Shown here piece after piece: positions 1-40,738 of a stretch of DNA of 40,738 bases; within the stretch, counting starts at the first letter, position 1, and the number at the start of each line of letters is the position of its first letter. The stretch is from a virus. Lineage: Duplodnaviria > Heunggongvirae > Uroviricota > Caudoviricetes. The stretch lies in the IMG/VR virus record IMGVR_UViG_640753023_000013; one strand, 5' to 3'. A program made the translations under genes and the position numbers. The notes beneath the pieces are model-generated. The model had not been told where the DNA came from. It made no database searches and worked only from the letters and a program-made list of their open reading frames with translations.

Positions 1-516
1 ATGAAATTTAAAAAATGTCTTCTGCCTGTGGCAATGTTAGCGTCATTCACTCTGGCAGGATGCCAGTCAAATGCTGATGATCATGCCGCCGATGTTTATC
101 AAACCGATCAACTGAATACCAAACAAGAAACTAAAACCGTTAATATTATTTCCATTCTTCCCGCAAAAGTTGCCGTAGACAACGCCCAAAATAAACGGAA
201 CGCACAAGCCTTCGGCGCGCTTATTGGCGCTGTCGCTGGCGGTGTTATCGGCCACAACGTCGGGTCTGGCAGCAATTCCGGAACGACGGCAGGTGCAGTT
301 GGCGGCGGAGCTGTAGGCGCGGCAGCGGGTTCTATGGTGAATGATAAAACCTTAGTGGAAGGTGTTTCTTTAACATATAAGGAAGGCACCAAAGTGTATA
401 CCTCCACCCAGGTGGGTAAAGAGTGCCAGTTTACGACAGGTTTAGCCGTTGTTATTACCACGACGTATAACGAAACGCGTATTCAGCCAAATACCAAATG
501 TCCTGAAAAGAGCTAA
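1..516 (+). CDS. Outer-membrane lipoprotein with glycine-zipper segment (SlyB/YcfJ-like); host flank or terminal cargo
   Basis: Signal peptide with lipobox LAGC; Gly/Ala-rich segment GALIGAVAGGVIGHNVG resembling E. coli YcfJ/SlyB glycine zipper. Confidence 0.6.
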   Translation: MKFKKCLLPVAMLASFTLAGCQSNADDHAADVYQTDQLNTKQETKTVNIISILPAKVAVDNAQNKRNAQAFGALIGAVAGGVIGHNVGSGSNSGTTAGAVGGGAVGAAAGSMVNDKTLVEGVSLTYKEGTKVYTSTQVGKECQFTTGLAVVITTTYNETRIQPNTKCPEKS

Positions 517-531
517 TAATCAGGAGGAGTC

Positions 532-1071
532 ATGAAGAAAGTTTTTCTTTGCGCCATCTTAGCCTCCTTAAGCTATCCGGCTATCGCCTCATCATTGCAG
601 GATCAACTCTCGGCTGTCGCAGAAGCGGAACAGCAAGGTAAAAATGAAGAGCAAAGGCAGCATGACGAATGGGTCGCGGAGCGCAACAGGGAAATCCAGC
701 AAGAGAAGCAACGTCGCGCAAACGCCCAGGCCGCGGCTAATAAAAGAGCGGCAACGGCAGCAGCGAATAAGAAAGCTCGTCAGGATAAACTGGACGCCGA
801 AGCCACTGCGGACAAAAAACGCGATCAAAGTTATGAAGATGAGCTACGTAGCTTAGAGATTCAGAAACAAAAACTGGCGCTGGCGAAAGAAGAAGCCCGC
901 GTCAAGCGCGAAAACGAATTTATCGATCAGGAACTGAAGCACAAAGCTGCGCAAACCGATGTGGTGCAATCTGAAGCTGACGCAAACAGAAATATGACTG
1001 AAGGCGGTCGCGATCTGATGAAAAGCGTGGGTAAAGCAGAAGAGAATAAATCAGATAGCTGGTTTAACTAA
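532..1071 (+). CDS. Secreted, highly charged coiled-coil protein of unknown function
   Basis: N-terminal signal peptide, Lys/Glu/Ala-rich body, RBS AGGAGG upstream; no family recognised. Confidence 0.5.
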   Translation: MKKVFLCAILASLSYPAIASSLQDQLSAVAEAEQQGKNEEQRQHDEWVAERNREIQQEKQRRANAQAAANKRAATAAANKKARQDKLDAEATADKKRDQSYEDELRSLEIQKQKLALAKEEARVKRENEFIDQELKHKAAQTDVVQSEADANRNMTEGGRDLMKSVGKAEENKSDSWFN

Positions 1072-1109
1072 ACGATGTTAGTAACTTCAAACCTATAATT
1101 CTTTAGGAT

Positions 1110-1141
1110 AAAAAAACCCTCTGTAGTAACAGAGGGTTTTG
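1110..1141. terminator. Rho-independent terminator, bidirectional (A-run, hairpin, T-run)
   Basis: aaaaaa-CCCTCTG-tagtaa-CAGAGGG-tttt between the convergent + gene and the minus-strand lysis genes. Confidence 0.6.
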
Positions 1142-1266
1142 TTCATTCATAGTGCAGGGTCAAATCATTCCCACTCAATTATTTACGGATACCATAAACA
1201 ATTGATTGATAACAACTTTCTGCAACATGATTTTCACCGTACCGTTTTATATACCGTCGCCGGAAA

Positions 1267-1764
1267 TCAGTGCCACGATTTTTGCTTCTTCAGTGAATCG
1301 TATTGCTGTTCGCAGGATTCTCCTGCAATCCGATACTTTTCAGCCTCAGCTGCTGTTGCGTTGTAAACTCGATTGCTTTCTTCAAGCATGTCGGCGAGCA
1401 CACCGATGACCTTGCTGGCTGGCGTGCCAGTGGGGAAAGATCCGGTATAGTGTTCGGCGAGTCGCTTGGTTTTGTCAAGCTCGGCGCGCAGGCTGTCAGC
1501 AGCGGCATTAGCATGCTCAGCATCAACACGCGCCACATCGATACGGGATTGTGCTTCACGTTCAATTTGTGTTTTCTCCTGATCACGTTGTGACCTGGCC
1601 TTATCATCAGCCTGTTTCTGATCTTCCTGTGCCTGCGCATACCCGGCATCGTACTGGCGGCTGCCGTGTATATTCCAGGCAACCACTCCGACGATGAACA
1701 GAGCAGCAAGCATCAACACGATAAGCAGCTGTTTCCAATATGCTTTTACGAATGTCAGGATCAT
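1267..1764 (-). CDS. Rz-like i-spanin (lysis)
   Basis: N-terminal TM helix then charged coiled coil; immediately downstream of endolysin with 4-nt overlap. Confidence 0.7.
1290..1538 (-). CDS. Rz1-like o-spanin lipoprotein embedded in the +1 frame of Rz
   Basis: Signal peptide with lipobox LLTAC followed by proline-rich short mature part, entirely inside Rz; exact start uncertain. Confidence 0.5.
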   Translation of the reverse strand: MWRVLMLSMLMPLLTACAPSLTKPSDSPNTIPDLSPLARQPARSSVCSPTCLKKAIEFTTQQQLRLKSIGLQENPANSNTIH

Positions 1765-2390
1765 ACCGCCAGCACCTTACTGGCATTGATGTATCGCGCG
1801 CGCCGGTCGTCGATGCCGTTCCGGCCACCATTGATAATCAGAGTTACACGTGCAATATCGCCGGTATACTTCATGCATCCTTTGCTGGCAAAGAACCACG
1901 CCGCGCTACGAGCCGCATATTCGTCCTGCGCCAGCAGTTCAGGGCTCTCCAGCAGGTCAACCTTCAGACCGTTTCCGCAATCACGATAGTTATTCAAACC
2001 GGTAATCTGGATAAGTCCGCGCCCTCGGTAATTCCAGCCATCACCAGGGGCATTGTTCCCCATGCGTTTGCTGTATACCAGATTTGCGATCGCGCGCTGG
2101 CGCTCAAGTGGCAATGGTGGTTCACCAGCACGGCGCCCCAGTGCATTAGCCTGCCCCTGAGTGAGACGCCCAGCCCGAACGAAGTTAGCCAGTCCGCTGA
2201 CACTGTAGTTGAAATTCTCTTGCAACCTGGTGAAGCCCCCAGACTCATGCCCGACTTGAGCAATAAACATTGCCTGATCTTCTGCTTTGCTGATACCAAA
2301 CTCTTTCATCGCAGAAGTTATATGCGAGAACCAGCGTGCGGCCAGTGCCTCGCTGATACCAGCAGCTCGCTGGAATTGTTTAATCTCCAT
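1761..2390 (-). CDS. Endolysin, glycoside hydrolase family 19 (chitinase-like)
   Basis: Motif [12 protein letters not shown] typical of GH19 phage endolysins; ATG at 2390 with GAGG RBS (ORF track extends upstream to 2555). Confidence 0.85.
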
Positions 2391-2688
2391 GTTTAGACCT
2401 CGATACTTTAAAAATTTGAACGACGTTACCGCGCGTTTTAATAACCGCAGCCAGCATGACAGCGTTGATAATGACCTCAGATAAATCCACAGCCATTGGC
2501 GTACGTAACCAGATTGCATAGGCGACTCGAACAGGAATACTGGCCGCAGCAACAATCAGGAAATAAGCAAGCCATCCTCCCCACCTTCGATGTTGAGAGC
2601 CGTTACGCCGGAATGTGACAACGCGAATTGCTATGCCAGTGCAAATAACTGCATTGGTGATAAGCAAAAAAAACTCATGCGTTACCAT
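2380..2688 (-). CDS. Holin-family membrane protein (holin or antiholin)
   Basis: 102 aa, two or three predicted TM helices, GGAGA RBS, overlaps endolysin start. Confidence 0.6.
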
Positions 2689-3079
2689 CGTCTTTTCTCC
2701 CCGGAATTAACTCGCGTGGATTATCGGAACGGTGATAGAGCCATATACCAATACGCACAGCGACAATTGCTGACACGAATGCGCCTGCAGAGAAAACAAT
2801 CCCTTTTTCAAAAGAGTCCTGCGTGATGGTAGGGATCAGGCTGGCTATGCCGATAAGAATTGATGCTGCTGGTTTGTAAAAGAGAAGGCCGCAAAGAAAG
2901 CTGAGCATCGACAGGAGCACCCGGCGACGGATGGGGTACTCTACTGCAGAGGTAACAAAAATTACCGCCCCAGCCAAAGCCCCTAAAGCAACCTCCGGAG
3001 GGACACCTGCAATAACCGCAGCAAGAGAACCAAAACTAAGCAACTGATTTAATTGCTCACTTGTTACTTGAGCAGACAT
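2675..3079 (-). CDS. Holin-family membrane protein
   Basis: 134 aa, three or four hydrophobic helices, AGGAG RBS, first gene of the lysis cassette. Confidence 0.6.
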   Translation of the reverse strand: MSAQVTSEQLNQLLSFGSLAAVIAGVPPEVALGALAGAVIFVTSAVEYPIRRRVLLSMLSFLCGLLFYKPAASILIGIASLIPTITQDSFEKGIVFSAGAFVSAIVAVRIGIWLYHRSDNPRELIPGRKDDGNA

Positions 3080-3360
3080 ACTTTCTCCTGTTTACTATCT
3101 ATAAGCCAGTCAATTATTGATGACTAAACCCGCATAGTAAACCATATATGAATCATTATTGTTCCGTATCATATATCTCAATAAAAGTACTAATGATTTT
3201 ACAGAACGAGCCAGCAGAGTGGGGGCAGTTGTACAGGAACCATAGACTTAATTTTGTATTTAATAATGCTATGGTGTAATAAACCTGAACATGTATTTAA
3301 AATACGTACTGATTCATGATAGAATTCAAAGATAACTTTTCACAAACTCCGTTTTTGATA

Positions 3361-3388
3361 CCCGCAAAATATTGCGGGCTTTTTTTTA
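3361..3388 (+). terminator. Hairpin plus T-run oriented for + strand transcription, between tailspike and lysis cassette
   Basis: CCCGCAAAATATTGCGGG followed by tttttttt; orientation is opposite to the flanking genes. Confidence 0.4.
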
Positions 3389-6300
3389 ACGTTCTTCCAG
3401 AGACTGAATCCGCTCTTTTATCTTATCCATTTCTCTGCGCTGCCATGCTGCCTCGATATAGAATAAGAGATCAGGTCTGACCCCCCATCTAGATCCTGCT
3501 GGCGTTATTTCAACGCGCTCAATGATGTCTTCCATTACCATCACTGGATTATCATCCTCATCAACAATGATGCTCCCGTCATTATCAGTCAGCGGCATTT
3601 CCCTTTGGCCAGTAATGACGTCATCATATACTGCGGGATAATCGTCATAGCAAAGAAAGGCATAGCGGCATGTTGTGCTTTCTTCTTCCATGAGTCCGTG
3701 AGAAATAAGAACATCACGAAGTTGCTGCGCGATTACACCATGATGTATCCTCGCCCCTTCTTCCCCCTTTATAGCGACAGCGTTCAGCCATTTATAAGCG
3801 ATATACCTGACGTCACCCCAGGCATCCAGCAATGCTTCGTCAGGAGAGACCGGCTCTGTCTTTAATGTTCCGTCACTGGTAACCACAGGATTGGAGCCAA
3901 GATAAACTGTCGAGAACCTGTTTCCCGGACCACCAAGAGCATTTACATTATCAAGATAAGGTTTAACATCTCCGTTCTCAAAAAGATGTTCGAGTGCGTT
4001 ATATACCGCGCGACGTGGAGTACTGCTTCCGGAACCATGCAACGTTATCATTGCACCATCTGCTGAAGACGTTGTTTCACCTCCGCTAACGATTAATCTC
4101 TGAGCGGTAACATCATCAGACGGTACTTTCTTCGCAATAATGGCGTAATTACCCTCAAGTTTGACTTCCGCGCGAACTTGTCCTGATGTACCTGCATGGA
4201 CAGTCAGTGACTGGACGGCAACATCATCTGTGAAATCAACGGGTACAGGAACCGTCCTCACGCCTGACGTCGACATAAAAGTAGGAAGCGTTCTGTTAGG
4301 AGTGGCTCCGTAGACAAAATCCCTTGAAACAAATTCTTCCTGTTTAATTTTCACCCTGAAACAATACAAATCAGCCGGGTGACCATCGTGAACATAAGGA
4401 TATTTTCTGTTGTTATCCCCTATGCTCCATGGGTTTAGAAAGTCTTCCCCACCGAAAATGTAGTACAGCCAGTTGTCTTTGATACAAACTGAACCAACAC
4501 CAACCGCAGAGTTAACTATTCCGCCCTGATAAATCTGATCAGTAACATTAACCCACTCTACATTATCCAGACTCCACTCATTGACGTTAACTCTGGTCAT
4601 AAATGTTCTTGGATAATTTCCTGCATAACGGTTATCAGGTTCTCCTCCTTCCCACTCACCAAATGCGCGCTCACTGCCAAAAATAATCAGCTCATCGCCA
4701 ACTTTGGCAAAAGGAAGGTTTGAGTGATGAACATTATTTGGGAAGCGAAGAGAATTCCATGATGTACCTAAATCAGAGCTTCTGTGCAATGAACTACCGG
4801 GTTGAGTACTTAATGTCCCCCTGGTCGTCAGATACAGAATGCCATCATAATATTTTACACATGGCTCAGATGCATTCGCCTCATATTCTGCAGGTATGCG
4901 TCTGCGAACAAAGCTACCAGGAGAACCGAAAGCATCAGAGAAATAGAGTATCCCAAGCTCGCGTGGACCAATATCACCATTATGGTAGCCAACAGCAAAA
5001 CTGTTATCGCTAATCGTCGCAAAACTGTGAATCTCAGTAACAGGAGTGCTTCCGTCAACAAAAGAAGGAATAGTTCCAAGACTGGTTTTTCTCCATGGTG
5101 ACGAGTGAAATGATGTACCAAAACTCCAGTATCTACCCTCGTTATTCTGATCCACATCCTGGGTATTTTGCGTCGTAACTGTAAAAGTATTTTTATCAAT
5201 AACAGTAGTCACCGTCATATTCCCGGTAACACCTGTAACACCAGAGTTTGAGAAGTTGACAAAATCACCAGCAAATAATCCGTGATCAGTAATGCGAATA
5301 TAAGCGACTTGCTGATTTGCTGCTTTCGTTATACCACCATAAACGCGAAGGCTGCGACTCATTGGGCGATCCCACAACTCTGCAACCTGCAGTTTATTTC
5401 CGCTCACGGTCCGCGTCTCAATTACAGCAAAAAGGCGATTTCTGACAACCCCCATACTCATGCAGTGATAGTTAACTGTGGGATAGTTTTCATGTAAATC
5501 TGTAAGCCATTCCGGCGTTGTCCAGGTCTTCCCGTCATCTCCTGAGCGAACCCATGCAACATGGAGGTTATTTACACCATGGCGGTCTCCAGCCATAAAA
5601 GGCGCATAGATGACATTGTCATATACAAACGTTTTATCCTGCGTCCAGGCGTTGTACCACGGTGTATCTGTAATTTTAAATAACTCTCCCTGGATAAAAT
5701 CTTCAGAAGCATAAAAAAGAGGCTGGCCCGGTATTCTCTCAAATAAAAAACGAGCATTTTTAAATCGACTGACATCCGGAAGAGTTGATACTTTAAAAGT
5801 AAGCCCTAATCCGTCAATTTTATAACCTGGAGATGAGGCTTCAAGGCACGCGCTTATTGCAGTGGAATCGTCATTTATACCATCACCAACAGCTCCAAAA
5901 TCTTTGGGGCTAATAGCATCACGCATTTTATCCTGGAACGTTCGGTACACAGCCCCAGAACCATACTGAATAAACCAACCAAAACCACCAACAACCCCGG
6001 CGATTGCAGCATCGACATAATTACGCATTGAGCGATTATTTACAGCGTCCTGCTCAAATGATGGATCTGCAAGGTTAGAAATTTTGTTTTGCTTTGCATC
6101 GTAATATTTTGCAAGCAAAGATGGTTTCATCAATGCACGTCTGAACCACCCAAAACATTGCTGGATCAGCATCGTCAGGTAGTCAAAGGCATCTTCATGC
6201 ACTTCGGGGAAAAATTTTCCCTGATTGCGAAGGTCTGTCTCCTGCACTACATCAAGCACACGATCTATCGTAATTCGCCATCCAGTAGCAAGCGGAGACG

Positions 6301-6505
6301 GAAGAACCACAGAACCGCCACTATAAGTGCCCGCCCCAGTTACCGTATAACCGGTATCCAGAACCAATTCTGTTACGTTCCCGTTCAGGTCAGACACCTG
6401 AACAACCAGGTCTGATTTTCTGAAAATTCGAAAAGTATACGGAAACGATGTCGTAACGCCGTTACCGGTGTATTCGTTGTGGTCAACTTCGGTTGAGACC
6501 GTCAT
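3386..6505 (-). CDS. Tailspike: N-terminal particle-binding domain, sialidase-like beta-propeller with two Asp-boxes, C-terminal intramolecular chaperone (peptidase S74-like); probable capsule depolymerase
   Basis: Asp-boxes SGDDGKTW and SSDLGTSW; C-terminus resembles the T5 L-shaped-fibre/endosialidase chaperone domain (SDGTLKTEP, FLCYDDY). Confidence 0.8.
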   Translation of the reverse strand: MTVSTEVDHNEYTGNGVTTSFPYTFRIFRKSDLVVQVSDLNGNVTELVLDTGYTVTGAGTYSGGSVVLPSPLATGWRITIDRVLDVVQETDLRNQGKFFPEVHEDAFDYLTMLIQQCFGWFRRALMKPSLLAKYYDAKQNKISNLADPSFEQDAVNNRSMRNYVDAAIAGVVGGFGWFIQYGSGAVYRTFQDKMRDAISPKDFGAVGDGINDDSTAISACLEASSPGYKIDGLGLTFKVSTLPDVSRFKNARFLFERIPGQPLFYASEDFIQGELFKITDTPWYNAWTQDKTFVYDNVIYAPFMAGDRHGVNNLHVAWVRSGDDGKTWTTPEWLTDLHENYPTVNYHCMSMGVVRNRLFAVIETRTVSGNKLQVAELWDRPMSRSLRVYGGITKAANQQVAYIRITDHGLFAGDFVNFSNSGVTGVTGNMTVTTVIDKNTFTVTTQNTQDVDQNNEGRYWSFGTSFHSSPWRKTSLGTIPSFVDGSTPVTEIHSFATISDNSFAVGYHNGDIGPRELGILYFSDAFGSPGSFVRRRIPAEYEANASEPCVKYYDGILYLTTRGTLSTQPGSSLHRSSDLGTSWNSLRFPNNVHHSNLPFAKVGDELIIFGSERAFGEWEGGEPDNRYAGNYPRTFMTRVNVNEWSLDNVEWVNVTDQIYQGGIVNSAVGVGSVCIKDNWLYYIFGGEDFLNPWSIGDNNRKYPYVHDGHPADLYCFRVKIKQEEFVSRDFVYGATPNRTLPTFMSTSGVRTVPVPVDFTDDVAVQSLTVHAGTSGQVRAEVKLEGNYAIIAKKVPSDDVTAQRLIVSGGETTSSADGAMITLHGSGSSTPRRAVYNALEHLFENGDVKPYLDNVNALGGPGNRFSTVYLGSNPVVTSDGTLKTEPVSPDEALLDAWGDVRYIAYKWLNAVAIKGEEGARIHHGVIAQQLRDVLISHGLMEEESTTCRYAFLCYDDYPAVYDDVITGQREMPLTDNDGSIIVDEDDNPVMVMEDIIERVEITPAGSRWGVRPDLLFYIEAAWQRREMDKIKERIQSLEER

Positions 6506-6609
6506 GTTAAATCTCCAGATAGTCGCAGCACCCGTTGCGCCGCATATCTGGTTATTCTATTACCTGGAAAACCACATATGGATAGAAAGGCTGTAAATAC
6601 GAATAGATA

Positions 6610-6624
6610 TTACCTTTCAGGTAA
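6610..6624. promoter_or_regulatory. Operator palindrome TTACC-TTTCA-GGTAA (site 1, perfect)
   Basis: Between tailspike start and the LexA-box gene. Confidence 0.6.
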
Positions 6625-6661
6625 TTTGCAAAACGTGCTGGATAGCAAACAAATTATTTGC

Positions 6662-6681
6662 TACTGTATAAATATACAGTT
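6662..6681. promoter_or_regulatory. LexA (SOS) box
   Basis: TACTGTATAAATATACAGTT, 18/20 match to consensus TACTGTATATATATACAGTA, 20 bp upstream of the ATG at 6701. Confidence 0.8.
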
Positions 6682-6700
6682 ATTGCATGGAGAAGATAAG

Positions 6701-6958
6701 ATGCAGCAGTATCACTATCCACTGGAAGACGGATTTACCGAAAGGATTCACACGCCGGGAGGCGTCAGGTCACTGGTGGAGGGATCGCACTTGATGAAAT
6801 TACTCCGGGATCTCGATAAGGATGGATTTAATGTCGATGGCCCACTTGCCGAACTGACTGCACTGATTAACTACGTCACCAGCTCACAGATGTCTATGCG
6901 GGATCTGCAAACACATCTCGACTATTGTGCCGAACAATTACGAAAACAAACCAGATAA
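6701..6958 (+). CDS. Small antirepressor-related protein (homolog of the C-terminal domain of the downstream BRO-N protein)
   Basis: ATG with GGAGAAG RBS; residues 20-85 align with the C-terminus of the 7274-7969 product (LMxLL, DG, RDxQTH); ORF track start 6578 rejected. Confidence 0.6.
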   Translation: MQQYHYPLEDGFTERIHTPGGVRSLVEGSHLMKLLRDLDKDGFNVDGPLAELTALINYVTSSQMSMRDLQTHLDYCAEQLRKQTR

Positions 6959-7092
6959 GGTTTGCAATTACCAAGTGGAGTGCTTATATTTACCTTTGAG
7001 ATAAATTTACATCGCACTCCTCTTGTGCCATAGTAATCGGGCACTGGCAAAATCCAGTGCCGGGATTGGCGTCCCGGATTACTAAAAGGCGC

Positions 7093-7118
7093 ATTCACCG
7101 CGCAAGCGGTTTTTTTAT
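7093..7118 (+). terminator. Short hairpin plus T-run in the leader of the BRO-N gene
   Basis: CCGCgcaaGCGG followed by ttttttt. Confidence 0.4.
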
Positions 7119-7273
7119 GCGTATAGCACGGCCACATTCGTATTATGGTGGGCTGTGTGGGGGCACCGAAAGGTGCGCCGGGTCCTTTTAGCCGGTTACG
7201 CCAACCCTGCACAGTTCACCACCAACCGATTGGCGTCGGTAGTGGTGATTAACCAGACTAAAAGGTAACCACT

Positions 7274-7969
7274 ATGACAGCTACAAAAAGCACGTCCATT
7301 TTTTCTTTCGAATCCCAAGCCGATATACGGGTAATCGTCATTAATGGTGAGCCATGGTTTATCGCTTCAGATGTTTGTCGGGCTATAGGCATAGCAAACC
7401 ATCGAGATGCTGTTCGAAAACTTGATGATGATGAGAAGGGCGTCGCTTCAACCGACACCCCTGGCGGTGAGCAAGAATCGATCATCATCTCCGAGTCAGG
7501 CCTCTACACACTGATCCTCCGCTGCCGCGACGCAGTGACACCAGGCACTATCCCCTACCGCTTTCGTAAATGGGTTACAGGTGAGGTTCTTCCTCAGATC
7601 CGCCGCACCGGAAGCTACATTAAAAACTCGCTCCCGCAGGAAGAACGCATAAAGATGGTTGCCGACCAGGTAGCCAACGCCACGGCGTCAGCAGTAATGC
7701 AGGCGATGAAGATAGAGAACAAAACCTACAGCGCCCCGCTGAAGCCCGGCTACCGCAGCCTGATTCACTCGCCGTCTGGTGTTCTCGGCCTGACGGAAAA
7801 CTCACTGCTGATGAATCTGCTGAACCAGTTACAGGAAGACGGGCACGACGTATCGGGCGCGGCGGCGGAGGTGACCACCATGTTCTGCTACATCGTCGGT
7901 GTGAGTAAATGCCTGCGTGATATCCAGACCCACGCGGAATACATCAACGACAAGGCAGGGTTCTTCTGA
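7274..7969 (+). CDS. BRO-N domain antirepressor-type protein
   Basis: N-terminal Bro-N signature (IRVIVINGEPWFIASDVCRAIG, DDDEKG); C-terminal domain shared with the 6701 gene. Confidence 0.8.
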   Translation: MTATKSTSIFSFESQADIRVIVINGEPWFIASDVCRAIGIANHRDAVRKLDDDEKGVASTDTPGGEQESIIISESGLYTLILRCRDAVTPGTIPYRFRKWVTGEVLPQIRRTGSYIKNSLPQEERIKMVADQVANATASAVMQAMKIENKTYSAPLKPGYRSLIHSPSGVLGLTENSLLMNLLNQLQEDGHDVSGAAAEVTTMFCYIVGVSKCLRDIQTHAEYINDKAGFF

Positions 7970-8041
7970 CGGGCGGCGGCACAGGGATGAGCCTTTAAAT
8001 AATTCTGTACAGATTGCAGACTGGGGGTGAATAGCGTACTA

Positions 8042-8056
8042 TTACCTCAAGGGTAA
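8042..8056. promoter_or_regulatory. Operator palindrome TTACC-TCAAG-GGTAA (site 2, perfect), overlapping a candidate promoter (TTGCAG-N17-TACTAT)
   Basis: 60 bp upstream of the moron gene at 8116. Confidence 0.55.
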
Positions 8057-8115
8057 GAAAGCATTTTTAATCTTCCCTTCAAAACGCGTCCTGTAGCCAA
8101 ACATGGGAGGACGAA

Positions 8116-8748
8116 ATGAGAACAAATACAACAAGAAAAGCGATGCCATACATTATCCCAGAAGCAGATTTCGATAGAAAACTGAACATGTCTGAGAAGA
8201 ACACTAGTCACACCGAAAGCTACTTAGCGAAAGGTGTGGTTGATTTCGTTCTTCCGGGATTCACAACACCTTATGGTTATCGCCTTGTAAAATCTTGTAA
8301 TGGCGATCATTACAGAATGATTACTACCAGCGATACTCCAGAAACGGTGTATGCGGTTAAGTTAATCTTTCGGGAAGATATCGTCGAAGCCAAAAGAACA
8401 TGTACGCAGATCATGGTATGGCGTACGCCTAATGTTATTCATGACCGTGCTGTTCATGGTTTGCCTCAGATTTTTTTTCAGTTCTTCCTAGAGCAATATG
8501 CGATCGTTGTATCTGATGAGCAACAAACAATCGATGGGAGAAGATTCTGGGAAAGAATGATTTCTTGGGCTATAAACACCCCAGGATATAATGTATACGT
8601 TTCAGATGGCTCTGAAGAAGATAGACCTCTTAGCTTCATGACATCATGGGATGATTTCTATAGCCAGTGGGCTGATTTCTGTTGGGGCAGTGATAAAGAT
8701 GTGCATACCCACAGACTACTGGTTATAAGCAAAGATAAACTGCATTAA
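8116..8748 (+). CDS. Hypothetical protein, AT-rich moron with own terminator; no recognisable domain
   Basis: 210 aa, GGGAGG RBS, AT-rich composition unlike neighbours. Confidence 0.65.
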   Translation: MRTNTTRKAMPYIIPEADFDRKLNMSEKNTSHTESYLAKGVVDFVLPGFTTPYGYRLVKSCNGDHYRMITTSDTPETVYAVKLIFREDIVEAKRTCTQIMVWRTPNVIHDRAVHGLPQIFFQFFLEQYAIVVSDEQQTIDGRRFWERMISWAINTPGYNVYVSDGSEEDRPLSFMTSWDDFYSQWADFCWGSDKDVHTHRLLVISKDKLH

Positions 8749-8752
8749 TAGA

Positions 8753-8774
8753 AGCCCGCAGCGCGGGCTTTTTT
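8753..8774 (+). terminator. Rho-independent terminator
   Basis: AGCCCGC-agc-GCGGGCT followed by tttttt. Confidence 0.7.
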
Positions 8775-8846
8775 GTGGACGAAACAAAAGTCAGTGCTAC
8801 ACTCATTGTCGCCACATTGAGGTGGCTTATAGATGGAAATTTCACA

Positions 8847-9008
8847 ATGAAAAAAGCATTTGCTGCACTGTTCGTTTTGTTGTCTCTGGTAGCTTCAACT
8901 CAGGCCTTTGCCGGTCGTTGTCAGCACGACAGCGACACTGCTGCTGACGGCTCCCGCTGCGGTGGGCGTTCTGCGGATTCCCGCCCGGGTGGCGGTGGCA
9001 TTCGTTAA
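8847..9008 (+). CDS. Small secreted peptide (signal peptide plus about 30-aa mature part with two Cys)
   Basis: MKKAFAALFVLLSLVASTQAFA signal peptide; 53 codons. Confidence 0.4.
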   Translation: MKKAFAALFVLLSLVASTQAFAGRCQHDSDTAADGSRCGGRSADSRPGGGGIR

Positions 9009-9030
9009 AAACAAGGCCGCGAAAGCGGCC
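9003..9030 (-). terminator. Rho-independent terminator for the minus-strand lipoprotein gene
   Basis: Hairpin GGCCGC-gaaa-GCGGCC at 9015-9030 with a U-run on the minus strand. Confidence 0.55.
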
Positions 9031-9039
9031 TGTGACATG

Positions 9040-9420
9040 TCACGCAACGCAATTATTACCGCGCCATGTAACATTTTTAATAATCTTATCAGCACCAAAC
9101 TCAACGTAAACAGAGCAACTGAAATGGAGTGTATAACCGCCATCAGTTGTTGCGTATGTGTTTGAATATATAGTATTACCAATTAGATTAGACGTAGTAT
9201 TATACGTTGTGGTTTGTGGTACGTTATAACTACCAGAGCTTGAGTAAACATACACTCTGTTTCCATCTGGAGATGTAAGCTCTCCCTGAGGATACCCCCA
9301 CTGCTGAACCATTGCGTCTATACTCTGCCCGCGCCACGTAAGCATATTTCTTTCAAACTGTGCAGCTGACTGGCATCCAACGAGAAGCATAAATCCAAAA
9401 ATCAAAAATACTTTTCTCAT
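9040..9420 (-). CDS. Prophage lipoprotein (candidate superinfection-exclusion or conversion protein)
   Basis: Signal peptide with lipobox LLVGC, Thr/Ser/Tyr-rich mature part; ATG at 9420 (track start 9456 rejected). Confidence 0.6.
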   Translation of the reverse strand: MRKVFLIFGFMLLVGCQSAAQFERNMLTWRGQSIDAMVQQWGYPQGELTSPDGNRVYVYSSSGSYNVPQTTTYNTTSNLIGNTIYSNTYATTDGGYTLHFSCSVYVEFGADKIIKNVTWRGNNCVA

Positions 9421-9639
9421 AATTACCCCTATCATGGAAAAACAGCACCAATCCACAAATTAACTAGTTATTTTATTATTCTTCCGAACAATACAATTCC
9501 GAATACTACAAAGCCGAACCATGCCGCTGCACGCAACAGAGATTCCAATTGAAACCCATTTTTATCAAAATGTATGAATAGCATAAAAACGCTGCACATA
9601 TTAGTACAATAAAAGTTATTTGAACCATCATATCTCCTT

Positions 9640-12114
9640 TTATTGCGGAGTGACATCCTGTGGTCGCCACCAGTATGTCTGGTTAAACTCTTTCTTCGAA
9701 CGTTGCTCCATTTTACGCAAATAGCCTGGTGAAAAATACTCCTGCATCTGGTTAAAGATCATGTGATCGAGAGCCGCCTTCAAGTACCAGAGATTCGCAC
9801 CAGGCATCAAACCTTTCCCCAGCTTCACCAGATCACCACCAGTCTGCTCACTCTTCCCTTCCACAGCATTTAACGGTATGCCCTGAGCAATCTTCACTAC
9901 GTCATCAACCAGACCAGCTACCGGGCCAAGCATCGACGCCAGCGCGCCGCTTCCGTACCTAGTGTGATCTGACAATAAAAAGTCACCGTAAAGGCCAAGA
10001 CCACCACCTTTCAGTAGAGCACCAAGCCAGAATTTTGCGGCATCTTCTCCTGTCATCTCTCGAGGATTACGACCAGACGCAAGGTCGTTAAGTTGCTGCG
10101 ACAAAGCGCCAAGAATGGTCGTACTGGCAATAAACGTCGCAATATATGCCGCACGCCCACCAGCAGACGGCATACCCATAGCGCGTGACCAGTGACGCAT
10201 AACAACCGAGATAGGGAACGATTTAAACAGGAAAACACTTCTCGTTAATTCACCTTTCCATGTTCCACGCTGAATACCAGAACCGGTTATCAGTTGCTCA
10301 CGTGCTCCCGGTGTAATAACAGCCATATCAACTTCTTCAGTTACGGCACCGAGCAGTTTACGCATTGCCTCAAATTTCACGCGTTCAGGCTCACCAAGAT
10401 GTTTAACTGCTGAATCAGGGATACGCATAATGCTTTCCGGTGTCAGCATCGTATTATTACCGTTCCCCCAGTCCTCCTGTTTCGCCAGCTTCCATACGCT
10501 CCAGTCTGTGTCAGTAATCCCTTTGCTTTTCAGGATACGAAAATCAGAGTCATCGAGGCTACGAAGGTCTGGTGTCCGTGACACTACTTCTCCCAGGCTT
10601 CCCATCATGGTTACGCCATAGGCGCGCTTGTGCGCATCTGACCATGCTGTAAGCCCACTGGCACGCATTACCGCCGTTGCCGCCCAACGAGACACTGACG
10701 GCCCCATATTATCCATCGCCCAGCGGTTAACGCTGCCAAGTAGAGATTCCATCGCCAGACCAGCGCGGCGCGCCCGCGCAAGTTCTGTACGGTTCGTTGG
10801 GTCCATAGCTTCAAGCTGGTTGCGGAATAACTGGTTCATTGGAAGGTTGGTAACCTTCGCAGACAGATACATGGTTCCAAGATCAGAGAACGATGACAGC
10901 AACGCGGATCCGAGTCTGCTGGCAACCAGCCAGTTGCGGATATTGTCAGACCATCGCGCGATGTGCGGATTCGCTACAGGCTGTGTCTTTCCGGAAATAA
11001 AGTTGTACAGATTCTCTGTGTTGTTCGCCAGCCGCTCGACTTTACCGGTTTTACTCGGGTTAGCTGTTGCCGTTTCTGCCTTCACCTGATCAAGAAGAGA
11101 GCGGAAAACATGATCGGGGTTTGGGCCATATGTTTCCACCAGTGCAATATCTTTACTGATACCTTCCAGGTGACCGACCATGATTTCCCATAGAGAGCGA
11201 TCGCCATAAAGTTGCTGATATTGCAGATAGGAATCTGCATCTTTGAAATGTATCTGTCGTGATGCATTACCACGGTTAGCACGTGCGCCGGAAATTCGCA
11301 TTCCGGTATCAGTAAGCTTATTCAGCCCACCAGTAGCGATCGTGTTATAAGCCTCTCCAAGAAATGAAGACAACTCGGCATCGTTCATCAGTTGTCCATC
11401 GGCTCGGATATAATATTTGCGATCCAGCTTACCTATAACATCGCTAACCCACTTATCCTTTGATACTGCCCCAACCTTTTCCATAGAATGATGTTGAGGG
11501 ATCCCCCAGTTTTCGAGATAGCCAATGTCCCCACCAGCATCATTAAACCGGCGGCGCAGCAGCTCTGTAACTTCTCTCCACGCCTTAGCACCGTTTCTTG
11601 CTTTAGCATTGCCAGTATTTTGCCCCCGCATTTCATATACCAGGTCACGTACGCCCGCTTCATCTTCAAACAGACCAAAAAAGCGAGGATCAACTGCTTC
11701 GAATGCCTCCTGCAATTGACTCAATGCATAATCACGGGTGGCTTTTGTTCTGGATTCAACAGAGAGGAAATTAGATTTACCGTCTGCATTAAAAGCTATA
11801 GTACGGTTAAGAGCGCCAAGTTTCCCATCAGCCCCTTGATAGCTATTGATAAATTTATCCAATCTCTGACGCGCGGCTATAGTGAGAGCCACACGACGTT
11901 TCTTTAATGCCGCTTCTCGCTGTAATTCTTCAGATGCCAATTGTGCTGCTCGATATAGCCGCTCTGATTCGGAAAGTTGTCGCCACGACATAGGGTCATC
12001 ACGAGCAATGGAGCGCATATTTCGATAAATGCGGTCTTCAATGTTCTGTATTTCTCGCGCCGTTAACATGCGCTGCGCCGCCTGCTGAACCGCTTGTATA
12101 CATTCCTGTCTCAT
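9640..12114 (-). CDS. Large internal virion (ejection) protein, 824 aa
   Basis: Size and position in the tail/ejection block; no motif recognised. Confidence 0.55.
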   Translation of the reverse strand: MRQECIQAVQQAAQRMLTAREIQNIEDRIYRNMRSIARDDPMSWRQLSESERLYRAAQLASEELQREAALKKRRVALTIAARQRLDKFINSYQGADGKLGALNRTIAFNADGKSNFLSVESRTKATRDYALSQLQEAFEAVDPRFFGLFEDEAGVRDLVYEMRGQNTGNAKARNGAKAWREVTELLRRRFNDAGGDIGYLENWGIPQHHSMEKVGAVSKDKWVSDVIGKLDRKYYIRADGQLMNDAELSSFLGEAYNTIATGGLNKLTDTGMRISGARANRGNASRQIHFKDADSYLQYQQLYGDRSLWEIMVGHLEGISKDIALVETYGPNPDHVFRSLLDQVKAETATANPSKTGKVERLANNTENLYNFISGKTQPVANPHIARWSDNIRNWLVASRLGSALLSSFSDLGTMYLSAKVTNLPMNQLFRNQLEAMDPTNRTELARARRAGLAMESLLGSVNRWAMDNMGPSVSRWAATAVMRASGLTAWSDAHKRAYGVTMMGSLGEVVSRTPDLRSLDDSDFRILKSKGITDTDWSVWKLAKQEDWGNGNNTMLTPESIMRIPDSAVKHLGEPERVKFEAMRKLLGAVTEEVDMAVITPGAREQLITGSGIQRGTWKGELTRSVFLFKSFPISVVMRHWSRAMGMPSAGGRAAYIATFIASTTILGALSQQLNDLASGRNPREMTGEDAAKFWLGALLKGGGLGLYGDFLLSDHTRYGSGALASMLGPVAGLVDDVVKIAQGIPLNAVEGKSEQTGGDLVKLGKGLMPGANLWYLKAALDHMIFNQMQEYFSPGYLRKMEQRSKKEFNQTYWWRPQDVTPQ

Positions 12115-12119
12115 TTAAT

Positions 12120-13922
12120 TTAACCTCTCAAGAAACACGCCACAGCGACATCAAACAGGCTGGAATCCTGTATTGCCTGCTCACTTTCCCTGTTCGCTTC
12201 ATCCAGTGCTTCACGCGCACTGCGCGATTGTGGATTACCATCATCATCCAGCACGGTGATTATCATGTCAGGTGATTCAAGCAGCGAGTCTTCAGCTATG
12301 CGCAAATCAATATCTCCTGCCTGATCTGACATCATTTTTTGTTCTGCCTGTTGCAATATTTTATCAGGCTCAAAAGGAGCTACTTCGTCTGGCGTCCTGA
12401 CCTCTGCTGTTTTATAGAATGAAACAGCCTGAGCATTAAGTTCACTTTCTGCCTGCTGTCTCCGAGCCAGTTCTGCTCGAGCTTCAAAAAACCGACCGCC
12501 AGGCTCATGCGGTGCCAACGCGTTACGAGAAAATTCCAGGCGTTCTTGTGCCTGCCGGATTCGTTGGTCAATATCGCGAAGTCTGGCCTGTTTATCTGAT
12601 CGAGCACGAGATAAAGCCTTACCGCTACCGGCTGGATCTTCTGCAAGAATTTGTGCGCGCTGTTCAGTGAGATTTTCAATAATTCGTTGGCTATTAGCGA
12701 TTTCAGACTGGTAAACCTGTCTATCGCCACGCGGCAAAAGCTGCGCGGCCTGTTCTTCAAGCAACCGATTTTCTATAGCGCGCGCCGTTACTCCATCATC
12801 TACAGATGACAGAGCCTCATTAACTGCCTGAGACAGCAGACTCTTGCGTCCAGGAATTTCACTGAAAGATGCAGACTCAACAATGCTGGCAACGTCTACA
12901 GGTCTCCCCTGGCTAACATCAGACATGGCTTTTCGCAGAGCCTGAATGTGCGAATTACGCGAAAGCACGTTGATCGGCACGCCGGGAGCAATATCAATTT
13001 CAGCATGATGAGCGGCATTCGCCGCCAGTGCAGCATCGATATCAACTGGTGAAAAATTTGGTGCGCTTGTAGACTCGCCGCGAGAGTTAATAAATCTGCC
13101 GACACCACCAAACGCCACCCCAAGAACAGCATCAATAGCAATTGCCTGTCGATCCAACACATCATACTGGTTAGCCATTTCGCTATAGCCACCATCACGA
13201 AGCGTTTTTGCAGTAAGCCCACGCTGTGCCATACCGAACGCAATATTTGTACCTGCGGCATAGGCAATATCTGGCGTTGCACGTACTGCTGTTGCTGCGG
13301 CGCGTCGCACTGAACTTTCACCCGTCCGCGCAAGCTGAGCCGCCACACCTTCCGCCAGCGCACCACCAGCACGTAACCAGAGGCTCATAGGGATCAGTGC
13401 TCCGGCACCAGCAGTAATACCCTGCACTAATCCCGCTTCCTGCGCCGTCCTGAAATCAACACCCTGTGCTGTAAGCCGTTCAAACTCAGAAAAACCCTGT
13501 AGAGAAGTTACCGCCGCAGCACCTCCGACCGGACCACCGAGCGTTGTACCGACAACAGCCTGCCCGCCCATATCGAACACCCCATAAAGGACCTGCCCGG
13601 CGGTTCCGGTTGTCGCGGCATCAGGCGTCAGCCGCTTAACCTGCTGCTCTGCTAGTTTTCTCTGCTCAGCAATGTATGAAACTGAAGTGTCATTGATCGA
13701 GGTGTTTTCGTTAACAAACTGAGCAATCGGGGATACGATTTTATCCATCCCTGCCCATAGCAACTGATCTGGCTTTGCCACCAGCCCGGAGTACAAACCA
13801 GACAATGCCGCTCCTACAGCATTGTCGAAAAAACCAACATCGCTGTTAAAGCCAGCTGGATTTGATGCTGCTTCGTCAAGCTGCTGATTCTGGTTTACTG
13901 GATTAAGGCCAAAGTAACTCAT
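12120..13922 (-). CDS. Internal virion (ejection) protein, 600 aa
   Basis: Synteny; Ala/Gly-rich central region. Confidence 0.55.
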   Translation of the reverse strand: MSYFGLNPVNQNQQLDEAASNPAGFNSDVGFFDNAVGAALSGLYSGLVAKPDQLLWAGMDKIVSPIAQFVNENTSINDTSVSYIAEQRKLAEQQVKRLTPDAATTGTAGQVLYGVFDMGGQAVVGTTLGGPVGGAAAVTSLQGFSEFERLTAQGVDFRTAQEAGLVQGITAGAGALIPMSLWLRAGGALAEGVAAQLARTGESSVRRAAATAVRATPDIAYAAGTNIAFGMAQRGLTAKTLRDGGYSEMANQYDVLDRQAIAIDAVLGVAFGGVGRFINSRGESTSAPNFSPVDIDAALAANAAHHAEIDIAPGVPINVLSRNSHIQALRKAMSDVSQGRPVDVASIVESASFSEIPGRKSLLSQAVNEALSSVDDGVTARAIENRLLEEQAAQLLPRGDRQVYQSEIANSQRIIENLTEQRAQILAEDPAGSGKALSRARSDKQARLRDIDQRIRQAQERLEFSRNALAPHEPGGRFFEARAELARRQQAESELNAQAVSFYKTAEVRTPDEVAPFEPDKILQQAEQKMMSDQAGDIDLRIAEDSLLESPDMIITVLDDDGNPQSRSAREALDEANRESEQAIQDSSLFDVAVACFLRG

Positions 13923-16432
13923 TGCGGAATATCTCCGGAGAATCTCTGACGCTTCTGTGTCAGATTAAGAACAACGGGAGAACCATCATCTTTCAGCAGA
14001 TAACCAGTACCAAGTTTCACCAGGTACTGACTATCGCCGTAACTTTGCAAACCATACTGACCAGGCGGTGTTTTTATCCCGGAGCCGACAACTTGTTCAT
14101 TCCAAGCCTGATTAACCTGCTTATCGAATTGCTCTGCAGACATTCCCCACGGCAAAAGGACATTCCCCATTCCGTTATAGTCATGCACACCACCTGTAGC
14201 TACGTTAACAGCCTGTTTCCAGACATCATTGTCAATTTCGCCTGATACCACGCCTTTTTTCGCCATCACACCAGCGTAATAATCCTTTGCGATCTCGTAT
14301 GCCATTGATGCGCCCTGAGCGTCACCAGCAAATGCATCCTTCACCATGTCAGAAAACTCAAGGCGAAGATCAGCATCTTTAGGCATCGGAATACCTTTCG
14401 CATCATCAGTACCTTTACGAGCCGCCGCGCCAGCAAGAATTGTCTGCGCAGCGGTTTCAGGAGACACGGAAACATCCGGATTAAACCAGTTTTTTTCTGC
14501 CAAAATACCACCAGGCTTATCCATCAGTATCCCAGCAACGGCAGCAGATGGAGCGTTGGCACTGATCTGCTGTAGTGCTGACATATACACCTGCCCACCA
14601 CCAGTGCTCTGCCTGATGGTATCGAGATATGCTGCCTGTTGGGAAACTGGAGCATCACGAAAGAAAACACCGATCTGATTGGCCTCGTCTTTGGAAAAGA
14701 ACGTCAGTGGAGTGCCATATGACTTAGCAAGGTCACTGACCTGAGCGGCACGCAAGGCAACGCTCTGTCCAAAGTTATCCTTATTGCTCATGTCGATAGG
14801 CTTTGCCTGTCCGGAGGCAAGAGAGAACTGCACAGGATCCGACTGCCGCTGCTTTATCACCTGATTTGCAGCCGAAACAACGTTGTCATAAAGAGTTGCG
14901 CGTGCCGCATACCCCTCCCCTGTATCACCAGTATCCGGGCGTAATTGCTCAACATATGCTGTAATGCTGCTTGTCGGCATGTTGCGGAAAGAGCCTATAT
15001 ACTGTCCGGCGATCTGCGTATTCTTAAACTCGGTATATCGCAGGTTTCCTTCTCTGACTCCATAAGCTGCAATAAAATCATCCTCACCAGGTGGGTTAGG
15101 AAATTCAATGCCACGCATATACGCAGCCGTCGCATCGCGAACCCGGCTGTCGAGCATCGTTTTATATTCAGCCTGCTGTTGTCTGGCTAGTGCATCAGTC
15201 TGTCGCAACACGCTGGCCTGATCTGATTCACTTAAAGCATCGAACCAGGCTACACCGGTATAACGTTTATTTTTTGTCGGTAGCTGAGAAAGCCCCAGCG
15301 CAGCACTAACACCTGCAGTTAACTGCTGATCACTGTATGGCTGGCTACCGTTTTCATGATGGATAATGGCTGCACAAAGCGCCTTCAGGGTATCAGGATT
15401 TGATGCATCGAGAGGCTCATCAGCAGAAACGCCAAGTTGTTCGCACACTGCTTTGATATACGACATAGTGTCATTTTTATCAGTAGGCGGTGCCCAGCGA
15501 TTAATTATCTCGCTGACGGTATCAATACCCTGCCGCTGATACGACATCAGGTTCCGCCCTAATGCACGAATACCGTGTTCAGGGGTTTCGAATTTGGCAA
15601 AGCGACCATCATCACCAGTCTGCCCAACCCACGGATTAGTTTTGCTGTATTCAAGATTGCCGGGGTTATTGTTGCGTATACCGCGGGTACGATCGGAAGA
15701 GCCACTATCTGCTACAGCACGGCGAGAACCAGCAGCAGTATCGCTTAACTCGCCGTTTTGCTGTCTTACCTGAAGATAGTTTGCTCCAATAGCATTTTGA
15801 GCAGTTGCTTTTGCTGTTGCTTCTTTAAACTCGATTTTCTTGGCCTGGATTTGCTCGTCACTCCAGCCATGTGCAATGCCGTAATCCTCAATTTGCTGGA
15901 AAGTTTGCTTATTAGCCAATACGTATGCGGCGTTGTCGCCATACAATGCTGCGGCATTTTTACCATTGTTCAGCAGCGTAGCCTGAAACTGGCCTTCTTC
16001 GTAGGCATTTATTTGCCCTATCTCGTGCCGCCCGGCCTGCGTAGTGAACTGAATGCGCTGCTGCTGCGCCTGCTGCATGAAAGCATTACGAGCCTGTTCA
16101 TCCGGCAGCGACATAGCCAGTTGTTCGACCTGAGCATCAAACTTCTGCGTATACTCCTGACCTTTTCCAATAGCATTTTTCCCTTTCAGGTTAAGCAAAC
16201 CTGTTTCAGGGTTATTCAGCAGATCGCTGCTTATCTGGCTTAAGCTAAGAGAAGCATCCTGAGCCATAGCAACATTCGCACGCTGTTTTGCCTGCGCAAT
16301 AATACCTGCATATTGCTCTGCAACATCGCCAAGTACATCACCGACATTTGGTGTCTGAAACGATGAGAATCCCTGCGTCGAAATCCCTCTGCTCTGAACC
16401 TGACGGCCCGATGTTGTTGGTACAACTGGCAT
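13919..16432 (-). CDS. Large internal virion protein, 837 aa, with conserved RGIRNNNPGNL motif segment
   Basis: Synteny; overlaps neighbours by 4 nt. Confidence 0.55.
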   Translation of the reverse strand: MPVVPTTSGRQVQSRGISTQGFSSFQTPNVGDVLGDVAEQYAGIIAQAKQRANVAMAQDASLSLSQISSDLLNNPETGLLNLKGKNAIGKGQEYTQKFDAQVEQLAMSLPDEQARNAFMQQAQQQRIQFTTQAGRHEIGQINAYEEGQFQATLLNNGKNAAALYGDNAAYVLANKQTFQQIEDYGIAHGWSDEQIQAKKIEFKEATAKATAQNAIGANYLQVRQQNGELSDTAAGSRRAVADSGSSDRTRGIRNNNPGNLEYSKTNPWVGQTGDDGRFAKFETPEHGIRALGRNLMSYQRQGIDTVSEIINRWAPPTDKNDTMSYIKAVCEQLGVSADEPLDASNPDTLKALCAAIIHHENGSQPYSDQQLTAGVSAALGLSQLPTKNKRYTGVAWFDALSESDQASVLRQTDALARQQQAEYKTMLDSRVRDATAAYMRGIEFPNPPGEDDFIAAYGVREGNLRYTEFKNTQIAGQYIGSFRNMPTSSITAYVEQLRPDTGDTGEGYAARATLYDNVVSAANQVIKQRQSDPVQFSLASGQAKPIDMSNKDNFGQSVALRAAQVSDLAKSYGTPLTFFSKDEANQIGVFFRDAPVSQQAAYLDTIRQSTGGGQVYMSALQQISANAPSAAVAGILMDKPGGILAEKNWFNPDVSVSPETAAQTILAGAAARKGTDDAKGIPMPKDADLRLEFSDMVKDAFAGDAQGASMAYEIAKDYYAGVMAKKGVVSGEIDNDVWKQAVNVATGGVHDYNGMGNVLLPWGMSAEQFDKQVNQAWNEQVVGSGIKTPPGQYGLQSYGDSQYLVKLGTGYLLKDDGSPVVLNLTQKRQRFSGDIPQ

Positions 16433-16444
16433 CTTATTATCCCC

Positions 16445-16984
16445 TTATCGACCGGTTGGAGTGCCAACAGCAGCAGAAATCGGCGCAGCCTTCTGAGAGA
16501 ACGGGCTCCACGTTCCGCCGCCCATCTGGTATGCACCGTATGCTTTTAGTGGTGCCGTTAACAAAGTGCTGGTCATCGATGATTTAGCAGCCGACTGAGC
16601 AGCAGCCCCCTGTGCCTGAGCATTCATTCCCTGAACCTGATACCCATATGCCTCACGCTGAGCATTATTCACTGTCGTTAACGCATCAAGAGTGCCGAAC
16701 TGAGCATTATCCGCAAAAACGTCAAGAGCTGTTCCGCTACTTAATTCCGCACCGGTAGCCCCCATAGTGGCCGCCGCAGTGCCTGAGCGTTGACGCATTT
16801 CACGACGACGCTGATCCGCTTCAATATTCCCACGATTGATTGAATCCTGTGCCTGAGCTTCAGCAATTTCAGCATTCCGATCAGCTATGGCTGACTGGTA
16901 TTTTGCCTGCTTGCTCTGGCTGTACATTGACGCGGCTGTGGATGCCACTGTGACGGCAACCAAAGCGATGGCTGGGTTACACAT
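16445..16984 (-). CDS. Virion internal protein (T7 gp14-like by position)
   Basis: 179 aa with N-terminal hydrophobic segment. Confidence 0.5.
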   Translation of the reverse strand: MCNPAIALVAVTVASTAASMYSQSKQAKYQSAIADRNAEIAEAQAQDSINRGNIEADQRRREMRQRSGTAAATMGATGAELSSGTALDVFADNAQFGTLDALTTVNNAQREAYGYQVQGMNAQAQGAAAQSAAKSSMTSTLLTAPLKAYGAYQMGGGTWSPFSQKAAPISAAVGTPTGR

Positions 16985-17448
16985 TATTTTCTCTCCATGT
17001 GAAATCTGTGGAAATTAAGACCAAGAGCACCATAAGGCGCGGCTTCTTCAAGCCTGAATCCAAGCCAGTGCAGCCATGCTTTGGCAACATGGTTTCGCTC
17101 GTCGACGTAGTTTTCCAGGCGCGGATAAACTGCCAGCATCTGCTGCAATACAGGGCGGCAGTGGCGAAGAAATGTCTTCTGATATTTTTCAATACGGCTG
17201 GTTCCTACCAGCCAGGGCGTACCATTGCCACCGATCATTGACGCCGGAGATACGCCAAACATGGTTACCAGTTCTCCGTTCGCGAACCCTGACCAGGCCA
17301 TAGTCGCAGTGCGAAGACCAACACGCAGCGCATCTTCGGTAGTCATCAGCGATACCGCATACAGTTCGTCAATATCAGCCTGACGAACATCCGGCAAAAT
17401 CATCTGAAGATGCTCTTCGGTAGCGGGAATAATTCGAACATCGATCAT
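16984..17448 (-). CDS. Virion-associated protein (T7 gp13-like by position)
   Basis: 154 aa, overlapping start/stop with both neighbours. Confidence 0.5.
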   Translation of the reverse strand: MIDVRIIPATEEHLQMILPDVRQADIDELYAVSLMTTEDALRVGLRTATMAWSGFANGELVTMFGVSPASMIGGNGTPWLVGTSRIEKYQKTFLRHCRPVLQQMLAVYPRLENYVDERNHVAKAWLHWLGFRLEEAAPYGALGLNFHRFHMERK

Positions 17449-19919
17449 CAGAATCCCCCAACAGTAAGGCGAGGAATAACGGCAAGAACAGACAGTGGCA
17501 ACGGGTCAAGCTGACGGATTCTTACACGTCCGTTTTTGCCCCAGTTACTGTCCAGTTTCACTTCTACTTTTCCGGTAGCATCATCAACAGGATCATCGTA
17601 GAACTCGAATTCACGCTGTGGATATTCGTACCATTTACCGCCGGGCGTAGTCGCCCAGATGCCGCGACTGGCATTCACAACCAGAGTAACGGACGGGATC
17701 ACCTGTTTTTTGTCCAGCAGCGTTTCCTGTCCGTTAATGTTGATATCCAGTGTTTCGAATTCAGCAGTTATTGGCAGGCCGATATGCACTACAGCCCCCG
17801 GTGATTCCAGCGTGACGGCACCTCCGGAAACAACTTTCTGTGGCTCCACGTTCGCATCAGAAAGAATGTTTACGGTCTGTCCTTCAAGATGAGACAGGCC
17901 TCCAAATGTCCGGCGCGCCATCTGCCAGTTCGTGGTGGTCACATTCCTGAGGGATGGCGGGACGTTCCTGTTAGCACGAACCACTACAGCGGTATTGCTG
18001 GTTAAAGAAATAATGTCGCAACGTAATTCTTTTGACACTTCATCGCCAGTATCAGGATCAGTTCCGGTATAAGGGAACTGTAGTTGCGCACCGACATCAC
18101 TACTGGTGAAGTACGCACCACCAGAAACACTGATTGTATATTCCGCGCGGTAATCCCATTCACCAGAACCACCAGTGATGGTCATCGTTCTGTCAGACGT
18201 ATTTCTTCCATCATAGCTAAGGCCAGAATCAACAAAGAAAGCATCTTCATCGCTGGTAAATAAACGGCTGGACAGTCTCTCGATGTATCTCACTGTTTGC
18301 CCGTTAACGGTTCTGTTAACGACGAAATACACCGCATCTTCATTGCCTTCGCTGATACTGCATGTGCTTTCATATTTTCCGGTACTGGACTGTGGTGCCC
18401 ATGCAAAAACCTGTTGATCACGCAAATAGGTCATCACCAGTAATTTACCGTCATCACGAATACAGAAGGCGCTGGAGTAAGGGACAATCGAGAAGCACCA
18501 GTCAACAATGCTGTGCTTCTGAAAAAGATGATTGGCAAGGATGGTCAGGTCATTCCCCTGATAGCCGTCAACATCGAATGAGTAGGCCAGATCACGGACA
18601 ACACTGCCTTTCTCCTGGACGAACAGAGCAATATTCGCCACGGCAATTGGTGGGACATTGCTCGAGCCATTTGATCCCTGAGAGCTGAATGCAAATGATG
18701 ATGGGGTTAACACTTTGTTCTGGTCGCCGGTGATGACGTACTCACCTCCGGAAGTCAGCGCCACCAGCGAACCAACATCAATCAGGTGGCGGATCTCATT
18801 AACCTGACGTCCGGCATAGGTGTAGATAATTCTGTCGTCATCCTGCGTAGGATTGCTTTTGCCAAAATCCTTATAATCACCGGTACGGCTGGCCCAGATA
18901 GTCTGAGGGAACGCAGTCGATGCGGCGAAGTAAAGACGTTGTTGATAATAAACAACAGTGCCAGGATAACCATTAACACTGTTCCAGGCATATTTAGCCC
19001 ATTTATAGCTGGCATTATCCTCGCCAACTACCTGCGAAGGGATATAGGAAATCACCTCGGCAGTTGCAGTAGTTCCATTTGCAGCAGTGATACGGGCAAT
19101 GCCAAAACCACTGTGCAGATATTCCCACTCAATGCCAATATCATCATCACCGGATCCGCCCCAGCCATCCCATGATGTGCCTTCTGTATGCGAAGGGCGC
19201 AAAGTACCTGTTTTGCCTGCTGTAACGGCGCGATAGTAGTTACTGTCTGCACGGCGAATATCGCCAATCGACGTACTCTTACTGGTTTCCCATACCGGCA
19301 CTGAATCCACTGCAGGCTGTTCCAGATAGAACAATTTGCCTACCTGCTCCGCGCCAAAAATAGAGGCGCTTGCCGTTAACGTAATTGTCCCGGTGCTGGC
19401 GCTGGCATAAACCGTCACTGACTCGTCAATATTGATATCTTCAAATGGCCCGTTCTTCGTTACCACATCAACCAGTTGCCAGTTGTCATGCGCATAGCGA
19501 CGCAACTCTTTCGGCGGGTATGCCGGATGAACCAGCGTAAGCACGTCGGCGCTTTGCGTGAATTTAATTCGGAACAGATCGGCTTCAGTATATGGCGTGG
19601 CAATTTCATAAATAACATTGCTGCTGTTCAGCACCAACGCACCATCTTTGATAACGCGCATGTACTGGTGTCCGAACTCCAGAGCATAGGTCTGAACCGT
19701 CGAGAACTGGAACGGGATCAGGCGGCATTTCCGATTTGGGTATTTGGCGGCACCGACAAAACGCGTACCAGGTCGATTCTCAACGCCGCCATACTGCCGC
19801 ACGATAAAGTTATCGCACTTGCGCAAAGCTACCTGGTACTTCGCCATGTCGATACGACCGTACAACGACGGTCCAATCTCACCACCGGCAAAGCTGGGCT
19901 GGATCCAACTGATAGCCAT
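17448..19919 (-). CDS. Tail tube/nozzle protein (tail tubular B-like), 823 aa
   Basis: Position after the gp11-like gene; size typical of podovirus tail tube B. Confidence 0.6.
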   Translation of the reverse strand: MAISWIQPSFAGGEIGPSLYGRIDMAKYQVALRKCDNFIVRQYGGVENRPGTRFVGAAKYPNRKCRLIPFQFSTVQTYALEFGHQYMRVIKDGALVLNSSNVIYEIATPYTEADLFRIKFTQSADVLTLVHPAYPPKELRRYAHDNWQLVDVVTKNGPFEDINIDESVTVYASASTGTITLTASASIFGAEQVGKLFYLEQPAVDSVPVWETSKSTSIGDIRRADSNYYRAVTAGKTGTLRPSHTEGTSWDGWGGSGDDDIGIEWEYLHSGFGIARITAANGTTATAEVISYIPSQVVGEDNASYKWAKYAWNSVNGYPGTVVYYQQRLYFAASTAFPQTIWASRTGDYKDFGKSNPTQDDDRIIYTYAGRQVNEIRHLIDVGSLVALTSGGEYVITGDQNKVLTPSSFAFSSQGSNGSSNVPPIAVANIALFVQEKGSVVRDLAYSFDVDGYQGNDLTILANHLFQKHSIVDWCFSIVPYSSAFCIRDDGKLLVMTYLRDQQVFAWAPQSSTGKYESTCSISEGNEDAVYFVVNRTVNGQTVRYIERLSSRLFTSDEDAFFVDSGLSYDGRNTSDRTMTITGGSGEWDYRAEYTISVSGGAYFTSSDVGAQLQFPYTGTDPDTGDEVSKELRCDIISLTSNTAVVVRANRNVPPSLRNVTTTNWQMARRTFGGLSHLEGQTVNILSDANVEPQKVVSGGAVTLESPGAVVHIGLPITAEFETLDININGQETLLDKKQVIPSVTLVVNASRGIWATTPGGKWYEYPQREFEFYDDPVDDATGKVEVKLDSNWGKNGRVRIRQLDPLPLSVLAVIPRLTVGGF

Positions 19920-20524
19920 CAGGACAACCTCGCAATGGTAAACTCGTCAACCGGTGGCTGTGGTTCCTGTGATTCATTCTGGCTATGCGAGCCAGCACTA
20001 AGAATCACGCGATTGTACATATTGAGGGCAAACGTACCGAGGTCTGCATTCCCAGTCAGCGCCATGTTAATAGCTGCCGCAAGACGCCAGGCCAACGCCT
20101 CCATAAAAATGGCATCAAACATGTTCACATCTGAAACGCGAGAGACATACTTGAGCCATGCCTGAGGCTGGTCTGTGTAGATCAACTTTCCTGTTCCGTT
20201 GGTGTCTGCACCAACTTCGTACTGAACGCGCATTGCTGCTGTTGGATTGCGTACACCAGGAAGCATAATTTCAGTAATGCGCAGACAATCTGACGGGTAC
20301 TGATACGCATATTCCCAGTCAGGCGGTGGATTGCTCGTATCTGCAAGCGCCACGCGTTTGGTAGCAAAGTTCCAGTCAAAATCAGAAAGCACAGCATCAC
20401 GGCAGGCCTCAAAGTGCAGCGAACATTCCCCCGCTTCCTTGCTGGCTTCCGTCAGGCTGTTAATGCTGCGGCTATTGCCAATATTGGACAGCGCACGATT
20501 GCAGATCTCTACTACAGAGGCCAT
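19919..20524 (-). CDS. Tail adaptor (tail tubular A / gp11-like)
   Basis: 201 aa, N-terminal pattern resembling T7 gp11-type proteins; synteny. Confidence 0.5.
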   Translation of the reverse strand: MASVVEICNRALSNIGNSRSINSLTEASKEAGECSLHFEACRDAVLSDFDWNFATKRVALADTSNPPPDWEYAYQYPSDCLRITEIMLPGVRNPTAAMRVQYEVGADTNGTGKLIYTDQPQAWLKYVSRVSDVNMFDAIFMEALAWRLAAAINMALTGNADLGTFALNMYNRVILSAGSHSQNESQEPQPPVDEFTIARLS

Positions 20525-20847
20525 TACTCACCCCCATTGCCGTACAGGGTTTCAGCCGCTGATTTTTCTACATCCCCGGAAACAGGAGCGATCGCCATAT
20601 CAGTGATCTGCAGATCGGCGCTGCGATTAACACCATCGTCAGTTTCTCTGGCAGACAGGCCTCGAATAACAGCCTTTGCAGTTATCATCACTTCTGTTCC
20701 GACGCCCTGAGGTTGCGCCTTCAGCTTATTCAATGTGTCGTTATTAAGAGTGATGCACAGCCCCCACGGGTATTCATCGCGAGTTCTGGTTTCTCCGCTC
20801 TCATCCTGGTAGCTGTCAGTGCCGGTTTTGAGGTTTACGAGTTCCAT
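20524..20847 (-). CDS. Hypothetical head-tail protein
   Basis: ATG at 20847 with AGGAG RBS. Confidence 0.5.
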   Translation of the reverse strand: MELVNLKTGTDSYQDESGETRTRDEYPWGLCITLNNDTLNKLKAQPQGVGTEVMITAKAVIRGLSARETDDGVNRSADLQITDMAIAPVSGDVEKSAAETLYGNGGE

Positions 20848-20897
20848 ATACACTCCTGCAATAAAGGGGCCGAAGCCCCTTGTCTGATTCGCGAGGC

Positions 20898-21233
20898 TTA
20901 CACGCCCAGTTCTTTACGCTTATCTGCGATCTTCTCGCGGAGCGTTTCTGCTTTGGCGTTATGGTGTGGCTTCTCGTTAAAGAGCAATTCGTACTCTTCA
21001 CGGAGCTTATCCAGTTCACCATCATCTGACACATCGTTGATGATTTTGGTGCTGGTTGCTGCCATTGACACCTTTCCTGCAACTTTTGCTTTTGCCTGTC
21101 TGGCTGCATCGTTAACAGGTTCCAGTGCGCTACCAGGCTCACCTTCGTATTCGATTTCTGCCCCCTCCGGCCACAGAGTGTTATGGATATGAGAGAGGCG
21201 CAGAACGCGGTATCTTGGTTTCTCACCTGACAT
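20898..21233 (-). CDS. Hypothetical head protein
   Basis: ATG at 21233 with AAGGTG RBS. Confidence 0.5.
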   Translation of the reverse strand: MSGEKPRYRVLRLSHIHNTLWPEGAEIEYEGEPGSALEPVNDAARQAKAKVAGKVSMAATSTKIINDVSDDGELDKLREEYELLFNEKPHHNAKAETLREKIADKRKELGV

Positions 21234-21243
21234 CGATATCACC

Positions 21244-21681
21244 TTAACCAGTTACTTTTGAGCGGATCGGATACGGCGTATTGGCATCAACATCAAGACT
21301 GATACCAGCAGTGAATTCGCCAGCCGTTAGTGGGCCGGTTGCGACGGAGTAGTTAACACGCAGATATCGCTGAACACCGGCAGGCACCTTTGCAGAAACA
21401 ACTCGCTTACCTGCTGTCAGGGTGGTCTTTGCCAGTGCACCACTATCATAAATAGTGGTCCATGAGCTGTTATCCTCACTCGTCTGCAACTGGATGTTTA
21501 CAGTTGCATCACCGCTTGCTGCGGCGGCTGTGTTAACCAGCGCCCAAAATTCAAGCGGGTAACCCACGCCGATATCACGACGTTTTCCGTCAATTGGACC
21601 GAGATCGATTACGTCAGTAGAAGCCGCGGTATTCGTAACCGCCTGAGCTTCGGAGAACATCAACAGTTTGTCGGTGATCAT
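21244..21681 (-). CDS. Capsid accessory/decoration-like protein
   Basis: 145 aa directly after the capsid gene, GGAGA RBS. Confidence 0.5.
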   Translation of the reverse strand: MITDKLLMFSEAQAVTNTAASTDVIDLGPIDGKRRDIGVGYPLEFWALVNTAAAASGDATVNIQLQTSEDNSSWTTIYDSGALAKTTLTAGKRVVSAKVPAGVQRYLRVNYSVATGPLTAGEFTAGISLDVDANTPYPIRSKVTG

Positions 21682-21732
21682 CTTCTTTCTCCATTAGTGG
21701 GTCTGTTACGACCCACAGGTTAATAACAGGCG

Positions 21733-22725
21733 TTACACCACGCGGGCTTCTGTTTCCAGAAGCGCATCAGTTTCACGGATTGGTACACCACGGAATGACG
21801 TCCACCACTCGCCTTCAGTCTCTTTTACGCTAATCGCCAGAGATGTTTTCTCCAGAGACTGCAGATCAAGAGCCTGGCCTACAGTGCGGTTCATGTAGAA
21901 CACCGGGCGGCCCATGCCACGGTTTGGAATGCGATGCAGTGCTTTAACCATCAACTTCGCAATATTTGCGGCAGAGGAAGGTTCTGAAAGATTGCTGACA
22001 TCGATGTTTGCAATGCGAACAACATAACGCCAGTCACGCAGAGCAAGTCCGTTATCCCATTTGTAATGGGTACGGTAGCCTTCGTACTTGCCGCCATCAG
22101 CATCTTCCAGTGTCACCTGGCCTTTATCTTCCATCTGAATGCCAGCCTTCTGCCCTTTCGGGAAGATGCCATGCACGGTGTTTTCGCCCCACACCACTAA
22201 CCAGATTGAGGTGTTATCTGTACCCGTGCCACCAGCATCAATGATGTTCTGAGCATTACCTGCAGACAGGCTGGAATAGCGGGAGGACAGTCCCATAAAT
22301 TGCTGAGGGTTAACGCTGGAATCACCATAAAACAGCGTCTGCGCCATCTGCTGATTCATCGCTTCAATAAATGCTCGGTCTTCAGACAGGCGGAATTCGG
22401 CAGTATTACCGTTCAGATCAGCCAGAGACTTATCGACTTCAGCATAGGTTTCCAGCATGCCAATGGAATCAGTGACCTGCACCGTTGTTGATTTGCTCGG
22501 TTGTACGCCATAGTTCAGCAAACGCCAGGTAGCTGAAGGCAAACCAGAACGAATGGTGGTTCGGTGTCCGGTAGGAAGGTTTCCTTCAACAAAAGGCATA
22601 TCCTGAAGGATTGGGTTGGTTTGACTGAGAAGCTCGATAATCTTATCGACTTTCCCATCTTTATCTACGCGCTTCCCCCAGTCAGCCAGTGTCAGCGCAG
22701 TTAAGCCTTTAACAGCCATTGTCAT
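21733..22725 (-). CDS. Major capsid protein (by size and synteny)
   Basis: About 330 aa following scaffold; alternative ATG at 22719 has better RBS spacing. Confidence 0.65.
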   Translation of the reverse strand: MTMAVKGLTALTLADWGKRVDKDGKVDKIIELLSQTNPILQDMPFVEGNLPTGHRTTIRSGLPSATWRLLNYGVQPSKSTTVQVTDSIGMLETYAEVDKSLADLNGNTAEFRLSEDRAFIEAMNQQMAQTLFYGDSSVNPQQFMGLSSRYSSLSAGNAQNIIDAGGTGTDNTSIWLVVWGENTVHGIFPKGQKAGIQMEDKGQVTLEDADGGKYEGYRTHYKWDNGLALRDWRYVVRIANIDVSNLSEPSSAANIAKLMVKALHRIPNRGMGRPVFYMNRTVGQALDLQSLEKTSLAISVKETEGEWWTSFRGVPIRETDALLETEARVV

Positions 22726-22733
22726 TTCCTCTC

Positions 22734-23435
22734 TTATTTGCCATAAAGCACTTCGGCCGCACTACGCTGGCCTTCATTACTACCGGAGACCATGCCATCT
22801 TCAGACATCGCCTTTCCGATTTTCACGAACGTTTTGACCAGATCAGGGTGATTACCCAGTCCGGTGGTGTTCAGATATTCTTTGAGTTCAGGTGTCCCGA
22901 ACTGGTCAAGCGCACGCTGTGCGGCGCTAAGGTTAGAAATCAACTTGTCGCCACCGATTTCTTTGTCAGCTTTTACATCCGCAGCCCACTGCTCGGTTGT
23001 TTTCTGCCAGGCTTCTGCCTGGCGCTGCTGAACACCTGCCAGAATCTTCGGATAAGCATCAACCAACTTTTGCGCTTGCTCGTTGGTCAGGTTAAGTTCT
23101 CGCGCCACCGGCTCGAATTCCTTCAACGCTTCTGTATCCAGCTCTACGCCTTCGGCAGCCTGAAACTCGTACTTCTCAGGCGCACCCTCTGGTTTATCGC
23201 CGTCCTTTTTTTCATCCTGCTTATCGTTTTCAGGCTTTTTGTCATCAGCAGGTTTATCGCCATCAGCAACAGGTTGTGGCTTATCACCTTCCTGTTGTGA
23301 TGGATCACCAACTGGAGCAGGGTTATCACCTGCAGGCGCTGACGGTTCTGACGCAGCCGGAGCTGTTCCACCATCGACTGGTTGCTCATTGCAAAGACGG
23401 CGATACAGCAAACGCTCAAATAAATTCATGATCAC
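22734..23435 (-). CDS. Scaffolding protein
   Basis: Acidic/Lys-rich, Pro/Ala-rich low-complexity N-terminal half, between portal and capsid genes. Confidence 0.6.
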   Translation of the reverse strand: MIMNLFERLLYRRLCNEQPVDGGTAPAASEPSAPAGDNPAPVGDPSQQEGDKPQPVADGDKPADDKKPENDKQDEKKDGDKPEGAPEKYEFQAAEGVELDTEALKEFEPVARELNLTNEQAQKLVDAYPKILAGVQQRQAEAWQKTTEQWAADVKADKEIGGDKLISNLSAAQRALDQFGTPELKEYLNTTGLGNHPDLVKTFVKIGKAMSEDGMVSGSNEGQRSAAEVLYGK

Positions 23436-23728
23436 TCCTGTTCACTGGCCTCTTTGGCCATCTTCAAATACTGTTCAGGGCAATGCGCCATAACGCGCTG
23501 AAACAGCTCCAGCGCCAGATTGCGTTGCCCCTCATTAAATGCCATTGCCATAGCGTCCATCGGAGAGATAGCGGAAAACACCCGGCCTTTCTCCAGCACA
23601 GACCAGACAACGCGACGCCCCTGTTCACTGCTCATGACAAAGCGAATGTCATCAATTTCACGCTGCGCCATGTCACGTTGCTTACGGGCGTTTTCTTCTT
23701 TCAGTTGATCGTCTTCGTAATCTGTCAT
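23432..23728 (-). CDS. Hypothetical head morphogenesis protein
   Basis: 98 aa, overlaps portal stop and scaffold start. Confidence 0.5.
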   Translation of the reverse strand: MTDYEDDQLKEENARKQRDMAQREIDDIRFVMSSEQGRRVVWSVLEKGRVFSAISPMDAMAMAFNEGQRNLALELFQRVMAHCPEQYLKMAKEASEQE

Positions 23729-25404
23729 TGTGATTGCCCACCCTGACCACTAACTGCATTCGCCATAGCTGACAAAACACTCGGATCCGAAGTTTTAGCT
23801 TCGCTTAGCGTCTTGGCACCCTGTGCCGCCGCCATCCCCATCGCCATCATTTGTTGCTGCTGTTGCTGCTGTGCCCGTTGCTGGCGAGCCTGCTCAACCT
23901 GTTCCTGCGGAACAATGACGGTTGGAGACACTCCGGACATATCAGCGAATGCATCGATCGCCTGATCAACGTTGAGTTTGTCGAGAGCTTCTGGTTTCCC
24001 TTGCGCAAGTTGACCAATGAAGTTAACCGTGGACGCCAGACTGGACAGGCCGATAGACTTCTGCGCCTGAGCCATGACGGAAATGTATTCGACCTTCAGG
24101 GGCATGCCTTCCATCGCGTCAGGCGGTGGCGGCAGCATGTTTTTACGCACCATCATCGAGAAAGCGCGGTCAATGAGAGGATTAAGACATTCGTCGTTCA
24201 GACGCTCCAGAACCGGCCCCAACATCAGAAGTTTTTCTTCTTTCATTTCGATCACCGCTTCAACAGGCATCGAGCGGGTATTGATGTTCTGCAACATCAT
24301 GAACAGATCGACGAAGTAGGCGCTGTTGATGGTCTGCCGCGTATCTTGGATGTCGCTGATTAAATCCGCAGTGTTAGGGTTAACCTGATAAACAGGCCTT
24401 AATCCTTCCTGTCCAGTCAGTTGATCTACGTATGTGACGCCACCAGGAAGTAACGAAACACTCTGTGTTCTGAGGGTGGTAGGGGCAACCATCGGAGGGT
24501 TTGTCACTTTGTCGATGATCTGCGACTTGCGCTTCTGAAGAAGCTGCAATGCCTTAACAGGTCCAAGCGCCAGCATACCCGGGCATGATGATCCATAAAC
24601 ATCCTCGCCGTTAACTTCCCAGCGCGGAGCCATAATTGGAAACTCATCGAATCCGGACTCACGCAACAACTTGTCGTTATCGCCGCCAACCTCGTAATAA
24701 ACCGATTTGAATGGCTTGTTCTTGCTATCCAGCTTCGATGTATCGCGGTCAATGTTCGGGTAAACCGAATGCATCACTTCGATCCACTTCTCGTAGGTGC
24801 CGCTTTCCCACATGCTTTTTACGGATTCGCTGACGTTATTTAGCCCGAACTCCTGAACAAGCTGACGAACAGTCATAGAGAACTTGCGAAAACAGGTGTC
24901 AACACTGCCACGAGGTGAGTTAGCCAGGTAGTAACTGCCTATCGGGAATGGCATTGTGCGAATGATGTCCTCGTCATCCTCCAGCACTGCCATTGCACCA
25001 GTGCTGTATGTGCCGAGGCTTCCGTATAACTGCGGCAGCGACTGATAGAGATTCGACTTATTGAACATATCGTTCATGCGGTTCTGCACCGCCTCAAGCC
25101 ACAACTTAACAGGGCCATAATCCATCATTTCAGGATCTGGCGTAGCCAGGCGAAACCACGGACGCGCGGGGCTTGTGATGCCTGACATCATGCCGCTGGC
25201 GAGAGTGCGCGCCGCCATAGTCCCGGTCGAATCAATAATACGTGTATTGCGTCGATCGTTACGGTTGACCTCAGAAGTCAGAAAGCGGGAACCACGCGGG
25301 TTGATATAATCACTCAACTCGCGCCAGTGCGGCTCGAACGACTGACGCTCGCTTTCAAGTTGTGCGAACTGTTTGTTCAATCGCTCTTTAGTTGTTTCCG
25401 CCAT
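23725..25404 (-). CDS. Portal protein
   Basis: 559 aa, GGAG RBS, position and size. Confidence 0.7.
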   Translation of the reverse strand: MAETTKERLNKQFAQLESERQSFEPHWRELSDYINPRGSRFLTSEVNRNDRRNTRIIDSTGTMAARTLASGMMSGITSPARPWFRLATPDPEMMDYGPVKLWLEAVQNRMNDMFNKSNLYQSLPQLYGSLGTYSTGAMAVLEDDEDIIRTMPFPIGSYYLANSPRGSVDTCFRKFSMTVRQLVQEFGLNNVSESVKSMWESGTYEKWIEVMHSVYPNIDRDTSKLDSKNKPFKSVYYEVGGDNDKLLRESGFDEFPIMAPRWEVNGEDVYGSSCPGMLALGPVKALQLLQKRKSQIIDKVTNPPMVAPTTLRTQSVSLLPGGVTYVDQLTGQEGLRPVYQVNPNTADLISDIQDTRQTINSAYFVDLFMMLQNINTRSMPVEAVIEMKEEKLLMLGPVLERLNDECLNPLIDRAFSMMVRKNMLPPPPDAMEGMPLKVEYISVMAQAQKSIGLSSLASTVNFIGQLAQGKPEALDKLNVDQAIDAFADMSGVSPTVIVPQEQVEQARQQRAQQQQQQQMMAMGMAAAQGAKTLSEAKTSDPSVLSAMANAVSGQGGQSQ

Positions 25405-25418
25405 TTCAATGACTCCGG

Positions 25419-25625
25419 TTACTGACCAAGTAGCGTTTTACCGCTGGTATTAGCGGTTGATGTGTCGCCCTGAGAACCGGTAAGCAGCGTAGAACTACGA
25501 CCAGCAGCAGCGCGACGGCGACGTGTTTCTTCGTCGCGGGCATCAACAACGGCGGCATCCTGCTCCTGTGGTGCTGCCTGAACTTCTGGTGTTGCAGGCA
25601 CTGATGGTGAGCTACCCATGCACAT
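25419..25625 (-). CDS. Small hypothetical protein upstream of portal
   Basis: 68 aa, GGAG RBS; the overlapping 25406-25645 frame looks spurious. Confidence 0.35.
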   Translation of the reverse strand: MCMGSSPSVPATPEVQAAPQEQDAAVVDARDEETRRRRAAAGRSSTLLTGSQGDTSTANTSGKTLLGQ

Positions 25626-25715
25626 ATCAATGACTCCGTACGCAATTAAATTATTACCAATTTAACCACATATGATTTATTTATCGTAGATAGTTGACAT
25701 TTAACGCACAAATTA

Positions 25716-25730
25716 TTACCTTTCAGGTAG
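25716..25730. promoter_or_regulatory. Operator palindrome TTACC-TTTCA-GGTAg (site 3, one mismatch), next to a TTGACA -35-like hexamer at 25694-25699
   Basis: Same core and flank as site 1. Confidence 0.5.
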
Positions 25731-26052
25731 CTAAAGAGTTCATTCCGGTTACTAACCTGACTGGCTTGTCGTTAAATTGAACAGGTGGAGTGAGCTTTTG
25801 TTTTGAGCAGTACGGCGTATGGCACATGCGCCGATAGCGGTCTGGATACGTTTAAGGGGCACCCTCCCTTGCTCGGGCAAACGAACCAGGTAGCCGGAAT
25901 GTGCAAGTCGAGCGGTTTTATTCCGCGCACGGGGATTCACCATCCCGGCGATTCGGTGTGACGCCTCGGAAGAGACGAGGGTACAACGATGAGAGCATTT
26001 ATGGAGCCGCGACAAAGTGTGGCGCCTTAACAGGCTAAGTGCTCTCAGCGTT

Positions 26053-26129
26053 GTGGCATTAGCTCAGTTGGACAGAGCAACCGCCTTCTAAGCGGTTGGT
26101 CGCGGGTTCGAATCCTGCATGCCACGCCA
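26053..26129 (+). tRNA. tRNA-Arg (anticodon TCT, reads AGA), phage-encoded
   Basis: Cloverleaf: acceptor GTGGCAT/ATGCCAC, anticodon stem ACCGC/GCGGT with loop CTTCTAA, T-loop GGTTCGAATCC, genomic CCA; differs from E. coli argU in acceptor and anticodon stems. Confidence 0.9.
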
Positions 26130-26292
26130 GAATCACGCCTAAGGACCGTGATGCCAGAAGTTCCAGGTACTTGGCGGTGATGGTTTCCCTTGAAGGACTA
26201 TCACCGCTCTTTTTACAGCAGGACGCCATTGCGATGACTTCATGCTGTAAACCCGTACAGCCACGGAAGGCATAACTCATTGCTTCCAGTTC

Positions 26293-26316
26293 GCCCGGTT
26301 CGCCGGGCATTTTTTT
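26293..26316 (+). terminator. Rho-independent terminator after the tRNA
   Basis: GCCCGG-ttcg-CCGGGC followed by atttttt. Confidence 0.65.
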
Positions 26317-26327
26317 AAGGTGAGATT

Positions 26328-26708
26328 ATGAACGACCAGCAAATCGAAAAAGAAATTGTTGAGAAAGGCAAAACGGCACCGCGAATCACTCCTCAGCACA
26401 TCGAAGACGTGATTAAAAGCGAGCATTACTTTACTGCTTATGATGGACGTAATGGTGCAATTTCCAGCAACGAATATTGTGGCAGAGAAAAACCAGAAGA
26501 AGGTGATCGTGATTTATCACCATTGAAGTTGCTCACTTTCTGCGTACTGGTGCTGAAGAATGGCTTCACCGTCACCGGAGAGAGCGCCTGTGCAAGCCCG
26601 GAAAATTTTGATGCAGAAATTGGTCGGAAGATTGCCCGGCAGAATGCTGTAAACAAAATCTGGATGCTTGAAGGTTACTTGCTGAAGCAGAAGTTAAGCG
26701 AGCAATAA
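26328..26708 (+). CDS. Phage protein of the gp49/gene-66 type (unknown function)
   Basis: 126 aa on the opposite strand to its neighbours; family assignment from recalled similarity only. Confidence 0.55.
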   Translation: MNDQQIEKEIVEKGKTAPRITPQHIEDVIKSEHYFTAYDGRNGAISSNEYCGREKPEEGDRDLSPLKLLTFCVLVLKNGFTVTGESACASPENFDAEIGRKIARQNAVNKIWMLEGYLLKQKLSEQ

Positions 26709-26712
26709 CACC

Positions 26713-26724
26713 GTGACATGTCAC
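26713..26724. repeat. Palindrome GTGACATGTCAC (copy 2 of 3)
   Basis: Perfect 12-bp palindrome 5 nt after the stop of the 26328 gene. Confidence 0.7.
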
Positions 26725-26728
26725 AAAC

Positions 26729-26755
26729 AGCCAGCCTATGAGCTGGCTTTGTTTT
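26729..26755 (+). terminator. Rho-independent terminator
   Basis: AGCCAGC-ctatga-GCTGGCT followed by ttgtttt. Confidence 0.65.
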
Positions 26756-26798
26756 ATCCTCACCAGAGGATATCAACGACATTATCCCCACCAGCGGA

Positions 26799-28274
26799 TT
26801 AAGCATAGGGATCGTAATCTGTGATGGCCTTGCCTTGCTGGTTCTGCTGCCCGGGAATTCGCAGACGCTTCGACACAGGGAACGCAAACGTCAGCAGTAG
26901 CGCATCGCCTTTACCCGGCGAACGCCCAAGTCGCTCTTTGATATCTTCCTTCGGTTCGATAACGATTTTACCGTCCACGCGAACTTTGTACTCTGCCGCC
27001 GACAGGTCGTCCGCTGTTTCCTGGTCATCCAGCATGCCGCCCAGCCTCAGCCATGTCTTGCATGAGTTGAACATCTCCCCACGCTTGTTAAGCATCTGCG
27101 GGTCAGTAGACGCGCCACCGAACGGAACAAGTTGCCATGTACGCCCCCAACCGTCACCGATTGACTTCAGACCGGTACCGTAACCGAAGTCGATGAACAC
27201 CGCGTCAGCCTGGTACTGGTCTTCAAAGTCAGCGATACGCTTCGCCATAATCAGATCGTCGGTGGTCTTGTTGCCAGTCCACAGCACCTTACTGTGTAGC
27301 CCCTGCCGCAGGTATATCACAGCGTCATCAACGCCGGAGTATGCCGGGTCAACGCCGATTATCACCGGAGAATGTGCAACCTGCGCAGCGGTTACCACCC
27401 GTTTCATTGCCTCGTCAGTAAGACCGGTAGGGATAAACTGCAATTCAGATGCATCAGGGAATATGCCACGCACACGGATTTTAACGAAGTCGCTGTCTTC
27501 CCCGTAGTCATCAACCCATTTCTGCAACTGCTGTTTGTTGGTACCTTCCACCGTCCGACTGTCAATCTGCGCAGTTTTCCAGCGGTGTTTATACTTGCGG
27601 AAACATTCACGGAAACGTCCGGTATTACGCGTCGGGTTTCCGAACGCCACCCAGATAATCTCAGTGTCTTCGTCCGTTAGCGCACCCTCGGCAACTTCCC
27701 ACACCAGATCCGCAATGTTCGACGCTTCATCGAATACCACGATGATGCGTTTGCGCTCGTTGTGTAGTCCGGCGAATGCCTCAGTGTTGTGCTCAGACCA
27801 GGGTATTGCGTCAGCCCGCCACCGCTTGTCGTGCCCTGGGTCATTGCTGTACATCGCGGTAGCAGTACAGGTAAACCAGTCTTTCGTGATAGCAAGGTTC
27901 GACCACTTGATAATTTCCGGCCAGGTCTTCGTTCGTAGCTGGTTGTCGGTGTTGGCGGTCACCACGACCTTACAATCCTCGCAAGTGGACATGCCCCAGT
28001 TGATCAGCATTGAGATGAATGCGGATTTACCAATACCGTGACCAGAAGCGCGTGCCAGCATAAGCGGCTGATAGCGCGTCTCTGGATTCTGCAGGTGATC
28101 ACGTATCTCTCGGAACGCATCAGCCTGCCATTGACGTGGGCCGGTAGCATGTGCCAGTTCAGTCCCCTCTTCCCCCCACGGGAACGCATAGAGGGCATAG
28201 CCAAGCGGATCGTGAGTGAACCCTGCAATATCCTCGATCAACTGCTCTTCAGGAGATAACGCTGTATCTGTCAC
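26799..28274 (-). CDS. Terminase large subunit
   Basis: Walker A-like GHGIGKS, 491 aa, GTG start overlapping terminase small stop. Confidence 0.85.
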   Translation of the reverse strand: MTDTALSPEEQLIEDIAGFTHDPLGYALYAFPWGEEGTELAHATGPRQWQADAFREIRDHLQNPETRYQPLMLARASGHGIGKSAFISMLINWGMSTCEDCKVVVTANTDNQLRTKTWPEIIKWSNLAITKDWFTCTATAMYSNDPGHDKRWRADAIPWSEHNTEAFAGLHNERKRIIVVFDEASNIADLVWEVAEGALTDEDTEIIWVAFGNPTRNTGRFRECFRKYKHRWKTAQIDSRTVEGTNKQQLQKWVDDYGEDSDFVKIRVRGIFPDASELQFIPTGLTDEAMKRVVTAAQVAHSPVIIGVDPAYSGVDDAVIYLRQGLHSKVLWTGNKTTDDLIMAKRIADFEDQYQADAVFIDFGYGTGLKSIGDGWGRTWQLVPFGGASTDPQMLNKRGEMFNSCKTWLRLGGMLDDQETADDLSAAEYKVRVDGKIVIEPKEDIKERLGRSPGKGDALLLTFAFPVSKRLRIPGQQNQQGKAITDYDPYA

Positions 28275-28867
28275 TGATTACCATCCTGACGTTCTTTGAG
28301 TCGCTTCCTGGCTGCTGCTATGCGATCAGCAATTGTCACTTTCACATTAACATCCAGGCGTTCTTTGAATGCGTTGACGTCGACGTGCTTACCAATCAGT
28401 TCGAGGTTCTTCACCTTGTCAGGCCATTTAATTTTTTTGAGGATTGTCTCTATCGAATCCTCGTTCATGTTCATGATGGTCGATGACAGATCAAAGCCAC
28501 TAAGCGTAGTGCGCCAGATTTTCGGCCACTCGCGGATTGGCTTAAGGCTCCCATCGTCGTTGAGGATGTCGATCACGTCCATCTGGTCGATCTCCACCAG
28601 GCGCATGAGAACGTAATCAGCACTGACGCGCATTCGTTTGTTGCGCTCCTCCATCAACTCGGCAATCCGTTTTTGAATGCGTTCATCGCGCATCATGACA
28701 CTGGCTTTAACTGCCGCTGTATTTGGGGAGAATCCTGCGTTAATCGCTGCCTGAGTCTGGTTTTCAGGCGTTTTGATGTATGACTGGCAATAAGCCTCCT
28801 GCATTGCTGTGAGCGGCTTAAATTGCGTTGATTTGCGTTTATAGGTTTTAGGTTCAGCAGGCATCAT
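28271..28867 (-). CDS. Terminase small subunit (start revised from the TTG at 28945)
   Basis: ATG at 28867/28864 with GGTGG RBS; region 28868-28945 holds an operator palindrome and a terminator. Confidence 0.55.
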   Translation of the reverse strand: MMPAEPKTYKRKSTQFKPLTAMQEAYCQSYIKTPENQTQAAINAGFSPNTAAVKASVMMRDERIQKRIAELMEERNKRMRVSADYVLMRLVEIDQMDVIDILNDDGSLKPIREWPKIWRTTLSGFDLSSTIMNMNEDSIETILKKIKWPDKVKNLELIGKHVDVNAFKERLDVNVKVTIADRIAAARKRLKERQDGNQ

Positions 28868-28884
28868 AACCACCATGGTAATAG

Positions 28885-28899
28885 TTACCGTTGTGGTAA
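28885..28899. promoter_or_regulatory. Operator palindrome TTACC-GTTGT-GGTAA (site 4, perfect), 18 nt upstream of the terminase small start
   Basis: Perfect half-sites. Confidence 0.55.
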
Positions 28900-28910
28900 T
28901 AGTACCATGC

Positions 28911-28936
28911 AAAATAAAGCCGCCATAGTTGGCGGC
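28911..28936 (-). terminator. Rho-independent terminator on the minus strand just upstream of the terminase genes
   Basis: GCCGCC-aactat-GGCGGC followed by tttatttt on the minus strand. Confidence 0.55.
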
Positions 28937-28941
28937 AGTAT

Positions 28942-29154
28942 TCAAAGTCCATCAAATTCATCGTAAAAACTCTCGTCAAGATACCCTTCCCATTTACCGC
29001 GAATGAAAATTACATCCTCGCCGCAAGGGTGCTGACTGTCGATAACTATATCCCTCCTGGCGCAACCATACTTATGCATGAGAAATTTAACCTCTTTCGG
29101 AAAATTTGCTGAGTTATCTCTCATATCTTCAAGGTCGTAGCGTATTTTTGGCAT
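28942..29154 (-). CDS. Hypothetical protein
   Basis: ATG at 29154 with GAAGG RBS (track starts at a GTG at 29175). Confidence 0.45.
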   Translation of the reverse strand: MPKIRYDLEDMRDNSANFPKEVKFLMHKYGCARRDIVIDSQHPCGEDVIFIRGKWEGYLDESFYDEFDGL

Positions 29155-29163
29155 AACACCTTC

Positions 29164-29175
29164 GTGACATGTCAC
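29164..29175. repeat. Palindrome GTGACATGTCAC (copy 3 of 3)
   Basis: Perfect 12-bp palindrome at the junction of the 29172-29519 and 28942-29154 genes. Confidence 0.7.
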
Positions 29176-29519
29176 ACTATTAATTTCGTTTCATGCCAGC
29201 CTTTAGTCACCCAGCATTGTGAGTCACCATTACACGGGCATGAATTAACGGGAACTCTCTCGCCGCACTTACCGCAAAGTTTTCTGCTGATCGATTTTAT
29301 ACGCCCGCGCACACGTGCATCATCCTGGCGGATCAGCAGCGCGATGTACTCGGCCATTTCATAGGGATCGCGACCAGGGCGCCGGGCGGCGCAGTTCCGC
29401 GCCAGCATTTCCTGCTCCTGCTTATCCAGCACCAGTTCAATTTTGCGCTCACCGGCGGCGGACTGCCGAGCGCGCTGCGCGGCTTTGCGTTCTGCGGGGG
29501 ATTTAGCCACGAATCGCAC
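29172..29519 (-). CDS. Cys-rich hypothetical protein (CxxC...CPC), candidate late-gene regulator
   Basis: 115 aa, basic N-terminal half, C-terminal CGKCGERVPVNSCPCNGDSQC; GTG start, weak RBS. Confidence 0.45.
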   Translation of the reverse strand: MRFVAKSPAERKAAQRARQSAAGERKIELVLDKQEQEMLARNCAARRPGRDPYEMAEYIALLIRQDDARVRGRIKSISRKLCGKCGERVPVNSCPCNGDSQCWVTKGWHETKLIV

Positions 29520-29625
29520 TCCACGCCAGATTGATTAATGACTCCCAGGCAATATAAACCAGGATACCAGCAGCCAGGCCGAAACCAATCACCATGGCAT
29601 AAAGCAGAGCGTTGCACTTGTTCAT
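29503..29625 (-). CDS. 40-aa single-TM membrane peptide
   Basis: ATG overlapping the upstream stop (TAATG) with strong RBS GGAGGTGA; hydrophobic core. Confidence 0.5.
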   Translation of the reverse strand: MNKCNALLYAMVIGFGLAAGILVYIAWESLINLAWSAIRG

Positions 29626-30155
29626 TACTTCACCTCCTGCGGCGGTTCCGGTAGAGGCATCCAGTACAAGGCGTTCCCTAACCACGATAAAGTGCCGTCG
29701 CTCAACTCCACGTATTCCCCTTGTACCTGTCCTGCCATATACTCGCCGTGCTTTGAATAAATTAAAATCCAATCATCTTGAGCGGGCATTCGCTCACTAC
29801 AGCTTATCCAACCATCCGGAGTTACCGGATAGTTGCCCGACAGCTCGTTCAACTTGTAAGTTTGGCTTACAGGTTCGGCTTCCAGTTCTGCAATGCGCTT
29901 CTCTGCAGCTTCCAGCTCAACACGCAGCTTCCCTACCGTTAGCGCAATATCCTCGTTCTCCTGGTCACGGCGTTTGATGTATTGCTGGTTTCTTTCCCGT
30001 TCATCCAACAATGCCAGCGCGATATCTGGCGAAAAGTGCTTCATAAAATCGTTAAGCGCATTAATTCGCTGATCGAAAGGCATTACAGGTGCTTCACCAG
30101 CAATTTTTGTTTTTTCAGCGATTTCACGAAGCTTTTGATAATCAATCTTGCTCAC
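29625..30155 (-). CDS. Ead/Ea22-like protein with C-terminal DUF551
   Basis: C-terminal W...YWMPLPEPP signature of DUF551; GTG start with GGAGG RBS. Confidence 0.65.
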   Translation of the reverse strand: MSKIDYQKLREIAEKTKIAGEAPVMPFDQRINALNDFMKHFSPDIALALLDERERNQQYIKRRDQENEDIALTVGKLRVELEAAEKRIAELEAEPVSQTYKLNELSGNYPVTPDGWISCSERMPAQDDWILIYSKHGEYMAGQVQGEYVELSDGTLSWLGNALYWMPLPEPPQEVK

Positions 30156-30565
30156 TGGTTGCCTCCTTCGCGAAGCTGTTCAGCAATACTTACGCATATC
30201 TCTGCGCCTCTAATCAGCCCCGGAACGTTCTTGTTTGGCCCAACTTCACCATCAACAAAATCAATCATCGCGTTACGAGCCATATCCACCCCCTGCGCAC
30301 GTACTTCAGCCAGGAGAGCGTCGGTAGCTGGGGTTTCCGTGAAGTTGTCCTCCCAACCGTAGTACTCCTGACGACAGAAGTTATTAAATTCCTTCTCCGA
30401 CTGTTTAAGCGCCGCATTCTCCGCTGCCAGCGCCGCGCACCTGGCCTCAAGAGCGGCAACCACTTCCTGATGGTCTTTGTACTTAACGTATGAGCCGGAG
30501 ATGTCATCACCTTCGGTGTTTAGCCATGCGTCATTGCAATTCACTGCGTAGGTTCTGATGCTCAT
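30152..30565 (-). CDS. Ead/Ea22-like protein
   Basis: Shares AAENAALK and TPATDALLAEV segments with the 31045-31524 product. Confidence 0.6.
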   Translation of the reverse strand: MSIRTYAVNCNDAWLNTEGDDISGSYVKYKDHQEVVAALEARCAALAAENAALKQSEKEFNNFCRQEYYGWEDNFTETPATDALLAEVRAQGVDMARNAMIDFVDGEVGPNKNVPGLIRGAEICVSIAEQLREGGNQ

Positions 30566-30744
30566 GCTGATGCTCTCCCGCCCCTGACAGACGCCAGGCC
30601 AGTCAATAAACTATCCGCAATGCCTACCCTCAGACGTGCGCGCAGGATAAATGCCGTTATAACCGGCAAAATATATGCTACCCATTCATCTTGCGTTGCC
30701 TGTTCCGCCGCCTCACGCAGTGCCTGATAGTCAATCTTGCTCAC
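30562..30744 (-). pseudogene. Possible remnant of an Ea22-like gene (N-terminal 15 codons conserved, then divergent)
   Basis: GTG start with GGAGG RBS inside a 33-nt near-repeat of the start region of the 29625-30155 gene. Confidence 0.3.
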
Positions 30745-31048
30745 TGGCTGCCTCCTTTGCTGGGCTTTCGAACTTCTGAGTGGTTGTATCAAACTCAAAC
30801 AACTTAACCACGTCATCAAACAGGACATAATCGCCATCAGAATCTTCAGTCATGTCAGCGCCACAATCCTGACCGAACGAGTCACAACCATCCATATCAA
30901 GCTCGTATCGCTTGAGGTTTGCGATATTTGATAAATTCAGCGCCAGTACAGCTAGGTCATAAACCTCGTCAGCGGTATACCCTGCACCATGCCCATACAT
31001 TTCAATGCGGGATATGATTTCTTCTACACGTTGTTTTGTGATCGTCAT
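30731..31048 (-). CDS. Hypothetical acidic protein
   Basis: 105 aa, AGGGAGG RBS, ATGA overlap with the upstream gene. Confidence 0.5.
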   Translation of the reverse strand: MTITKQRVEEIISRIEMYGHGAGYTADEVYDLAVLALNLSNIANLKRYELDMDGCDSFGQDCGADMTEDSDGDYVLFDDVVKLFEFDTTTQKFESPAKEAASEQD

Positions 31049-31524
31049 TTTTGCTCGCCTCCCTGTTCTTCCAGAAAAATACGCATAGCCTCAAGCATCT
31101 CTTCGGTGTCATACGGAGACAGCTTGTCACGCAGGATGTGTTCAATGCTGTTAATGAACTTTCGGATTGCTTTGCGTTCAATTTCAGCCAGGAATGCGTC
31201 GGTGGCTGGGGTGTCTGATTGCAGAGACTTTGCGCGATAGTCATTCCACCCTCTTGCATACATGGGATTAACTTGCACTCCATCTTTTACGCAATATGCC
31301 TGCCCTCCACGGTTGATAACCTTGATTTCGTCCATAGCGCCAGACTTCAGACCCGCATTCTCCGCCGCCAGCGCATTAGCACGCACCAGTTGCACTTCCA
31401 GTTGCGTTGCCAAATCGCTGAGCAGCTTTGCCACACTGCGCATATCAACGGCACCACATTCTGCTTTCAGTTCCGAAGCCATCTCATGCCCGGCGGCAAC
31501 TAACCCTTTGATATTACTTTCCAT
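31045..31524 (-). CDS. Ead/Ea22-like protein
   Basis: Paralog of the 30152-30565 product. Confidence 0.6.
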   Translation of the reverse strand: MESNIKGLVAAGHEMASELKAECGAVDMRSVAKLLSDLATQLEVQLVRANALAAENAGLKSGAMDEIKVINRGGQAYCVKDGVQVNPMYARGWNDYRAKSLQSDTPATDAFLAEIERKAIRKFINSIEHILRDKLSPYDTEEMLEAMRIFLEEQGGEQK

Positions 31525-31585
31525 CTTTACCCTCGCTTATCCACATAACTTATTGATTACATTGATAACTAAAAAGATCGTCGAT

Positions 31586-31930
31586 TCAGAACTCTTCGAT
31601 GTTCCAGCCACCACCTGCTTTCTTTGGTTTAACCGTTACCCCGATGATTCGGAACGGATACTGATCTGCGGCGACTTTGGTTTTCACCCTGGCGTCGTCG
31701 GTCCAGAAACCTTTCACTTCGTGCAGTTCCATCTCTCCGGTGGCGAGCATCACAGCGAAATCTGGCGTATAGAACGTGTTGTCAGCTAACCGCAGCTTGA
31801 TACCCTCGAATCGATACCAGGCGATTTCCCCTGCACGTTTACGCATCTCAAGGTGCTGGCAATACGCAGATTCTGTTTTGTTCATCTGGCCTGTTTTGAG
31901 TCGACCAAGAGCCTGTATCTGTTTTCTCAT
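31586..31930 (-). CDS. DUF1064-type phage protein
   Basis: 114 aa with the conserved YTPDF...ELHEVKG pattern as I recall it for this family. Confidence 0.55.
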   Translation of the reverse strand: MRKQIQALGRLKTGQMNKTESAYCQHLEMRKRAGEIAWYRFEGIKLRLADNTFYTPDFAVMLATGEMELHEVKGFWTDDARVKTKVAADQYPFRIIGVTVKPKKAGGGWNIEEF

Positions 31931-31933
31931 GAT

Positions 31934-31948
31934 TTACCTCTGAGGTAA
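31934..31948. promoter_or_regulatory. Operator palindrome TTACC-TCTGA-GGTAA (site 5, perfect), 4 nt from the DUF1064 start codon
   Basis: Perfect half-sites; overlaps the RBS. Confidence 0.55.
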
Positions 31949-31995
31949 TTAAAAACCACATAAGACACGAAATCAATAGAGTTTAGAATATTTTG

Positions 31996-32010
31996 TTACC
32001 CAACAGGTAA
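31996..32010. promoter_or_regulatory. Operator palindrome TTACC-CAACA-GGTAA (site 6, perfect)
   Basis: Perfect half-sites, 48 bp from site 5. Confidence 0.55.
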
Positions 32011-32020
32011 CTATCAAGAC

Positions 32021-32046
32021 ATAAAAAAATGCGCTATCGCGCTGGT
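32021..32046 (-). terminator. Weak Rho-independent terminator after the P-like gene
   Basis: GCGC-tat-CGCGC hairpin with a 7-U run on the minus strand. Confidence 0.35.
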
Positions 32047-32047
32047 A

Positions 32048-32824
32048 TTACTTGATAAATCCTGCCGCCTTTCCCCGCCTGTATTCCTCCATCAGCCACT
32101 GCGCCGGTGTTATTCCCCCCAGGGTGGCGGCGTTAGGCATGCACCCGAAACTTCGCCCTGGCGGGTGGTAAACGTCTCTCCCTGTGTCCGGAGGCGTACT
32201 CATGGGTTCTGGCTTTGCCTGTATGCTGATCACCGGATCGGGTATCTGCTGTCCGGAAGCCACCTTTTTCGCCCAATCATCGAGCAGCCTGCGCGCGTGT
32301 TTCTCAACCTCAATCTCGCTAAGCTGGCGCTGATACATTGCACGGCGGGTATCACATACGACCCAGTACATAACCGGATGCCGCCACGGGAATCTTTCGG
32401 GACCACCAGGATATAAACTTTTTTCCTTGCTGTACCGGTGAAACTCCGCCATCACATCGTCAATGGTGACGCCAAGAACCATCTTGCTGTCTTTACACCA
32501 CTTGATGAATTGCCCTGGCGACGGCCAGAACGGAGACTCACTGGCGCGGGCGTGGCGCATACCAGCGTTAACCTGTTCCATTGTAGTGATCCCATTCTCC
32601 AGAAACGCAAGCATCCATTGCTTACGGAATTCATTAAGTTTGTTCTGCTCCCTTATGGTCGAAACGCTTGCAGGAAATGCAGCCTGTAACTGGACAAATA
32701 GTTCATTGAAAATTCTAGCAACCTGCTCCTTTTTGCCATTGCTGTCACGCCGCTCTTCATGCACAGCAACACCATGCTCACGTAAGCGATCGTACTCATT
32801 GAGAAGTTCTGGAGTTGATTTCAT
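32048..32824 (-). CDS. Replication protein P-like (DnaB helicase loader)
   Basis: Close resemblance to lambda P (WMLAFLENGITTMEQVNAGMRHAR, PSPGQFIKWC). Confidence 0.8.
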   Translation of the reverse strand: MKSTPELLNEYDRLREHGVAVHEERRDSNGKKEQVARIFNELFVQLQAAFPASVSTIREQNKLNEFRKQWMLAFLENGITTMEQVNAGMRHARASESPFWPSPGQFIKWCKDSKMVLGVTIDDVMAEFHRYSKEKSLYPGGPERFPWRHPVMYWVVCDTRRAMYQRQLSEIEVEKHARRLLDDWAKKVASGQQIPDPVISIQAKPEPMSTPPDTGRDVYHPPGRSFGCMPNAATLGGITPAQWLMEEYRRGKAAGFIK

Positions 32825-33626
32825 CCCACACCCCTTCTATCCAGTCAGTGTTATTCCAGTCAAGCTCATCGCTTTTCCCGGCATTTTTTGATTTTCCCCT
32901 GATATGATTTACGTGCCTGGCGAATTTTTGTTCCCACTGAACCTGCGTGAACACTTTGCCCTCAGCCATCCAGTAATCCCGGAATGCAGCAAGTTCAGCA
33001 GGTGTAAATTCCGGTTCCGGCAGGGCCGTTCCCCACAGCGCAGCACGCCGCCGAAAATCTGGCGACGGTAGCCAGCCATCTGTCATCGGAAATTTCCCGA
33101 TGGGTTCACTCAGGCCATCCAGAAATTCAGGTTCTGCCACCTGCAACGGCGTACTGTTCGCTTCACTGGTCGGAGCACCCTCGCGCACGTGCGCTATGTG
33201 TGGGGTTTTATATATATCTTCCTCTTCCTCTTCCTCTGGTAACTCCTTTTGTAACGCTGTTGGCGTTACTTTTTGCGTTACTCGTTTTCGATGCTCTGCC
33301 ACTCTTCTATTCGTAAGTGCACGTTTTTTCGATGATTCTCCATTATGTCGCTCAAAGTTTGGAAGAATTAGTTTGCCGTCATGATAAGCAAGCCATCCGA
33401 CGCTAATGAGGGCGTCAGCAAATCCTGTAATAAAAGCGAGTCTATCAAGTACTCCTTTTGTAACGCTGCCAGCGTTACCGTCTATTGTTTGCTGGTCAGC
33501 CCATGCCCATATACGAACCAGCTTTCCAAGAACAGCATCTGGATCAATACCCAGAATTTCTGCTATCTGAAAAATTTCAGGTTTATCAGGAGTGATAACT
33601 TCAACCTTAATCCAGCTGCTTGCCAT
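32796..33626 (-). CDS. Replication initiator (O-like) with DnaT-like C-terminal domain
   Basis: C-terminal segment resembling the DnaT-type domain found in phage initiators; acidic EEEEEED linker; internal iteron-like repeats; ATG at 33626. Confidence 0.6.
   Translation of the reverse strand: MASSWIKVEVITPDKPEIFQIAEILGIDPDAVLGKLVRIWAWADQQTIDGNAGSVTKGVLDRLAFITGFADALISVGWLAYHDGKLILPNFERHNGESSKKRALTNRRVAEHRKRVTQKVTPTALQKELPEEEEEEDIYKTPHIAHVREGAPTSEANSTPLQVAEPEFLDGLSEPIGKFPMTDGWLPSPDFRRRAALWGTALPEPEFTPAELAAFRDYWMAEGKVFTQVQWEQKFARHVNHIRGKSKNAGKSDELDWNNTDWIEGVWDEINSRTSQ
33251..33281. repeat. Iteron-like cluster GTAACGC-N5-GCGTTAC plus extra GCGTTAC (candidate ori), copy 1
   Basis: Inverted repeat; an 18-nt segment is repeated at 33451-33468 in a different reading frame. 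Confidence 0.45.
33460..33478. repeat. Iteron-like inverted repeat GTAACGC-N5-GCGTTAC, copy 2
   Basis: 209 bp from copy 1. Confidence 0.45.
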
Positions 33627-33801
33627 AGGTTTCCCCTCTTGCACTCTTTAGTGCACAAGCAAATTCATTACGATGGCGGTTGGCGCTATTCATTGCACAT
33701 TCAACACATGTTCCGTTCAGAACATACCTTTCAGAGAGATGGCCGTGACGGCACCGCTTTCCTGTGAAATAGCGATTTAACCCGGCTTTTGCGGCCTCCA
33801 T
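33607..33801 (-). CDS. Small zinc-ribbon-like protein (CxH...CxxC)
   Basis: 64 aa from the ATG at 33801; weak RBS. Confidence 0.35.
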   Translation of the reverse strand: MEAAKAGLNRYFTGKRCRHGHLSERYVLNGTCVECAMNSANRHRNEFACALKSARGETYGKQLD

Positions 33802-33897
33802 TCTGGTTACTATCTTCAATTTTTCCGCCCCTTTTTGTTATTGATATTGGCTATTTTGCACAATTGGAAAATTTGATCAACCAGATTTGGTTTTTTA

Positions 33898-33912
33898 TTA
33901 CCTTTGAGGTAC
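33898..33912. promoter_or_regulatory. Operator palindrome TTACC-TTTGA-GGTAc (site 7, one mismatch)
   Basis: Between the cro-like terminator and the zinc-ribbon/O genes. Confidence 0.5.
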
Positions 33913-33920
33913 GAATAGAT

Positions 33921-33945
33921 ATGAAAAGACCGCCGGGTGGCGGTC
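33921..33945 (-). terminator. Rho-independent terminator after the cro-like gene
   Basis: GACCGCC-gggt-GGCGGTC with a U-run on the minus strand. Confidence 0.5.
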
Positions 33946-33967
33946 TACAGAGGGTTGTAGCTGGATA

Positions 33968-34198
33968 TCATGAGTAGAAGAAGTATGCCAGTTCTGCTTT
34001 TGAGCGCAGCCATTGTCTTGTTTTACAGGCTTTAAAAAGCCCATTCATCAATACCTTACCTGGCATTTTGCGCTTGCCTGTTAAGTGAGTCTGGATATAG
34101 TGACTCGTCGTTCCGGCTTCCTGTGCGAAGGCTTCACGCTCATCCGGAGTAAGTGCAAGCCAGTGCTTTTTGAAATCGAAATGTCCGTTATCGCTCAT
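33968..34198 (-). CDS. Cro-like small DNA-binding protein
   Basis: 76 aa, divergent from the repressor gene. Confidence 0.55.
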   Translation of the reverse strand: MSDNGHFDFKKHWLALTPDEREAFAQEAGTTSHYIQTHLTGKRKMPGKVLMNGLFKACKTRQWLRSKAELAYFFYS

Positions 34199-34234
34199 AG
34201 CTATTGCCTGATATTTATTTCAGATAATAAATAT

Positions 34235-34297
34235 TCACCCATAAGGTAACAAAAATCAAGGATAGTTACCTATGAGGTGCATTTACCTGTTGGGTAA
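34235..34297. promoter_or_regulatory. Immunity operator cluster: three palindrome sites (34235-34249, one mismatch; 34266-34280, two mismatches; 34283-34297, perfect)
   Basis: Three copies of TTACC-N5-GGTAA in the 154-bp repressor/cro intergenic region. Confidence 0.65.
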
Positions 34298-34352
34298 TAT
34301 TGCTTTAAATTGAATCATCTACTGATTCATATATGAGGCGATTTTCCAGAAA

Positions 34353-34937
34353 ATGAAAAGTATCCAGGACGTCCGCAGGCAAAATCTCAACGACTTGATC
34401 GACCGTGAATTCAATGGTGTTCAGACGCGGATGGCAGAAAAACTTGGAACTCAGGCAAATCTGGTAAACCGCTGGGCTCTTGGCAAGAAGGTTATCGGCG
34501 ACCAGGTTGCGCGAAAAATTGAAGCTGCCGCCAATAAACCACGTAACTGGCTTGATATCGATCGCTCGCTTTCTCAGGAAGGTTTTCAGCCTGTCGGCCC
34601 GAGCGATATAGGTCAGCTGGCGGCTCACAACCTGGAACGCTGGATGAGCGAAAGCCGCGACCTTTCAACACAGGGAAAACTTCACCGCGCATCCGGCGTC
34701 GCCCAGGTGACAATCAGCCGCCTGTTAAACAATGAGGTCAGCGTTTCCATTTCCACCCTGGAGAATGTTGCATCCGCATTCGGGCGTCACGGATATGAAC
34801 TACTGATTCACCCGCACGACCCTGCGACTATCAACTATGACCGCTCACGCTACGCATTGTTACCCGAAACCGAGAAAGCAAAGATCGAAAGTTACATTGA
34901 ATTTGTCATCAACCAGAACGAAAAAAGCAAACAATAA
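34353..34937 (+). CDS. Prophage repressor with two HTH (XRE-type) domains and no S24 peptidase domain
   Basis: Two HTH-like segments (QTRMAEKLGTQANLVNRW and LHRASGVAQVTISRLL); no Ala-Gly/Ser-Lys self-cleavage module. Confidence 0.7.
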   Translation: MKSIQDVRRQNLNDLIDREFNGVQTRMAEKLGTQANLVNRWALGKKVIGDQVARKIEAAANKPRNWLDIDRSLSQEGFQPVGPSDIGQLAAHNLERWMSESRDLSTQGKLHRASGVAQVTISRLLNNEVSVSISTLENVASAFGRHGYELLIHPHDPATINYDRSRYALLPETEKAKIESYIEFVINQNEKSKQ

Positions 34938-34957
34938 AACTATATTTTTCAGTAAGT

Positions 34958-34982
34958 AAGCCGCCTCATGGCGGCTTTTTTA
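34958..34982 (+). terminator. Rho-independent terminator after the repressor gene
   Basis: AAGCCGCC-tcat-GGCGGCTT followed by ttttt. Confidence 0.75.
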
Positions 34983-34994
34983 TTGCCAGATAGA

Positions 34995-35009
34995 TTACCT
35001 TACGGGTAA
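34995..35009. promoter_or_regulatory. Operator palindrome TTACC-TTACG-GGTAA (site 11, perfect)
   Basis: 20 bp upstream of a TTGACA -35 hexamer. Confidence 0.6.
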
Positions 35010-35028
35010 TTTTTTTAACTCATATCTA

Positions 35029-35057
35029 TTGACACCAAACCAAATAAGCATAATTAT
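35029..35057 (+). promoter_or_regulatory. Candidate sigma70 early-left promoter (TTGACA, 16-17 bp spacer, TAATTA/AATTAT)
   Basis: Consensus -35; -10 candidates directly followed by operator site 12. Confidence 0.4.
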
Positions 35058-35071
35058 TACCTCAACGGTAA
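35057..35071. promoter_or_regulatory. Operator palindrome TTACC-TCAAC-GGTAA (site 12, perfect)
   Basis: Overlaps the -10/+1 region of the early-left promoter. Confidence 0.6.
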
Positions 35072-35090
35072 CAGACCGAGGTAACAAGTT

Positions 35091-35243
35091 ATGCAGTGGA
35101 AAATCATCAACGGTTGGTACTGCGTTACTGCATGCGGATTCATGAGCTGGAAGTTCCGCACCTTACAGGAAGGCATTAAGTGGGCTTTCGTCAGCAAAGA
35201 AGCTCGCGATGTAGCCAACGATAACGAGATATGGGAGGGCTGA
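35091..35243 (+). CDS. Small protein (50 aa), first gene of the early-left operon; not in the ORF track
   Basis: ATG with GAGG RBS; Trp/Cys-rich; stop overlaps the next start. Confidence 0.4.
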   Translation: MQWKIINGWYCVTACGFMSWKFRTLQEGIKWAFVSKEARDVANDNEIWEG

Positions 35244-35245
35244 TA

Positions 35246-35545
35246 ATGAACGTTAATCAGCAGAAAAATCTTCAAAAAATCATGCTGGCATTCGACAAGG
35301 ACTACCGCCTGTCAGAACAGCTATATGACCGACAAGTTGAACTGATTGAGAGCATCCGACTTCATCAACTGTCCTCAACTTTCGACGTTGTAACAGGCAA
35401 AGGCGTTCGTCAGGAAGTGCTGGAGGCTGCTAAAGACAGCCCTGAGTTCGAAGAACTGATAGATTCCTACCGGCGCGAGGCAATGGCAATTATCGCCCGC
35501 TGGGATCTGGCGGATCGGATTGATGGGCAGAGGGAAGCGGCATGA
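35246..35545 (+). CDS. Hypothetical early protein
   Basis: ATG at 35246 with GGGAGGG RBS. Confidence 0.5.
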   Translation: MNVNQQKNLQKIMLAFDKDYRLSEQLYDRQVELIESIRLHQLSSTFDVVTGKGVRQEVLEAAKDSPEFEELIDSYRREAMAIIARWDLADRIDGQREAA

Positions 35546-36441
35546 TGCAGAACGCTGGAATCATGGATAGAACAAAATACATCGGAGGAAGCGATGTTGC
35601 AGGGATTCTTGGAATTAGCCCATGGCGCACCCCGCTTGAGGTTTATCTGGATAAGGTCCAGCCACGTGTCAAACCAGTAGACCCAAGCAAGCAGAAAGTT
35701 TTCACGCGTGGCCAGCGTATGGAGCCATACGTAATAGACCTGCTTTCTGAGGAAACAGGGATGGAAATCGTTCATCGCGGAAACCGCTATATCCACCGTG
35801 ATTACGATTTTATTGCAGCTGAGATCGATGCAGAAGCAGCGTCAGGCGAGAACATTGAGATCAAAACAGTTAGTCCGTTCAAAGCCAAAGAATGGGGAGA
35901 AATCCAGACAGATGCAATTCCTGTGCATTACACGGCCCAGGCCATGCACGGGTTGATGGTTACAAACAAACAGGTATGCGTTTTCGGTGTGCTTATCGGT
36001 GGCGACGACTTCCGAATCTATCGGGTTGAGCGTGATGAAGAAACTATCCAGGCGATCTTAGAAAAAGAAATCGCTTTCTGGGACCGAGTGAAAAATCTTA
36101 ACCCGCCGGAAGCTACCAGCGTAAGCGATGTATCGCTGATGTTTGAGAAAGATGCCGGGACAAGTATCGAGGCTGACGGAAAGGCACTCGCACTATTCAA
36201 CGATCTACGAGACATGAAGTCACGCAGAAAATCACTGGAAGAAGAAATAGCTATATCAGAAGAGAAGCTGAAGATGTACATGCAAGAGCACTCAGTCCTG
36301 ACCCTGGACGGAAAGCCGCTCTGCACATGGAAATCTCAGATCAGCAACAGATTCGACCAGAAGCTATTCCAGTCAGTACACCCTGAGTTATTCGAAAAAT
36401 TCAAAACAACAACGACACAACGCGTCTTCAGAATGAAGTAA
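35542..36441 (+). CDS. YqaJ-type exonuclease (recombination)
   Basis: N-terminal segment recalled as YqaJ-like (GGSDVAGILGISPWRTPLEVY); directly upstream of recT. Confidence 0.8.
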   Translation: MMQNAGIMDRTKYIGGSDVAGILGISPWRTPLEVYLDKVQPRVKPVDPSKQKVFTRGQRMEPYVIDLLSEETGMEIVHRGNRYIHRDYDFIAAEIDAEAASGENIEIKTVSPFKAKEWGEIQTDAIPVHYTAQAMHGLMVTNKQVCVFGVLIGGDDFRIYRVERDEETIQAILEKEIAFWDRVKNLNPPEATSVSDVSLMFEKDAGTSIEADGKALALFNDLRDMKSRRKSLEEEIAISEEKLKMYMQEHSVLTLDGKPLCTWKSQISNRFDQKLFQSVHPELFEKFKTTTTQRVFRMK

Positions 36442-36450
36442 GGAGAAAAA

Positions 36451-40738: not shown

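What the first reader, a model, noticed from the sequence alone, without database searches (positions are those of the whole stretch)
3386..6505. Tailspike with sialidase-like Asp-box propeller and self-cleaving chaperone: probable capsule depolymerase
Two canonical Asp-boxes (S-x-D-x-G-x-T/S-W) and a C-terminal intramolecular chaperone domain match the architecture of K1 endosialidases. This predicts specificity for a polysialic acid (K1-type) or related acidic capsule and suggests the lysogen carries or once carried such a capsule.
Basis: partly seen in the sequence, partly recalled or inferred. Interest (0 to 1): 0.6.

Follow-up and report, generated by a model that had tools for sequence, protein, structure and literature searches.

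The report
K1 capsule-cutting prophage tailspike (endosialidase)

Summary
Observation and interpretation both hold. Window 3386-6505 (- strand) is one intact 1039-aa ORF. It matches all four Pfam endosialidase domains end to end (propeller E=1e-233) plus the Peptidase_S74 chaperone. Residues 205-876 are 65% identical to the crystallised K1F endosialidase. Both Asp-boxes, the five K1F catalytic residues and the Ser/Lys self-cleavage dyad are present.

The DNA is 99.9% identical to ORF7 of the published temperate phage vB_EcoP_ZX5 (Uetakevirus, host O87:H52:K1). The protein equals RefSeq WP_000218907.1.

The gene is a mosaic:
- an epsilon15-type N-terminal attachment domain;
- a 2.39-kb catalytic, stalk and chaperone block 99.5% identical to siaK1 of the P22-like prophage CUS-3. 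It differs by 4 amino acids in aa 234-1025, and GenBank records direct-assay evidence of endo-alpha-sialidase activity for CUS-3 siaK1.

The window is a ZX5-like prophage next to yfgH-yfgI. Among 5426 complete E. coli genomes, 71 carry the full gene. An indirect count indicates that all 25 testable ones also carry the K1 polysialyltransferase gene neuS (about 6% background).

One side observation is mildly new: many K1 strains carry both this prophage and a CUS-3-type prophage, with near-identical endosialidase modules.

Novelty: already known. Interest: low.

The parts
3386..6505 (-). Complete tailspike precursor gene, 1039 aa, 115.6 kDa, including the stop codon
   Evidence: ORF list and translation. 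99.9% DNA identity to ZX5 ORF7 and to 71 E. coli chromosomes, where it is annotated 'endosialidase catalytic beta-propeller domain-containing protein'. Mass.
6513..6516 (-). GGAG ribosome-binding site, 8 nt upstream of the ATG
   Evidence: Read directly from the sequence.
5927..6505 (-). aa 1-193: epsilon15/Uetakevirus-type N-terminal domain, inferred to attach the spike to the virion
   Evidence: 97.9% DNA identity to Uetakevirus phiv142-3 over 1185 nt, running from upstream sequence into the tail-fibre gene and ending near gene nt 596. 64-72% protein identity to the tailspike N-termini of Salmonella phages VB_ST_E15 and SPN1S and of E. coli O157 typing phage 10. PDB 28lx/8ck1 'Dpo31/Dpo36' domain 1, E=1e-35, aa 1-209.
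5807..5926 (-). aa 194-233: lineage-specific junction segment, the first half of the endosialidase N-terminal extension, containing DFGAVGDGINDD
   Evidence: About 60% DNA identity to both phiv142-3 and CUS-3. As protein it is found at 100% only in ZX5 and two Phi05 prophage records; CUS-3 is 74% and K1F 60% over the 101-aa query that spans it.
3415..5807 (-). Gene nt 699-3091: 2.39-kb block 99.5% identical to CUS-3 siaK1, covering the propeller, barrel, stalk and most of the chaperone
   Evidence: blastn: 2393 nt, 12 mismatches, no gaps. The boundaries are visible in the base-by-base comparison. Only 4 aa differences in aa 234-1025.
5693..5893 (-). aa 205-271: End_N_terminal domain (PF12218)
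   Evidence: Pfam E=5.9e-32, profile 1-67/67.
4343..5692 (-). aa 272-721: catalytic six-bladed beta-propeller (PF12217)
   Evidence: Pfam E=1.4e-233, profile 1-367/367. 69% identity to endoNF in this domain.
5111..5359 (-). aa 383-465: beta-barrel domain inserted in the propeller (PF12195); a polysialic acid binding site in K1F
   Evidence: Pfam E=3.2e-46, profile 1-83/83. The K1F binding sites are described in PMC12632334.
5522..5545 (-). Asp-box 1, SGDDGKTW (aa 321-328)
   Evidence: Regex and shuffle control. Aligns to SGDDGQTW of endoNF.
4757..4780 (-). Asp-box 2, SSDLGTSW (aa 576-583)
   Evidence: Regex and shuffle control. Aligns to SRDIGQTW of endoNF.
4667..5581 (-). Span holding the five active-site residues: H309 (5579-5581), R515 (4961-4963), E547 (4865-4867), R562 (4820-4822), R613 (4667-4669)
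   Evidence: They align to endoNF H350, R549, E581, R596 and R647. These residues are named catalytic and mutation-intolerant in PMC12632334.
3878..4342 (-). aa 722-876: stalk domain (PF12219, End_tail_spike); last residue of the mature protein is T876
   Evidence: Pfam E=8.4e-78, profile 1-160/160. The alignment to endoNF ends at T910.
3389..3877 (-). aa 877-1039: C-terminal intramolecular chaperone domain (Peptidase_S74), 18.7 kDa, predicted to be released by self-cleavage between T876 and S877; dyad S877/K882
   Evidence: Pfam. PDB 3gw6 E=5e-67. S877 and K882 align to endoNF S911 and K916. The cleavage mechanism is described in PMC3828593.
3361..3378 (.). GC-rich hairpin directly after the stop codon
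   Evidence: Terminator scan and sequence. The T-run lies on the + strand, so this is not a canonical terminator for the tailspike transcript.

Best explanation
The ORF encodes the receptor-destroying tailspike of an intact epsilon15-like (Uetakevirus, ZX5-type) prophage. The prophage is integrated next to yfgH-yfgI, at the guaA 3' end, of an E. coli that is very probably K1-encapsulated.

Proposed mechanism:
- The 115.6-kDa precursor trimerises with the help of its C-terminal chaperone domain (aa 877-1039).
- That domain then removes itself by Ser877/Lys882-catalysed cleavage of the T876-S877 bond, leaving a 97-kDa mature subunit.
- The N-terminal about 190 residues fix the trimer to the epsilon15-type tail.
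[quoted passage not shown] The virion thus tunnels through the K1 capsule to the outer membrane.

Shown here: domain content, conserved residues, near-identity to an assayed enzyme and to a plaque-forming K1 phage, and the association with neuS. Inferred from the K1F literature: trimerisation, self-cleavage, the attachment role of the N-terminal domain and hydrolysis itself.

Origin: the gene is a recombinant. Its catalytic, stalk and chaperone block is shared at 99.5% DNA identity with the unrelated P22-like prophage CUS-3. The block is bounded on both sides by homologous but about 60%-identical sequence. This fits homologous exchange between two pre-existing endosialidase genes better than a de novo domain fusion.
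For: - Pfam: four endosialidase models matched end to end, plus Peptidase_S74.
- PDB: endoNF E=0 over aa 205-876; phi92 endosialidase 4hiz E=2e-271; K1F chaperone 3gw6. Identity to endoNF is 65%.
- Asp-boxes, catalytic residues and the Ser/Lys dyad are all present, with residue roles taken from PMC12632334 and PMC3828593.
- 99.9% identity to ZX5 ORF7, with one amino-acid difference. ZX5 is a viable temperate podovirus on an O87:H52:K1 host that integrates at the guaA 3' end.
- 99.5% identity to CUS-3 siaK1, which carries an IDA activity annotation; 4 aa differences.
- The window is collinear with ZX5 at 97-99% over most of its length, with full-length structural ORFs. Host flank is yfgH/yfgI; an integrase lies at the far end.
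- N-terminal module is 64-72% identical to epsilon15-group tailspikes.
- neuS co-occurrence in 25 of 25 lysogen genomes.
Against: No direct evidence against. Limits:
- No enzymatic or structural experiment exists for this exact protein. In the parts of the ZX5 paper read here, the domains are named but no enzyme assay of ORF7 is mentioned.
- The window's own host capsule type cannot be read from 1.2 kb of flank.
- The neuS test is indirect (a count of matching places) and covers 25 genomes strictly, about 53 loosely. A K92-type neuS might cross-match.
- The hairpin after the stop codon lacks a U-tract on the gene strand, so the end of the transcription unit is unclear.
Confidence: 0.93

Rival explanations
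1. The prophage is defective or cryptic, so the intact endosialidase gene is a relic that is never deployed on a virion.
For: Some members of the population are decaying. The U-type gene is split by an IS3 element in strain 23CRST038, and the CUS-3-type copy in CE10 is frameshifted. The window differs from ZX5 in several blocks, for example 29510-31354 and 35546-37469.
Against: In the window the tailspike and the large structural ORFs have the same lengths as in plaque-forming ZX5: 824, 600, 837, 823, 559 and 491 aa. The integrase and lysis cassette are present. The blocks that differ carry functional-looking alternatives, YqaJ exonuclease plus RecT. ZX5 lysogens release 1e7 PFU/ml spontaneously.
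Confidence: 0.1
2. The enzyme targets a different or modified acidic polymer, for example K92 alternating alpha-2,8/2,9 polysialic acid, O-acetylated K1, or a non-sialic capsule, rather than plain K1.
For: Endosialidase homologues occur in the K92 phage phi92. Stalk and barrel residues tune host discrimination in K1F. Two of the four differences from CUS-3 lie in the stalk (G826R, T866I).
Against: The propeller active site is identical to that of CUS-3 siaK1. The ZX5 host is K1. All testable lysogens carry a close match to the UTI89 K1 neuS gene. Named lysogens are K1 serotypes: O1:K1:H7, O2:K1:H7 and O7:K1 CE10.
Confidence: 0.05
3. The protein binds polysialic acid but is catalytically dead, acting as an adhesin only.
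For: Catalytically inactive, binding-competent endosialidase variants are known and used as detection reagents (PMC5380687).
Against: All five catalytic residues are conserved. There are only four substitutions relative to the assayed CUS-3 enzyme in aa 234-1025, and none is at one of the five catalytic positions.
Confidence: 0.02

Closest known systems
ORF7 tail protein of temperate phage vB_EcoP_ZX5 (MW722083; Pathogens 2022, PMC9782041); same protein family as RefSeq WP_000218907.1
   Same: 3117 of 3120 nt are identical, with one amino-acid difference (S368R). Same Uetakevirus backbone, gene order and integration locus. The paper already describes an N-terminal tail-fibre domain, an endosialidase middle and a C-terminal chaperone, and a K1 host.
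   Different: Essentially nothing in the gene. The window prophage differs from ZX5 in a few accessory and recombination blocks. The paper calls the N-terminal domain 'T7-like'; here it is shown to be the epsilon15-group module.
CUS-3 endosialidase tailspike siaK1 (P22-like prophage of E. coli K1 RS218; Stummeyer et al. 2006, PMID 16689790)
   Same: aa 234-1025 are identical except A266V, G826R, T866I and A891T; 99.5% DNA identity over 2393 nt. Same enzyme, stalk and chaperone. Also a temperate podovirus of K1 strains.
   Different: The N-terminal virion-attachment domain is unrelated: P22-type with about 174 aa in CUS-3, epsilon15-type with about 193 aa here. The first about 30 residues of the endosialidase N-terminal extension and the last 14 residues are diverged alleles. 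CUS-3 carries the phase-variable O-acetyltransferase neuO next to the tailspike. No AAGACTC repeat exists in the window; a lysis cassette follows the tailspike instead.
EndoNF, the tailspike gp17 of lytic phage K1F (PDB 1v0e, 3gvl, 3gw6)
   Same: Same domain order. 65% identity over 672 residues. Both Asp-boxes, five catalytic residues and the S/K self-cleavage dyad are conserved.
   Different: K1F has a T7 gp17-type N-terminus on a lytic phage. The window protein has a 7-residue insertion (FVDGSTP, aa 482-488) and a longer, partly divergent chaperone tail.
Epsilon15-group (Uetakevirus) tailspikes, e.g. Salmonella VB_ST_E15 and SPN1S, E. coli phiv142-3 and O157 typing phage 10
   Same: The N-terminal about 166-193 aa are homologous: 98% to phiv142-3, 64-72% to the Salmonella and O157 phages. 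Same genomic position between the structural genes and the lysis cassette.
   Different: Their receptor-binding parts are beta-helix O-antigen or capsule enzymes unrelated to the endosialidase. Identity to phiv142-3 ends at about gene nt 578-596.

Membership tests
Phage endosialidase (endo-N-acetylneuraminidase; CAZy GH58 from own knowledge) | Six-bladed catalytic beta-propeller of the endosialidase type | tested here: met
   PF12217 E=1.4e-233, profile 1-367/367, aa 272-721. endoNF crystal sequence E=0, 69% identity in this domain.
Phage endosialidase (endo-N-acetylneuraminidase; CAZy GH58 from own knowledge) | Beta-barrel domain inserted into the propeller | tested here: met
   PF12195 E=3.2e-46, profile 1-83/83, aa 383-465, nested inside the propeller match.
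Phage endosialidase (endo-N-acetylneuraminidase; CAZy GH58 from own knowledge) | Two Asp-boxes (S-x-D-x-G-x-T/S-W) | tested here: met
   aa 321-328 and 576-583. None of 20,000 shuffles gave two matches. Both align to the endoNF Asp-boxes.
Phage endosialidase (endo-N-acetylneuraminidase; CAZy GH58 from own knowledge) | Active-site residues equivalent to endoNF H350, R549, E581, R596 and R647 | tested here: met
   H309, R515, E547, R562 and R613. Residue list from PMC12632334.
Phage endosialidase (endo-N-acetylneuraminidase; CAZy GH58 from own knowledge) | Stalk (tailspike) domain following the propeller | tested here: met
   PF12219 E=8.4e-78, profile 1-160/160, aa 722-876.
Phage endosialidase (endo-N-acetylneuraminidase; CAZy GH58 from own knowledge) | Endo-cleavage of alpha-2,8 polysialic acid by a homotrimer | not testable with these tools
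   Inferred only. CUS-3 siaK1, which differs by 4 aa in aa 234-1025, carries an IDA activity annotation. ZX5 infects a K1 host.
Peptidase S74 / C-terminal intramolecular chaperone domain (CIMCD) | Domain homology directly after the stalk | tested here: met
   PF13884 E=1.7e-10 (41.4 bits against a cut-off of 22), aa 877-937. 3gw6 E=5e-67. Other CIMCD-bearing spikes also match: 9vvr, 3gud, 7y5s, 6eu4.
Peptidase S74 / C-terminal intramolecular chaperone domain (CIMCD) | Ser-Lys dyad (endoNF S911 and K916), with cleavage N-terminal of the Ser | tested here: met
   The motif VVT|SDGTLK gives S877 and K882 at the aligned positions. Mechanism from PMC3828593. Actual cleavage was not tested.
Uetakevirus (epsilon15-like) tailspike | Conserved N-terminal module shared by tailspikes of the genus | tested here: met
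   98% to phiv142-3; 64-72% to VB_ST_E15, SPN1S and O157 typing phage 10 over aa 1-166.
Uetakevirus (epsilon15-like) tailspike | Encoded in a Uetakevirus genome between the virion genes and the lysis cassette | tested here: met
   The window is collinear with ZX5 (taxonomy: Uetakevirus) at 97-99%. Holin, endolysin and DUF2514 genes lie downstream.

The most novel reading that the evidence does not exclude
K1 E. coli are frequently double lysogens of two unrelated podoviral prophages, P22-like CUS-3 and this epsilon15-like ZX5 type. Both carry the same endosialidase module, and ongoing homologous exchange between the co-resident copies keeps the modules at about 99.5% identity while the backbones stay unrelated.

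Evidence so far:
- Both copy types were located in one chromosome in at least 12 genomes, including IHE3034, CE10, APEC O18 and EC69.
- 44 of 60 lysogens show an extra endosialidase-like place.
- The shared block is bounded on both sides by homologous, diverged sequence.
- In CE10 the two copies share three variants seen in no other copy examined.

Against: in IHE3034 and EC69 the two copies keep the type-specific differences, so homogenisation is not general. Nine sequences are too few to judge.
Probability: 0.3. Interest if true: 0.35.

Novelty: already known. Interest (0 to 1): 0.12.

Why it matters
There is little new for phage biology. Endosialidases are the best-studied capsule depolymerases, and module swapping onto different phage backbones is the textbook example (PMC5380687). 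This exact gene is already in GenBank, RefSeq and a 2022 paper.

Its practical value is as a marker. The presence of this prophage tailspike predicts a neuS-positive (K1) host, the capsule type of neonatal-meningitis and avian-pathogenic E. coli. The enzyme is also a ready-made K1-specific depolymerase. The double-lysogeny and module-sharing observation could serve as a small natural model of recombination between co-resident prophages.

Tried and rejected
- neuO: I looked for the CUS-3-style phase-variable neuO gene next to the tailspike. Searching the AAGACTC heptad repeat with up to 1 mismatch gave 0 hits, so this prophage does not carry it.
- Within-genome homogenisation: I tested whether the two endosialidase copies in one genome are homogenised. 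They are not in IHE3034 or EC69; there is only a hint in CE10.
- Source of the junction segment: I looked for the donor of aa about 200-233 among phages. Nothing is closer than CUS-3 at 74% over the 101-aa query, apart from ZX5 and Phi05 themselves.
- Literature: searches for Ser911/Lys916 together with endosialidase, and for endosialidase + prophage + IHE3034, returned nothing. The dyad was documented through a MYRF-family paper instead.
- NCBIfam gave no informative hits for the neighbouring small ORFs.
- Structure prediction and fold search were considered and not run. With 65% identity over 672 residues to crystal structures and full-length Pfam matches, the fold is not in doubt, and a deep alignment would have needed an expensive database search.
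- A full intersection of neuS-positive and endosialidase-positive genomes was not possible, because the search tool lists at most 60 records. An indirect test using the count of matching places was used instead.
Full report
**1. The observation**

The coordinates given are exactly those of one ORF, window 3386..6505 on the minus strand. It is 1039 codons long and starts with ATG. A GGAG ribosome-binding site lies 8 nt upstream.

The pattern S-x-D-x-G-x-[TS]-W occurs twice in the product: SGDDGKTW at aa 321-328 and SSDLGTSW at aa 576-583. It occurs nowhere else in the six-frame translation of the 40.7-kb window. None of 20,000 shuffles of the protein gave two matches.

Pfam matches all four dedicated phage endosialidase models from end to end:
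- End_N_terminal, aa 205-271.
- End_beta_propel, aa 272-721, E=1.4e-233.
- End_beta_barrel, aa 383-465, nested within the propeller.
- End_tail_spike, aa 722-876.

Pfam also matches the Peptidase_S74 chaperone at aa 877-937.

**2. What it is**

*Comparison with solved structures.* The K1F endosialidase endoNF (1v0e, 3gvl) matches with E=0 over aa 205-876. The phi92 endosialidase (4hiz) matches at 2e-271. The K1F chaperone structure (3gw6) matches at 5e-67. Identity to endoNF is 65% overall and 69% in the propeller.

*Catalytic residues.* The numbering of chain 1v0e (position 1 = residue 245) reproduces all five residue identities in endoNF itself. On that numbering, the K1F residues H350, R549, E581, R596 and R647 align to H309, R515, E547, R562 and R613. 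A deep mutational scan calls these residues catalytic and mutation-intolerant (PMC12632334).

*Self-cleavage site.* The motif reads VVT|SDGTLK. S877 and K882 sit at the positions of endoNF S911 and K916. [quoted passage not shown] The predicted products are a 97.0-kDa mature subunit and an 18.7-kDa released chaperone.

**3. Identity and context**

*The gene.* It is 99.9% identical (3 nt, 1 aa) to ORF7 of the temperate phage vB_EcoP_ZX5, genus Uetakevirus. It is also 99.9% identical to two unannotated Phi05 prophage records. It is 99.3-100% identical to a CDS in 71 of 5426 complete E. coli genomes. RefSeq names that CDS 'endosialidase catalytic beta-propeller domain-containing protein'.

*The ZX5 paper.* It reports a short-tailed phage isolated on an O87:H52:K1 strain. 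It reports integration at the 3' end of guaA. It describes ORF7 as tail-fibre N-terminus + endosialidase + intramolecular chaperone (PMC9782041).

*The window.* It is collinear with ZX5 at 97-99% across most of its length and has structural ORFs of the same lengths. The layout is:
- positions 1-1071: host genes yfgH and yfgI, the neighbours of guaA in E. coli K-12 (own knowledge);
- positions 1267-3079: Rz-like (DUF2514), endolysin and two holin genes;
- positions 3386-6505: the tailspike;
- positions 39482-40738: an integrase.

The window is therefore an integrated, apparently complete ZX5-type prophage.

**4. Mosaic structure**

- Upstream sequence and gene nt 1 to about 578-596 are 97.9% identical to Uetakevirus phiv142-3, whose tail fibre has an unrelated C-terminal part. 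As protein, aa 1-166 are 64-72% identical to tailspike N-termini of epsilon15-group phages (VB_ST_E15, SPN1S, O157 typing phage 10). They also match domain 1 of the solved Dpo31/Dpo36 spikes.
- Gene nt 699-3091 are 99.5% identical to siaK1 of the P22-like prophage CUS-3: 12 mismatches in 2393 nt, no gaps. Only four amino-acid differences fall in aa 234-1025 (A266V, G826R, T866I, A891T).
- The stretch between these blocks (aa about 194-233, the start of the endosialidase N-terminal extension) and the last 14 codons are homologous to CUS-3 but only about 60% identical in DNA. This intermediate allele occurs only in the ZX5 lineage among 50,697 phage records.

Both borders of the near-identical block lie inside homologous coding sequence. 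The simplest history is therefore homologous replacement between two existing endosialidase genes. This is an inference.

CUS-3 siaK1 carries a GenBank annotation of endo-alpha-sialidase activity by direct assay (PMID 16689790). A review lists it among characterised endosialidases (PMC5380687).

**5. Mechanism**

The steps below come from the K1F literature and are transferred by homology.
- The precursor trimerises, guided by the C-terminal chaperone.
- The chaperone removes itself through the S877/K882 dyad.
- The epsilon15-type N-terminal domain anchors the trimer to the tail.
- The propeller, helped by polysialic acid binding sites in the barrel and the stalk, binds and endo-hydrolyses alpha-2,8 polysialic acid.
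- This lets the podovirus reach the outer membrane.

Nothing in the sequence contradicts any step. None was tested experimentally here.

**6. Does the lysogen have a K1 capsule?**

The window holds too little host DNA to say. I took neuS, the alpha-2,8 polysialyltransferase gene, from the UTI89 kps locus. I then searched the tailspike gene concatenated with neuS and compared the result with the tailspike gene alone.

- For all 25 lysogen records listed in both searches, the number of matching places per chromosome rose by exactly one.
- For about 28 further records, comparison with the search using only the catalytic part shows the same +1.
- Overall the number of places rose from 692 to 1020, so about 328 neuS places exist in 5426 genomes (about 6%).

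The association is therefore very strong. Named lysogens include O1:K1:H7 and O2:K1:H7 APEC strains and O7:K1 CE10, and isolates from cerebrospinal fluid.

Caveats: the test is indirect, a K92-type neuS could cross-match, and it was not run on all 71 genomes.

**7. Comparison and novelty**

The protein passes every sequence-testable criterion of the endosialidase family, of the S74 chaperone and of the Uetakevirus tailspike N-terminal module. Activity and oligomeric state are untestable here.

The same gene is published (ZX5) and annotated (RefSeq). Its enzyme block is the characterised CUS-3 enzyme. Attachment of endosialidase modules to different phage backbones (T7-like K1F, SP6-like K1E and K1-5, P22-like CUS-3, siphovirus 63D, myovirus phi92) is an established example of horizontal module exchange. 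Verdict: already known.

Only two small refinements are new. The ZX5 paper calls the N-terminus 'T7-like', but it is the epsilon15-group module. The exact recombination borders with CUS-3 do not appear in the parts of that paper read here.

**8. Side observation**

The endosialidase catalytic block occurs in 193 genomes but at 261 places. At least 12 chromosomes hold both a CUS-3-type and a ZX5-type copy, 170 kb to 2.1 Mb apart in the three genomes examined (IHE3034, CE10, EC69). These include IHE3034, CE10, APEC O18, EC69, N1, N21, N54 and ST95-32.

In a nine-sequence comparison the two types keep about 12 fixed differences. In CE10, however, the two copies share three variants not seen elsewhere. 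That is a weak hint of exchange between co-resident prophages.

Two literature searches (endosialidase + Uetakevirus; endosialidase + prophage + IHE3034) turned up no paper on this double lysogeny. The library is limited to open-access texts.

**9. Verdict**

The feature is real, functional-looking and ordinary. Interest is low (0.12) and the novelty class is 'already known'.

Noticed in passing
L007:4601-7546 and L008:301-3420 (IHE3034); L009/L010 (CE10); L011/L012 (EC69): Many K1 chromosomes carry two endosialidase prophages at once: a CUS-3-type (P22-like, with the neuO acyltransferase downstream) and the ZX5-type of this window. At least 12 genomes are confirmed, and 44 of 60 listed lysogens show an extra endosialidase-like place. 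The two CE10 copies share three variants absent from the other copies examined, a hint of exchange between them.
   Followed up: partly
L009:3600-6546 (CE10); NZ_AP045810.1 3431588-3436021 (strain 23CRST038): Some copies are decaying. The CUS-3-type tailspike of CE10 is annotated as frameshifted, and the ZX5-type gene of strain 23CRST038 is interrupted by an IS3-family element.
   Followed up: no
window 1-1700: The host flank is yfgH-yfgI. 202 of 5426 E. coli genomes have the same yfgI-prophage (DUF2514) junction, but only 71 have the endosialidase gene. The same backbone at the same attachment site therefore carries different tailspikes in other lineages, for example ST131.
   Followed up: partly
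window 3080-3385, hairpin at 3361-3378: A 306-nt non-coding gap separates the tailspike from the lysis cassette. The GC-rich hairpin directly after the stop codon has its T-run on the opposite (+) strand and an A-run on the gene strand. It looks like a terminator for transcription coming from the other direction, not for the tailspike transcript. phiv142-3 has an extra small ORF in the corresponding gap.
   Followed up: no
window 35542-37473, and 29510-31354, 7995-8751, 16321-16979: These blocks have no megablast match in ZX5. The recombination module here is a YqaJ-type exonuclease plus RecT, where ZX5 has a RecE-like exonuclease plus RecT. This is ordinary lambdoid-style mosaicism.
   Followed up: partly
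window 1-40738: No neuO-type AAGACTC heptanucleotide repeat occurs anywhere in the window. Unlike CUS-3, this K1 prophage carries no phase-variable capsule O-acetyltransferase.
   Followed up: yes
window 4082 (gene nt 2424): A synonymous A occurs where ZX5, IHE3034, CE10, EC69 and all CUS-3-type copies examined have C. The yfgI-prophage junction also has no 100% match among the complete genomes (best 99.1%). The source strain is therefore probably not in that collection.
   Followed up: no

What the first reader, a model, noticed from the sequence alone, without database searches (positions are those of the whole stretch)
6610..35071. Twelve copies of the palindrome TTACC-N5-GGTAA heading almost every transcription unit
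The 15-bp site (conserved 5-bp half-sites, variable spacer) occurs at 6610, 8042, 25716, 28885, 31934, 31996, 33898, 34235, 34266, 34283, 34995 and 35057. Eight copies are perfect; a random 40-kb sequence would be expected to hold about 0.04. All are intergenic. Three lie in the repressor/cro intergenic region, two flank the early-left promoter, and the rest precede the tailspike/antirepressor region, the moron gene, the tRNA module, the terminase genes, the nin-like block and the replication genes. Because the spacer (the loop, if read as RNA) is not conserved, a dimeric DNA-binding protein is more likely than a boxB-like RNA element. A repressor that also sits on late and cargo promoters resembles the dispersed-operator arrangements of P1 C1 or mycobacteriophage L5 stoperators, not the two-operator lambda scheme.
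Basis: partly seen in the sequence, partly recalled or inferred. Interest (0 to 1): 0.8.

Follow-up and report, generated by a model that had tools for sequence, protein, structure and literature searches.

The report
Phage repressor operators across a prophage
The repeated palindrome TTACC-N5-GGTAA is real and is almost certainly the binding site of this ε15/phiV10-type prophage's main repressor, placed at nearly every promoter; the same scattered sites are already annotated in the public ε15 genome record, so this is a rediscovery.

Summary
There are 8 perfect and 13 one-mismatch-or-better copies (0.02 and 0.65 expected), all in the roughly 7% of the window that is non-coding.

The window is an E. 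coli prophage of the genus Uetakevirus, 97-99% identical to phiV10. Its 194-aa repressor (34353-34937) is a full-length homologue of the SPC32H repressor Rep (PDB 5D50, E 3.5e-42). Papers describe Rep as a tetramer that binds palindromic DNA and is inactivated by a small antirepressor.

The GenBank record of ε15 already annotates seven ATTACC-N5-GGTAAT sites as repressor-binding sites, before terS, the portal operon, the tailspike, the early-left genes and the nin block. The same sites sit at matching positions in eight relatives from six host genera.

What I add:
- A conserved operator–promoter–operator unit. The two operators lie 62 bp apart around a sigma-70 promoter.
- A fixed register in which the -10 hexamer ends on the first T of the operator, seen at five promoters.
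- A P1 immI-like isrK/C4/antirepressor unit behind site 6990.
- A second motif, CATATNTGGTT, close to most operators.

Binding by Rep is inferred, not shown here. The L5 stoperator analogy is not supported. Novelty is low.

The parts
6610..6624 (.). Operator, perfect (TTACCTTTCAGGTAA). It lies between the tailspike gene (-) and ant (+), 38 bp upstream of the LexA box of ant.
6990..7004 (.). It starts on the last T of the -10 of a promoter (TTGCAA 6962-6967, TATATT 6985-6990) that faces isrK, C4 and the Bro-N/Ant gene. The copy is perfect in phiV10 and Tyrion.
8042..8056 (.). Operator, perfect. It starts on the last T of the -10 of a promoter (TTGCAG 8014-8019, TACTAT 8037-8042) before the cargo gene 8116-8748 (phrog_1349, function unknown).
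25716..25730 (.). Operator with 1 mismatch. Its left half forms the -10 (TACCTT 25717-25722) of a + strand promoter (TTGACA 25694-25699) facing tRNA-Arg and gene 26328-26708. It lies about 80 bp upstream of the likely portal-operon start on the - strand.
28867..28881 (.). Possible weak second operator before terS (1 mismatch), overlapping the terS ribosome-binding site. It is degenerate in relatives.
28885..28899 (.). Operator, perfect. It follows a terminator (28936-28919) and a conserved TACTAT (28904-28899), upstream of terS (ATG 28864).
31934..31948 (.). Downstream operator of P_nin, perfect. It overlaps the -10 (TTTAAT 31953-31948, - strand).
31996..32010 (.). Upstream operator of P_nin, perfect. 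It lies 19 nt before the -35 (TTGATT 31976-31971) and 62 bp from its partner.
33898..33912 (.). Operator with 1 mismatch. It lies after the terminator of the cro-like gene and 17 nt before the -35 (TTGATC 33880-33875) of the replication-gene promoter.
34235..34249 (.). Operator with 1 mismatch, inside the spacer and -10 of the rightward promoter (TTGATT 34259-34254, GAATAT 34236-34231, - strand) that drives the cro-like gene.
34266..34280 (.). Middle operator of the rep/cro region. It has 2 mismatches here and is perfect in ε15, SPC32H and BUCT711.
34283..34297 (.). Operator nearest rep, perfect and conserved in all six aligned phages.
34995..35009 (.). Upstream operator of the early-left promoter, perfect. 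It lies 19 nt before the -35 (TTGACA 35029-35034).
35057..35071 (.). Downstream operator of the early-left promoter, perfect. It starts on the last T of the -10 (AATTAT 35052-35057), 62 bp from its partner.
34353..34937 (+). Repressor gene rep (194 aa): an N-terminal helix-turn-helix domain, a second HTH_3-like domain and a C-terminal tetramerisation/Ant-binding region. It has no peptidase S24 domain.
33968..34198 (-). Cro-like small helix-turn-helix protein (76 aa, phrog_35 'transcriptional repressor'), transcribed divergently from rep.
6689..6958 (+). Small antirepressor gene ant, 86% identical to the annotated SPC32H ant. The start is ATG 6689 or 6701.
6662..6680 (.). LexA box TACTGTATAAATATACAGT directly before ant. 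The CTGT-N8-ACAG core is conserved in all six phages.
7041..7116 (+). isrK-family small RNA, downstream of the promoter at operator 6990.
7141..7226 (+). C4 antisense RNA (P1/P7 immI type), directly before the second antirepressor gene.
7274..7969 (+). Second antirepressor: a Bro-N domain fused to an Ant-like C-terminal domain.

Best explanation
The TTACC-N5-GGTAA sites are the operators of the prophage's maintenance repressor Rep (34353-34937), a non-cleavable repressor of the SPC32H/ε15 type.

**How it most likely works (inferred).** In the lysogen, pairs of Rep N-terminal helix-turn-helix domains each bind one palindrome. Rep is a tetramer with two such pairs, so one tetramer could hold two operators at once. 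At the early-left and nin promoters the two operators lie exactly 62 bp apart, about six helical turns. One lies upstream of the -35 and one covers the -10/+1, so the promoter would be clamped between them.

Single operators covering the -10/+1 would shut the isrK/C4/Bro-antirepressor unit, a cargo gene and terS. Three adjacent operators between rep and the cro-like gene would shut the rightward promoter and probably set Rep's own level.

Induction does not need Rep cleavage. DNA damage removes LexA from the box in front of ant, and Ant then takes the Rep tetramer apart.

**What is shown.** The motif, its statistics, its positions relative to promoters, its conservation, and the homology of Rep and Ant.

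**What is inferred.** Rep binding to each site, the clamping by one tetramer, and the effect on each promoter.
For: **Motif and location**
- 8 perfect and 13 near-perfect sites against 0.02 and 0.65 expected.
- All lie in the 7% non-coding DNA.

**Rep**
- Rep is homologous over its full length to SPC32H Rep, PDB 5D50, E 3.5e-42.
- It has HTH_3 and no S24 peptidase domain.
- Papers describe SPC32H Rep as a tetramer that binds palindromic DNA sites through N-terminal domain pairs and is disassembled by Ant (PMC9638917). They also describe a looping-type tetramerisation domain (PMC9986798).

**Prior annotation**
- The ε15 record AY150271.2 annotates 7 dispersed ATTACC-N5-GGTAAT sites as 'protein_bind, repressor, lysogeny'.

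**Conservation**
- The same motif occurs at matching positions in ε15, phiV10, SPC32H, Tyrion, Klebsiella BUCT711, a Serratia prophage and a metagenomic relative.
- It is absent from Pseudomonas phage PseuP_224, whose repressor shares only a diverged N-terminal domain.
- N36, R40 and W41 in the Rep helix-turn-helix stretch NLVNRW are invariant in all 22 aligned homologues. The whole stretch is identical in the six phages.

**Promoter architecture**
- In 12 aligned promoters the half-sites, the -35 (TATTGA) and part of the -10 are invariant. The spacers vary. Operator spacing is 62 bp in 11 of the 12 and 63 bp in one.
- Three operators between rep and cro are conserved in position.

**Induction side**
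- Ant is 86% identical to the annotated SPC32H ant, and a LexA box lies in front of it.
Against: - No binding data could be generated. The two primary SPC32H papers and the ε15 genome paper are not in the held library, so I could not check whether the operator sequence was determined by experiment.
- The cro-like protein is as conserved as Rep across these genomes. Co-variation therefore cannot tell which protein reads the site.
- At the tailspike and portal-operon promoters the operator lies roughly 70-80 bp upstream of the likely start, so it would not occlude the core promoter.
- In relatives a copy sits beside lysogenic-conversion genes (ε15 24704, phiV10 24692). These should be expressed in lysogens, which does not fit simple repression at every site.
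- A 62-bp loop is very tight for one tetramer.
Confidence: 0.85

Rival explanations
1. The cro-like protein (33968-34198) is the main or an additional reader of TTACC-N5-GGTAA, as lambda Cro shares operators with CI. The dispersed sites would then serve to turn down early promoters during lytic growth.
For: It is a small helix-turn-helix protein of a 'transcriptional repressor' family. It is transcribed divergently from rep across three operators and is conserved in every genome that carries the motif.
Against: Its helix-turn-helix stretch differs at five residues in the Serratia prophage (AGTTSHYIQTHLTGK against AGTTAKYIMAHTQRK), while the half-sites there are unchanged. A second palindrome, CCATATATGG, sits beside most operators and could be its own site instead. 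Sharing of sites with Rep remains possible.
Confidence: 0.25
2. Some copies act as transcription roadblocks in the manner of L5 stoperators. Rep bound just after a terminator (28885 before terS, 33898 before the replication genes) would stop read-through into downstream operons rather than block initiation.
For: Sites 28885, 33898, 31996 and 34995 each follow an intrinsic terminator within 10-30 bp. No convincing -35 precedes terS.
Against: The sites are palindromic, so they carry no orientation. Sites 31996, 33898 and 34995 lie 17-19 nt upstream of conserved -35 hexamers. A conserved -10-like TACTAT abuts the terS site in the same register as at four other promoters.
Confidence: 0.15
3. The palindromes act as RNA hairpins (boxB-like, RNase III or pause sites) in the transcripts.
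For: Each perfect copy can form a 5-bp stem. The ε15 record lists several predicted RNase III sites and a pausing stem-loop elsewhere in the genome.
Against: Predicted stability is only -1 to -3.5 kcal/mol. The stem bases are invariant rather than co-varying, and the mismatched copies are not compensated. Upstream copies of each pair lie outside the transcript of the promoter they flank.
Confidence: 0.02
4. The sites are read by a host protein, or are inert copies of a duplicated promoter unit.
For: The early-left and nin promoter units are clearly paralogous, so part of the repetition reflects duplication.
Against: The half-sites stay invariant across phages whose flanking sequence has diverged to 40-70% column identity, and across six host genera. 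Such preservation points to selection on a function carried by the phage. I could recall no host regulator with this consensus, but that is memory, not a test.
Confidence: 0.03

Closest known systems
Predicted repressor-binding sites of Salmonella phage ε15 (GenBank AY150271.2; Kropinski et al. 2007, Virology 369:234)
   Same: The motif is the same (ATTACC-N5-GGTAAT) and the dispersed positions match: before terS, the portal operon, the tailspike, the early-left genes and the nin block. The repressor family and the genus (Uetakevirus) are also the same.
   Different: The ε15 record lists 7 of its 11 perfect copies. It omits the three between the repressor and cro-like genes. The phiV10-type phages closest to this window carry no such annotation. 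This window also has copies before the isrK/C4/Bro-antirepressor unit and before a cargo gene that ε15 lacks.
Rep-Ant-LexA switch of Salmonella phage SPC32H (Kim & Ryu 2013 J Virol; Kim et al. 2016 PNAS; PDB 5D50, 5D4Z)
   Same: Rep is a full-length homologue (E 3.5e-42, about 43% identity). Ant is 86% identical. A LexA box precedes ant. SPC32H carries the same motif at the same positions.
   Different: The C-terminal two-thirds of Rep is only about 38% identical. This prophage has a second antirepressor with Bro-N, isrK and C4 that SPC32H lacks. I could not read the primary papers, so I do not know which operators they tested.
Phage P1 C1 repressor with dispersed operators and the immI region (c4 RNA, icd, ant)
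   Same: One repressor controls many separate operons around the genome. An antirepressor operon is preceded by a C4 antisense RNA and headed by a repressor operator. The P1 facts are from my own knowledge.
   Different: P1 operators are asymmetric 17-bp sites and C1 belongs to an unrelated protein family. Here the sites are palindromic and the repressor is a two-HTH tetramer.
Mycobacteriophage L5 gp71 stoperators
   Same: Many copies of a short repressor site lie in intergenic regions across the genome.
   Different: Stoperators are asymmetric, orientation-biased and act on elongating polymerase away from promoters (my own knowledge). These sites are palindromic and locked in register with -35 and -10 elements.
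Lambda OR/OL tripartite operators
   Same: Three adjacent operators lie between divergent repressor and cro-like genes, and there is a separate early-left control region.
   Different: Here the operators also head the replication, nin, terS, antirepressor and cargo units. Induction is through an antirepressor rather than RecA-stimulated cleavage, since Rep has no S24 domain.
Plasmid pLS20 Rco, a tetrameric looping repressor
   Same: PMC9986798 reports that SPC32H Rep shares Rco's tetramerisation fold and domain layout, and links that fold to DNA looping between operator sets. That fits the paired operators here.
   Different: It belongs to a different element (a conjugative plasmid), has different operators, and no looping has been shown for Rep.

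Membership tests
Uetakevirus (ε15/SPC32H-type) Rep operator set | Repressor homologous to SPC32H/ε15 Rep over its full length | tested here: met
   E 3.5e-42 to PDB 5D50 over residues 1-190. The alignment with six phage Reps has 71 invariant columns.
Uetakevirus (ε15/SPC32H-type) Rep operator set | ATTACC-N5-GGTAAT palindromes at the positions annotated as repressor sites in ε15 | tested here: met
   Copies lie before terS, the portal operon, the tailspike, the early-left genes and the nin block in the window and in ε15. Alignments A1-A5 show positional homology.
Uetakevirus (ε15/SPC32H-type) Rep operator set | Small antirepressor Ant under LexA control; repressor without a self-cleavage domain | tested here: met
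   Ant is 86% identical to the annotated SPC32H ant. The LexA box lies at 6662-6680. Rep has no S24 peptidase hit.
Uetakevirus (ε15/SPC32H-type) Rep operator set | Physical binding of Rep to the sites | not testable with these tools
   This needs EMSA, footprinting or ChIP. The primary papers are not held.
P1 C1-type dispersed operators | Asymmetric 17-bp operator read by a C1-family protein | tested here: not met
   The sites are perfect palindromes with 5-bp half-sites. The repressor is an HTH_3 protein homologous to SPC32H Rep.
P1 C1-type dispersed operators | Repressor-controlled immI-type unit with C4 antisense RNA upstream of an antirepressor gene | tested here: met
   Rfam C4 at 7141-7226 scores 77.7 bits against a gathering score of 45. 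It lies between operator 6990 and the Bro-N/Ant gene 7274-7969.
L5-type stoperators | Asymmetric sites with an orientation bias relative to transcription | tested here: not met
   The sites are palindromic.
L5-type stoperators | Location within transcribed regions, away from promoters | tested here: not met
   Ten of the 14 sites lie in a fixed register with promoter-like -35/-10 hexamers, and three more adjoin such sites. The hexamers at the early-left, nin, rightward, replication, 6990, portal-region and terS units are conserved in relatives.
boxB/nut-type RNA hairpins | Stable stem kept by compensatory changes, lying within the transcript | tested here: not met
   The stems give -1 to -3.5 kcal/mol. 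The stem bases are invariant and mismatches are uncompensated. Upstream copies lie outside the transcript of the promoter they flank.

The most novel reading that the evidence does not exclude
Each transcription unit is headed by a copy of one composite control unit, not just an operator. The unit would consist of a terminator, a Rep operator, a promoter carrying a second palindrome (CCATAT[A/G]TGG, within the conserved CATATNTGGTT), and a second Rep operator or lone half-site 62 bp from the first.

One Rep tetramer would clamp the promoter in a 62-bp micro-loop. A second, unidentified regulator (the cro-like protein or a late activator) would read the inner palindrome. Every unit in the genome would then be set by the same two-factor logic.

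As far as I could see from the record and the papers I could read, neither the spacing rule nor the second motif has been described.
Probability: 0.3. Interest if true: 0.5.

Novelty: already known. Interest (0 to 1): 0.27.

Why it matters
It confirms that ε15/phiV10-type prophages, which are common in E. coli O157, Salmonella, Klebsiella and Enterobacter, use one repressor with operators at most promoters. Lambda, by contrast, has only two control regions. This helps in annotating these prophages, in predicting cross-immunity (the half-sites are the same in every relative examined), and in engineering phiV10-based reporter phages. The conserved 62-bp operator pairs give a concrete test of how the unusual Rep tetramer holds DNA. 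One paper states that Rep's repression mechanism has not been extensively characterised (PMC9986798).

Tried and rejected
- **Primary literature.** I tried to read the ε15 genome paper (PMC2698709, PMID 17825342) and both SPC32H papers (PMC3807360, PMC4983836). None is held, so prior knowledge rests on the GenBank feature table and on secondary citations.
- **Co-variation between repressor and operator.** A search of 5.8 billion proteins returned only close relatives (at least 52% identity) with near-identical helix-turn-helix stretches. The two most divergent loci I fetched, a Serratia prophage and a metagenomic contig, still carry TTACC-N5-GGTAA. The test therefore has no power to separate Rep from the cro-like protein. 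The only contrast is a Pseudomonas phage with a diverged N-terminal domain and no motif, which is a weak negative control.
- **Immunity diversifying through the Rep-Ant interface.** I considered that specificity might have moved there because operator specificity is fixed. I rejected this: Ant is 82-86% identical between groups whose Rep C-terminal part is only 38% identical.
- **RNA-hairpin reading.** Rejected on stability and the lack of compensating changes.
- **A lysis-gene operator.** I looked for the copy found upstream of the lysis genes in relatives. It is absent here even at 2 mismatches, because the neighbouring region differs.
- **Promoter scan.** The consensus promoter scan alone was not informative, with 11 hits against 12 expected. 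Promoter calls rest on conservation in the alignments.
- **Sandbox limitation.** Some fetched loci never appeared in the Python sandbox. Scans of relatives were done with the DNA search instead.

Full report

Yes. An exact scan for TTACC-N5-GGTAA finds 8 copies, at 6610, 8042, 28885, 31934, 31996, 34283, 34995 and 35057. Dinucleotide-preserving shuffles give 0.02. With one mismatch allowed there are 13 copies against 0.65 expected.

It aligns with a perfect copy in ε15, SPC32H and BUCT711, so it belongs to the set.

All 14 sites fall in about 2.9 kb of non-coding DNA, 7.1% of the window. The binomial probability is about 1e-16, and the base composition of that DNA predicts 0.003 perfect copies.

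The two sites before terS are intergenic only if terS starts at ATG 28864. That start is conserved with ε15. The phiV10 record instead uses an upstream TTG, equivalent to window 28945.

**2. What is the window?**

It is an integrated prophage of the genus Uetakevirus. The early region is 96.5-99% identical to phiV10, ZX5, TL-2011b and HEMP4, and about 80% identical to ε15. The attachment core AATCATTCCCACTCAAT lies at 1163-1179, and host genes lie to its left (core sequence from PMC9782041).

Gene order matches phiV10 read in reverse:
- lysis genes 1267-3079
- tailspike 3386-6505
- antirepressor region 6689-7969
- tail and head genes 9640-25625
- tRNA-Arg 26053-26129
- terminase 26799-28864
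- nin-like block
- replication genes
- cro-like gene 33968-34198
- repressor 34353-34937
- early-left recombination genes
- integrase 39482-40738

**3. The repressor and its partners**

The 194-aa product of 34353-34937 matches the SPC32H repressor Rep (PDB 5D50) over residues 1-190 with E 3.5e-42. It has an HTH_3 domain and no S24 self-cleavage domain.

Papers I could read describe SPC32H Rep as follows:
- It is a tetramer whose N-terminal domain pairs bind palindromic DNA sites.
- It is taken apart by a tetrameric antirepressor, Ant (PMC9638917).
- It carries a tetramerisation fold shared with the looping repressor Rco of pLS20. Its repression mechanism is described as 'not extensively characterized' (PMC9986798).

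The window also encodes a small Ant (6689/6701-6958) that is 86% identical to the annotated SPC32H ant. A textbook LexA box, TACTGTATAAATATACAGT, precedes it at 6662-6680, and its core is conserved in all six aligned phages. The whole Rep/Ant/LexA switch is therefore present.

**4. The sites are already annotated in ε15**

The feature table of AY150271.2 lists seven 'protein_bind, repressor, lysogeny' sites. Their sequences are ATTACC-N5-GGTAAT. They lie before terS, gp3/portal, the tailspike, the early-left genes (three sites) and the RuvC/nin block.

The ε15 record is incomplete. ε15 has 11 perfect copies, including two of three conserved operators between the repressor and the cro-like gene that are not annotated. 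The phiV10 record has no operator annotation at all.

**5. Conservation**

The motif is strongly over-represented in every relative scanned: 13-18 copies within one mismatch in each of the five complete phage genomes, and 10 and 12 in the two partial loci, against 0.2-0.7 expected. It sits at matching positions in phiV10, SPC32H, Tyrion, Klebsiella phage BUCT711 and ε15. The same holds for a Serratia prophage and a metagenomic relative found through Rep homologues.

Rep identity to the window across these ranges from 100% down to 43%. The helix-turn-helix stretch NLVNRW is almost fixed, with N36, R40 and W41 invariant in 22 sequences.

A Pseudomonas phage whose repressor shares only a diverged N-terminal domain (39% identity, different helix-turn-helix stretch) has no such sites.

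The cro-like protein is equally conserved. Comparison alone therefore cannot say which of the two proteins reads the site.

**6. Anatomy of the control regions**

*Paired operators.* I aligned the early-left and nin promoters of six phages, 12 sequences in all. The invariant columns are the four half-sites, the -35 region TATTGA, and part of the -10. The operator spacers and most other positions vary. The layout is: operator, 19 nt to the -35 hexamer, TTGACA or TTGATT, a 17-nt spacer, then a -10 whose last T is the first T of the second operator. The operator-to-operator distance is 62 bp in 11 cases and 63 bp in one.

*Single operators at the -10.* The same -10/operator register recurs at 6990 (TATATT), 8042 (TACTAT) and 28885 (TACTAT).

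*The rep/cro region.* Three operators are conserved in position. An invariant TTGATTTTT marks the -35 of the rightward promoter. Operator 34235 lies in that promoter's spacer and -10.

*Replication genes.* Site 33898 follows the terminator of the cro-like gene and lies 17 nt before a conserved TTGATC.

*Portal region.* The left half of site 25716 supplies the -10 (TACCTT) of a + strand promoter with a consensus, conserved TTGACA. This promoter faces the tRNA and gene 26328-26708.

*Ant.* Site 6610 lies 38 bp upstream of the LexA box of ant.

The operators are therefore promoter-linked, not free-standing roadblocks.

**7. Mechanism**

The best reading is that Rep binds each palindrome through a pair of N-terminal domains. 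A tetramer can bridge the two operators of a pair. These lie about six helical turns apart, so they face the same side of the DNA, with the promoter enclosed between them. Single operators at the -10/+1 would block initiation directly. Induction runs through LexA release of ant, after which Ant breaks up the tetramer.

Shown here:
- the motif, its statistics and its conservation
- the register of the operators with the promoters
- the homologies of Rep and Ant

Taken from papers: the tetramer, binding to palindromic DNA, and the action of Ant.

Inferred: that these particular sites are the ones bound, that one tetramer spans 62 bp, and the direction of the effect at each promoter.

Two points do not fit simple repression. 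At the tailspike and portal-operon units the operator lies about 70-80 bp upstream of the likely start. In relatives, a copy lies next to serotype-conversion genes that must be expressed in lysogens.

**8. Rivals**

- The cro-like protein may share the sites, as lambda Cro does. This is not excluded.
- A roadblock role for the copies that directly follow terminators (28885, 33898) is possible. It is weakened by their palindromic form and by the adjacent conserved promoter elements.
- An RNA-hairpin role is very unlikely. The stems give only -1 to -3.5 kcal/mol, the stem bases are invariant rather than co-varying, and upstream copies are not in the transcript of the promoter they flank.
- A host-factor role or no function is unlikely, given conservation across six host genera.

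**9. Comparison with known systems**

It is a member of the ε15/SPC32H Rep system. Homology, motif, positions and the Ant/LexA arm were all tested and met. Binding could not be tested.

It works like P1 C1, in that one repressor controls many operons. It even has an immI-like unit: Rfam finds an isrK small RNA (7041-7116) and a C4 antisense RNA (7141-7226) between operator 6990 and a Bro-N/Ant fusion gene. It is not a member of the C1 family, because the operators are palindromic and the protein is unrelated.

It is not like L5 stoperators in site form or placement. It shares lambda's three-operator rep/cro region but extends control to many more units and uses an antirepressor.

**10. Seen along the way**

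A second motif, CATATNTGGTT (core CCATATATGG), occurs 11 times within one mismatch against 2.8 expected. Nine of the 11 copies are non-coding. Most lie at set distances of 23-56 bp from a Rep operator:
- before the tailspike and portal units
- inside the spacers of the early-left and nin promoters
- at the -35 of the replication promoter
- antisense to the end of ant

A further copy precedes the lysis genes, where this window has no Rep operator (section 'tried and rejected').

The pattern repeats in ε15 and Tyrion and is weaker in BUCT711 and the Serratia prophage. It may be the site of a second regulator. I did not resolve it.

**11. Verdict**

Novelty is low because the ε15 record already carries the annotation.

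The added details are the 62-bp operator-promoter-operator unit, the fixed -10/operator register, a fuller site list, the immI-like unit and the second motif. They are modest and would be worth a short experimental follow-up.

Noticed in passing
window 3140-3150(-), 6570-6580(-), 6543-6553(+), 6949-6959(-), 25664-25674(-), 31954-31964(-), 33879-33892, 35038-35048(-): A second conserved motif, CATATNTGGTT (core palindrome CCATATATGG). It has 4 perfect and 7 one-mismatch copies against 2.8 expected, and 9 of the 11 are non-coding. Most copies lie 23, 44-47 or 56 bp from a Rep operator; the copy before the lysis genes has no operator nearby in this window. In the tailspike and portal units it is followed, after 5 nt, by a lone GGTAAT half-site. 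The same pattern is seen in ε15 and Tyrion. It could be the site of a second regulator or a late-promoter element.
   Followed up: partly
window 7041-7116 (+), 7141-7226 (+), 7274-7969 (+): An isrK-family small RNA and a C4 antisense RNA (both well above the Rfam gathering scores) precede a Bro-N/Ant-like fusion antirepressor. This resembles the P1 immI region, and here it is headed by Rep operator 6990.
   Followed up: partly
window 6662-6680 and 6689-6958: A near-consensus LexA box, TACTGTATAAATATACAGT, lies directly before the small antirepressor gene ant. The box core is conserved in all six aligned phages.
   Followed up: yes
window 6701-6958 compared with 34353-34937: The small Ant is 82-86% identical between the phiV10 and ε15/SPC32H groups. 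The part of Rep it is reported to bind (residues 89-194) is only about 38% identical.
   Followed up: partly
window 1-1179: The prophage end. The attachment core AATCATTCCCACTCAAT lies at 1163-1179, with two host lipoprotein-like genes (1-516, 532-1071) to its left. The window stops at the start of the integrase gene, so the other junction is not included.
   Followed up: partly
window 28864-28945: The terS start used in the phiV10 record (a TTG, equivalent to window 28945) would place a terminator and two operators inside the gene. The ATG at 28864, conserved with ε15, is the more likely start.
   Followed up: yes
window 3080-3385; L002 24692-24706; L001 24704-24718: Relatives carry a Rep operator upstream of the lysis genes, beside their O-antigen modification genes. 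This window lacks both that operator (none within 2 mismatches) and the modification gene, while keeping the CATATATGGTT motif.
   Followed up: partly
L001 26882, L002 26870, L003 26960, L004 28568, L005 12620 (beyond the right end of the window): A conserved one-mismatch copy (TTACCnTAAAGGTAT) lies just upstream of the integrase gene, near attP, in all five complete relatives. The equivalent position falls outside this window.
   Followed up: no
window 6949-6959(-) with operator 6990-7004: Read on the - strand, operator 6990 is followed at 45 bp by a CATATNTGGTT-like motif that points antisense into ant. Tyrion has the same arrangement (21393 and 21438). This may be a promoter giving antisense transcription across ant towards the tailspike gene.
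   Followed up: no

What the first reader, a model, noticed from the sequence alone, without database searches (positions are those of the whole stretch)
6662..7969. LexA box controlling a pair of antirepressor-type genes
A near-consensus SOS box sits directly upstream of an 85-aa gene whose product matches the C-terminal domain of the downstream BRO-N protein. This matches the known scheme in Gifsy-type and 186/Fels-2 phages, where LexA represses an antirepressor that inactivates a non-cleavable repressor. The stand-alone C-domain protein may be the minimal repressor-binding module.
Basis: partly seen in the sequence, partly recalled or inferred. Interest (0 to 1): 0.65.

Follow-up and report, generated by a model that had tools for sequence, protein, structure and literature searches.

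The report
SOS-controlled antirepressor plus RNA-gated paralogue
The LexA box and small gene are the E. coli version of an already characterised prophage induction switch. The second, larger antirepressor gene is not simply under that box: it sits in its own cassette with an antisense RNA covering its ribosome site.

Summary
A near-consensus LexA box (6662-6681) lies 20 nt upstream of an 85-aa gene (6701-6958). That protein is 42% identical to the C-terminal domain of the BRO-N protein at 7274-7969.

The window is a phiV10/epsilon15-like (Uetakevirus) prophage, and this region is identical to one in E. coli APEC O1. The 85-aa protein is the orthologue (about 87%) of Salmonella phage SPC32H Ant, which was crystallised with its repressor Rep (PDB 5D50). 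The window's Rep (34353-34937) is a homologue with no S24 peptidase domain. So the LexA-Ant-Rep part is already known.

It holds:
- two conserved promoter-like sites flanking a Rep-operator-like palindrome;
- an IsrK RNA with its terminator;
- a C4 antisense RNA whose loops pair with sites in IsrK and over the BRO-N ribosome-binding site.

These RNA pairings covary in 14 phages. The cassette occurs on its own elsewhere, so the two genes are not a plain LexA operon.

My reading is a two-tier switch: SOS releases small Ant, Rep falls, and the RNA-gated second antirepressor follows. This is a modest variant of known systems.

The parts
6610..6624 (.). Rep-operator-like palindrome TTACC-N5-GGTAA, upstream of the ant promoter and shared with the divergent tail-fibre gene region
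   Evidence: There are 13 sites with at most 1 mismatch in the window against 0.65 expected, clustered around rep. The equivalent site in epsilon15 is annotated 'protein_bind repressor, lysogeny'. It is conserved in all relatives.
6639..6667 (+). Predicted ant promoter: -35 TGGATA (6639-6644), 17-nt spacer, extended -10 TGcTACTGT (-10 hexamer 6662-6667). Inference only.
   Evidence: The blocks CTGGATA and TGnTACTGT are conserved across window, phiV10, ZX5, Tyrion, SPC32H and epsilon15. The consensus scanner did not flag it. No transcription start site was mapped here.
6662..6681 (.). LexA (SOS) box TACTGTATAAATATACAGTT
   Evidence: SPC32N carries ACAG>AAAG at the same position.
6701..6958 (+). 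ant: small (85 aa) antirepressor, orthologue of SPC32H Ant
   Evidence: 86.7% identity to SPC32H_020 'ant'. PDB 5D50_E at E 1.4e-46. phrog_450. dN/dS 0.07-0.08.
6962..6990 (+). Promoter-like site P2, TTGCAA-N17-TATATT
   Evidence: Found. Equivalent sites are at the same place in Tyrion (TTGTAA-17-TATTAT) and KpST11phi3.2 (TTGAAA-18-TATTAT).
6990..7004 (.). Rep-operator-like palindrome TTACCTTTGAGATAA (1 mismatch). It overlaps the P2 -10/+1 and abuts the P3 -35.
   Evidence: The core is perfect in phiV10, Tyrion, KpST11phi3.2, Kp4865-1 and E. coli F11, while the N5 spacer varies. The main early promoter at 35029-35072 has the same -10/operator overlap.
7006..7034 (+). Promoter-like site P3 (PisrK), TTTACA-N17-TGcCATAGT. 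It would start transcription at about 7041, the IsrK 5' end.
   Evidence: Identical hexamers occur in Tyrion, KpST11phi3.2 and Kp4865-1.
7041..7116 (+). IsrK-type RNA. It carries the decoy sites b1 (7066-7072 TTGGCGT) and a1 (7082-7089 CTAAAAGG) and an intrinsic terminator (stem 7097-7110 plus a T run).
   Evidence: Rfam RF01394 at 77.9 bits (gathering 50). RF03163 c4-a1b1 at 45.1 bits (gathering 46.7) over 7028-7080. Terminator. Complementarity.
7141..7226 (+). C4 antisense RNA, with loops a' (7184-7191 CCTTTTAG) and b' (7198-7204 ACGCCAA)
   Evidence: Rfam RF01695 at 77.7 bits (gathering 45). The loops covary with their targets in 14 loci.
7230..7265 (+). C4 target sites b2 (7230-7236) and a2 (7258-7265). 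a2 covers the Shine-Dalgarno AAGG of the BRO-N gene.
   Evidence: The ATG is at 7274, 8 nt after a2.
7274..7969 (+). Second antirepressor: Bro-N domain (aa 17-107), linker, and an Ant-like C-terminal domain (aa about 149-229)
   Evidence: Pfam Bro-N. 5D50_E at E 2.7e-13. phrog_130 and phrog_450. 99% identical to ZX5 ORF4, whose over-expression lowered lysogeny (PMC9782041). dN/dS of the Ant-like domain is 0.2-0.33.
34353..34937 (+). rep: the presumed target repressor
   Evidence: 43% identical to SPC32H Rep over its full length. PDB 5D50_A at E 3.5e-42. HTH domains only, no peptidase S24. Flanked by operator-like sites.

Best explanation
This is a two-tier antirepressor module of a phiV10/epsilon15-like prophage.

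Tier 1 is known by orthology. In the lysogen, host LexA sits on the box at 6662-6681, which overlaps the ant promoter. DNA damage removes LexA. The 85-aa Ant is then made, binds the non-cleavable repressor Rep and breaks up its DNA-binding tetramer. This derepresses the early promoters.

Tier 2 is inferred. The BRO-N protein carries a paralogous Ant domain and lies in an autonomous P1-immI / Gifsy-1-isrK type cassette. The cassette has its own promoters (P2, P3) with a Rep operator between them. They produce IsrK (terminated at 7117), and read-through produces C4 RNA and the BRO-N mRNA. C4 loops a' and b' pair with b2 and a2 over the BRO-N ribosome-binding site and keep translation off. IsrK carries identical decoy sites (b1, a1) that can relieve this block.

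On this model the second antirepressor is made only after Rep has fallen and the IsrK:C4 balance allows it. That would reinforce induction once started, and would keep the protein silent in the lysogen and during establishment.

LexA therefore controls the small gene directly and the large one only indirectly.
For: Shown for tier 1:
- The box is unique in the window and near-consensus. It is conserved at the same position across the genus.
- SPC32H and SPC32N differ in this promoter region only in the box.
- Ant orthology and solved Rep-Ant complexes.
- Rep has no S24 domain.
- Reviews state that SPC32H Ant is made on LexA cleavage and inhibits the repressor (PMC7380047). Ant is a tetramer that splits Rep tetramers (PMC9638917) through Rep's C-terminal domain (PMC9986798).

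Shown for tier 2 anatomy:
- IsrK and C4 are above Rfam gathering scores, also in Tyrion, both Klebsiella phages, F11 and phiV10, but not in SPC32H.
- There is exact a'/b' complementarity to two target sets, and a2 lies on the Shine-Dalgarno.
- In 14 loci there are at least 10 different a' loops and 4 different b' loops. Every b' has exact b1 and b2 matches of at least 7 nt. For a', 12 of 14 loci have such an a2 match and 10 of 14 an a1 match.
- The cassette promoters and operator are conserved at 75-78% overall DNA identity.
- In Kp4865-1 the operator-P3-IsrK-C4-BRO unit is separated from small ant by an opposite-strand gene.
- The -10/operator overlap at P2 matches that of the main early promoter next to rep.
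- Both Ant domains are under purifying selection.
- Over-expression of the 99%-identical ZX5 ORF4 cut lysogens from 1e9 to 1e6 and rep transcription by 75%.
- In Gifsy-1, IsrK supplied in trans activates translation of the downstream BRO-type anrP (PMC4825925).
Against: - Nothing was measured in this phage: no LexA binding, no transcription start site, no RNA and no protein interaction.
- The ant promoter hexamers are weak and were not found by the consensus scan.
- The operator at 6990-7004 has one core mismatch in this window.
- That TTACC-N5-GGTAA is the Rep operator rests on its clustering around rep and on a GenBank note for epsilon15. I could not read the SPC32H papers.
- No terminator lies between the ant stop and IsrK, so some LexA-dependent read-through into the cassette is likely.
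- The Ant-like domain is only 42% identical to Ant, so it may bind a different Rep.
- phiV10 has a frameshifted Ant-like domain, and SPC32H and epsilon15 lack the cassette. Tier 2 is therefore dispensable.
Confidence: 0.6

Rival explanations
1. The two genes form a single LexA-repressed operon and are co-induced by SOS from the promoter at the box. The RNA elements in between are incidental.
For: The genes are on the same strand, 315 bp apart. There is no terminator between the ant stop (6958) and IsrK. There is only one LexA box in the phage.
Against: - An intrinsic terminator lies at 7097-7117, inside the IsrK match.
- Two promoter-like sites are conserved in position in diverged relatives.
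- C4 covers the ribosome-binding site, with strong covariation.
- The cassette is autonomous in Kp4865-1, Stx phages, SfV and APSE.
- SPC32H and epsilon15 end the ant transcript with a terminator and have no second gene.
Confidence: 0.12
2. An RNA relay from SOS to the second gene. LexA-derepressed ant transcripts run on to the IsrK terminator, so each carries IsrK (the a1/b1 decoy) as a 3' UTR. The SOS burst of this RNA titrates C4 and unlocks BRO-N translation. The box would then control both genes, the second one post-transcriptionally.
For: - No terminator lies between ant and IsrK in the window, Tyrion or KpST11phi3.2. Cassette-less epsilon15 has one annotated right after ant.
- IsrK in trans activates anrP translation more than 100-fold in Gifsy-1, by pairing with the C4-equivalent region.
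- a1 and b1 are exact copies of a2 and b2.
Against: This is purely inferential. In Kp4865-1 ant and the cassette are unlinked, so adjacency is not required. Read-through transcripts would also add C4 one-for-one. Translation of ant may interfere with folding of the 3' region.
Confidence: 0.25
3. The BRO-N protein is an anti-immunity or cross-talk factor. It would be aimed at the Rep of a different resident prophage, as with P22 or P1 Ant or the Gifsy trans-acting antirepressors, rather than reinforcing induction of its own phage.
For: - phiV10 annotates it 'putative anti-immunity protein'.
- The Ant-like domain is diverged (42%) from the phage's own Ant.
- E. coli F11 carries three genes with this domain in one prophage, which suggests a repertoire.
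- C4-type immI loci define secondary immunity in P1 and P7 (my own knowledge; Citron & Schuster 1990 as cited).
Against: - ZX5 ORF4 over-expression affected ZX5's own lysogeny and rep transcription.
- A Rep-operator-like site on the cassette promoters would silence it in a homoimmune lysogen.
- Operator cores look the same across the genus.
Confidence: 0.2
4. The cassette is a decaying passenger with no present function.
For: It is frameshifted in phiV10 and absent from SPC32H and epsilon15.
Against: - dN/dS is well below 1 in both domains.
- RNA loop-target covariation is maintained.
- At least 80% of 6600-7300 (box, ant, IsrK, C4 and the start of the BRO-N gene) is present in 281 of 5426 complete E. 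coli genomes.
- ZX5 ORF4 gives an over-expression phenotype.
Confidence: 0.04

Closest known systems
Salmonella phage SPC32H LexA-Ant-Rep antirepression system (Kim & Ryu 2013 J Virol 87:11775; Kim et al. 2016 PNAS 113:E2480; PDB 5D50, 5D4Z)
   Same: Same genus, and the same locus between the tail-spike and virion-protein genes. Ant is about 87% identical. The LexA box is at the same position before the same ribosome-binding site. Rep is homologous over its full length and lacks an S24 domain.
   Different: Rep is only 43% identical. SPC32H has a single ant gene; in epsilon15 a terminator is annotated right after it. SPC32H has no IsrK, C4 or BRO-N paralogue.
Phage P1/P7 immI region (c4 antisense RNA - icd - ant1/2)
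   Same: A C4 RNA of the same Rfam family. Its two loops are complementary to an upstream (a1/b1) and a downstream (a2/b2) target set. The downstream set covers a ribosome-binding site ahead of an antirepressor gene.
   Different: Here the target covers the Shine-Dalgarno of the antirepressor gene itself. I could not show an icd-like coupled ORF. The upstream targets lie in a terminated IsrK RNA. The cargo protein is unrelated to P1 Ant, and the cassette promoters carry this phage's own Rep-operator-like site.
Gifsy-1 isrK - orf45 (STnc1160) - anrP locus (Hershko-Shalev et al. 2016, PMC4825925)
   Same: IsrK with its own promoter and leaky terminator, followed by a C4-like region and a BRO-type antirepressor-like gene that is transcribed but translationally silent.
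   Different: A LexA-controlled paralogous small antirepressor lies immediately upstream. The role of an orf45-like small ORF (7155-7268 or 7145-7252) is unresolved. Nothing here points to an AntQ-type output.
E. coli phage vB_EcoP_ZX5 ORF4 'anti-repressor' (Li et al. 2022, PMC9782041)
   Same: A 99% identical BRO-N protein, with about 98.7% identical DNA across this region. Over-expression pushes the phage towards lysis.
   Different: That study does not mention LexA or SPC32H (0 occurrences). In the deposited record the small Ant is 'hypothetical protein' and the C4 region is 'ash family protein'.
Coliphage 186 Tum / Fels-2 Tum and Gifsy GfoA/GfhA (LexA-controlled antirepressors)
   Same: The same logic: LexA represses a small antirepressor that inactivates a non-cleavable repressor (PMC7380047 and PMC3121763).
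   Different: I found no sequence relationship: no Pfam, NCBIfam or PDB hit links them. The Ant fold and target repressor family differ, so these are analogues, not relatives.

Membership tests
SPC32H-type LexA-Ant-Rep antirepression (Uetakevirus) | Small (about 86 aa) Ant homologous to SPC32H Ant | tested here: met
   86.7% identity by tblastn to SPC32H_020. PDB 5D50_E at E 1.4e-46.
SPC32H-type LexA-Ant-Rep antirepression (Uetakevirus) | LexA box overlapping the ant promoter | tested here: met
   The box is present, unique and positionally conserved, and the SPC32N mutation falls in it. Overlap with the promoter is inferred from the 20-nt distance to the start codon. LexA binding was not tested.
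SPC32H-type LexA-Ant-Rep antirepression (Uetakevirus) | Rep homologue without a RecA-dependent autocleavage domain | tested here: met
   43% identity over the full length. 5D50_A at E 3.5e-42. Pfam finds HTH domains only, no Peptidase_S24.
SPC32H-type LexA-Ant-Rep antirepression (Uetakevirus) | Ant physically binds Rep and dissociates its tetramer | not testable with these tools
   Known for the orthologues (PDB 5D50; PMC9638917). It needs a pull-down or SEC with the window's proteins.
P1/P7-type C4 antisense immI module | C4 RNA matching the family covariance model | tested here: met
   RF01695 at 77.7 bits against gathering 45, with a full-length match.
P1/P7-type C4 antisense immI module | Loops a' and b' complementary to an upstream and a downstream target pair, with the downstream pair over a ribosome-binding site | tested here: met
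   Exact 8-nt and 7-nt complements at 7082-7089/7066-7072 and 7258-7265/7230-7236. a2 covers the Shine-Dalgarno.
P1/P7-type C4 antisense immI module | Loop-target pairing maintained by compensatory change | tested here: met
   14 loci have at least 10 a' variants and 4 b' variants. All 14 have exact b1 and b2 matches; 12 of 14 have an exact a2 match.
P1/P7-type C4 antisense immI module | Translationally coupled leader ORF (icd) between C4 and ant | tested here: inconclusive
   Small ORFs overlap C4 at 7145-7252 and 7155-7268. They have no Pfam or NCBIfam hit. Indels in relatives shift the frame. ZX5 annotates the second as 'ash family protein'.
Gifsy-1 isrK-orf45-anrP locus | IsrK RNA with its own promoter and a rho-independent terminator | tested here: met
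   RF01394 at 77.9 bits against gathering 50. Terminator at 7097-7117 and a promoter-like site ending 7 nt before the IsrK 5' end.
Gifsy-1 isrK-orf45-anrP locus | IsrK in trans activates translation of the downstream antirepressor-like gene | not testable with these tools
   Shown for Gifsy-1 only.
Gifsy-1 isrK-orf45-anrP locus | Downstream protein homologous to AnrP | not tested
   The Gifsy-1 sequence was not fetched. Cargo genes behind IsrK-C4 differ between phages: PA28 Ant is unrelated.
186 Tum / Gifsy GfoA-type LexA-controlled antirepressors | Sequence homology to Tum, GfoA or GfhA | tested here: not met
   Pfam, NCBIfam and PDB searches of the 85-aa protein return only the SPC32H Ant family. 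The resemblance is functional only.
Bro-N domain proteins (PF02498) | Bro-N domain above the Pfam gathering score | tested here: met
   76.7 bits against 25.6, aa 17-107.

The most novel reading that the evidence does not exclude
The SOS signal reaches the second antirepressor through RNA and through the repressor, forming a feed-forward and feedback circuit.
- LexA-derepressed ant mRNA ends at the IsrK terminator, so it delivers the a1/b1 decoy as a 3' UTR that sponges C4.
- Ant-mediated loss of Rep opens the operator-guarded cassette promoters.
- Together these switch on a BRO-N-tethered copy of the same Rep-binding domain, which makes induction irreversible after LexA recovers.

More generally, the roughly 80-aa Ant domain would be the portable repressor-specificity module. 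It would explain how BRO-N, AntA, Rha and ORF6N 'antirepressors' choose their targets.
Probability: 0.2. Interest if true: 0.6.

Novelty: new variant of a known kind. Interest (0 to 1): 0.38.

Why it matters
This prophage family is common. At least 80% of the box-ant-IsrK-C4 stretch (6600-7300) is found in 281 of 5426 complete E. coli genomes, including APEC O1. Its members carry serotype-converting and capsule-specific tail genes.

The small Ant is still 'hypothetical protein' in RefSeq and 'unknown function' in PHROGs (phrog_450), although its orthologue has a crystal structure with its repressor. Correct annotation would let SOS-inducibility of these prophages be predicted from sequence.

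The tandem arrangement offers a compact test case. Two copies of one repressor-binding domain sit side by side, one transcriptionally gated by LexA and one translationally gated by C4/IsrK. It can show how phages layer a damage signal, an RNA timer and repressor feedback. It can also show what the widespread BRO-N 'antirepressor' heads add to a C-terminal effector that evidently works alone.

Tried and rejected
- I could not read either SPC32H primary paper (PMC3807360, PMC4983836). What I say about them rests on memory, GenBank and PDB annotations, and citing papers.
- My first translation used wrong coordinates (6702 instead of 6701).
- The 126-aa extended ORF from ATG 6578 (also called in databases, e.g. 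P0013) is rejected. It would read through the operator and the LexA box, the internal ATG has a good Shine-Dalgarno, and the crystallised orthologue is 86 aa.
- Pfam DUF724 on the 85-aa protein scores 17 bits against a cutoff of 38, so it is noise.
- A strong sigma-70 promoter upstream of ant was not found by the scanner. I propose a weak extended -10 promoter from conservation only.
- Hexamer combinations using TATACA, TATAAA or TACAGT as the -10 were rejected, because no conserved -35 lies at 16-18 nt.
- Homology of the BRO-N protein to the Ant that follows IsrK-C4 in Stx phage PA28: none found.
- PADLOC defence models on the neighbouring cargo ORFs and on both Ant proteins: no hits.
- NCBIfam gave nothing for Ant, the BRO-N protein, the small ORFs over C4 or the cargo ORFs.
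- I did not run structure prediction or fold search. Sequence matches to PDB 5D50 already settle homology, and a single-chain model cannot test Rep binding.
Full report
**What the window is.** The 1.6 kb around the finding is 96-99% identical to Uetakevirus phages and prophages: phiV10, vB_EcoP_ZX5, TL-2011b and the O157 typing phages 9 and 10. The stretch 6600-7300 is 100% identical to the E. coli APEC O1 chromosome. The finding lies between the divergent tail-fibre gene (3386-6505, minus strand) and the virion-protein genes (from 9640, minus strand). This is the position where epsilon15 and SPC32H carry a single small gene.

**Checking the observation.**
- TACTGTATAAATATACAGTT at 6662-6681 has two mismatches to the 20-nt LexA consensus, both outside the CTGT/ACAG cores. 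It is the only site within three mismatches in 40.7 kb, and no shuffle produced one.
- It ends 20 nt before ATG 6701, and a GGAGAAG Shine-Dalgarno lies between.
- The ORF 6701-6958 encodes 85 aa. The downstream ORF 7274-7969 encodes 231 aa, with a Bro-N domain at residues 17-107.
- The small protein aligns with residues 150-223 of the large one at 42% identity, E 4e-16.

**The small gene is a known antirepressor.**
- tblastn finds the 85-aa protein at 86.7% identity in Salmonella phages SPC32H and SPC32N, where the gene is annotated 'ant: anti-repressor protein'.
- It matches chain E ('Anti-repressor protein', 86 aa) of PDB 5D50 at E 1.4e-46.
- The window's 194-aa HTH protein at 34353-34937 is 43% identical over its full length to SPC32H Rep. 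It matches 5D50 chain A ('Repressor') at 3.5e-42. It has HTH domains but no S24 peptidase domain.
- Aligning the promoter regions shows the box at the same place in window, phiV10, ZX5, SPC32H and epsilon15. In that 217-bp alignment, SPC32H and SPC32N differ only by ACAG>AAAG in the box.
- From memory of Kim & Ryu 2013, which I could not open, that is the mutation that makes Ant constitutive and SPC32N a clear-plaque phage.
- A review confirms that in SPC32H an Ant made after LexA self-cleavage inhibits the repressor by protein-protein interaction (PMC7380047). Other papers summarise that Ant is a tetramer which splits the Rep tetramer (PMC9638917) through Rep's C-terminal tetramerisation domain (PMC9986798).
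It is the already characterised system of this phage genus rather than a Gifsy or 186 look-alike.

**What lies between the two genes.** The 315-bp spacer is not empty. Rfam gives three hits on the plus strand:
- IsrK at 7041-7116 (77.9 bits, gathering 50);
- the 'a1, b1 targets of C4' motif at 7028-7080 (45.1 bits, just under its 46.7 threshold);
- C4 antisense RNA at 7141-7226 (77.7 bits, gathering 45).

An intrinsic terminator (stem 7097-7110 plus a T run) closes IsrK. The C4 loops a' (CCTTTTAG, 7184-7191) and b' (ACGCCAA, 7198-7204) have exact complements twice:
- b1 (7066-7072) and a1 (7082-7089), inside IsrK;
- b2 (7230-7236) and a2 (7258-7265), just before the BRO-N gene.

a2 covers the AAGG Shine-Dalgarno 8 nt before ATG 7274. 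This is the layout of the P1/P7 immI region and of the Gifsy-1 isrK-orf45-anrP locus. In Gifsy-1 the downstream BRO-type gene is transcribed but not translated unless IsrK is supplied in trans (PMC4825925).

**Is the RNA gate real?**
- I extracted the module from 14 loci: window, phiV10, Tyrion, two Klebsiella phages, E. coli F11, Stx phages PA28 and Nil2, SfV, APSE-7, Hafnia yong2, Lys8385Vzw, 2H10 and PhiR12_1.
- They carry at least ten different a' loops and four different b' loops (ACGCCAA, AGACCAA, GTCTCAA, GTGCAAA).
- Every b' has exact b1 and b2 complements of at least 7 nt in its own flanks. For a', 12 of 14 loci have such an a2 match and 10 of 14 an a1 match (first seen).
- That is extensive compensatory change in three places at once. 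I take the C4-target interaction as evolutionarily maintained.
- The 250-nt RNA from 7041 folds far better than shuffles (z = -5.1), and the predicted fold contains the IsrK hairpins, the terminator and the C4 stem.

**The cassette has its own, probably Rep-guarded, promoters.**
- Two sigma-70-like sites lie between the ant stop and IsrK. P2 is TTGCAA-N17-TATATT (6962-6990). P3 is TTTACA-N17-CATAGT with an upstream TG (7006-7034), and it would start transcription at about 7041, the first base of the IsrK model.
- Both recur at the same positions in Tyrion and KpST11phi3.2, which are only 75-78% identical overall. P3 recurs in Kp4865-1.
- Between them lies TTACCTTTGAGATAA (6990-7004). This is a one-mismatch copy of a palindrome, TTACC-N5-GGTAA, that occurs 13 times in the window against 0.65 expected. 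Five copies lie within about 500 bp of rep.
- The epsilon15 record annotates the copy upstream of its gp19 as a repressor binding site. SPC32H has ten perfect copies, seven of them within about 1.7 kb of rep.
- In phiV10, Tyrion, both Klebsiella phages and F11 the copy between P2 and P3 has a perfect core, while its N5 spacer varies.
- The strongest early promoter of the window, TTGACA-N17-AATTAT at 35029-35057 just downstream of rep, has the same design: its -10 is overlapped by an operator at 35056-35072.
- I therefore infer that P2 and P3 are Rep-repressed. This is inference. I could not read the paper that defines the SPC32H operators.

**The cassette is autonomous and accessory.**
- SPC32H has neither IsrK nor C4. 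SPC32H and epsilon15 have no second ant gene, and in epsilon15 a terminator is annotated right after ant.
- In Kp4865-1 the unit operator-P3-IsrK-C4-BRO lies 1.3 kb from small ant, with an opposite-strand 283-aa gene between them.
- IsrK-C4 modules about 70-80% identical at the DNA level precede unrelated 'Ant' genes in Stx phages, and sit in SfV and APSE. The APSE authors already noted C4 complementarity upstream of the adjacent BRO-N gene (PMC7313666).
- In phiV10 the BRO-N protein is frameshifted after residue 181, which destroys the Ant-like domain.
- None of this fits a simple LexA-controlled two-gene operon.
- However, no terminator separates the ant stop from IsrK in the window, Tyrion or KpST11phi3.2. 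LexA-dependent transcripts must therefore run at least to the IsrK terminator.

**Is the second protein an antirepressor?**
- Its C-terminal domain matches 5D50 chain E at 2.7e-13 and phrog_450, the small-Ant family, at 5.5e-36.
- Against Tyrion and KpST11phi3.2, dN/dS is 0.07-0.08 for small ant (from Tyrion and SPC32H; dS against KpST11phi3.2 is saturated). It is 0.09-0.21 for the Bro-N domain and 0.20-0.33 for the Ant-like domain. Both genes are under purifying selection.
- The protein is 230/231 identical to ORF4 of phage ZX5. Li et al. 2022 over-expressed ORF4. The lysogen titre fell from 1e9 to 1e6, and repressor transcription fell by 75% (PMC9782041).
- That paper does not mention LexA or SPC32H. 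In the deposited record the small ant is 'hypothetical protein' and the C4 region is 'ash family protein'.

**The Ant domain as a module.**
- A profile of the domain searched against 1.84 billion representative proteins found only 60 clusters. Most are stand-alone proteins of 80-100 aa.
- Several carry the domain at the C-terminus, behind Bro-N, AntA, Phage_pRha or ORF6N heads.
- The E. coli F11 prophage has three genes with it: the small Ant, a BRO-N fusion, and a 280-aa protein that RefSeq names 'phage antirepressor N-terminal domain-containing'.
- Stx phage Nil2 antA, which also follows IsrK-C4, has a weak match (9e-6).
It also suggests that the variable heads add something else, which is still unknown.

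**Most likely mechanism.**
- Step 1 is shown by orthology. LexA holds ant off, DNA damage releases it, and Ant disables Rep.
- Step 2 is inferred. Loss of Rep opens P2 and P3. Most transcripts stop at the IsrK terminator, and read-through yields C4 and the BRO-N mRNA.
- Step 3 is inferred from conserved pairing and from the P1 and Gifsy-1 experiments. C4 blocks the BRO-N ribosome-binding site, and IsrK's decoy sites counteract C4. The second antirepressor therefore appears only above a threshold.
- The likely benefit is a second supply of the Rep-binding domain that does not depend on SOS and locks in induction. The gene meanwhile stays silent in the lysogen and during establishment.
- I put about 0.9 on step 1 and about 0.5 on steps 2 and 3 as stated.

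**Rivals.**
- A plain LexA operon (0.12).
- An RNA relay, in which the SOS-induced ant-IsrK transcript titrates C4 (0.25; compatible with the main model).
- An anti-immunity role against other prophages' Reps (0.2).
- A decaying passenger (0.04).

**Novelty and score.** The LexA-Ant-Rep switch is already known in the same genus. IsrK/C4-gated BRO-type antirepressors are also known. What I did not find described is their tandem combination, with the same effector domain in both genes and a Rep-operator-like site on the cassette promoters. That makes this a new variant of known kinds and a useful annotation correction, not a surprise. Interest is 0.38.

Noticed in passing
window 6610, 6990, 8042, 25716, 28867, 28885, 31934, 31996, 33898, 34235, 34283, 34995, 35057: The palindrome TTACC-N5-GGTAA occurs 13 times with at most 1 mismatch, against 0.65 expected. 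It clusters around rep and overlaps the -10 of promoter-like sites. It is probably the Rep operator set of the whole phage. SPC32H has 10 perfect copies with a similar distribution.
   Followed up: partly
window 8013-8056 and 8116-8748: A weak promoter-like site, TTGCAG-N17-TACTAT, is immediately followed by a perfect operator core (8042-8056). It precedes a 210-aa ORF of unknown function (phrog_1349; no Pfam, NCBIfam or PADLOC hit). SPC32H and phiV10 lack this gene at this locus. It may be a Rep-controlled cargo gene.
   Followed up: partly
window 9040-9456 (-): A 138-aa ORF with a lipoprotein-like N-terminus (…LLVGC…), phrog_3716 of unknown function, in the same accessory insert. A further 77-aa ORF at 8775-9008 has a signal-peptide-like start.
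   Followed up: no
window 3386-6505 (-): RefSeq annotates the 1039-aa tail fibre as 'endosialidase catalytic beta-propeller domain-containing protein' in APEC O1 and F11. This epsilon15-like prophage therefore appears to target the K1 polysialic-acid capsule.
   Followed up: no
window 7145-7252 and 7155-7268 (+): Two small ORFs (35 and 37 aa) overlap C4 RNA. The second ends 6 nt before the BRO-N start and is annotated 'ash family protein' in ZX5. It may correspond to Gifsy-1 orf45, whose translation is coupled to anrP. It has no family hit, and indels in relatives shift the frame.
   Followed up: partly
window 6578-6958 (+); proteins P0013, P0017, P0031-P0037: Many database entries call a 126/127-aa N-terminally extended version of Ant that reads through the operator and the LexA box; one cluster has 833 member sequences. 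This is almost certainly a start-codon miscall. PHROGs lists the family (phrog_450) as 'unknown function', and RefSeq as 'hypothetical protein'.
   Followed up: partly
L001 (phiV10) 3772-4451: The phiV10 BRO-N gene is frameshifted after codon 181, splitting it into p23 (194 aa) and p22 (29 aa). The reference phage of this group therefore lacks an intact second Ant domain. The ZX5 paper's figure of '39% homology' between ZX5 ORF4 and phiV10 ORF23 does not match the 99% identity over the first 181 aa.
   Followed up: yes
L012 (E. coli F11 prophage) 4778-5650 (-): A third gene with the Ant-like C-terminal domain (E 8.7e-39) lies in the same prophage, fused to a 'phage antirepressor N-terminal domain'. 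It is about 900 bp downstream of the BRO-N gene, on the opposite strand.
   Followed up: partly
window about 6553-6585 (tail-fibre upstream region): Blocks CATTCTATTACC and AACC..ATATG.AT are strongly conserved in all relatives. On the minus strand ATTCTA reads TAGAAT, a good -10. It was flagged with TTCATA-N17 in the Klebsiella loci, next to an ATTACC operator half-site. This is probably the tail-fibre promoter and its control region.
   Followed up: no

What the first reader, a model, noticed from the sequence alone, without database searches (positions are those of the whole stretch)
6959..7273. Structured 315-bp leader between the two antirepressor-type genes
The leader holds a stem-loop (GGAGTGC...GCACTCC, 6976-7020) that encloses a degenerate operator half-site, then nested and mutually exclusive hairpins (7031-7083), then a short hairpin with T-run (7093-7118), and a repeated GATTGGCGTC motif (7064 and 7229). 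This looks like an attenuator or small-RNA locus, comparable in role to P22 sar upstream of ant.
Basis: seen in the sequence. Interest (0 to 1): 0.4.

Follow-up and report, generated by a model that had tools for sequence, protein, structure and literature searches.

The report
Known C4/IsrK antisense-RNA switch for antirepressor
The "structured leader" is an unannotated copy of a well-known phage control module (phage P1's C4 antisense RNA plus an IsrK-type leader RNA) that most likely keeps the prophage's antirepressor gene untranslated, so it is real but ordinary.

Summary
Rfam places an IsrK-type RNA at 7041-7116 (77.9 bits, cut-off 50) and a C4 antisense RNA at 7141-7226 (77.7 bits, cut-off 45).

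Each is complementary to an unpaired segment of C4. The downstream CTAAAAGG contains the Shine-Dalgarno sequence of the Bro-N antirepressor gene (ATG 7274).

In 16 homologous loci the C4 segments and both target copies change together: 99-100% of cells stay paired, and 5 of 7 positions show compensatory changes. The architecture matches P1/P7 immI, Gifsy-1 isrK-"orf45"-anrP and APSE phages.

The first ~80 bp of the supposed leader is promoter and operator DNA. The 6977-7020 stem-loop is not conserved.

The mechanism is P1-C4-type, not P22 sar-type. Novelty: already known. Interest is low. No expression data were available.

The parts
6962..6990 (+). Upstream sigma-70-like promoter (TTGCAA-17-TATATT). 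Its -10 box abuts the operator-like site. Prediction only.
   Evidence: A TTGnnn...TAnnAT arrangement is visible by eye at the same place in the relatives printed; it was not scored.
6977..7020 (.). It encloses the operator-like site and the -35 box. Not conserved.
   Evidence: Searches show it is present (z = -4.05); the 5' arm is absent in Tyrion, EC.W1-9, TL-2011b, Kp4865-1 and Kp phi13.3.
6990..7004 (.). Operator-like site TTACCTTTGAGATAA, a one-mismatch copy of the dispersed palindrome TTACC-N5-GGTAA.
   Evidence: 8 perfect copies against 0.02 expected. The copy is perfect at this position in all 9 relatives. Copies cluster around the HTH_3 gene 34353-34937.
7006..7034 (+). Promoter of the IsrK-C4-ant unit: -35 TTTACA, 17-nt spacer, TG-extended -10 CATAGT. 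Predicted start near 7041.
   Evidence: all 16 homologous loci have a sigma-70-like promoter in the same register, with the -10 ending 6 nt (8 in one locus) before Rfam isrK position 1.
7041..7116 (+). IsrK-type leader RNA: hairpin 1 (7041-7060), hairpin 2 (7061-7076), single-stranded spacer, and intrinsic terminator (7097-7116).
   Evidence: Rfam RF01394, 77.9 bits against cut-off 50. Fold. Compensatory changes in hairpin 1.
7066..7072 (+). Target copy a1 (UUGGCGU) in the loop of hairpin 2. Complementary to C4 7198-7204.
   Evidence: 99.1% of cells paired across 16 loci, 5 of 7 pairs with compensatory changes, 0 of 500 shuffles as high.
7082..7089 (+). Target copy b1 (CUAAAAGG) in the spacer before the terminator. 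Complementary to the C4 loop 7184-7191.
   Evidence: cognate duplex mean -11.65 against non-cognate -4.13 kcal/mol; no permutation of 20000 as low.
7141..7226 (+). C4 antisense RNA (Rfam match). Predicted mature form 7147-7223, 77 nt, with a GGU 5' end and an ACC(A) 3' tail.
   Evidence: Rfam RF01695, 77.7 bits against cut-off 45. Fold z = -4.70. The same fold appears in 16 loci plus P1. Compensatory pairs. The mature ends are inferred from the P1 annotation and PMC5320573.
7184..7191 (+). b' : CCUUUUAG in the loop of C4 hairpin 2.
7198..7204 (+). a' : ACGCCAA in the unpaired segment 3' of C4 hairpin 2.
7230..7236 (+). Target a2 (UUGGCGU), 4 nt after the C4 match.
   Evidence: 100% of cells paired, 5 of 7 pairs compensatory, 0 of 500 shuffles as high.
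7240..7274 (+). Hairpin (stem 7240-7246 / 7268-7274) that presents b2 and the Shine-Dalgarno sequence in its loop and reaches the A of the start codon.
   Evidence: z = -2.3. RNAalifold helix shows one-sided changes only. The 5' arm region (7242-7248) can alternatively pair with the C4 3' strand 7216-7222.
7258..7265 (+). Target b2 (CUAAAAGG). It contains the Shine-Dalgarno AAGG, 8 nt before ATG 7274.
   Evidence: cognate -11.59 against non-cognate -5.49 kcal/mol; no permutation of 20000 as low.
7274..7969 (+). Regulated gene: Bro-N antirepressor, 231 aa.
   Evidence: Pfam Bro-N, E = 2.2e-21. PHROG anti-repressor Ant families. The phage ZX5 match to window 6500-8000 is 98.7% identical and covers its annotated anti-repressor gene. 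PMC9782041 reports that overexpressing ZX5's Bro-N anti-repressor ORF4 lowers the prophage titre; that ORF4 is this gene is assumed, not checked.

Best explanation
The intergenic region is a P1-immI-type antisense-RNA control unit for the Bro-N antirepressor gene.

Inferred steps:
1. A sigma-70 promoter (7006-7034) next to a repressor operator-like site starts transcription near 7041.
2. Many transcripts stop at the intrinsic terminator (7097-7116). This gives a ~76-nt IsrK-type RNA that carries decoy copies a1 and b1 of the two C4 target motifs.
3. Read-through transcripts contain the C4 RNA. By analogy with P1, host RNase P cuts it out 5' of G7147, giving a ~77-nt RNA with a tRNA-like ACC(A) end.
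4. The two unpaired segments of C4 (loop CCUUUUAG and bulge ACGCCAA) pair with a2 (7230-7236) and b2 (7258-7265) on the message.
5. Because b2 contains the Shine-Dalgarno sequence, ribosomes cannot load and the antirepressor is not made in the lysogen.
6. The IsrK-type RNA can titrate C4 through a1 and b1, or C4 can act on the nascent leader. The balance of the two RNAs therefore sets the switch.

Shown here: family membership, the folds, the complementarity, and its co-variation across homologs. Not shown: transcription, processing, repression, and the decoy role.
For: Family and fold:
- Rfam matches above curated cut-offs for isrK and C4.
- The identical three-helix C4 fold is predicted in 16 loci and P1.
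- 17 of 43 consensus pairs show compensatory changes.

Complementarity and its co-variation:
- a':a1 is paired in 99.1% of cells and a':a2 in 100%, each with 5 of 7 positions compensatory and 0 of 500 shuffles as high.
- The b' loop pairs best with its own b1 in 15 of 16 loci and with its own b2 in 14 of 16. No permutation of 20000 was as low.
- The combined motif TTGGCGT-N(5-35)-CTAAAAGG occurs three times in the window, twice as targets and once as C4's reverse complement, against 0.01 expected.

Position relative to the gene:
- b2 lies 8 nt before the ATG of a Bro-N antirepressor gene.
- The P1 GenBank record shows the same order: operator, promoters, a1, b1, C4, a2, b2/RBS.

Same layout elsewhere:
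- Gifsy-1 has isrK, C4 and then anrP.
- APSE phages have isrK, C4 and a BRO-N gene, with the a'/b' matches noted in print (PMC7313666).

Promoter and processing:
- The promoter register is conserved in 16 of 16 loci.
- The GGU 5' end and ACC(A) tail fit the RNase P site reported for P1/P7 C4 (PMC5320573, citing Hartmann 1995).
Against: - There are no expression or processing data for this prophage.
- P1's translationally coupled icd gene is absent. Here b2 sits directly on the ant Shine-Dalgarno sequence.
- The operator copy is degenerate in this window (GATAA instead of GGTAA), so repressor control of the promoter is uncertain.
- RNAcofold predicts no net gain for C4 plus target (-62.0 against -62.0 kcal/mol). 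This program cannot model loop-loop contacts, so the result is uninformative rather than contrary.
- In Gifsy-1 the published model explains control by a structural switch and a leader ORF, not by a free C4 repressor (PMC4825925).
Confidence: 0.85

Rival explanations
1. Gifsy-1-type activation model. The long transcript is locked in a translationally silent fold because a1/b1 pair in cis with the C4 region. The short IsrK-type RNA acts in trans to open it. Translation of a leader ORF that starts at the C4 AUG (7145) then switches on ant by translational coupling.
For: The Rfam architecture is the same as Gifsy-1. In Gifsy-1, IsrK in trans raised anrP translation 139-fold, and compensatory mutations supported the cis helix (PMC4825925). 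The window has an ORF at 7145-7252 of 35 aa. The a1-b1 stretch of the leader looks complementary to about 30 nt of C4 (my reading of the sequences; duplexfold energy).
Against: The ORF from the C4 AUG is not conserved. It is 14-15 aa in the near relatives HEMP4 and Tyrion, 35 aa here, and open in others. Here it ends 21 nt before the ant ATG, so coupling is unlikely. The region evolves by compensatory base-pair changes, as an RNA does. RNase P cleavage as in P1 would remove the AUG. The activating effect of IsrK is equally explained by titration of C4.
Confidence: 0.25
2. Transcription-termination control, as in P4 CI RNA or N15 CB RNA. C4 pairs with a1/b1 on the nascent leader and forces termination at 7097-7116, so it autoregulates read-through into c4 and ant.
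For: b1 ends 7 nt before the terminator stem. A small alternative hairpin (GCGC 7089-7092 with GCGC 7100-7103) competes with the terminator. An equivalent 4-6 bp helix is predicted in most of the 16 loci: 14 by truncated-leader folding, and all 16 by duplex folding. The Gifsy-1 authors raise this possibility.
Against: The alternative helix is GC-rich and barely more specific for its own partner than for others: -7.69 against -6.94 kcal/mol, permutation p = 0.02. No experiment supports it in the C4 family. It does not explain why b2 sits on the Shine-Dalgarno sequence.
Confidence: 0.2
3. The region encodes small proteins, as some phage records annotate it, or an N-terminal extension of the antirepressor.
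For: CDS features are annotated over the equivalent region in several phage records. In several loci the C4 AUG is in frame with the ant ATG.
Against: ORF length and frame are not conserved. Rfam scores are strong and helices show compensatory changes.
Confidence: 0.03
4. A P22 sar-like cis-antisense RNA is transcribed from the minus strand across the ant ribosome-binding site.
For: None beyond the position upstream of an ant-type gene.
Against: There is no sar match even at E <= 10 and no minus-strand promoter-like site in 6400-8200. All conserved structure is on the plus strand.
Confidence: 0.02

Closest known systems
Phage P1/P7 immI operon: C4 antisense RNA controlling icd-ant (Rfam RF01695; Citron & Schuster 1990)
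   Same: The order is the same on one strand: operator, promoter(s), a1, b1, a terminator-like hairpin, C4, a2, then b2 over a ribosome-binding site, then the antirepressor. The C4 fold is the same. The predicted RNA is also 77 nt, with a GG(U) 5' end and an ACC tail. Specificity lies in two short variable segments that co-vary with the targets.
   Different: There is no icd gene; b2 covers the Shine-Dalgarno sequence of the antirepressor itself. The antirepressor is a Bro-N protein. The operator type and repressor differ (palindromic TTACC-N5-GGTAA against the asymmetric C1 operator). The P1 leader scores only 35 bits on the isrK model, below the cut-off of 50. The host phage is an epsilon15-like podovirus, not a P1-like plasmid prophage.
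Salmonella Gifsy-1 isrK-orf45-anrP locus (Rfam RF01394; Hershko-Shalev 2016, PMC4825925)
   Same: An isrK match is followed by a C4 match and then an antirepressor gene. The a-type motif is identical (GATTGGCGTC). The promoter register is the same by eye. A processed RNA downstream of IsrK (STnc1160) is reported.
   Different: The b-type motif differs. The published mechanism invokes a leader ORF ('orf45'), which is not conserved here. The downstream effects reported there (AntQ toxicity) are specific to Gifsy-1.
APSE phages of Hamiltonella: isrK + C4 + BRO-N gene (Rouil 2020, PMC7313666)
   Same: The same trio sits upstream of a Bro-N gene. The authors note that a'/b' match the region upstream of that gene. 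APSE-7 aligns over the whole unit.
   Different: The a and b motifs are different. The GenBank record labels a' and b' in the opposite order to the P1 target naming. The genome location differs.
P4 CI RNA with seqA/seqC, and N15 CB RNA
   Same: A small RNA is processed from the leader of its own operon and pairs with repeated complementary sites upstream and downstream of itself. The Gifsy-1 authors call IsrK a structural homolog of P4 seqA.
   Different: According to that paper's account of P4, the RNA acts by premature transcription termination. Here the downstream target overlaps a Shine-Dalgarno sequence. Sequence homology was not tested here. The N15 comparison rests on my own knowledge.
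P22 sar RNA upstream of ant
   Same: A small RNA blocks translation of an antirepressor gene in a secondary immunity region.
   Different: By established knowledge, sar is transcribed from the opposite strand and overlaps its target. Nothing of that kind is seen here.

Membership tests
C4 antisense RNA (Rfam RF01695; P1/P7 type) | Covariance-model score at or above the curated cut-off | tested here: met
   77.7 bits against a cut-off of 45, full-length match 1-87 of 87 at 7141-7226.
C4 antisense RNA (Rfam RF01695; P1/P7 type) | Long basal stem enclosing two hairpins plus an unpaired segment | tested here: met
   MFE fold with z = -4.70. The same fold appears in 16 loci and P1. Compensatory pairs in the basal stem and hairpin 1.
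C4 antisense RNA (Rfam RF01695; P1/P7 type) | Two unpaired segments (a', b') complementary to target pairs upstream (a1, b1) and downstream (a2, b2) on the same strand | tested here: met
   for the window. Co-variation.
C4 antisense RNA (Rfam RF01695; P1/P7 type) | The downstream b target overlaps the ribosome-binding site of the first gene of the antirepressor operon | tested here: met
   b2 at 7258-7265 contains AAGG, 8 nt before ATG 7274 of the Bro-N gene.
C4 antisense RNA (Rfam RF01695; P1/P7 type) | Cut out of a longer transcript by RNase P | not testable with these tools
   Only the sequence signs are present: GGU at 7147-7149 and an ACCA tail at 7221-7224, matching the P1 annotation and the site described in PMC5320573.
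P1 immI operon (c4-icd-ant) | An icd-like ORF between C4 and ant, translationally coupled to ant | tested here: not met
   No ORF lies between C4 and ATG 7274. The ORF from the C4 AUG is not conserved.
P1 immI operon (c4-icd-ant) | Promoter region carries an operator for the primary prophage repressor | tested here: inconclusive
   A one-mismatch copy of a highly over-represented palindrome lies at 6990-7004, and the copy is perfect in relatives. Repressor binding is untested.
IsrK RNA (Rfam RF01394) | Covariance-model score at or above the curated cut-off | tested here: met
   77.9 bits against a cut-off of 50, full-length match at 7041-7116.
IsrK RNA (Rfam RF01394) | Two 5' hairpins, a spacer and an intrinsic terminator, placed directly upstream of a C4-like RNA and an antirepressor gene | tested here: met
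   Same arrangement in Gifsy-1 and in 15 further phage loci.
IsrK RNA (Rfam RF01394) | Accumulates as a short Hfq-binding RNA that activates antirepressor translation in trans | not testable with these tools
   Known only for Gifsy-1 (PMC4825925).
c4-a1b1 motif (Rfam RF03163) | Covariance-model score at or above the curated cut-off | tested here: not met
   45.1 bits against a cut-off of 46.7 at 7028-7080. This is a narrow miss. The model overlaps isrK and includes the -10 box.
P22 sar cis-antisense RNA | Transcribed from the strand opposite ant, overlapping its ribosome-binding site | tested here: not met
   No sar match at E <= 10 and no minus-strand promoter-like site.

The most novel reading that the evidence does not exclude
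The a1/b1 leader is a regulated sponge for C4 that links the switch to DNA damage. The LexA-controlled gene just upstream (6701-6958) encodes a stand-alone paralog of the antirepressor's C-terminal domain. No terminator-like site was found on the + strand between it and 7097. SOS-driven read-through would therefore add transcripts that carry a1/b1, and that include the 7031-7038/7077-7084 outer stem. This would shift the IsrK:C4 balance and release Ant translation. Two paralogous antirepressor modules would then be coupled through one RNA switch.
Probability: 0.12. Interest if true: 0.45.

Novelty: already known. Interest (0 to 1): 0.15.

Why it matters
It matters little as a discovery. The module is described for P1/P7, Gifsy-1 and APSE, and curated Rfam models recognise it.

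It has practical value for annotation:
- The RNAs are not annotated in the close relatives whose records I examined (phiV10, ZX5, Tyrion). Twelve listed RefSeq E. coli matches show only protein-coding features under them. A match is found in 940 of 5426 complete E. coli genomes.
- Several phage records annotate CDSs across the equivalent RNA region.
- For epsilon15-like phages such as ZX5, whose Bro-N antirepressor was shown to push the phage towards lysis, it points to the likely missing control layer.

Tried and rejected
1. Conserved leader ORF from the C4 AUG: rejected. Its length varies from 14 to more than 47 aa, and it is truncated in near relatives.

2. The 6977-7020 stem-loop as a conserved RNA element: rejected. 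The 3' arm is kept because it lies in the promoter block. The 5' arm is lost in 5 of 7 distinct relatives. One Klebsiella phage has a different 7-bp repeat (ATGGGTT/AACCCAT) at the same place, which remains unexplained.

3. A terminator/anti-terminator alternative next to b1: such a helix is present in all loci but is barely partner-specific (p = 0.02), so I left it as a weak rival.

4. An alternative helix between the C4 3' strand (7216-7222) and GUGGUGA (7242-7248): 97.7% of cells paired but only 2 compensatory pairs. Suggestive only.

5. Further C4 targets elsewhere in the window: none found.

6. A minus-strand sar-like RNA: no support.

7. RNAcofold of C4 with its targets: no predicted gain. 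The program cannot model loop-loop pairing, so the result is uninformative.

8. Literature search for a C4 or IsrK description in phiV10/epsilon15-type phages: none found. The ZX5 paper does not contain the term 'sRNA'.

Full report
**Context**

The window is an epsilon15/phiV10-like (Uetakevirus) phage genome. It carries an endosialidase tailspike at 3386-6505 on the minus strand. The finding lies between two genes:
- an 85-aa gene at 6701-6958;
- a 231-aa Bro-N antirepressor gene at 7274-7969.

**Checking the observation**

- The inverted repeat GGAGTGC/GCACTCC lies at 6977-6983 and 7014-7020. As RNA it folds with z = -4.05.
- Hairpins 7041-7060 and 7061-7076 are nested in an outer stem 7031-7038/7077-7084 (z = -4.88). 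Longer arms 7031-7044/7071-7084 would exclude the inner hairpins.
- A terminator hairpin plus seven T residues lies at 7097-7116.
- GATTGGCGTC occurs at 7064-7073 and 7228-7237.
- The whole 332 nt folds with z = -7.0.

**What it is**

A scan against Rfam gives three matches:

| Rfam family | Position | Score (bits) | Cut-off (bits) |
|---|---|---|---|
| isrK | 7041-7116 | 77.9 | 50 |
| C4 antisense RNA | 7141-7226 | 77.7 | 45 |
| c4-a1b1 | 7028-7080 | 45.1 | 46.7 |

It folds into a 17-bp basal stem enclosing two hairpins and an 8-nt unpaired segment (z = -4.70).

Two of its unpaired stretches are complementary to motifs that each occur twice outside it:
- The loop CCUUUUAG (7184-7191) matches CUAAAAGG at 7082-7089 and 7258-7265.
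- The segment ACGCCAA (7198-7204) matches UUGGCGU at 7066-7072 and 7230-7236.

The combined pattern TTGGCGT-N(5-35)-CTAAAAGG occurs three times in 40.7 kb. Two are the targets and one is the reverse complement of C4. The chance expectation is 0.01.

The downstream CUAAAAGG contains the Shine-Dalgarno sequence of the antirepressor gene, 8 nt before ATG 7274.

**Comparison with P1**

The annotated P1 record has the same order: C1 operator, two promoters, a1, b1, C4 (77 nt), a2, b2 next to the icd ribosome-binding site, icd, ant. Reading the P1 sequence:
- 'a' (TTGACAG) pairs with the segment 3' of hairpin 2;
- 'b' (GTTAGTG) pairs with the hairpin-2 loop.

I use those names here. The window sites are therefore a1 7066-7072, b1 7082-7089, b' 7184-7191, a' 7198-7204, a2 7230-7236 and b2 7258-7265.

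Start-to-start spacings are similar. From a1 to b1 the distance is 16 nt here against 14 in P1. From a2 to b2 it is 28 against 29.

By alignment with the P1 annotation, mature C4 here would be 7147-7223, which is 77 nt. It would begin GGU and end in an ACC(A) tail. This is the kind of end reported for RNase P processing of P1/P7 C4 (PMC5320573, citing Hartmann 1995). Processing itself is inferred.

**Evidence from homologs**

The region matches 306 phage records and 940 of 5426 complete E. coli genomes. In the 12 best E. coli matches, only protein-coding features are listed under the match.

I fetched 15 diverse phage loci: Stx phages, cdtI, APSE-7, an Actinobacillus phage, Tyrion and a Klebsiella phage. 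All have isrK followed by C4, and one locus has two such modules in tandem. Sixteen units, including the window, were aligned from the IsrK start to the start codon.
- The consensus fold recovers IsrK hairpins 1 and 2 and the whole C4 structure. Seventeen of 43 pairs show compensatory changes.
- For a1:a', 99.1% of cells are paired. For a':a2, 100% are paired. In each case 5 of 7 positions have changes on both sides, no shuffle of 500 reaches the observed score, and slid controls fall to 24-55% paired.
- The b sites vary in length, so I compared duplex energies instead. Each C4 loop binds its own b1 (mean -11.65 against -4.13 kcal/mol for others) and its own b2 (-11.59 against -5.49). The cognate partner is best in 15 of 16 loci for b1 and 14 of 16 for b2. 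No permutation of 20000 was as low.

This is the signature of a specificity-determining RNA-RNA interaction.

**Published parallels**

- In Gifsy-1, the isrK match is followed by a C4 match and then anrP. From the positions given in the paper, the 'orf45' region appears to coincide with the C4 homolog, and the processed RNA STnc1160 is probably that RNA. Both equivalences are my inference.
- That study showed that IsrK read-through makes the antirepressor message. It also showed that IsrK in trans raises antirepressor translation 139-fold, and that IsrK and the downstream RNA are complementary (PMC4825925).
- APSE phage genomes were published with isrK, C4 and an adjacent BRO-N gene. The authors noted that a'/b' match the region upstream of that gene (PMC7313666).
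- The ZX5 match to window 6500-8000 is 98.7% identical and covers its annotated anti-repressor gene. Overexpressing ZX5's Bro-N anti-repressor ORF4 lowered the prophage titre about 1000-fold. That paper does not contain the term 'sRNA' (PMC9782041).

**The 5' part of the 'leader'**

All 16 loci have a sigma-70-like promoter whose -10 ends 6 nt (8 in one locus) before Rfam isrK position 1. In the window this is TTTACA (7006-7011), a 17-nt spacer, and TG-C-CATAGT (7026-7034). Transcription probably starts near 7041. On that reading 6959-7040 is DNA-level control, not leader RNA.

That palindrome is perfect at eight places in the window against 0.02 expected. Copies cluster on both sides of an HTH_3 gene at 34353-34937, a likely repressor. 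The copy at this position is perfect in all nine relatives examined.

A second promoter-like site (6962-6990) ends at the operator. This resembles P1's pair of c4 promoters, one of which is annotated as operator-controlled. That comparison is inference.

The GGAGTGC/GCACTCC repeat is not conserved. Its 3' arm lies in the conserved promoter block. Its 5' arm is replaced in Tyrion, EC.W1-9, TL-2011b and two Klebsiella phages.

**Mechanism and rivals**

My best-supported reading is the P1 model: C4 pairs with a2 and b2 and blocks ribosome loading on ant. The IsrK-type RNA, or the nascent leader, offers a second, contiguous complement to C4 and can counteract or autoregulate it.

Rivals considered:
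- The Gifsy-1 leader-ORF coupling model fits poorly here. The ORF from the C4 AUG is 35 aa in the window, 14-15 aa in close relatives and open in others, and it ends 21 nt before the ant ATG.
- A termination-control variant is possible. A small GC helix next to b1 competes with the terminator in the loci examined, but it is barely partner-specific (p = 0.02).
- A further alternative helix joins the C4 3' strand to GUGGUGA at 7242-7248. It is 97.7% paired but has only two compensatory pairs.
- A sar-like antisense transcript has no support.

**Verdict**

It misses the central RNA and picks the wrong analogue. The element is a plain member of the C4/IsrK family. It differs from P1 in lacking icd and in regulating a Bro-N antirepressor directly, as in APSE phages. 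Novelty: already known. Interest is low. Its value is in annotation.

Noticed in passing
window 6662-6681 and 6701-6958: A near-consensus LexA box (TACTGTATAAATATACAGTT, the only such site in the window) precedes the 85-aa gene. That protein is a stand-alone paralog of the C-terminal domain of the Bro-N antirepressor: 42% identity, E = 4e-16, and both hit phrog_450. The prophage may therefore carry one SOS-controlled and one C4-controlled antirepressor-type protein side by side.
   Followed up: partly
window 6610, 8042, 28885, 31934, 31996, 34283, 34995, 35057 (15-bp sites): Eight perfect copies of the palindrome TTACC-N5-GGTAA against 0.02 expected, plus five one-mismatch copies. Several flank the HTH_3 gene 34353-34937. 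Others sit upstream of the LexA-box gene and of gene 8116-8748. This looks like a dispersed operator set for the prophage repressor.
   Followed up: partly
L010 129-317 and 785-973 (phage PPyecE_EH1910): One phage carries two tandem IsrK-C4 modules with different a and b motifs, each matching its own targets.
   Followed up: no
L006 (phage PhiR26_1) 880-1014: This C4 has a1, b1 and a2 but no b2 in front of the downstream Rha gene. Its loop binds 14 foreign b2 regions better than its own. It may be a module left orphaned by recombination.
   Followed up: no
L011 425-1573, L014 557-1579, L010 731-1390, L004 832-999, L005 863-1036: Phage records annotate CDSs straight across the IsrK/C4 RNAs. In several loci the C4 AUG is in frame with the antirepressor start, which would give a spurious N-terminal extension.
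   Followed up: partly
window 7048-7053; alignment A1 columns 8-14: The loop of IsrK hairpin 1 (CAAAAU) has invariant A10 A11 A12 C14 in all 16 loci. I found no complementary partner for it by eye. Its role is unexplained.
   Followed up: no
L016 (Klebsiella phage ST11-OXA245phi3.2), about 922-962: A different 7-bp inverted repeat (ATGGGTT/AACCCAT) flanks the operator and -35 box at the same place as GGAGTGC/GCACTCC in the window. Five other lineages lack any such repeat. Coincidence or a lineage-specific site: unresolved.
   Followed up: partly
window 6946-6965: The palindrome GCAAACC-AGATAA-GGTTTGC spans the stop codon of the 85-aa gene and has no T-run after it. GCAAAC-type motifs recur at 6642-6650, 6907-6916 and 7391-7399.
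   Followed up: no
L005 1508-1591 (phage phi330): An sRNA-Xcc1 match (73.5 bits, cut-off 53) lies between two antirepressor genes downstream of the C4 module.
   Followed up: no
window 26053-26129 and 1163-1179: A tRNA-Arg (anticodon TCT) gene lies inside the phage genome. There is a single copy of the attP core reported for phiV10, epsilon15 and ZX5, ATTGAGTGGGAATGATT.
   Followed up: no
window 3386-6505 (minus strand): The tailspike is an endosialidase with a Peptidase_S74 chaperone domain, which suggests K1-capsule specificity, on an epsilon15/phiV10-type backbone.
   Followed up: no

Follow-up and report, generated by a model that had tools for sequence, protein, structure and literature searches.

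What is the AT-rich gene that lies between the ejection-type genes and the tail spike of an Escherichia coli prophage, and at which stage of the phage life cycle would it be expressed? The locus was singled out in an earlier note on a stretch of 40,738 nucleotides of viral DNA (hereafter, the window), which described it as an orphan gene with its own promoter, operator and terminator in a moron position, and as a candidate for superinfection exclusion, defence or host modulation. The region 7700-9040 of the window is 100% identical to the genome of E. coli APEC O1 (NC_008563.1), and the window is an epsilon15/phiV10-type (Uetakevirus) prophage of this strain. The open reading frame at 8116-8748 corresponds to APECO1_RS13995 (WP_001260052.1) of APEC O1, which is labelled 'hypothetical protein' in RefSeq.

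Temperate phages possess hot spots for morons and other cargo genes, such as the moron sites of lambda and HK97 and the immI-sieA region of P22 between the ejection genes and the tailspike. A gene map of the window built from PHROG and Pfam searches (Table 1) placed the cargo gene with the tail spike gene and ant on one side and the virion-structural and internal virion protein genes on the other, so that its placement between ejection-type genes and the tailspike had been described correctly. We take this region to be the analogue of P22 immI.

Table 1. Features of the window and of the cargo slot, with promoters that carry an operator copy
Feature	Position	Strand	Basis or remark
Tail spike; endosialidase-domain protein in RefSeq	3389-6505	-	PHROG/Pfam, RefSeq
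ant promoter, TTGCAA-17-TATATT	6962-6990		operator at 6990
ant, Bro-N antirepressor	7274-7969	+	PHROG/Pfam
Cargo promoter, TTGCAG-17-TACTAT			operator at 8042
-35-like hexamer TTGCAG	8014-8019	+	read from the sequence; slot backbone
-10-like hexamer TACTAT	8037-8042	+	final T shared with the start of the operator
Operator-type inverted repeat TTACC-TCAAG-GGTAA, perfect 5-bp arms	8042-8056	.	copy of the epsilon15-type repressor-binding motif
Exchangeable cargo unit, 5' UTR and coding sequence, G+C 40.9%	8057-8752	+	blastn breakpoints
Shine-Dalgarno sequence GGGAGGA	8105-8111	+	4 nt before the ATG
Intrinsic terminator: 10-bp G+C-rich stem, 3-nt loop, T-run	8750-8775	+	RNA fold; slot backbone
Small signal-peptide protein	8847-9008	+	gene map
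Virion structural protein	9643-12114	-	PHROG/Pfam
Virion structural protein with transglycosylase region	13922-16432	-	PHROG/Pfam
Internal virion protein	16448-16984	-	PHROG/Pfam
TerL	26802-28274	-	PHROG/Pfam
TerS	28274-28867	-	PHROG/Pfam
Two-HTH repressor-like protein, 194 aa	34353-34937	+	gene map
Promoter of the early rightward operon, TTGACA-17-AATTAT	about 35030-35057		operator at 35057

The limits of the exchangeable unit were determined by blastn comparison with the sister phages TL-2011b, phiv142-3, and phiV10. Homology to the sister phages (93-98% identity) stops at 8056 and restarts at 8753, which delimits the swapped unit listed in Table 1, and phiV10 is without the whole 7981-8985 stretch. 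The same breakpoints assign the promoter-operator segment (8014-8056) and the terminator to the slot backbone, common to other cargos; in the Uetakeviruses these elements are thus not the cassette's own, as had been supposed. The slot contains a small open reading frame and a YafO-family toxin gene in TL-2011b and two small open reading frames in phiv142-3. A comparison with 5426 complete E. coli genomes found part of the 7700-9040 region (the flanks) in 503 of them and the cargo gene at 99% identity or more in 93; in the remaining flank-carrying genomes, the slot is occupied by a YafO toxin gene, DUF4760, DUF2335, or hypothetical genes, or is empty. As judged from these comparisons, the slot is a polymorphic cargo hot spot in an immI-like accessory region.

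The cargo gene starts with ATG and encodes 210 amino acids on the + strand. The Shine-Dalgarno sequence followed by the ATG is kept in the compared homologues from other lineages. The G+C content of the reading frame and of the cassette is 40.8-40.9%, compared to 48.9 +/- 3.2% for the window, which puts the cassette in the lowest 1.1% of all 696-bp windows and bears out the claim that it is compositionally distinct. The gene is an extra one, present or absent between neighbours that are adjacent in related phages, with a deviant composition, as morons are defined, and the data support its description as a compositionally foreign single gene in a polymorphic slot. After a double stop, the terminator hairpin (8750-8772) folds with a minimum free energy of -17 kcal/mol (z = -2.9 versus shuffled sequences), and a simple consensus terminator scan did not list it. 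The reading frame, the promoter-like element, the operator palindrome and the terminator were thus all present as the earlier note had listed them. A 5' UTR hairpin that would sequester the Shine-Dalgarno sequence was also considered and dropped: in none of 19 lineages did the pairing probability of this sequence exceed that in dinucleotide shuffles of the upstream region (empirical p = 0.18-0.91), and we therefore make no claim of translational control. A (C/G)TCC element, apparently an anti-Shine-Dalgarno sequence, is kept upstream of the Shine-Dalgarno sequence in nearly all lineages.

At the sequence level, the protein is not an orphan, contrary to its first description. The match to phrog_1349 (E = 3e-113) was full-length, with residues 1-210 aligned to all 210 positions of the profile, and the function of this family is given as unknown in PHROGs. 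A word-indexed search returned 63 close clusters, all from Enterobacterales and none of them named, with 37-100% identity and 25 invariant residues. The exhaustive profile search extended the family to 918 representatives at 50% clustering (E <= 1e-3), 272 of them with E <= 1e-10, so this uncharacterised family comprises at least 918 such clusters. Over 99 distant members, the residues N29, Y79, W102, D134, W145, and I204 are at least 90% conserved. Rare fusions connect family members with an MqsA N-terminal domain or with a C-terminal DUF5397, the latter in a 270-aa E. coli paralogue present on 217 contigs. Searches of Pfam, NCBIfam, PADLOC, and the PDB sequences with the cargo protein gave no informative match, and no structural or housekeeping homologue appeared in Pfam, NCBIfam, or the PDB sequences, in line with the earlier proposal. 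The same was obtained when the 99 diverse relatives and profiles were compared with the Pfam, NCBIfam, and PDB sequences, and neither the cargo protein nor any of these relatives matched a GNAT family, even at E <= 10. The defence models of PADLOC-DB 2.0 gave no match at E <= 1 for the cargo protein or its four neighbours, and literature searches on the cargo family and on DUF5397 found nothing specific.

Structure prediction, which the earlier note had proposed as a check, was more informative and yielded a GNAT-like model. The AlphaFold model from a 35-sequence alignment had a pLDDT of 79 and a pTM of 0.75; a model from a 99-sequence alignment reached a pLDDT of 89 and a pTM of 0.82, with the same order of secondary-structure elements, and all fold searches were made with the first of the two. 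The best 50 Foldseek matches in the PDB were all of the GNAT type (E = 3e-3 to 4e-2). In BFVD, the first matches were uncharacterised phage proteins of ~190 aa, among them a protein of Agrobacterium phage Atu_ph07 (E = 1e-9, TM ~0.7), followed by viral proteins annotated as 'Acyl-CoA N-acyltransferase' and 'NAT_SF'. The model contains the GNAT core fold, and the assignment is remote and consistent over two methods and three libraries. The cargo protein is thus predicted to be soluble, with a divergent fold resembling that of the GNATs (acyl-CoA N-acyltransferases). When the elements were mapped by eye, beta4 would correspond to TQIMVWR (97-103), beta5 to IVVSD (130-134), alpha4 to GRRFWERMI (141-149), and the CoA loop to AVHGLP (112-117), with the consensus AVxGLA in the wider family. 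On this tentative mapping, the comparison of the loop with the Q/R-x-x-G-x-G/A motif at the beta4-alpha3 junction keeps G115 and has atypical first and last positions, and W145 sits where many GNATs have a catalytic tyrosine.

The promoter-like element of the slot (TTGCAG, a 17-nt spacer, and TACTAT) matches the consensus at 8 of 12 positions, below the threshold of the scanner, which explains its absence from the consensus scan list. The operator palindrome that had been reported to overlap it was confirmed, with perfect arms and its first T common to the -10 hexamer. The repeat is significant because TTACC-N5-GGTAA occurs 13 times in the window with at most one mismatch, whereas 0.65 copies are expected and shuffled sequences never had more than 3; the longer TACTATTACC-N5-GGTAA was found 5 times versus 0.05 expected. 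Copies are clustered around the repressor gene (34235, 34283, 34995, and 35057) and form a tandem pair directly before TerS (28867 and 28885), and others are located before ant (6990), before a small gene beside the tail spike gene (6610), and at further intergenic sites. The geometry is identical at the ant, cargo, and early promoters, each having a -35 hexamer, 17 nt, and a -10 hexamer whose last T opens the operator. At the TerS promoter, where the 10-mer TACTATTACC recurs exactly (28904-28895, - strand), an extended -10 element (TGgTACTAT) is followed by two operators. Two further repeats were set aside: the 10-mer palindrome TCTGTACAGA (8004-8013) is at chance level as an operator, with 34 such palindromes in the window versus ~40 expected, and the inverted repeat AATAG-cgta-CTATT (8030-8043) has arms of 5 bp only and no second copy elsewhere and is not kept in phage LLS.

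The likely ligand of these sites is the protein encoded at 34353-34937, which shares 99.5% identity with the phiV10/ZX5 repressor. Overexpression of the ZX5 repressor abolishes the transcription of lytic genes, and that study defines no operator (PMC9782041). Our literature search for a defined phiV10 or epsilon15 operator found nothing specific except this overexpression study, and no published binding experiment for epsilon15-type operators. In the RefSeq record of epsilon15 (NC_004775), ATTACC-N5-GGTAAT carries the annotation 'protein_bind: repressor' ahead of TerS, in the surroundings of the repressor gene, and next to the gene for the tail fibre. The slot promoter is overlapped by this motif at 8042-8056, as would be expected of a member of an epsilon15-type regulon. 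We infer that 8042-8056 is a copy of the phage's own immunity operator and would be occupied by its repressor, which, over -10/+1, would sit in a repressing position. With such an operator, the gene is predicted to stay silent in the lysogen and to be expressed once a cell is infected or the prophage induced. Judging from the operator's position, the cargo gene is most likely off in the lysogen and on at infection or induction, and a lysogen-expressed moron or superinfection-exclusion gene is less likely for this phage.

Homologues of the cargo gene occur in diverse genetic contexts. In sister Uetakeviruses, a homologue with about 83% identity occupies the same slot. In lambdoid phages, among them LLS of E. 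coli K-12, it lies between the spanins (Rz) and cos/terminase; in siphovirus prophages of Serratia, between the tail chaperone and tape measure genes, beside P22-type Ant and Arc; and in P1-like elements of Citrobacter, between baseplate genes and sit. In Xenorhabdus, a chromosomal homologue has ppc and metF as its neighbours and is away from any phage genes, another homologue lies in an Hrp T3SS island adjoining a PIN/Phd pair, and one lineage has tandem paralogues (L137/L138). Distant relatives were found in Agrobacterium phage Atu_ph07 and in viral contigs of 143-235 kb, and their presence on large phages fits a role in lytic growth. By this distribution, the gene appears to be a promiscuous single-gene cargo.

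In at least five lineages, a repeat of the TTACC-N5-GGTAA type lies 66-112 nt upstream of the start codon, compared with ~0.002 expected per 130-nt window, a value extrapolated from the shuffle expectation of the window. The window is one of the five; the repeat is perfect in lineage L167, has one mismatch in the 83%-identity class (L160/L166), has one mismatch and is inverted relative to the -10 hexamer in Serratia, and has perfect arms with a different spacer in LLS and the Enterobacter lambdoids. A similar promoter/inverted-repeat element accompanies the gene in the LLS and Serratia phages, and the LLS homologue (84% identical) lies behind the same TACTATTACC-N5-GGTAA element. The simplest reading of these similarities is that the promoter-operator has been carried along with the cassette between phage backbones. 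The 42.9-kb LLS has no homologue of the 34353-34937 repressor and no other perfect operator site; since the cognate repressor is missing, the cargo homologue is presumably constitutive in LLS lysogens. The stand-alone chromosomal copies suggest that cells tolerate the protein, and may even profit from it, when it is made at times other than lytic growth.

We propose that the gene is a repressor-gated, GNAT-like slot cargo that acts as a takeover or counter-defence (conflict) factor in the lytic phase, and we put the probability of this reading as a whole at about 0.5. The slot would supply a sigma-70-type promoter, a repressor operator over -10/+1, and an intrinsic terminator. Bound to this operator, the prophage repressor would keep the cargo gene off or at a very low level in the lysogen. 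Once a new cell is infected, or Ant or induction inactivates the repressor, the gene would be transcribed along with ant and the early genes as far as the slot terminator, and the GNAT-like protein would acylate, or at least bind, a component of the host or of a rival phage. Most likely, the protein would use an acyl-CoA for this modification, or at least bind such a ligand. A lytic-phase conflict or takeover role is favoured over that of a lysogenic-conversion gene. It is considerably more doubtful that the family, with its at least 900 clusters, represents a so far overlooked class of conflict effectors, each a single protein of GNAT fold, in immunity-repressor-gated immediate-early cassettes. 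As an acetyltransferase, such an effector may either cripple rival phages or disarm some component of host defence, the latter by the logic of AcrVA5, an anti-CRISPR GNAT enzyme that acetylates Cas12a. On this view, a copy in a lambdoid prophage could come under trans control of a co-resident epsilon15-type prophage.

The leading alternative is a classic moron, expressed in the lysogen, whose product guards the host against other phages (by defence or superinfection exclusion) or alters the physiology of the host. The moron-type anatomy and foreign composition of the cassette agree with it, as do the YafO toxin modules and other small accessory genes held by sister-phage slots, the homologues in classic positions (Rz/terminase in lambdoids and tail chaperone/tape measure in Serratia prophages), and above all the LLS operator without its cognate repressor and the stand-alone chromosomal homologues, which keep a lysogen-expressed defence or exclusion gene viable as an explanation. 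We nevertheless consider it less likely for this phage, since the operator covers -10/+1 precisely as it does at two promoters that have to be silent in the lysogen, those of ant and of the early genes. Moreover, no PADLOC defence model was matched, and the soluble alpha/beta model has no membrane segment, unlike many exclusion proteins. Slightly less probable still is a non-catalytic protein, serving as an acyl-CoA sensor or as a stoichiometric inhibitory scaffold without acyl transfer. This would account for the non-canonical CoA loop and the tryptophan at the usual tyrosine position of the by-eye map and for the missing sequence-profile link to catalytic GNAT families, but D134, Y79, N29, and W102, polar residues each at least 90% conserved among the 99 members, lie at the ends of core strands, conservation of this kind is typical of an active site, and the top structural neighbours are mostly active enzymes.

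A toxin of the TacT/AtaT/KacT kind, acetylating aminoacyl-tRNA within a toxin-antitoxin or abortive-infection module, was suggested by the alternation of the cargo with a YafO toxin module in the slot, by the homologue beside the PIN/Phd pair, and by the family member fused to an MqsA N-terminal domain. This possibility is very improbable. The cassette has no antitoxin-sized reading frame upstream, where 8057-8115 offers just 59 nt, or downstream, and when an RHH/DUF1778 antitoxin gene was sought at 8057-8115, downstream, and in all homologue contexts examined, no antitoxin-type partner was found. The gene is single in nearly every context, its sole same-family neighbour being the tandem paralogue mentioned above; there is no sequence match to GNAT-toxin families, and W145 takes the position of the catalytic tyrosine in the by-eye map. 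That the reading frame is a chance one or a decaying remnant has nothing beyond its 'hypothetical protein' annotation in its favour, is refuted by the conservation data, and is negligibly probable. The protein is conserved over its full length in many genera, at identities of 37-100% and with invariant residues; the Shine-Dalgarno sequence and start are conserved, the fold prediction is confident, and E. coli has 93 near-identical copies. We thus retain the lytic-phase, repressor-gated conflict factor as the preferred reading.

If this reading is true, about 1.7% of complete E. coli genomes (93/5426), and several other genera of Enterobacterales with close homologues, would hold a repressor-gated, acyl-transferase-like accessory gene, and a new activity in defence or counter-defence could be sought with this gene as a tractable candidate. 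The slot would represent a natural "expression socket" with a fixed promoter-operator and terminator and interchangeable cargo (YafO, DUF4760, DUF2335, and others) that could be mined for further conflict genes. Moron-like anatomy would then not imply expression in the lysogen, as the wiring here points to the lytic phase. Current concepts are not overturned by these results; their value lies in a testable lead and in the better annotation of a large 'hypothetical' family.

Compared with known systems, the cargo gene resembles morons in being a single extra gene between genes adjacent in relatives, with foreign composition, a promoter upstream, and a terminator downstream. It resembles hot spots of the P22 immI-sieA type in its location beside an antirepressor gene and between virion-internal and tailspike genes, and moron hot spots in general in that alternative cargos occupy the same place in sister phages. 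Unlike in morons, the inserted gene of the Uetakeviruses finds its promoter, operator, and terminator already in the slot, and the promoter bears what appears to be the prophage's own immunity operator; because of this operator, we do not expect the gene to be expressed in the lysogen as morons characteristically are. The operators share with those of epsilon15 an identical motif and the same placement with respect to TerS, the repressor gene, and the tail-fibre region; epsilon15 is without ant and without a cargo slot, and the E. coli phages add operator-bearing promoters for both. The closest GNATs of solved structure are NatD/Naa40 (4ua3), AAC(2')-Ia (5us1), Hat1, GNA1, and the GNAT-like domain of ICL2. 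The cargo protein differs from known GNATs in having no sequence-profile similarity to them, an extra beta-hairpin, and a CoA loop that looks non-canonical on the by-eye map, and its activity is a prediction from the model.

Like AcrVA5 and the products of acr-aca operons, it is a small phage accessory protein, here with a predicted GNAT fold, from a variable cargo locus. The strong early promoter of acr-aca operons is silenced by a repressor of the HTH type, and the inverted-repeat operator overlapping the slot promoter would similarly allow an early burst followed by repression, a parallel that we offer as a lead; the repressor would, however, be the immunity repressor of the phage rather than a dedicated Aca protein. 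With TacT, AtaT, and KacT it shares the predicted GNAT fold, and GNAT toxins are among its structural neighbours, but it has no antitoxin partner or sequence match to them and is a stand-alone gene. The cargo gene thus adds a new, uncharacterised member to two known kinds, proteins of predicted GNAT fold and hot-spot cargo genes of phages, and its regulatory twist is the apparent wiring to the immunity operator of the phage.

We counted 13 sites of the operator-type repeat TTACC-N5-GGTAA across the window versus 0.65 expected, and the repressor sites annotated in epsilon15 have the same motif. Two tandem sites directly precede the small terminase gene of the late operon, and one site precedes the antirepressor gene ant. 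Judged from this placement of the motif, the repressor seems to act directly on the late, ant, and cargo promoters besides the early ones.

The operator-type repeat also lies upstream of cargo homologues at several loci, including the 83%-identity class (L160/L166) and phage LLS (L135), and it comes along with the cargo gene into unrelated phage backbones. Because the LLS genome contains neither a cognate repressor nor any further perfect operator-type site, we concluded that its repeat is an orphan. A (C/G)TCC element located 8-17 nt upstream of the SD and complementary to part of it is kept in the window and in 18 other lineages; a shuffle test of SD pairing revealed no excess over chance.

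Features of the window and of loci carrying homologues of the cargo gene
Feature	Coordinates	Strand	Remark
TTACC-N5-GGTAA sites (15 bp), starts	6610, 6990, 8042, 25716, 28867, 28885, 31934, 31996, 33898, 34235, 34283, 34995, 35057		
Operator-type repeat, L135 (phage LLS)	42053-42067		upstream of cargo homologue
Operator-type repeat, L167, L160/L166, L175/L176, L004-L006			upstream of cargo homologue
(C/G)TCC element	about 8085-8111		
Tail spike	3386-6505	-	RefSeq: endosialidase-domain protein
Small gene	6578-6958		RefSeq start 6701
ant	7274-7969	+	
Second variable slot	9045-9627		
Second-slot ORF	9040-9456 (RefSeq: 9040-9420)	-	phrog_3716 protein
GTGACATGTCAC copy 1	9032-9043		adjoins bidirectional terminator 9014-9031
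GTGACATGTCAC copy 2	26713-26724		just past stop of ORF 26328-26708
GTGACATGTCAC copy 3	29164-29175		junction of 28942-29175 / 29172-29519, upstream of small terminase gene
epsilon15 gp13 homologue	16984-17448	-	
Tandem family paralogues	L137 851-2148; L138 4186-5480		hhalign

A second variable slot, likewise AT-rich (40.3% GC), lies immediately to the right of the cargo slot on the opposite strand. Its content in phiV10 is a 46-aa membrane protein, and in TL-2011b it holds Ant and Arc plus two other genes. Three exact copies of GTGACATGTCAC, a perfect 12-bp palindrome, are present in the window, a number far above chance for an exact 12-mer, and all three are placed at junctions between gene modules. 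On the tail spike side, the small gene adjoining the spike shows homology to Ant over the C-terminal region of the latter, and both match phrog_450 and phrog_15539; by this shared homology, the small gene seems to have come from duplication of part of ant.

Synteny and length identify one further gene of the window as the homologue of gp13 from epsilon15. For gp13, which is an internal virion protein, the RefSeq note gives a GNAT acetyltransferase (3fbu) as an HHpred match. The product of the window gene would be a putative second GNAT-like protein of the phage, unrelated to the cargo protein. The cargo family itself extends to a distant 270-aa paralogue of E. coli (P0143/P0216) with a C-terminal DUF5397 domain, which was found on 217 contigs under the sole name 'DUF5397 family protein', and one distant lineage carries two family paralogues in tandem (hhalign probability of 100%).

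The 13 sites of the window give the operator consensus TTACCT-N3-AGGTAA, and one protein of the cargo family, P0153, carries a fused MqsA N-terminal domain. The palindrome of the MqsA antitoxin in E. coli is ACCT-N3-AGGT. In what may be a coincidence together with the P0153 fusion, the same ACCT-N3-AGGT core lies inside the operator consensus of the window.

What the first reader, a model, noticed from the sequence alone, without database searches (positions are those of the whole stretch)
8847..9420. Convergent secreted peptide and lipoprotein sharing one terminator hairpin
A 53-codon gene (signal peptide plus about 30-aa mature peptide with two Cys) converges on a lipoprotein gene. The lipoprotein terminator hairpin overlaps the peptide gene end and the first GTGACATGTCAC copy. 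Envelope-located prophage proteins in this position are often exclusion factors that block receptors or DNA injection.
Basis: inference. Interest (0 to 1): 0.5.

Follow-up and report, generated by a model that had tools for sequence, protein, structure and literature searches.

The report
Secreted-peptide moron abutting a phage lipoprotein gene
In an epsilon15-like prophage of E. coli K1, a self-contained cassette for a tiny exported peptide and a gene for an outer-membrane lipoprotein meet tail to tail at one terminator hairpin; both genes are real and conserved, but their function is unknown, so a role in blocking other phages remains a reasonable guess.

Summary
The anatomy is confirmed. 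There is a 53-codon gene (8847-9008, +) with a Sec signal peptide and two Cys. It converges on a 126-codon lipoprotein gene (9040-9420, -). One GC hairpin (9014-9031) and the palindrome GTGACATGTCAC (9032-9043) lie in the 31 nt between the two stop codons.

The window is an epsilon15/phiV10-like prophage of E. coli O7:K1 CE10. The two genes are independent modules. The peptide cassette (about 8750-9043) has the layout of a classical moron and occurs in 531 of 5426 complete E. coli genomes. The lipoprotein block occurs in 33.

The peptide is under strong purifying selection. It belongs to an unnamed family (454 cluster representatives) that also occurs outside phages, in Rhizobiales and cyanobacteria.

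In relatives from E. coli, Salmonella, Klebsiella and Raoultella, the lipoprotein gene is always the last gene of the virion/ejection-protein operon. Its predicted fold is only remotely BamE/BLIP-like. phiV10 lacks it.

The hairpin is the late-operon terminator. Its T-tract is on the minus strand only.

An exclusion role is plausible for the lipoprotein by position and envelope targeting, but it is untested. It is less likely for the peptide. Overall this is an ordinary kind of feature with two uncharacterised members.

The parts
8750..8775 (+). Intrinsic terminator after the 210-aa gene (GAAGCCCGC-AGC-GCGGGCTTTTTT). It marks the left edge of the conserved peptide cassette.
   Evidence: A 41-nt stretch containing it folds at -15.3 kcal/mol, z = -3.0. 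Phage and E. coli homology to the cassette starts at about 8745-8753. The homologous element sits upstream of the Klebsiella copy.
8795..8803 (+). Candidate promoter -10 element (TG-C-TACACT). No good -35 element.
   Evidence: A TAnnnT hexamer is kept at the same distance from the 5' stem-loop in most of the 14 enterobacterial copies. The consensus promoter scan did not call it. This is an inference.
8811..8826 (+). 5'-UTR stem-loop GCCAC-AUUGAG-GUGGC.
   Evidence: 76.5% of cells pair. 3 of 5 pairs show changes on both sides (A-U to G-C in 5 sequences). Slid controls pair at 22-30% in five of six registers, but 67.6% at -3. Thermodynamically it is weak on its own.
8847..9008 (+). Peptide gene, 53 codons. 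Signal peptide 8847-8912, mature 31-aa peptide 8913-9005, with Cys25 and Cys38.
   Evidence: Matches phrog_14503 at E = 2e-40. Alignment of 27 homologues. Over the 25 core codons pS is 0.55-1.0 against pN of 0-0.18.
9014..9031 (-). GC-rich hairpin with GAAA loop. It is the late-operon terminator. The T-tract at 9013-9007 overlaps the peptide stop codon.
   Evidence: Terminator scan and fold. The same element is annotated as a terminator in phiV10. Homologous hairpins with GAAA, TTCG or TTAG loops follow the peptide gene in other genera.
9032..9043 (.). Palindrome GTGACATGTCAC. It contains the lipoprotein TGA stop (9042-9040) and marks the right edge of the peptide cassette.
9040..9420 (-). Lipoprotein gene, 126 codons. 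Lipobox LVG|C16, Gln17, invariant Cys102 and Cys124.
9506..9631 (-). Candidate 41-aa single-TM ORF (MMVQITFIVLICAAFLCYSYILIK...). An AAGGAG Shine-Dalgarno lies directly after the stop of the 824-aa gene.
   Evidence: Read. It travels with the lipoprotein in 33 E. coli genomes. phiV10 p21 is an unrelated small membrane protein at the same place. Coding status not proven.
9640..12114 (-). 824-aa virion structural protein (phiV10 p20 homologue). This is the last conserved gene of the late operon, given as context.
   Evidence: Matches phrog_684 at E = 0. phiV10 annotation.

Best explanation
Two independently mobile accessory modules meet tail to tail at the late-operon terminator of an epsilon15/phiV10-like prophage.

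Module 1 (about 8750-9043) is a classical moron.
- It consists of an upstream terminator, a weak sigma-70-type promoter, a 5' stem-loop, a 53-codon gene and a 3' hairpin.
- Its product is exported by Sec and cleaved after Ala22. It is probably oxidised to a Cys25-Cys38 loop, giving a 31-residue Gly/Ser/Arg/Asp-rich periplasmic peptide.
- The peptide belongs to an old, unnamed extracytoplasmic mini-domain family that enterobacterial podophages have captured.
- It most likely acts by binding a general envelope component. It is probably made from the repressed prophage.

Module 2 (9040-9631) is the variable tail end of the late operon.
- It holds a candidate 41-aa membrane peptide and an outer-membrane lipoprotein with a remotely BamE/BLIP-like fold.
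- Both would be co-transcribed with the ejection-protein genes.
- The lipoprotein's most likely job is to interfere with a post-adsorption step of related phages, namely outer-membrane penetration or the ejection conduit. Alternatively it masks that target on cell debris. This would be in the manner of T5 Llp or Cor, at the genomic position of P22 sieA.

The hairpin terminates the late operon. For the peptide mRNA it is only a 3' hairpin without a U-tract.

Shown: the anatomy, the coding status, the modularity, the synteny and the envelope targeting signals. Inferred: the promoter, the disulfide, the timing of expression and both functions.
For: Source and context:
- E. coli CE10 prophage with an endosialidase tailspike.
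- phiV10-like gene order.

Peptide:
- The signal region is variable and the mature region nearly invariant.
- Synonymous sites are near saturation with almost no replacements (Buttiauxella: 15 synonymous, 0 non-synonymous).
- 454 cluster representatives.
- Stand-alone genes in Rhizobiales and cyanobacteria have no conserved neighbours.
- The domain is fused to SH3_3 or to TM-anchored proteins, always on the extracytoplasmic side.

Moron features:
- Homology block 8750-9044 in 531 genomes, next to different virion modules.
- phiV10 keeps only a 3' scar of the gene.
- GC is 57% against 40-41% for the neighbours.
- Canonical own terminators in Enterobacter, Franconibacter and Tolumonas copies.
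- Conserved -10 hexamer and a covarying 5' stem.

Lipoprotein:
- Invariant lipobox Cys and two further invariant Cys.
- Always the last gene after the large virion protein in E. coli, Salmonella, Klebsiella and Raoultella. In two loci it is start/stop-coupled to a 2-TM protein.
- Absent from the viable phage phiV10.
- No terminator or convincing promoter between it and the 824-aa gene.
- BamE/OsmE/BLIP/T6SS-immunity-like fold.

Positional analogy: P22 SieA blocks injection through the ejection proteins (PMC10883804). Cor inactivates FhuA (PMC11436027).
Against: - No experiment or expression data exist for either gene.
- No sequence match to Cor, Llp, SieA or any PADLOC model.
- Foldseek against the PDB gives no significant hit (best E = 0.13), so the fold assignment is weak.
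- The peptide promoter is not a consensus match.
- The AF2 model of the mature peptide is of low confidence, so the disulfide and any binding surface are inferred.
- A late-operon lipoprotein would not protect a lysogen unless it also has a promoter that I did not detect.
- The wide non-phage distribution of the peptide says nothing positive about what it binds.
Confidence: 0.5

Rival explanations
1. One reading: both products are prophage-expressed superinfection-exclusion factors. They may work together to block a receptor or DNA injection.
For: - Both are envelope-targeted.
- Both are accessory genes.
- They sit at the P22 sieA-like position between the ejection-protein genes and the tailspike gene.
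- In most E. coli genomes that carry the lipoprotein, the peptide gene lies next to it (28 genomes cover at least 80% of the two-gene stretch, against 33 with the lipoprotein block).
Against: - The peptide occurs without the lipoprotein in about 500 E. coli genomes. The lipoprotein occurs without the peptide in Salmonella and Klebsiella.
- The peptide family is mostly non-phage.
- The lipoprotein is embedded in the late operon with no promoter detected.
- No PADLOC or PHROG exclusion annotation.
Confidence: 0.2
2. The lipoprotein serves the phage's own lytic cycle rather than exclusion. Examples would be a BamE-like modulator of outer-membrane integrity or assembly that helps release, or a periplasmic inhibitor that protects the producing cell from its own ejection or lytic proteins. 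In this reading the peptide is a host-physiology (lysogenic conversion) factor unrelated to phage entry.
For: - Co-transcription with late genes is the default reading.
- ATGA coupling to a 2-TM inner-membrane protein in Raoultella and another locus.
- The BamE/OsmE/BLIP-type fold is a protein-binding scaffold.
- The peptide family is chromosomal and free-standing in many free-living bacteria.
Against: - A complete lysis cassette with Rz/Rz1-type spanins lies elsewhere in the phiV10 genome. Matching holin genes lie next to the tailspike in CE10 and the relatives.
- phiV10 and most relatives do without the lipoprotein, so any lytic role is non-essential.
- There is no direct evidence for any of these activities.
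Confidence: 0.25
3. The small ORF is a Hok-like type I membrane toxin, or is not translated at all. In that case the convergent arrangement would serve antisense control.
For: - Hydrophobic N-terminus.
- Convergent transcription.
- A short upstream ORF whose TGA overlaps the start codon (8833-8850).
Against: - Conservation is concentrated in the hydrophilic C-terminal 27 residues. The hydrophobic segment varies freely but keeps an AxA cleavage motif.
- pN/pS is far below 1 over the core.
- Homologues occur as extracytoplasmic domains of larger proteins.
- The upstream ORF is not conserved.
Confidence: 0.03

Closest known systems
Morons of lambdoid and P22-like phages (promoter-gene-terminator cassettes; definition from the literature, my own knowledge)
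   Same: - An extra gene present or absent at one junction among close relatives.
- Flanked by a terminator upstream and a hairpin downstream.
- Different base composition from its neighbours.
- The product is exported to the envelope.
   Different: The promoter is only inferred. In this window the downstream hairpin has lost its plus-strand U-tract and is shared with the converging late operon.
T5 Llp and Cor (phi80, N15, T1, HK022): small outer-membrane lipoproteins that inactivate the receptor FhuA
   Same: A small phage-encoded outer-membrane lipoprotein. It is non-essential and encoded beside the genes of the adsorption/entry apparatus (Cor in PMC11436027; Llp from my own knowledge).
   Different: - No sequence or detectable fold relationship.
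- The phages here are podoviruses that bind capsule or O-antigen, and no protein receptor is known for them.
- The lipoprotein occurs with four different tailspike types.
P22 SieA (inner-membrane protein that blocks the gp16/gp20 ejection conduit)
   Same: The genomic position is the same: between the ejection-protein genes and the tailspike gene of a short-tailed temperate phage, next to ant-type genes. The position of sieA is from my own knowledge of the P22 map.
   Different: SieA is a polytopic inner-membrane protein expressed from its own promoter in the lysogen. Here the products are a lipoprotein and a secreted peptide, and there is no homology.
BamE / OsmE / BLIP-like (SmpA_OmlA) lipoprotein domains
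   Different: No Pfam PF04355 match. The beta hairpins are long, there are two extra invariant Cys, and Foldseek E-values are not significant.
Excalibur calcium-binding motif DxDxDGxxCE (recalled from memory)
   Same: The peptide core D-[RT]-A-[SA]-D-G-S-R-C-G lines up without gaps on D-x-D-x-D-G-x-x-C-E.
   Different: The central Asp and the final Glu are missing. No Pfam hit even at E = 10. This is a lead only.

Membership tests
Moron (promoter-gene-terminator cassette) | Extra gene present in some and absent in other closely related phages at the same junction | tested here: met
   phiV10 and E. coli hits H41-H44 keep only the last 20-40 nt plus hairpin plus palindrome. The cassette is in 531 of 5426 E. 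coli genomes, next to different late-operon ends.
Moron (promoter-gene-terminator cassette) | Own promoter upstream of the gene | tested here: inconclusive
   A conserved TAnnnT hexamer lies 7-9 nt before a covarying 5' stem-loop. There is no acceptable -35, and the consensus scan did not call it.
Moron (promoter-gene-terminator cassette) | Own terminator downstream | tested here: inconclusive
   Canonical hairpin plus T-run in Enterobacter, Franconibacter and Tolumonas copies. In this window the homologous hairpin has no plus-strand T-run.
Moron (promoter-gene-terminator cassette) | Base composition differs from flanking phage genes | tested here: met
   Peptide gene 57% GC (mature part 69%). 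The 210-aa gene is 41%, the lipoprotein 40% and the gap 34%.
Sec/SPase I secreted protein | Basic n-region, hydrophobic h-region of 10-15 residues, small residues at -3 and -1 | tested here: met
   MKK, then AFAALFVLLSLVA, then STQ-A-F-A|G. The -3/-1 pattern [ASV]-x-A is kept in the family while the h-region varies. SignalP was not available.
Bacterial lipoprotein (Lgt/LspA pathway) | Lipobox [LVI][ASTVI][GAS]C at the end of a signal peptide | tested here: met
   L-V-G-C16. The Cys is invariant in 29 homologues. There is a weak LPAM_1 hit.
Bacterial lipoprotein (Lgt/LspA pathway) | Residue +2 is not Asp, giving Lol-dependent outer-membrane sorting | tested here: met
   Gln17 (Ala in divergent members). 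Actual localisation is not testable here.
Cor / Llp receptor-masking lipoproteins | Sequence or fold membership | tested here: not met
   Only phrog_3716 (unknown function). No Pfam or PADLOC family, and no PDB Foldseek hit with E below 0.1.
Cor / Llp receptor-masking lipoproteins | Blocks a defined outer-membrane receptor | not testable with these tools
   Needs plating, adsorption and binding assays.
BamE / SmpA_OmlA (PF04355) | Pfam model above the gathering score | tested here: not met
P22 SieA-type exclusion protein | Polytopic inner-membrane protein that targets the ejection proteins | tested here: not met
   The products are a cleaved secreted peptide and a lipoprotein. Only the genomic position is shared.
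Bidirectional intrinsic terminator | GC-rich stem-loop followed by a U-tract on both strands | tested here: not met
   The minus strand has TGTTTTT after the stem and the plus strand has TGTGACAT. Klebsiella, Kluyvera and Buttiauxella copies have TTTGTG on the plus strand.
Type I toxin (Hok-like) | Conserved uncleaved transmembrane peptide | tested here: not met
   The hydrophobic segment is the least conserved part. The cleavage motif and hydrophilic core are conserved.
Excalibur domain (PF05901) | DxDxDGxxCE motif and Pfam model match | tested here: not met
   The motif is DxxxDGxxCG. No Pfam hit at E up to 10 for E. coli or distant members.

The most novel reading that the evidence does not exclude
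The 31-residue peptide represents an unnamed, ancient extracytoplasmic mini-domain. Its core is C-x4-D-[RT]-A-[SA]-DGSRCG-x-R-[SA][AS]-x2-RPGG, with 454 cluster representatives across Proteobacteria and cyanobacteria. It is also fused to cell-wall-binding SH3 domains. In this reading the domain binds a universal envelope component such as peptidoglycan or a divalent cation. Enterobacterial podophages have captured it as a prophage-expressed moron to alter the periplasm in a way that hinders incoming phages or benefits the lysogen. In the same reading, the GTGACATGTCAC palindrome that bounds the cassette is a functional punctuation or recombination site at operon ends.
Probability: 0.2. Interest if true: 0.6.

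Novelty: new member of a known kind. Interest (0 to 1): 0.35.

Why it matters
About one in ten complete E. coli genomes carries this exact 53-aa gene, and nothing is known about it. Its core motif defines a protein family with no Pfam, NCBIfam or PDB entry, and the family reaches far beyond phages. If the peptide or the lipoprotein changes phage susceptibility, that would bear on phage therapy and phage typing of K1, O157 and Klebsiella strains. It would also add an outer-membrane or periplasmic counterpart to P22 SieA for short-tailed phages. SieA is said to be the only such system studied so far (PMC10883804). If neither does, the locus is still a clean, well-bounded example of moron exchange at a conserved terminator-palindrome joint.

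Tried and rejected
- Family searches. Pfam, NCBIfam, PADLOC and PDB sequence searches for both proteins and for distant peptide homologues gave no named family.
- Rfam. A search on 8600-9700 gave only sub-threshold chance hits.
- Peptide structure. The AF2 model has low confidence in the mature part (pLDDT 43-64), so I made no fold search with it.
- Lipoprotein fold. Foldseek against the PDB gave no significant hit. BFVD gave one uncharacterised phage protein and weak SmpA/OmlA lipoproteins. The afdb50 library was unavailable.
- Literature. Searches for the annotation name, the motif DGSRCG, the accession, and phiV10/epsilon15 with 'lipoprotein' found nothing relevant. The ZX5 paper does not discuss these ORFs.
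- Conserved neighbours of non-enteric peptide genes: none found. This argues against a dedicated modification, transport or immunity partner.
- P0142, an 805-aa chitin-binding protein, was rejected as a false positive of the peptide profile.
- The 77-codon GTG start (8775) and the 138-codon GTG start (9456) were rejected. Homologues conserve only the MKK and MRK/MKK starts.
- CRP and LexA sites were considered for the palindrome and rejected on half-site spacing and sequence, by inspection.
- The 62-aa ORF 9468-9656 was rejected in favour of the 41-aa frame, which has an AAGGAG Shine-Dalgarno.
Full report
**Observation.** The region reads as the first-stage reader described.
- A 53-codon ORF runs from ATG 8847 to TAA 9006-9008 on the plus strand. 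It encodes MKKAFAALFVLLSLVASTQAFAGRCQHDSDTAADGSRCGGRSADSRPGGGGIR.
- A 126-codon ORF runs on the minus strand from ATG 9420 to TGA 9042-9040. It begins MRKVFLIFGFMLLVGCQS, a textbook lipobox.
- Only 31 nt separate the two stop codons. They hold a 7-bp, GC-rich hairpin with a GAAA loop (9014-9031) and most of the palindrome GTGACATGTCAC (9032-9043).
- The terminator scan calls the hairpin on the minus strand only, with tail TGTTTTTAAC. On the plus strand it is followed by TGTGACAT.
- So the T-tract, not the stem, overlaps the peptide stop codon. The palindrome, not the hairpin, contains the lipoprotein stop codon.
- A 51-nt stretch (9000-9050) containing the hairpin folds at -17.9 kcal/mol, z = -2.6 against shuffles.
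- The palindrome occurs three times in the window against 0.11 expected.

**Source and context.** The stretch 8760-9470 is 99.9% identical to the chromosome of E. coli O7:K1 CE10. RefSeq annotates exactly these two ORFs there as hypothetical proteins.
- The element is an epsilon15/phiV10-like (Uetakevirus) prophage with an endosialidase tailspike.
- On the minus strand the late operon ends with three large virion proteins (837, 600 and 824 aa), then a short gap, then the lipoprotein gene and the hairpin.
- On the plus strand an accessory cluster runs from beside the tailspike gene: an 86-aa protein, a Bro-N antirepressor-like protein and a 210-aa protein closed by a strong terminator at 8750-8775. 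The peptide gene follows.
- In phiV10 the same hairpin is annotated as the terminator of the late operon.

**The peptide gene is real.** Several lines of evidence agree.
- Fifty-seven protein clusters from Escherichia, Shigella, Klebsiella, Citrobacter, Cronobacter, Salmonella, Pectobacterium, Dickeya and others match it. Sources name them 'transmembrane anchored protein'.
- In an alignment of 27, the hydrophobic N-terminal third varies freely but keeps an [ASV]-x-A|G cleavage motif. Residues 23-49 are nearly invariant: C25, D30, A32, G35-S36-R37-C38, G40-R41-S42, and D44 to G49. Cleavage after Ala22 gives a 31-residue mature peptide.
- At the DNA level, over the 25 core codons, synonymous sites are close to saturation (pS 0.55-1.0). 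Replacement changes are few (pN 0-0.18). The Buttiauxella copy has 15 synonymous and no non-synonymous differences. This rules out a non-coding or spurious ORF.
- The longer 77-codon GTG frame is not conserved.

**The peptide family is broad and unnamed.**
- A scan of one genome per species found 57 loci. Besides enterics they include Mesorhizobium, Rhizobium, Agrobacterium, Bradyrhizobium, Devosia, Methylobacterium, several cyanobacteria, Vibrio and Bacteriovorax. Most are roughly 45-60-residue stand-alone genes of the form signal peptide plus C-x4-D-[RT]-A-[SA]-DGSRCG-x-R-[SA][AS]-x2-RPGG-x.
- A profile search of 1.84 billion representatives gave 454 hits at E up to 0.001.
- The motif also occurs in larger proteins. 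It forms the N-terminal extracytoplasmic part of TM-anchored proteins and is tandemly repeated in a lipoprotein. A four-Cys variant (NCPCPYN..NGSRCGGRSAYSRPGG..PLCY) lies behind SH3_3 domains.
- No Pfam, NCBIfam or PDB entry matches, and the motif does not appear in the searchable literature.
- The non-enteric genes share no neighbours. So there is no dedicated partner enzyme, transporter or immunity gene.
- The AF2 model of the mature part is unreliable.

**The peptide cassette behaves as a moron.**
- Megablast against 5426 complete E. coli genomes finds the block 8760-9044 in 531 genomes. Most copies are at least 95% identical. They lie next to quite different late-operon ends: a 186-aa protein, a 283-aa protein, or an ant/arc module as in TL-2011b. 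Upstream neighbours also differ (YafO toxin, DUF2335, or the 210-aa protein). The encoded protein is often identical.
- Homology ends at the palindrome (window 9033-9048, mostly 9044).
- phiV10 and some E. coli prophages keep only the last 20-40 nt of the gene (GGGGIR-stop) plus hairpin plus palindrome. This is a deletion scar.
- Base composition sets the cassette apart: 57% GC against 40-41% on both sides.
- In Enterobacter, Franconibacter and Tolumonas the homologous hairpin is followed by a run of T and is a normal terminator for the peptide gene. In Klebsiella, Kluyvera and Buttiauxella it is followed by TTTGTGACATGTCAC. In this window only one T is left.
- Upstream, a TAnnnT hexamer (here TG-C-TACACT, 8795-8803) is kept 7-9 nt before a short stem-loop (8811-8826). 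That stem shows A-U to G-C exchanges in five sequences. It pairs in 76.5% of cells against 22-30% in five of six slid registers, though the -3 register reaches 67.6%.
- The promoter is an inference. The consensus scan does not call it.

**The lipoprotein.**
- Thirty-seven clusters, all from Enterobacterales, match it. Only 3 of 50,697 phage records and 33 of 5426 E. coli genomes carry it.
- Cys16 of the lipobox, Cys102 and Cys124 are invariant. Residue +2 is Gln or Ala, which by the +2 rule (established knowledge) predicts outer-membrane sorting.
- In every context examined (E. coli, Salmonella, Klebsiella, Raoultella and one further genome) it is the last gene after the large virion protein of an epsilon15-like late operon. 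It occurs with four different tailspike types.
- In Salmonella it starts 10 nt after the 824-aa gene. In two other loci its start overlaps the stop of a 99-109-aa two-TM protein.
- In this window a candidate 41-aa TM ORF with an AAGGAG Shine-Dalgarno occupies the gap. phiV10 has an unrelated 46-aa membrane protein there and no lipoprotein.
- So the slot after the last ejection/virion gene holds interchangeable small envelope proteins, and none is essential for a viable phage.
- No terminator and no credible promoter lie between the 824-aa gene and the lipoprotein gene. Co-transcription with late genes is therefore the default reading.
- The AF2 model (pLDDT 84) has two helices packed on a sheet of long hairpins.
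- Foldseek gives BamE at high probability but a non-significant E-value. It gives no hit with E below 0.1 to any solved structure, so no solved exclusion lipoprotein was detected either.
- Pfam, PHROG function labels and PADLOC give nothing.

**Hairpin and palindrome.**
- The hairpin is evolutionarily tied to both sides. It is homologous to the peptide gene's own terminator in other genera. In phiV10 it stands at the end of the late operon without an intact peptide gene.
- The palindrome is kept at the lipoprotein stop codon in Salmonella and Klebsiella, although those proteins are only 68-79% identical to this one. It is kept even where the hairpin has been replaced.
- The two other copies in the window also follow stop codons. 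One (26713) precedes a terminator hairpin behind a Phage_gp49_66 moron. The other (29164) contains the TGA of ORF 29172-29519.
- phiV10 has copies at the corresponding places. I could not assign a function to it.
- Plus-strand transcripts that pass the hairpin would run antisense through a C-rich, G-poor stretch (GC skew down to -0.54). That would suit Rho-dependent termination. This is inference only.

**Mechanism.**
- The best-supported account is two independent accessory modules that abut at the late-operon terminator.
- For the peptide: Sec export, cleavage at AFA|G, probable DsbA-type closure of the 14-residue Cys25-Cys38 loop, and action in the periplasm on a general envelope component.
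- The distribution outside phages and the fusions to SH3_3 or TM anchors fit a generic binding module. They do not fit a blocker of one phage receptor.
- For the lipoprotein: export to the inner leaflet of the outer membrane during late gene expression, and interference with a step common to epsilon15-like phages after polysaccharide binding. This follows from its strict linkage to the ejection-protein genes and its independence of tailspike type.
- Known analogies support the idea. P22 SieA blocks the gp16/gp20 conduit, and sieA lies in the same interval between ejection-protein and tailspike genes (PMC10883804; gene position from my own knowledge of the P22 map). Cor inactivates FhuA (PMC11436027). 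T5 Llp masks FhuA (my own knowledge).
- These functional steps are inferred, not shown.

**Rivals.**
- Both genes are a prophage-expressed exclusion pair. This is weakened by their independent distribution and by the late-operon position of the lipoprotein.
- The lipoprotein helps the phage's own lytic cycle. This is possible, but phiV10 carries a full spanin set elsewhere in its genome and most relatives lack the gene.
- The small ORF is a Hok-like toxin or is untranslated. This is refuted by the conservation pattern and by pN/pS.

**Comparison, novelty and verdict.**
- The locus is a new member of known kinds: a moron for a small exported protein, and a terminal accessory lipoprotein of a podophage late operon.
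- It fails the tested membership criteria for Cor/Llp, SieA, BamE (Pfam), Excalibur and type I toxins. It meets those for SPase I and lipoprotein signal peptides, and two of the four moron criteria, with promoter and terminator left inconclusive.
- What is mildly new is that the peptide defines a large unnamed domain family, and that a conserved stop-palindrome-hairpin joint marks the module boundary.
- A specialist would not be surprised by the arrangement. Interest is moderate to low (0.35).
The exclusion interpretation is only partly supported.

Noticed in passing
window 9032-9043, 26713-26724, 29164-29175; L068 (phiV10) 19493, 2262 and the 39101/1 junction; L005 6378; L072 5382: The palindrome GTGACATGTCAC has three exact copies against 0.11 expected. 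Each sits at or just after a stop codon, and two are followed by a terminator hairpin. It is conserved at syntenic sites in phiV10. It is also conserved at the lipoprotein stop codon in Salmonella and Klebsiella despite 68-79% protein identity. E. coli-wide homology of the peptide cassette ends at it. Function unknown.
   Followed up: partly
window 8833-8850; L010, L015, L007, L008 upstream of the peptide ATG: A five-codon upstream ORF (ATG GAA ATT TCA CAA TGA) has a stop that overlaps the peptide start codon (ATGA). The same arrangement is in Kluyvera and one Enterobacter copy. It is an in-frame extension in two others and absent in the rest. It lies within a conserved CUACACAUGG stretch of the 5' UTR.
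   Followed up: partly
P0183, P0236, P0192, P0117, P0127, P0134, P0160, P0110 (one search hits): The peptide core motif recurs as a domain of larger extracytoplasmic proteins. One form is a four-Cys variant (NCPCPYN..NGSRCGGRSAYSRPGG..PLCY) behind SH3_3 domains. Another is an N-terminal domain followed by a TM helix and a cytoplasmic region of about 150 aa. It is also tandemly repeated in a lipoprotein. No Pfam or NCBIfam model covers it.
   Followed up: partly
L003 (phiV10) 3000-3060; L067 3501-3579: phiV10 and some E. coli prophages retain only the last 20-40 nt of the peptide gene (encoding GGGGIR-stop) fused to the hairpin and palindrome. This is a deletion scar showing the gene was lost, not never present.
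   Followed up: yes
window 9506-9631 (-): A candidate 41-aa single-TM ORF with an AAGGAG Shine-Dalgarno lies directly after the 824-aa virion gene. phiV10 p21 (46 aa, 2 TM) and the 99-109-aa two-TM proteins of L069 and L070 occupy the same slot with unrelated sequences.
   Followed up: partly
window 8116-8748 (+) and the same slot in L002, L064, L066, L067: The gene just upstream of the peptide cassette alternates between a 210-aa protein of unknown function (phrog_1349), a YafO-family toxin and a DUF2335 protein. Each is followed by the same terminator-peptide cassette.
   Followed up: no
window 3386-6505 (-): The tailspike of this epsilon15-like prophage is annotated as an endosialidase (K1 capsule depolymerase) in a K1 meningitis strain. 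Relatives carry GDSL-lipase, P22-tail or Phage_tail_beta spikes at the same place.
   Followed up: no
window 26328-26708 (+): A Phage_gp49_66 family gene is inserted on the opposite strand, next to the large terminase gene. It ends with the same stop-palindrome-hairpin-T-tract arrangement as the late operon.
   Followed up: partly
L072 4858-5000: In Klebsiella the 143-nt gap before the lipoprotein gene carries a small hydrophobic ORF on the opposite strand (MITFFLRLTVLAVFILALNIVIYGIPRIFGMPWI). The lipoprotein there starts with TTG after a strong Shine-Dalgarno, so its expression may be organised differently.
   Followed up: no
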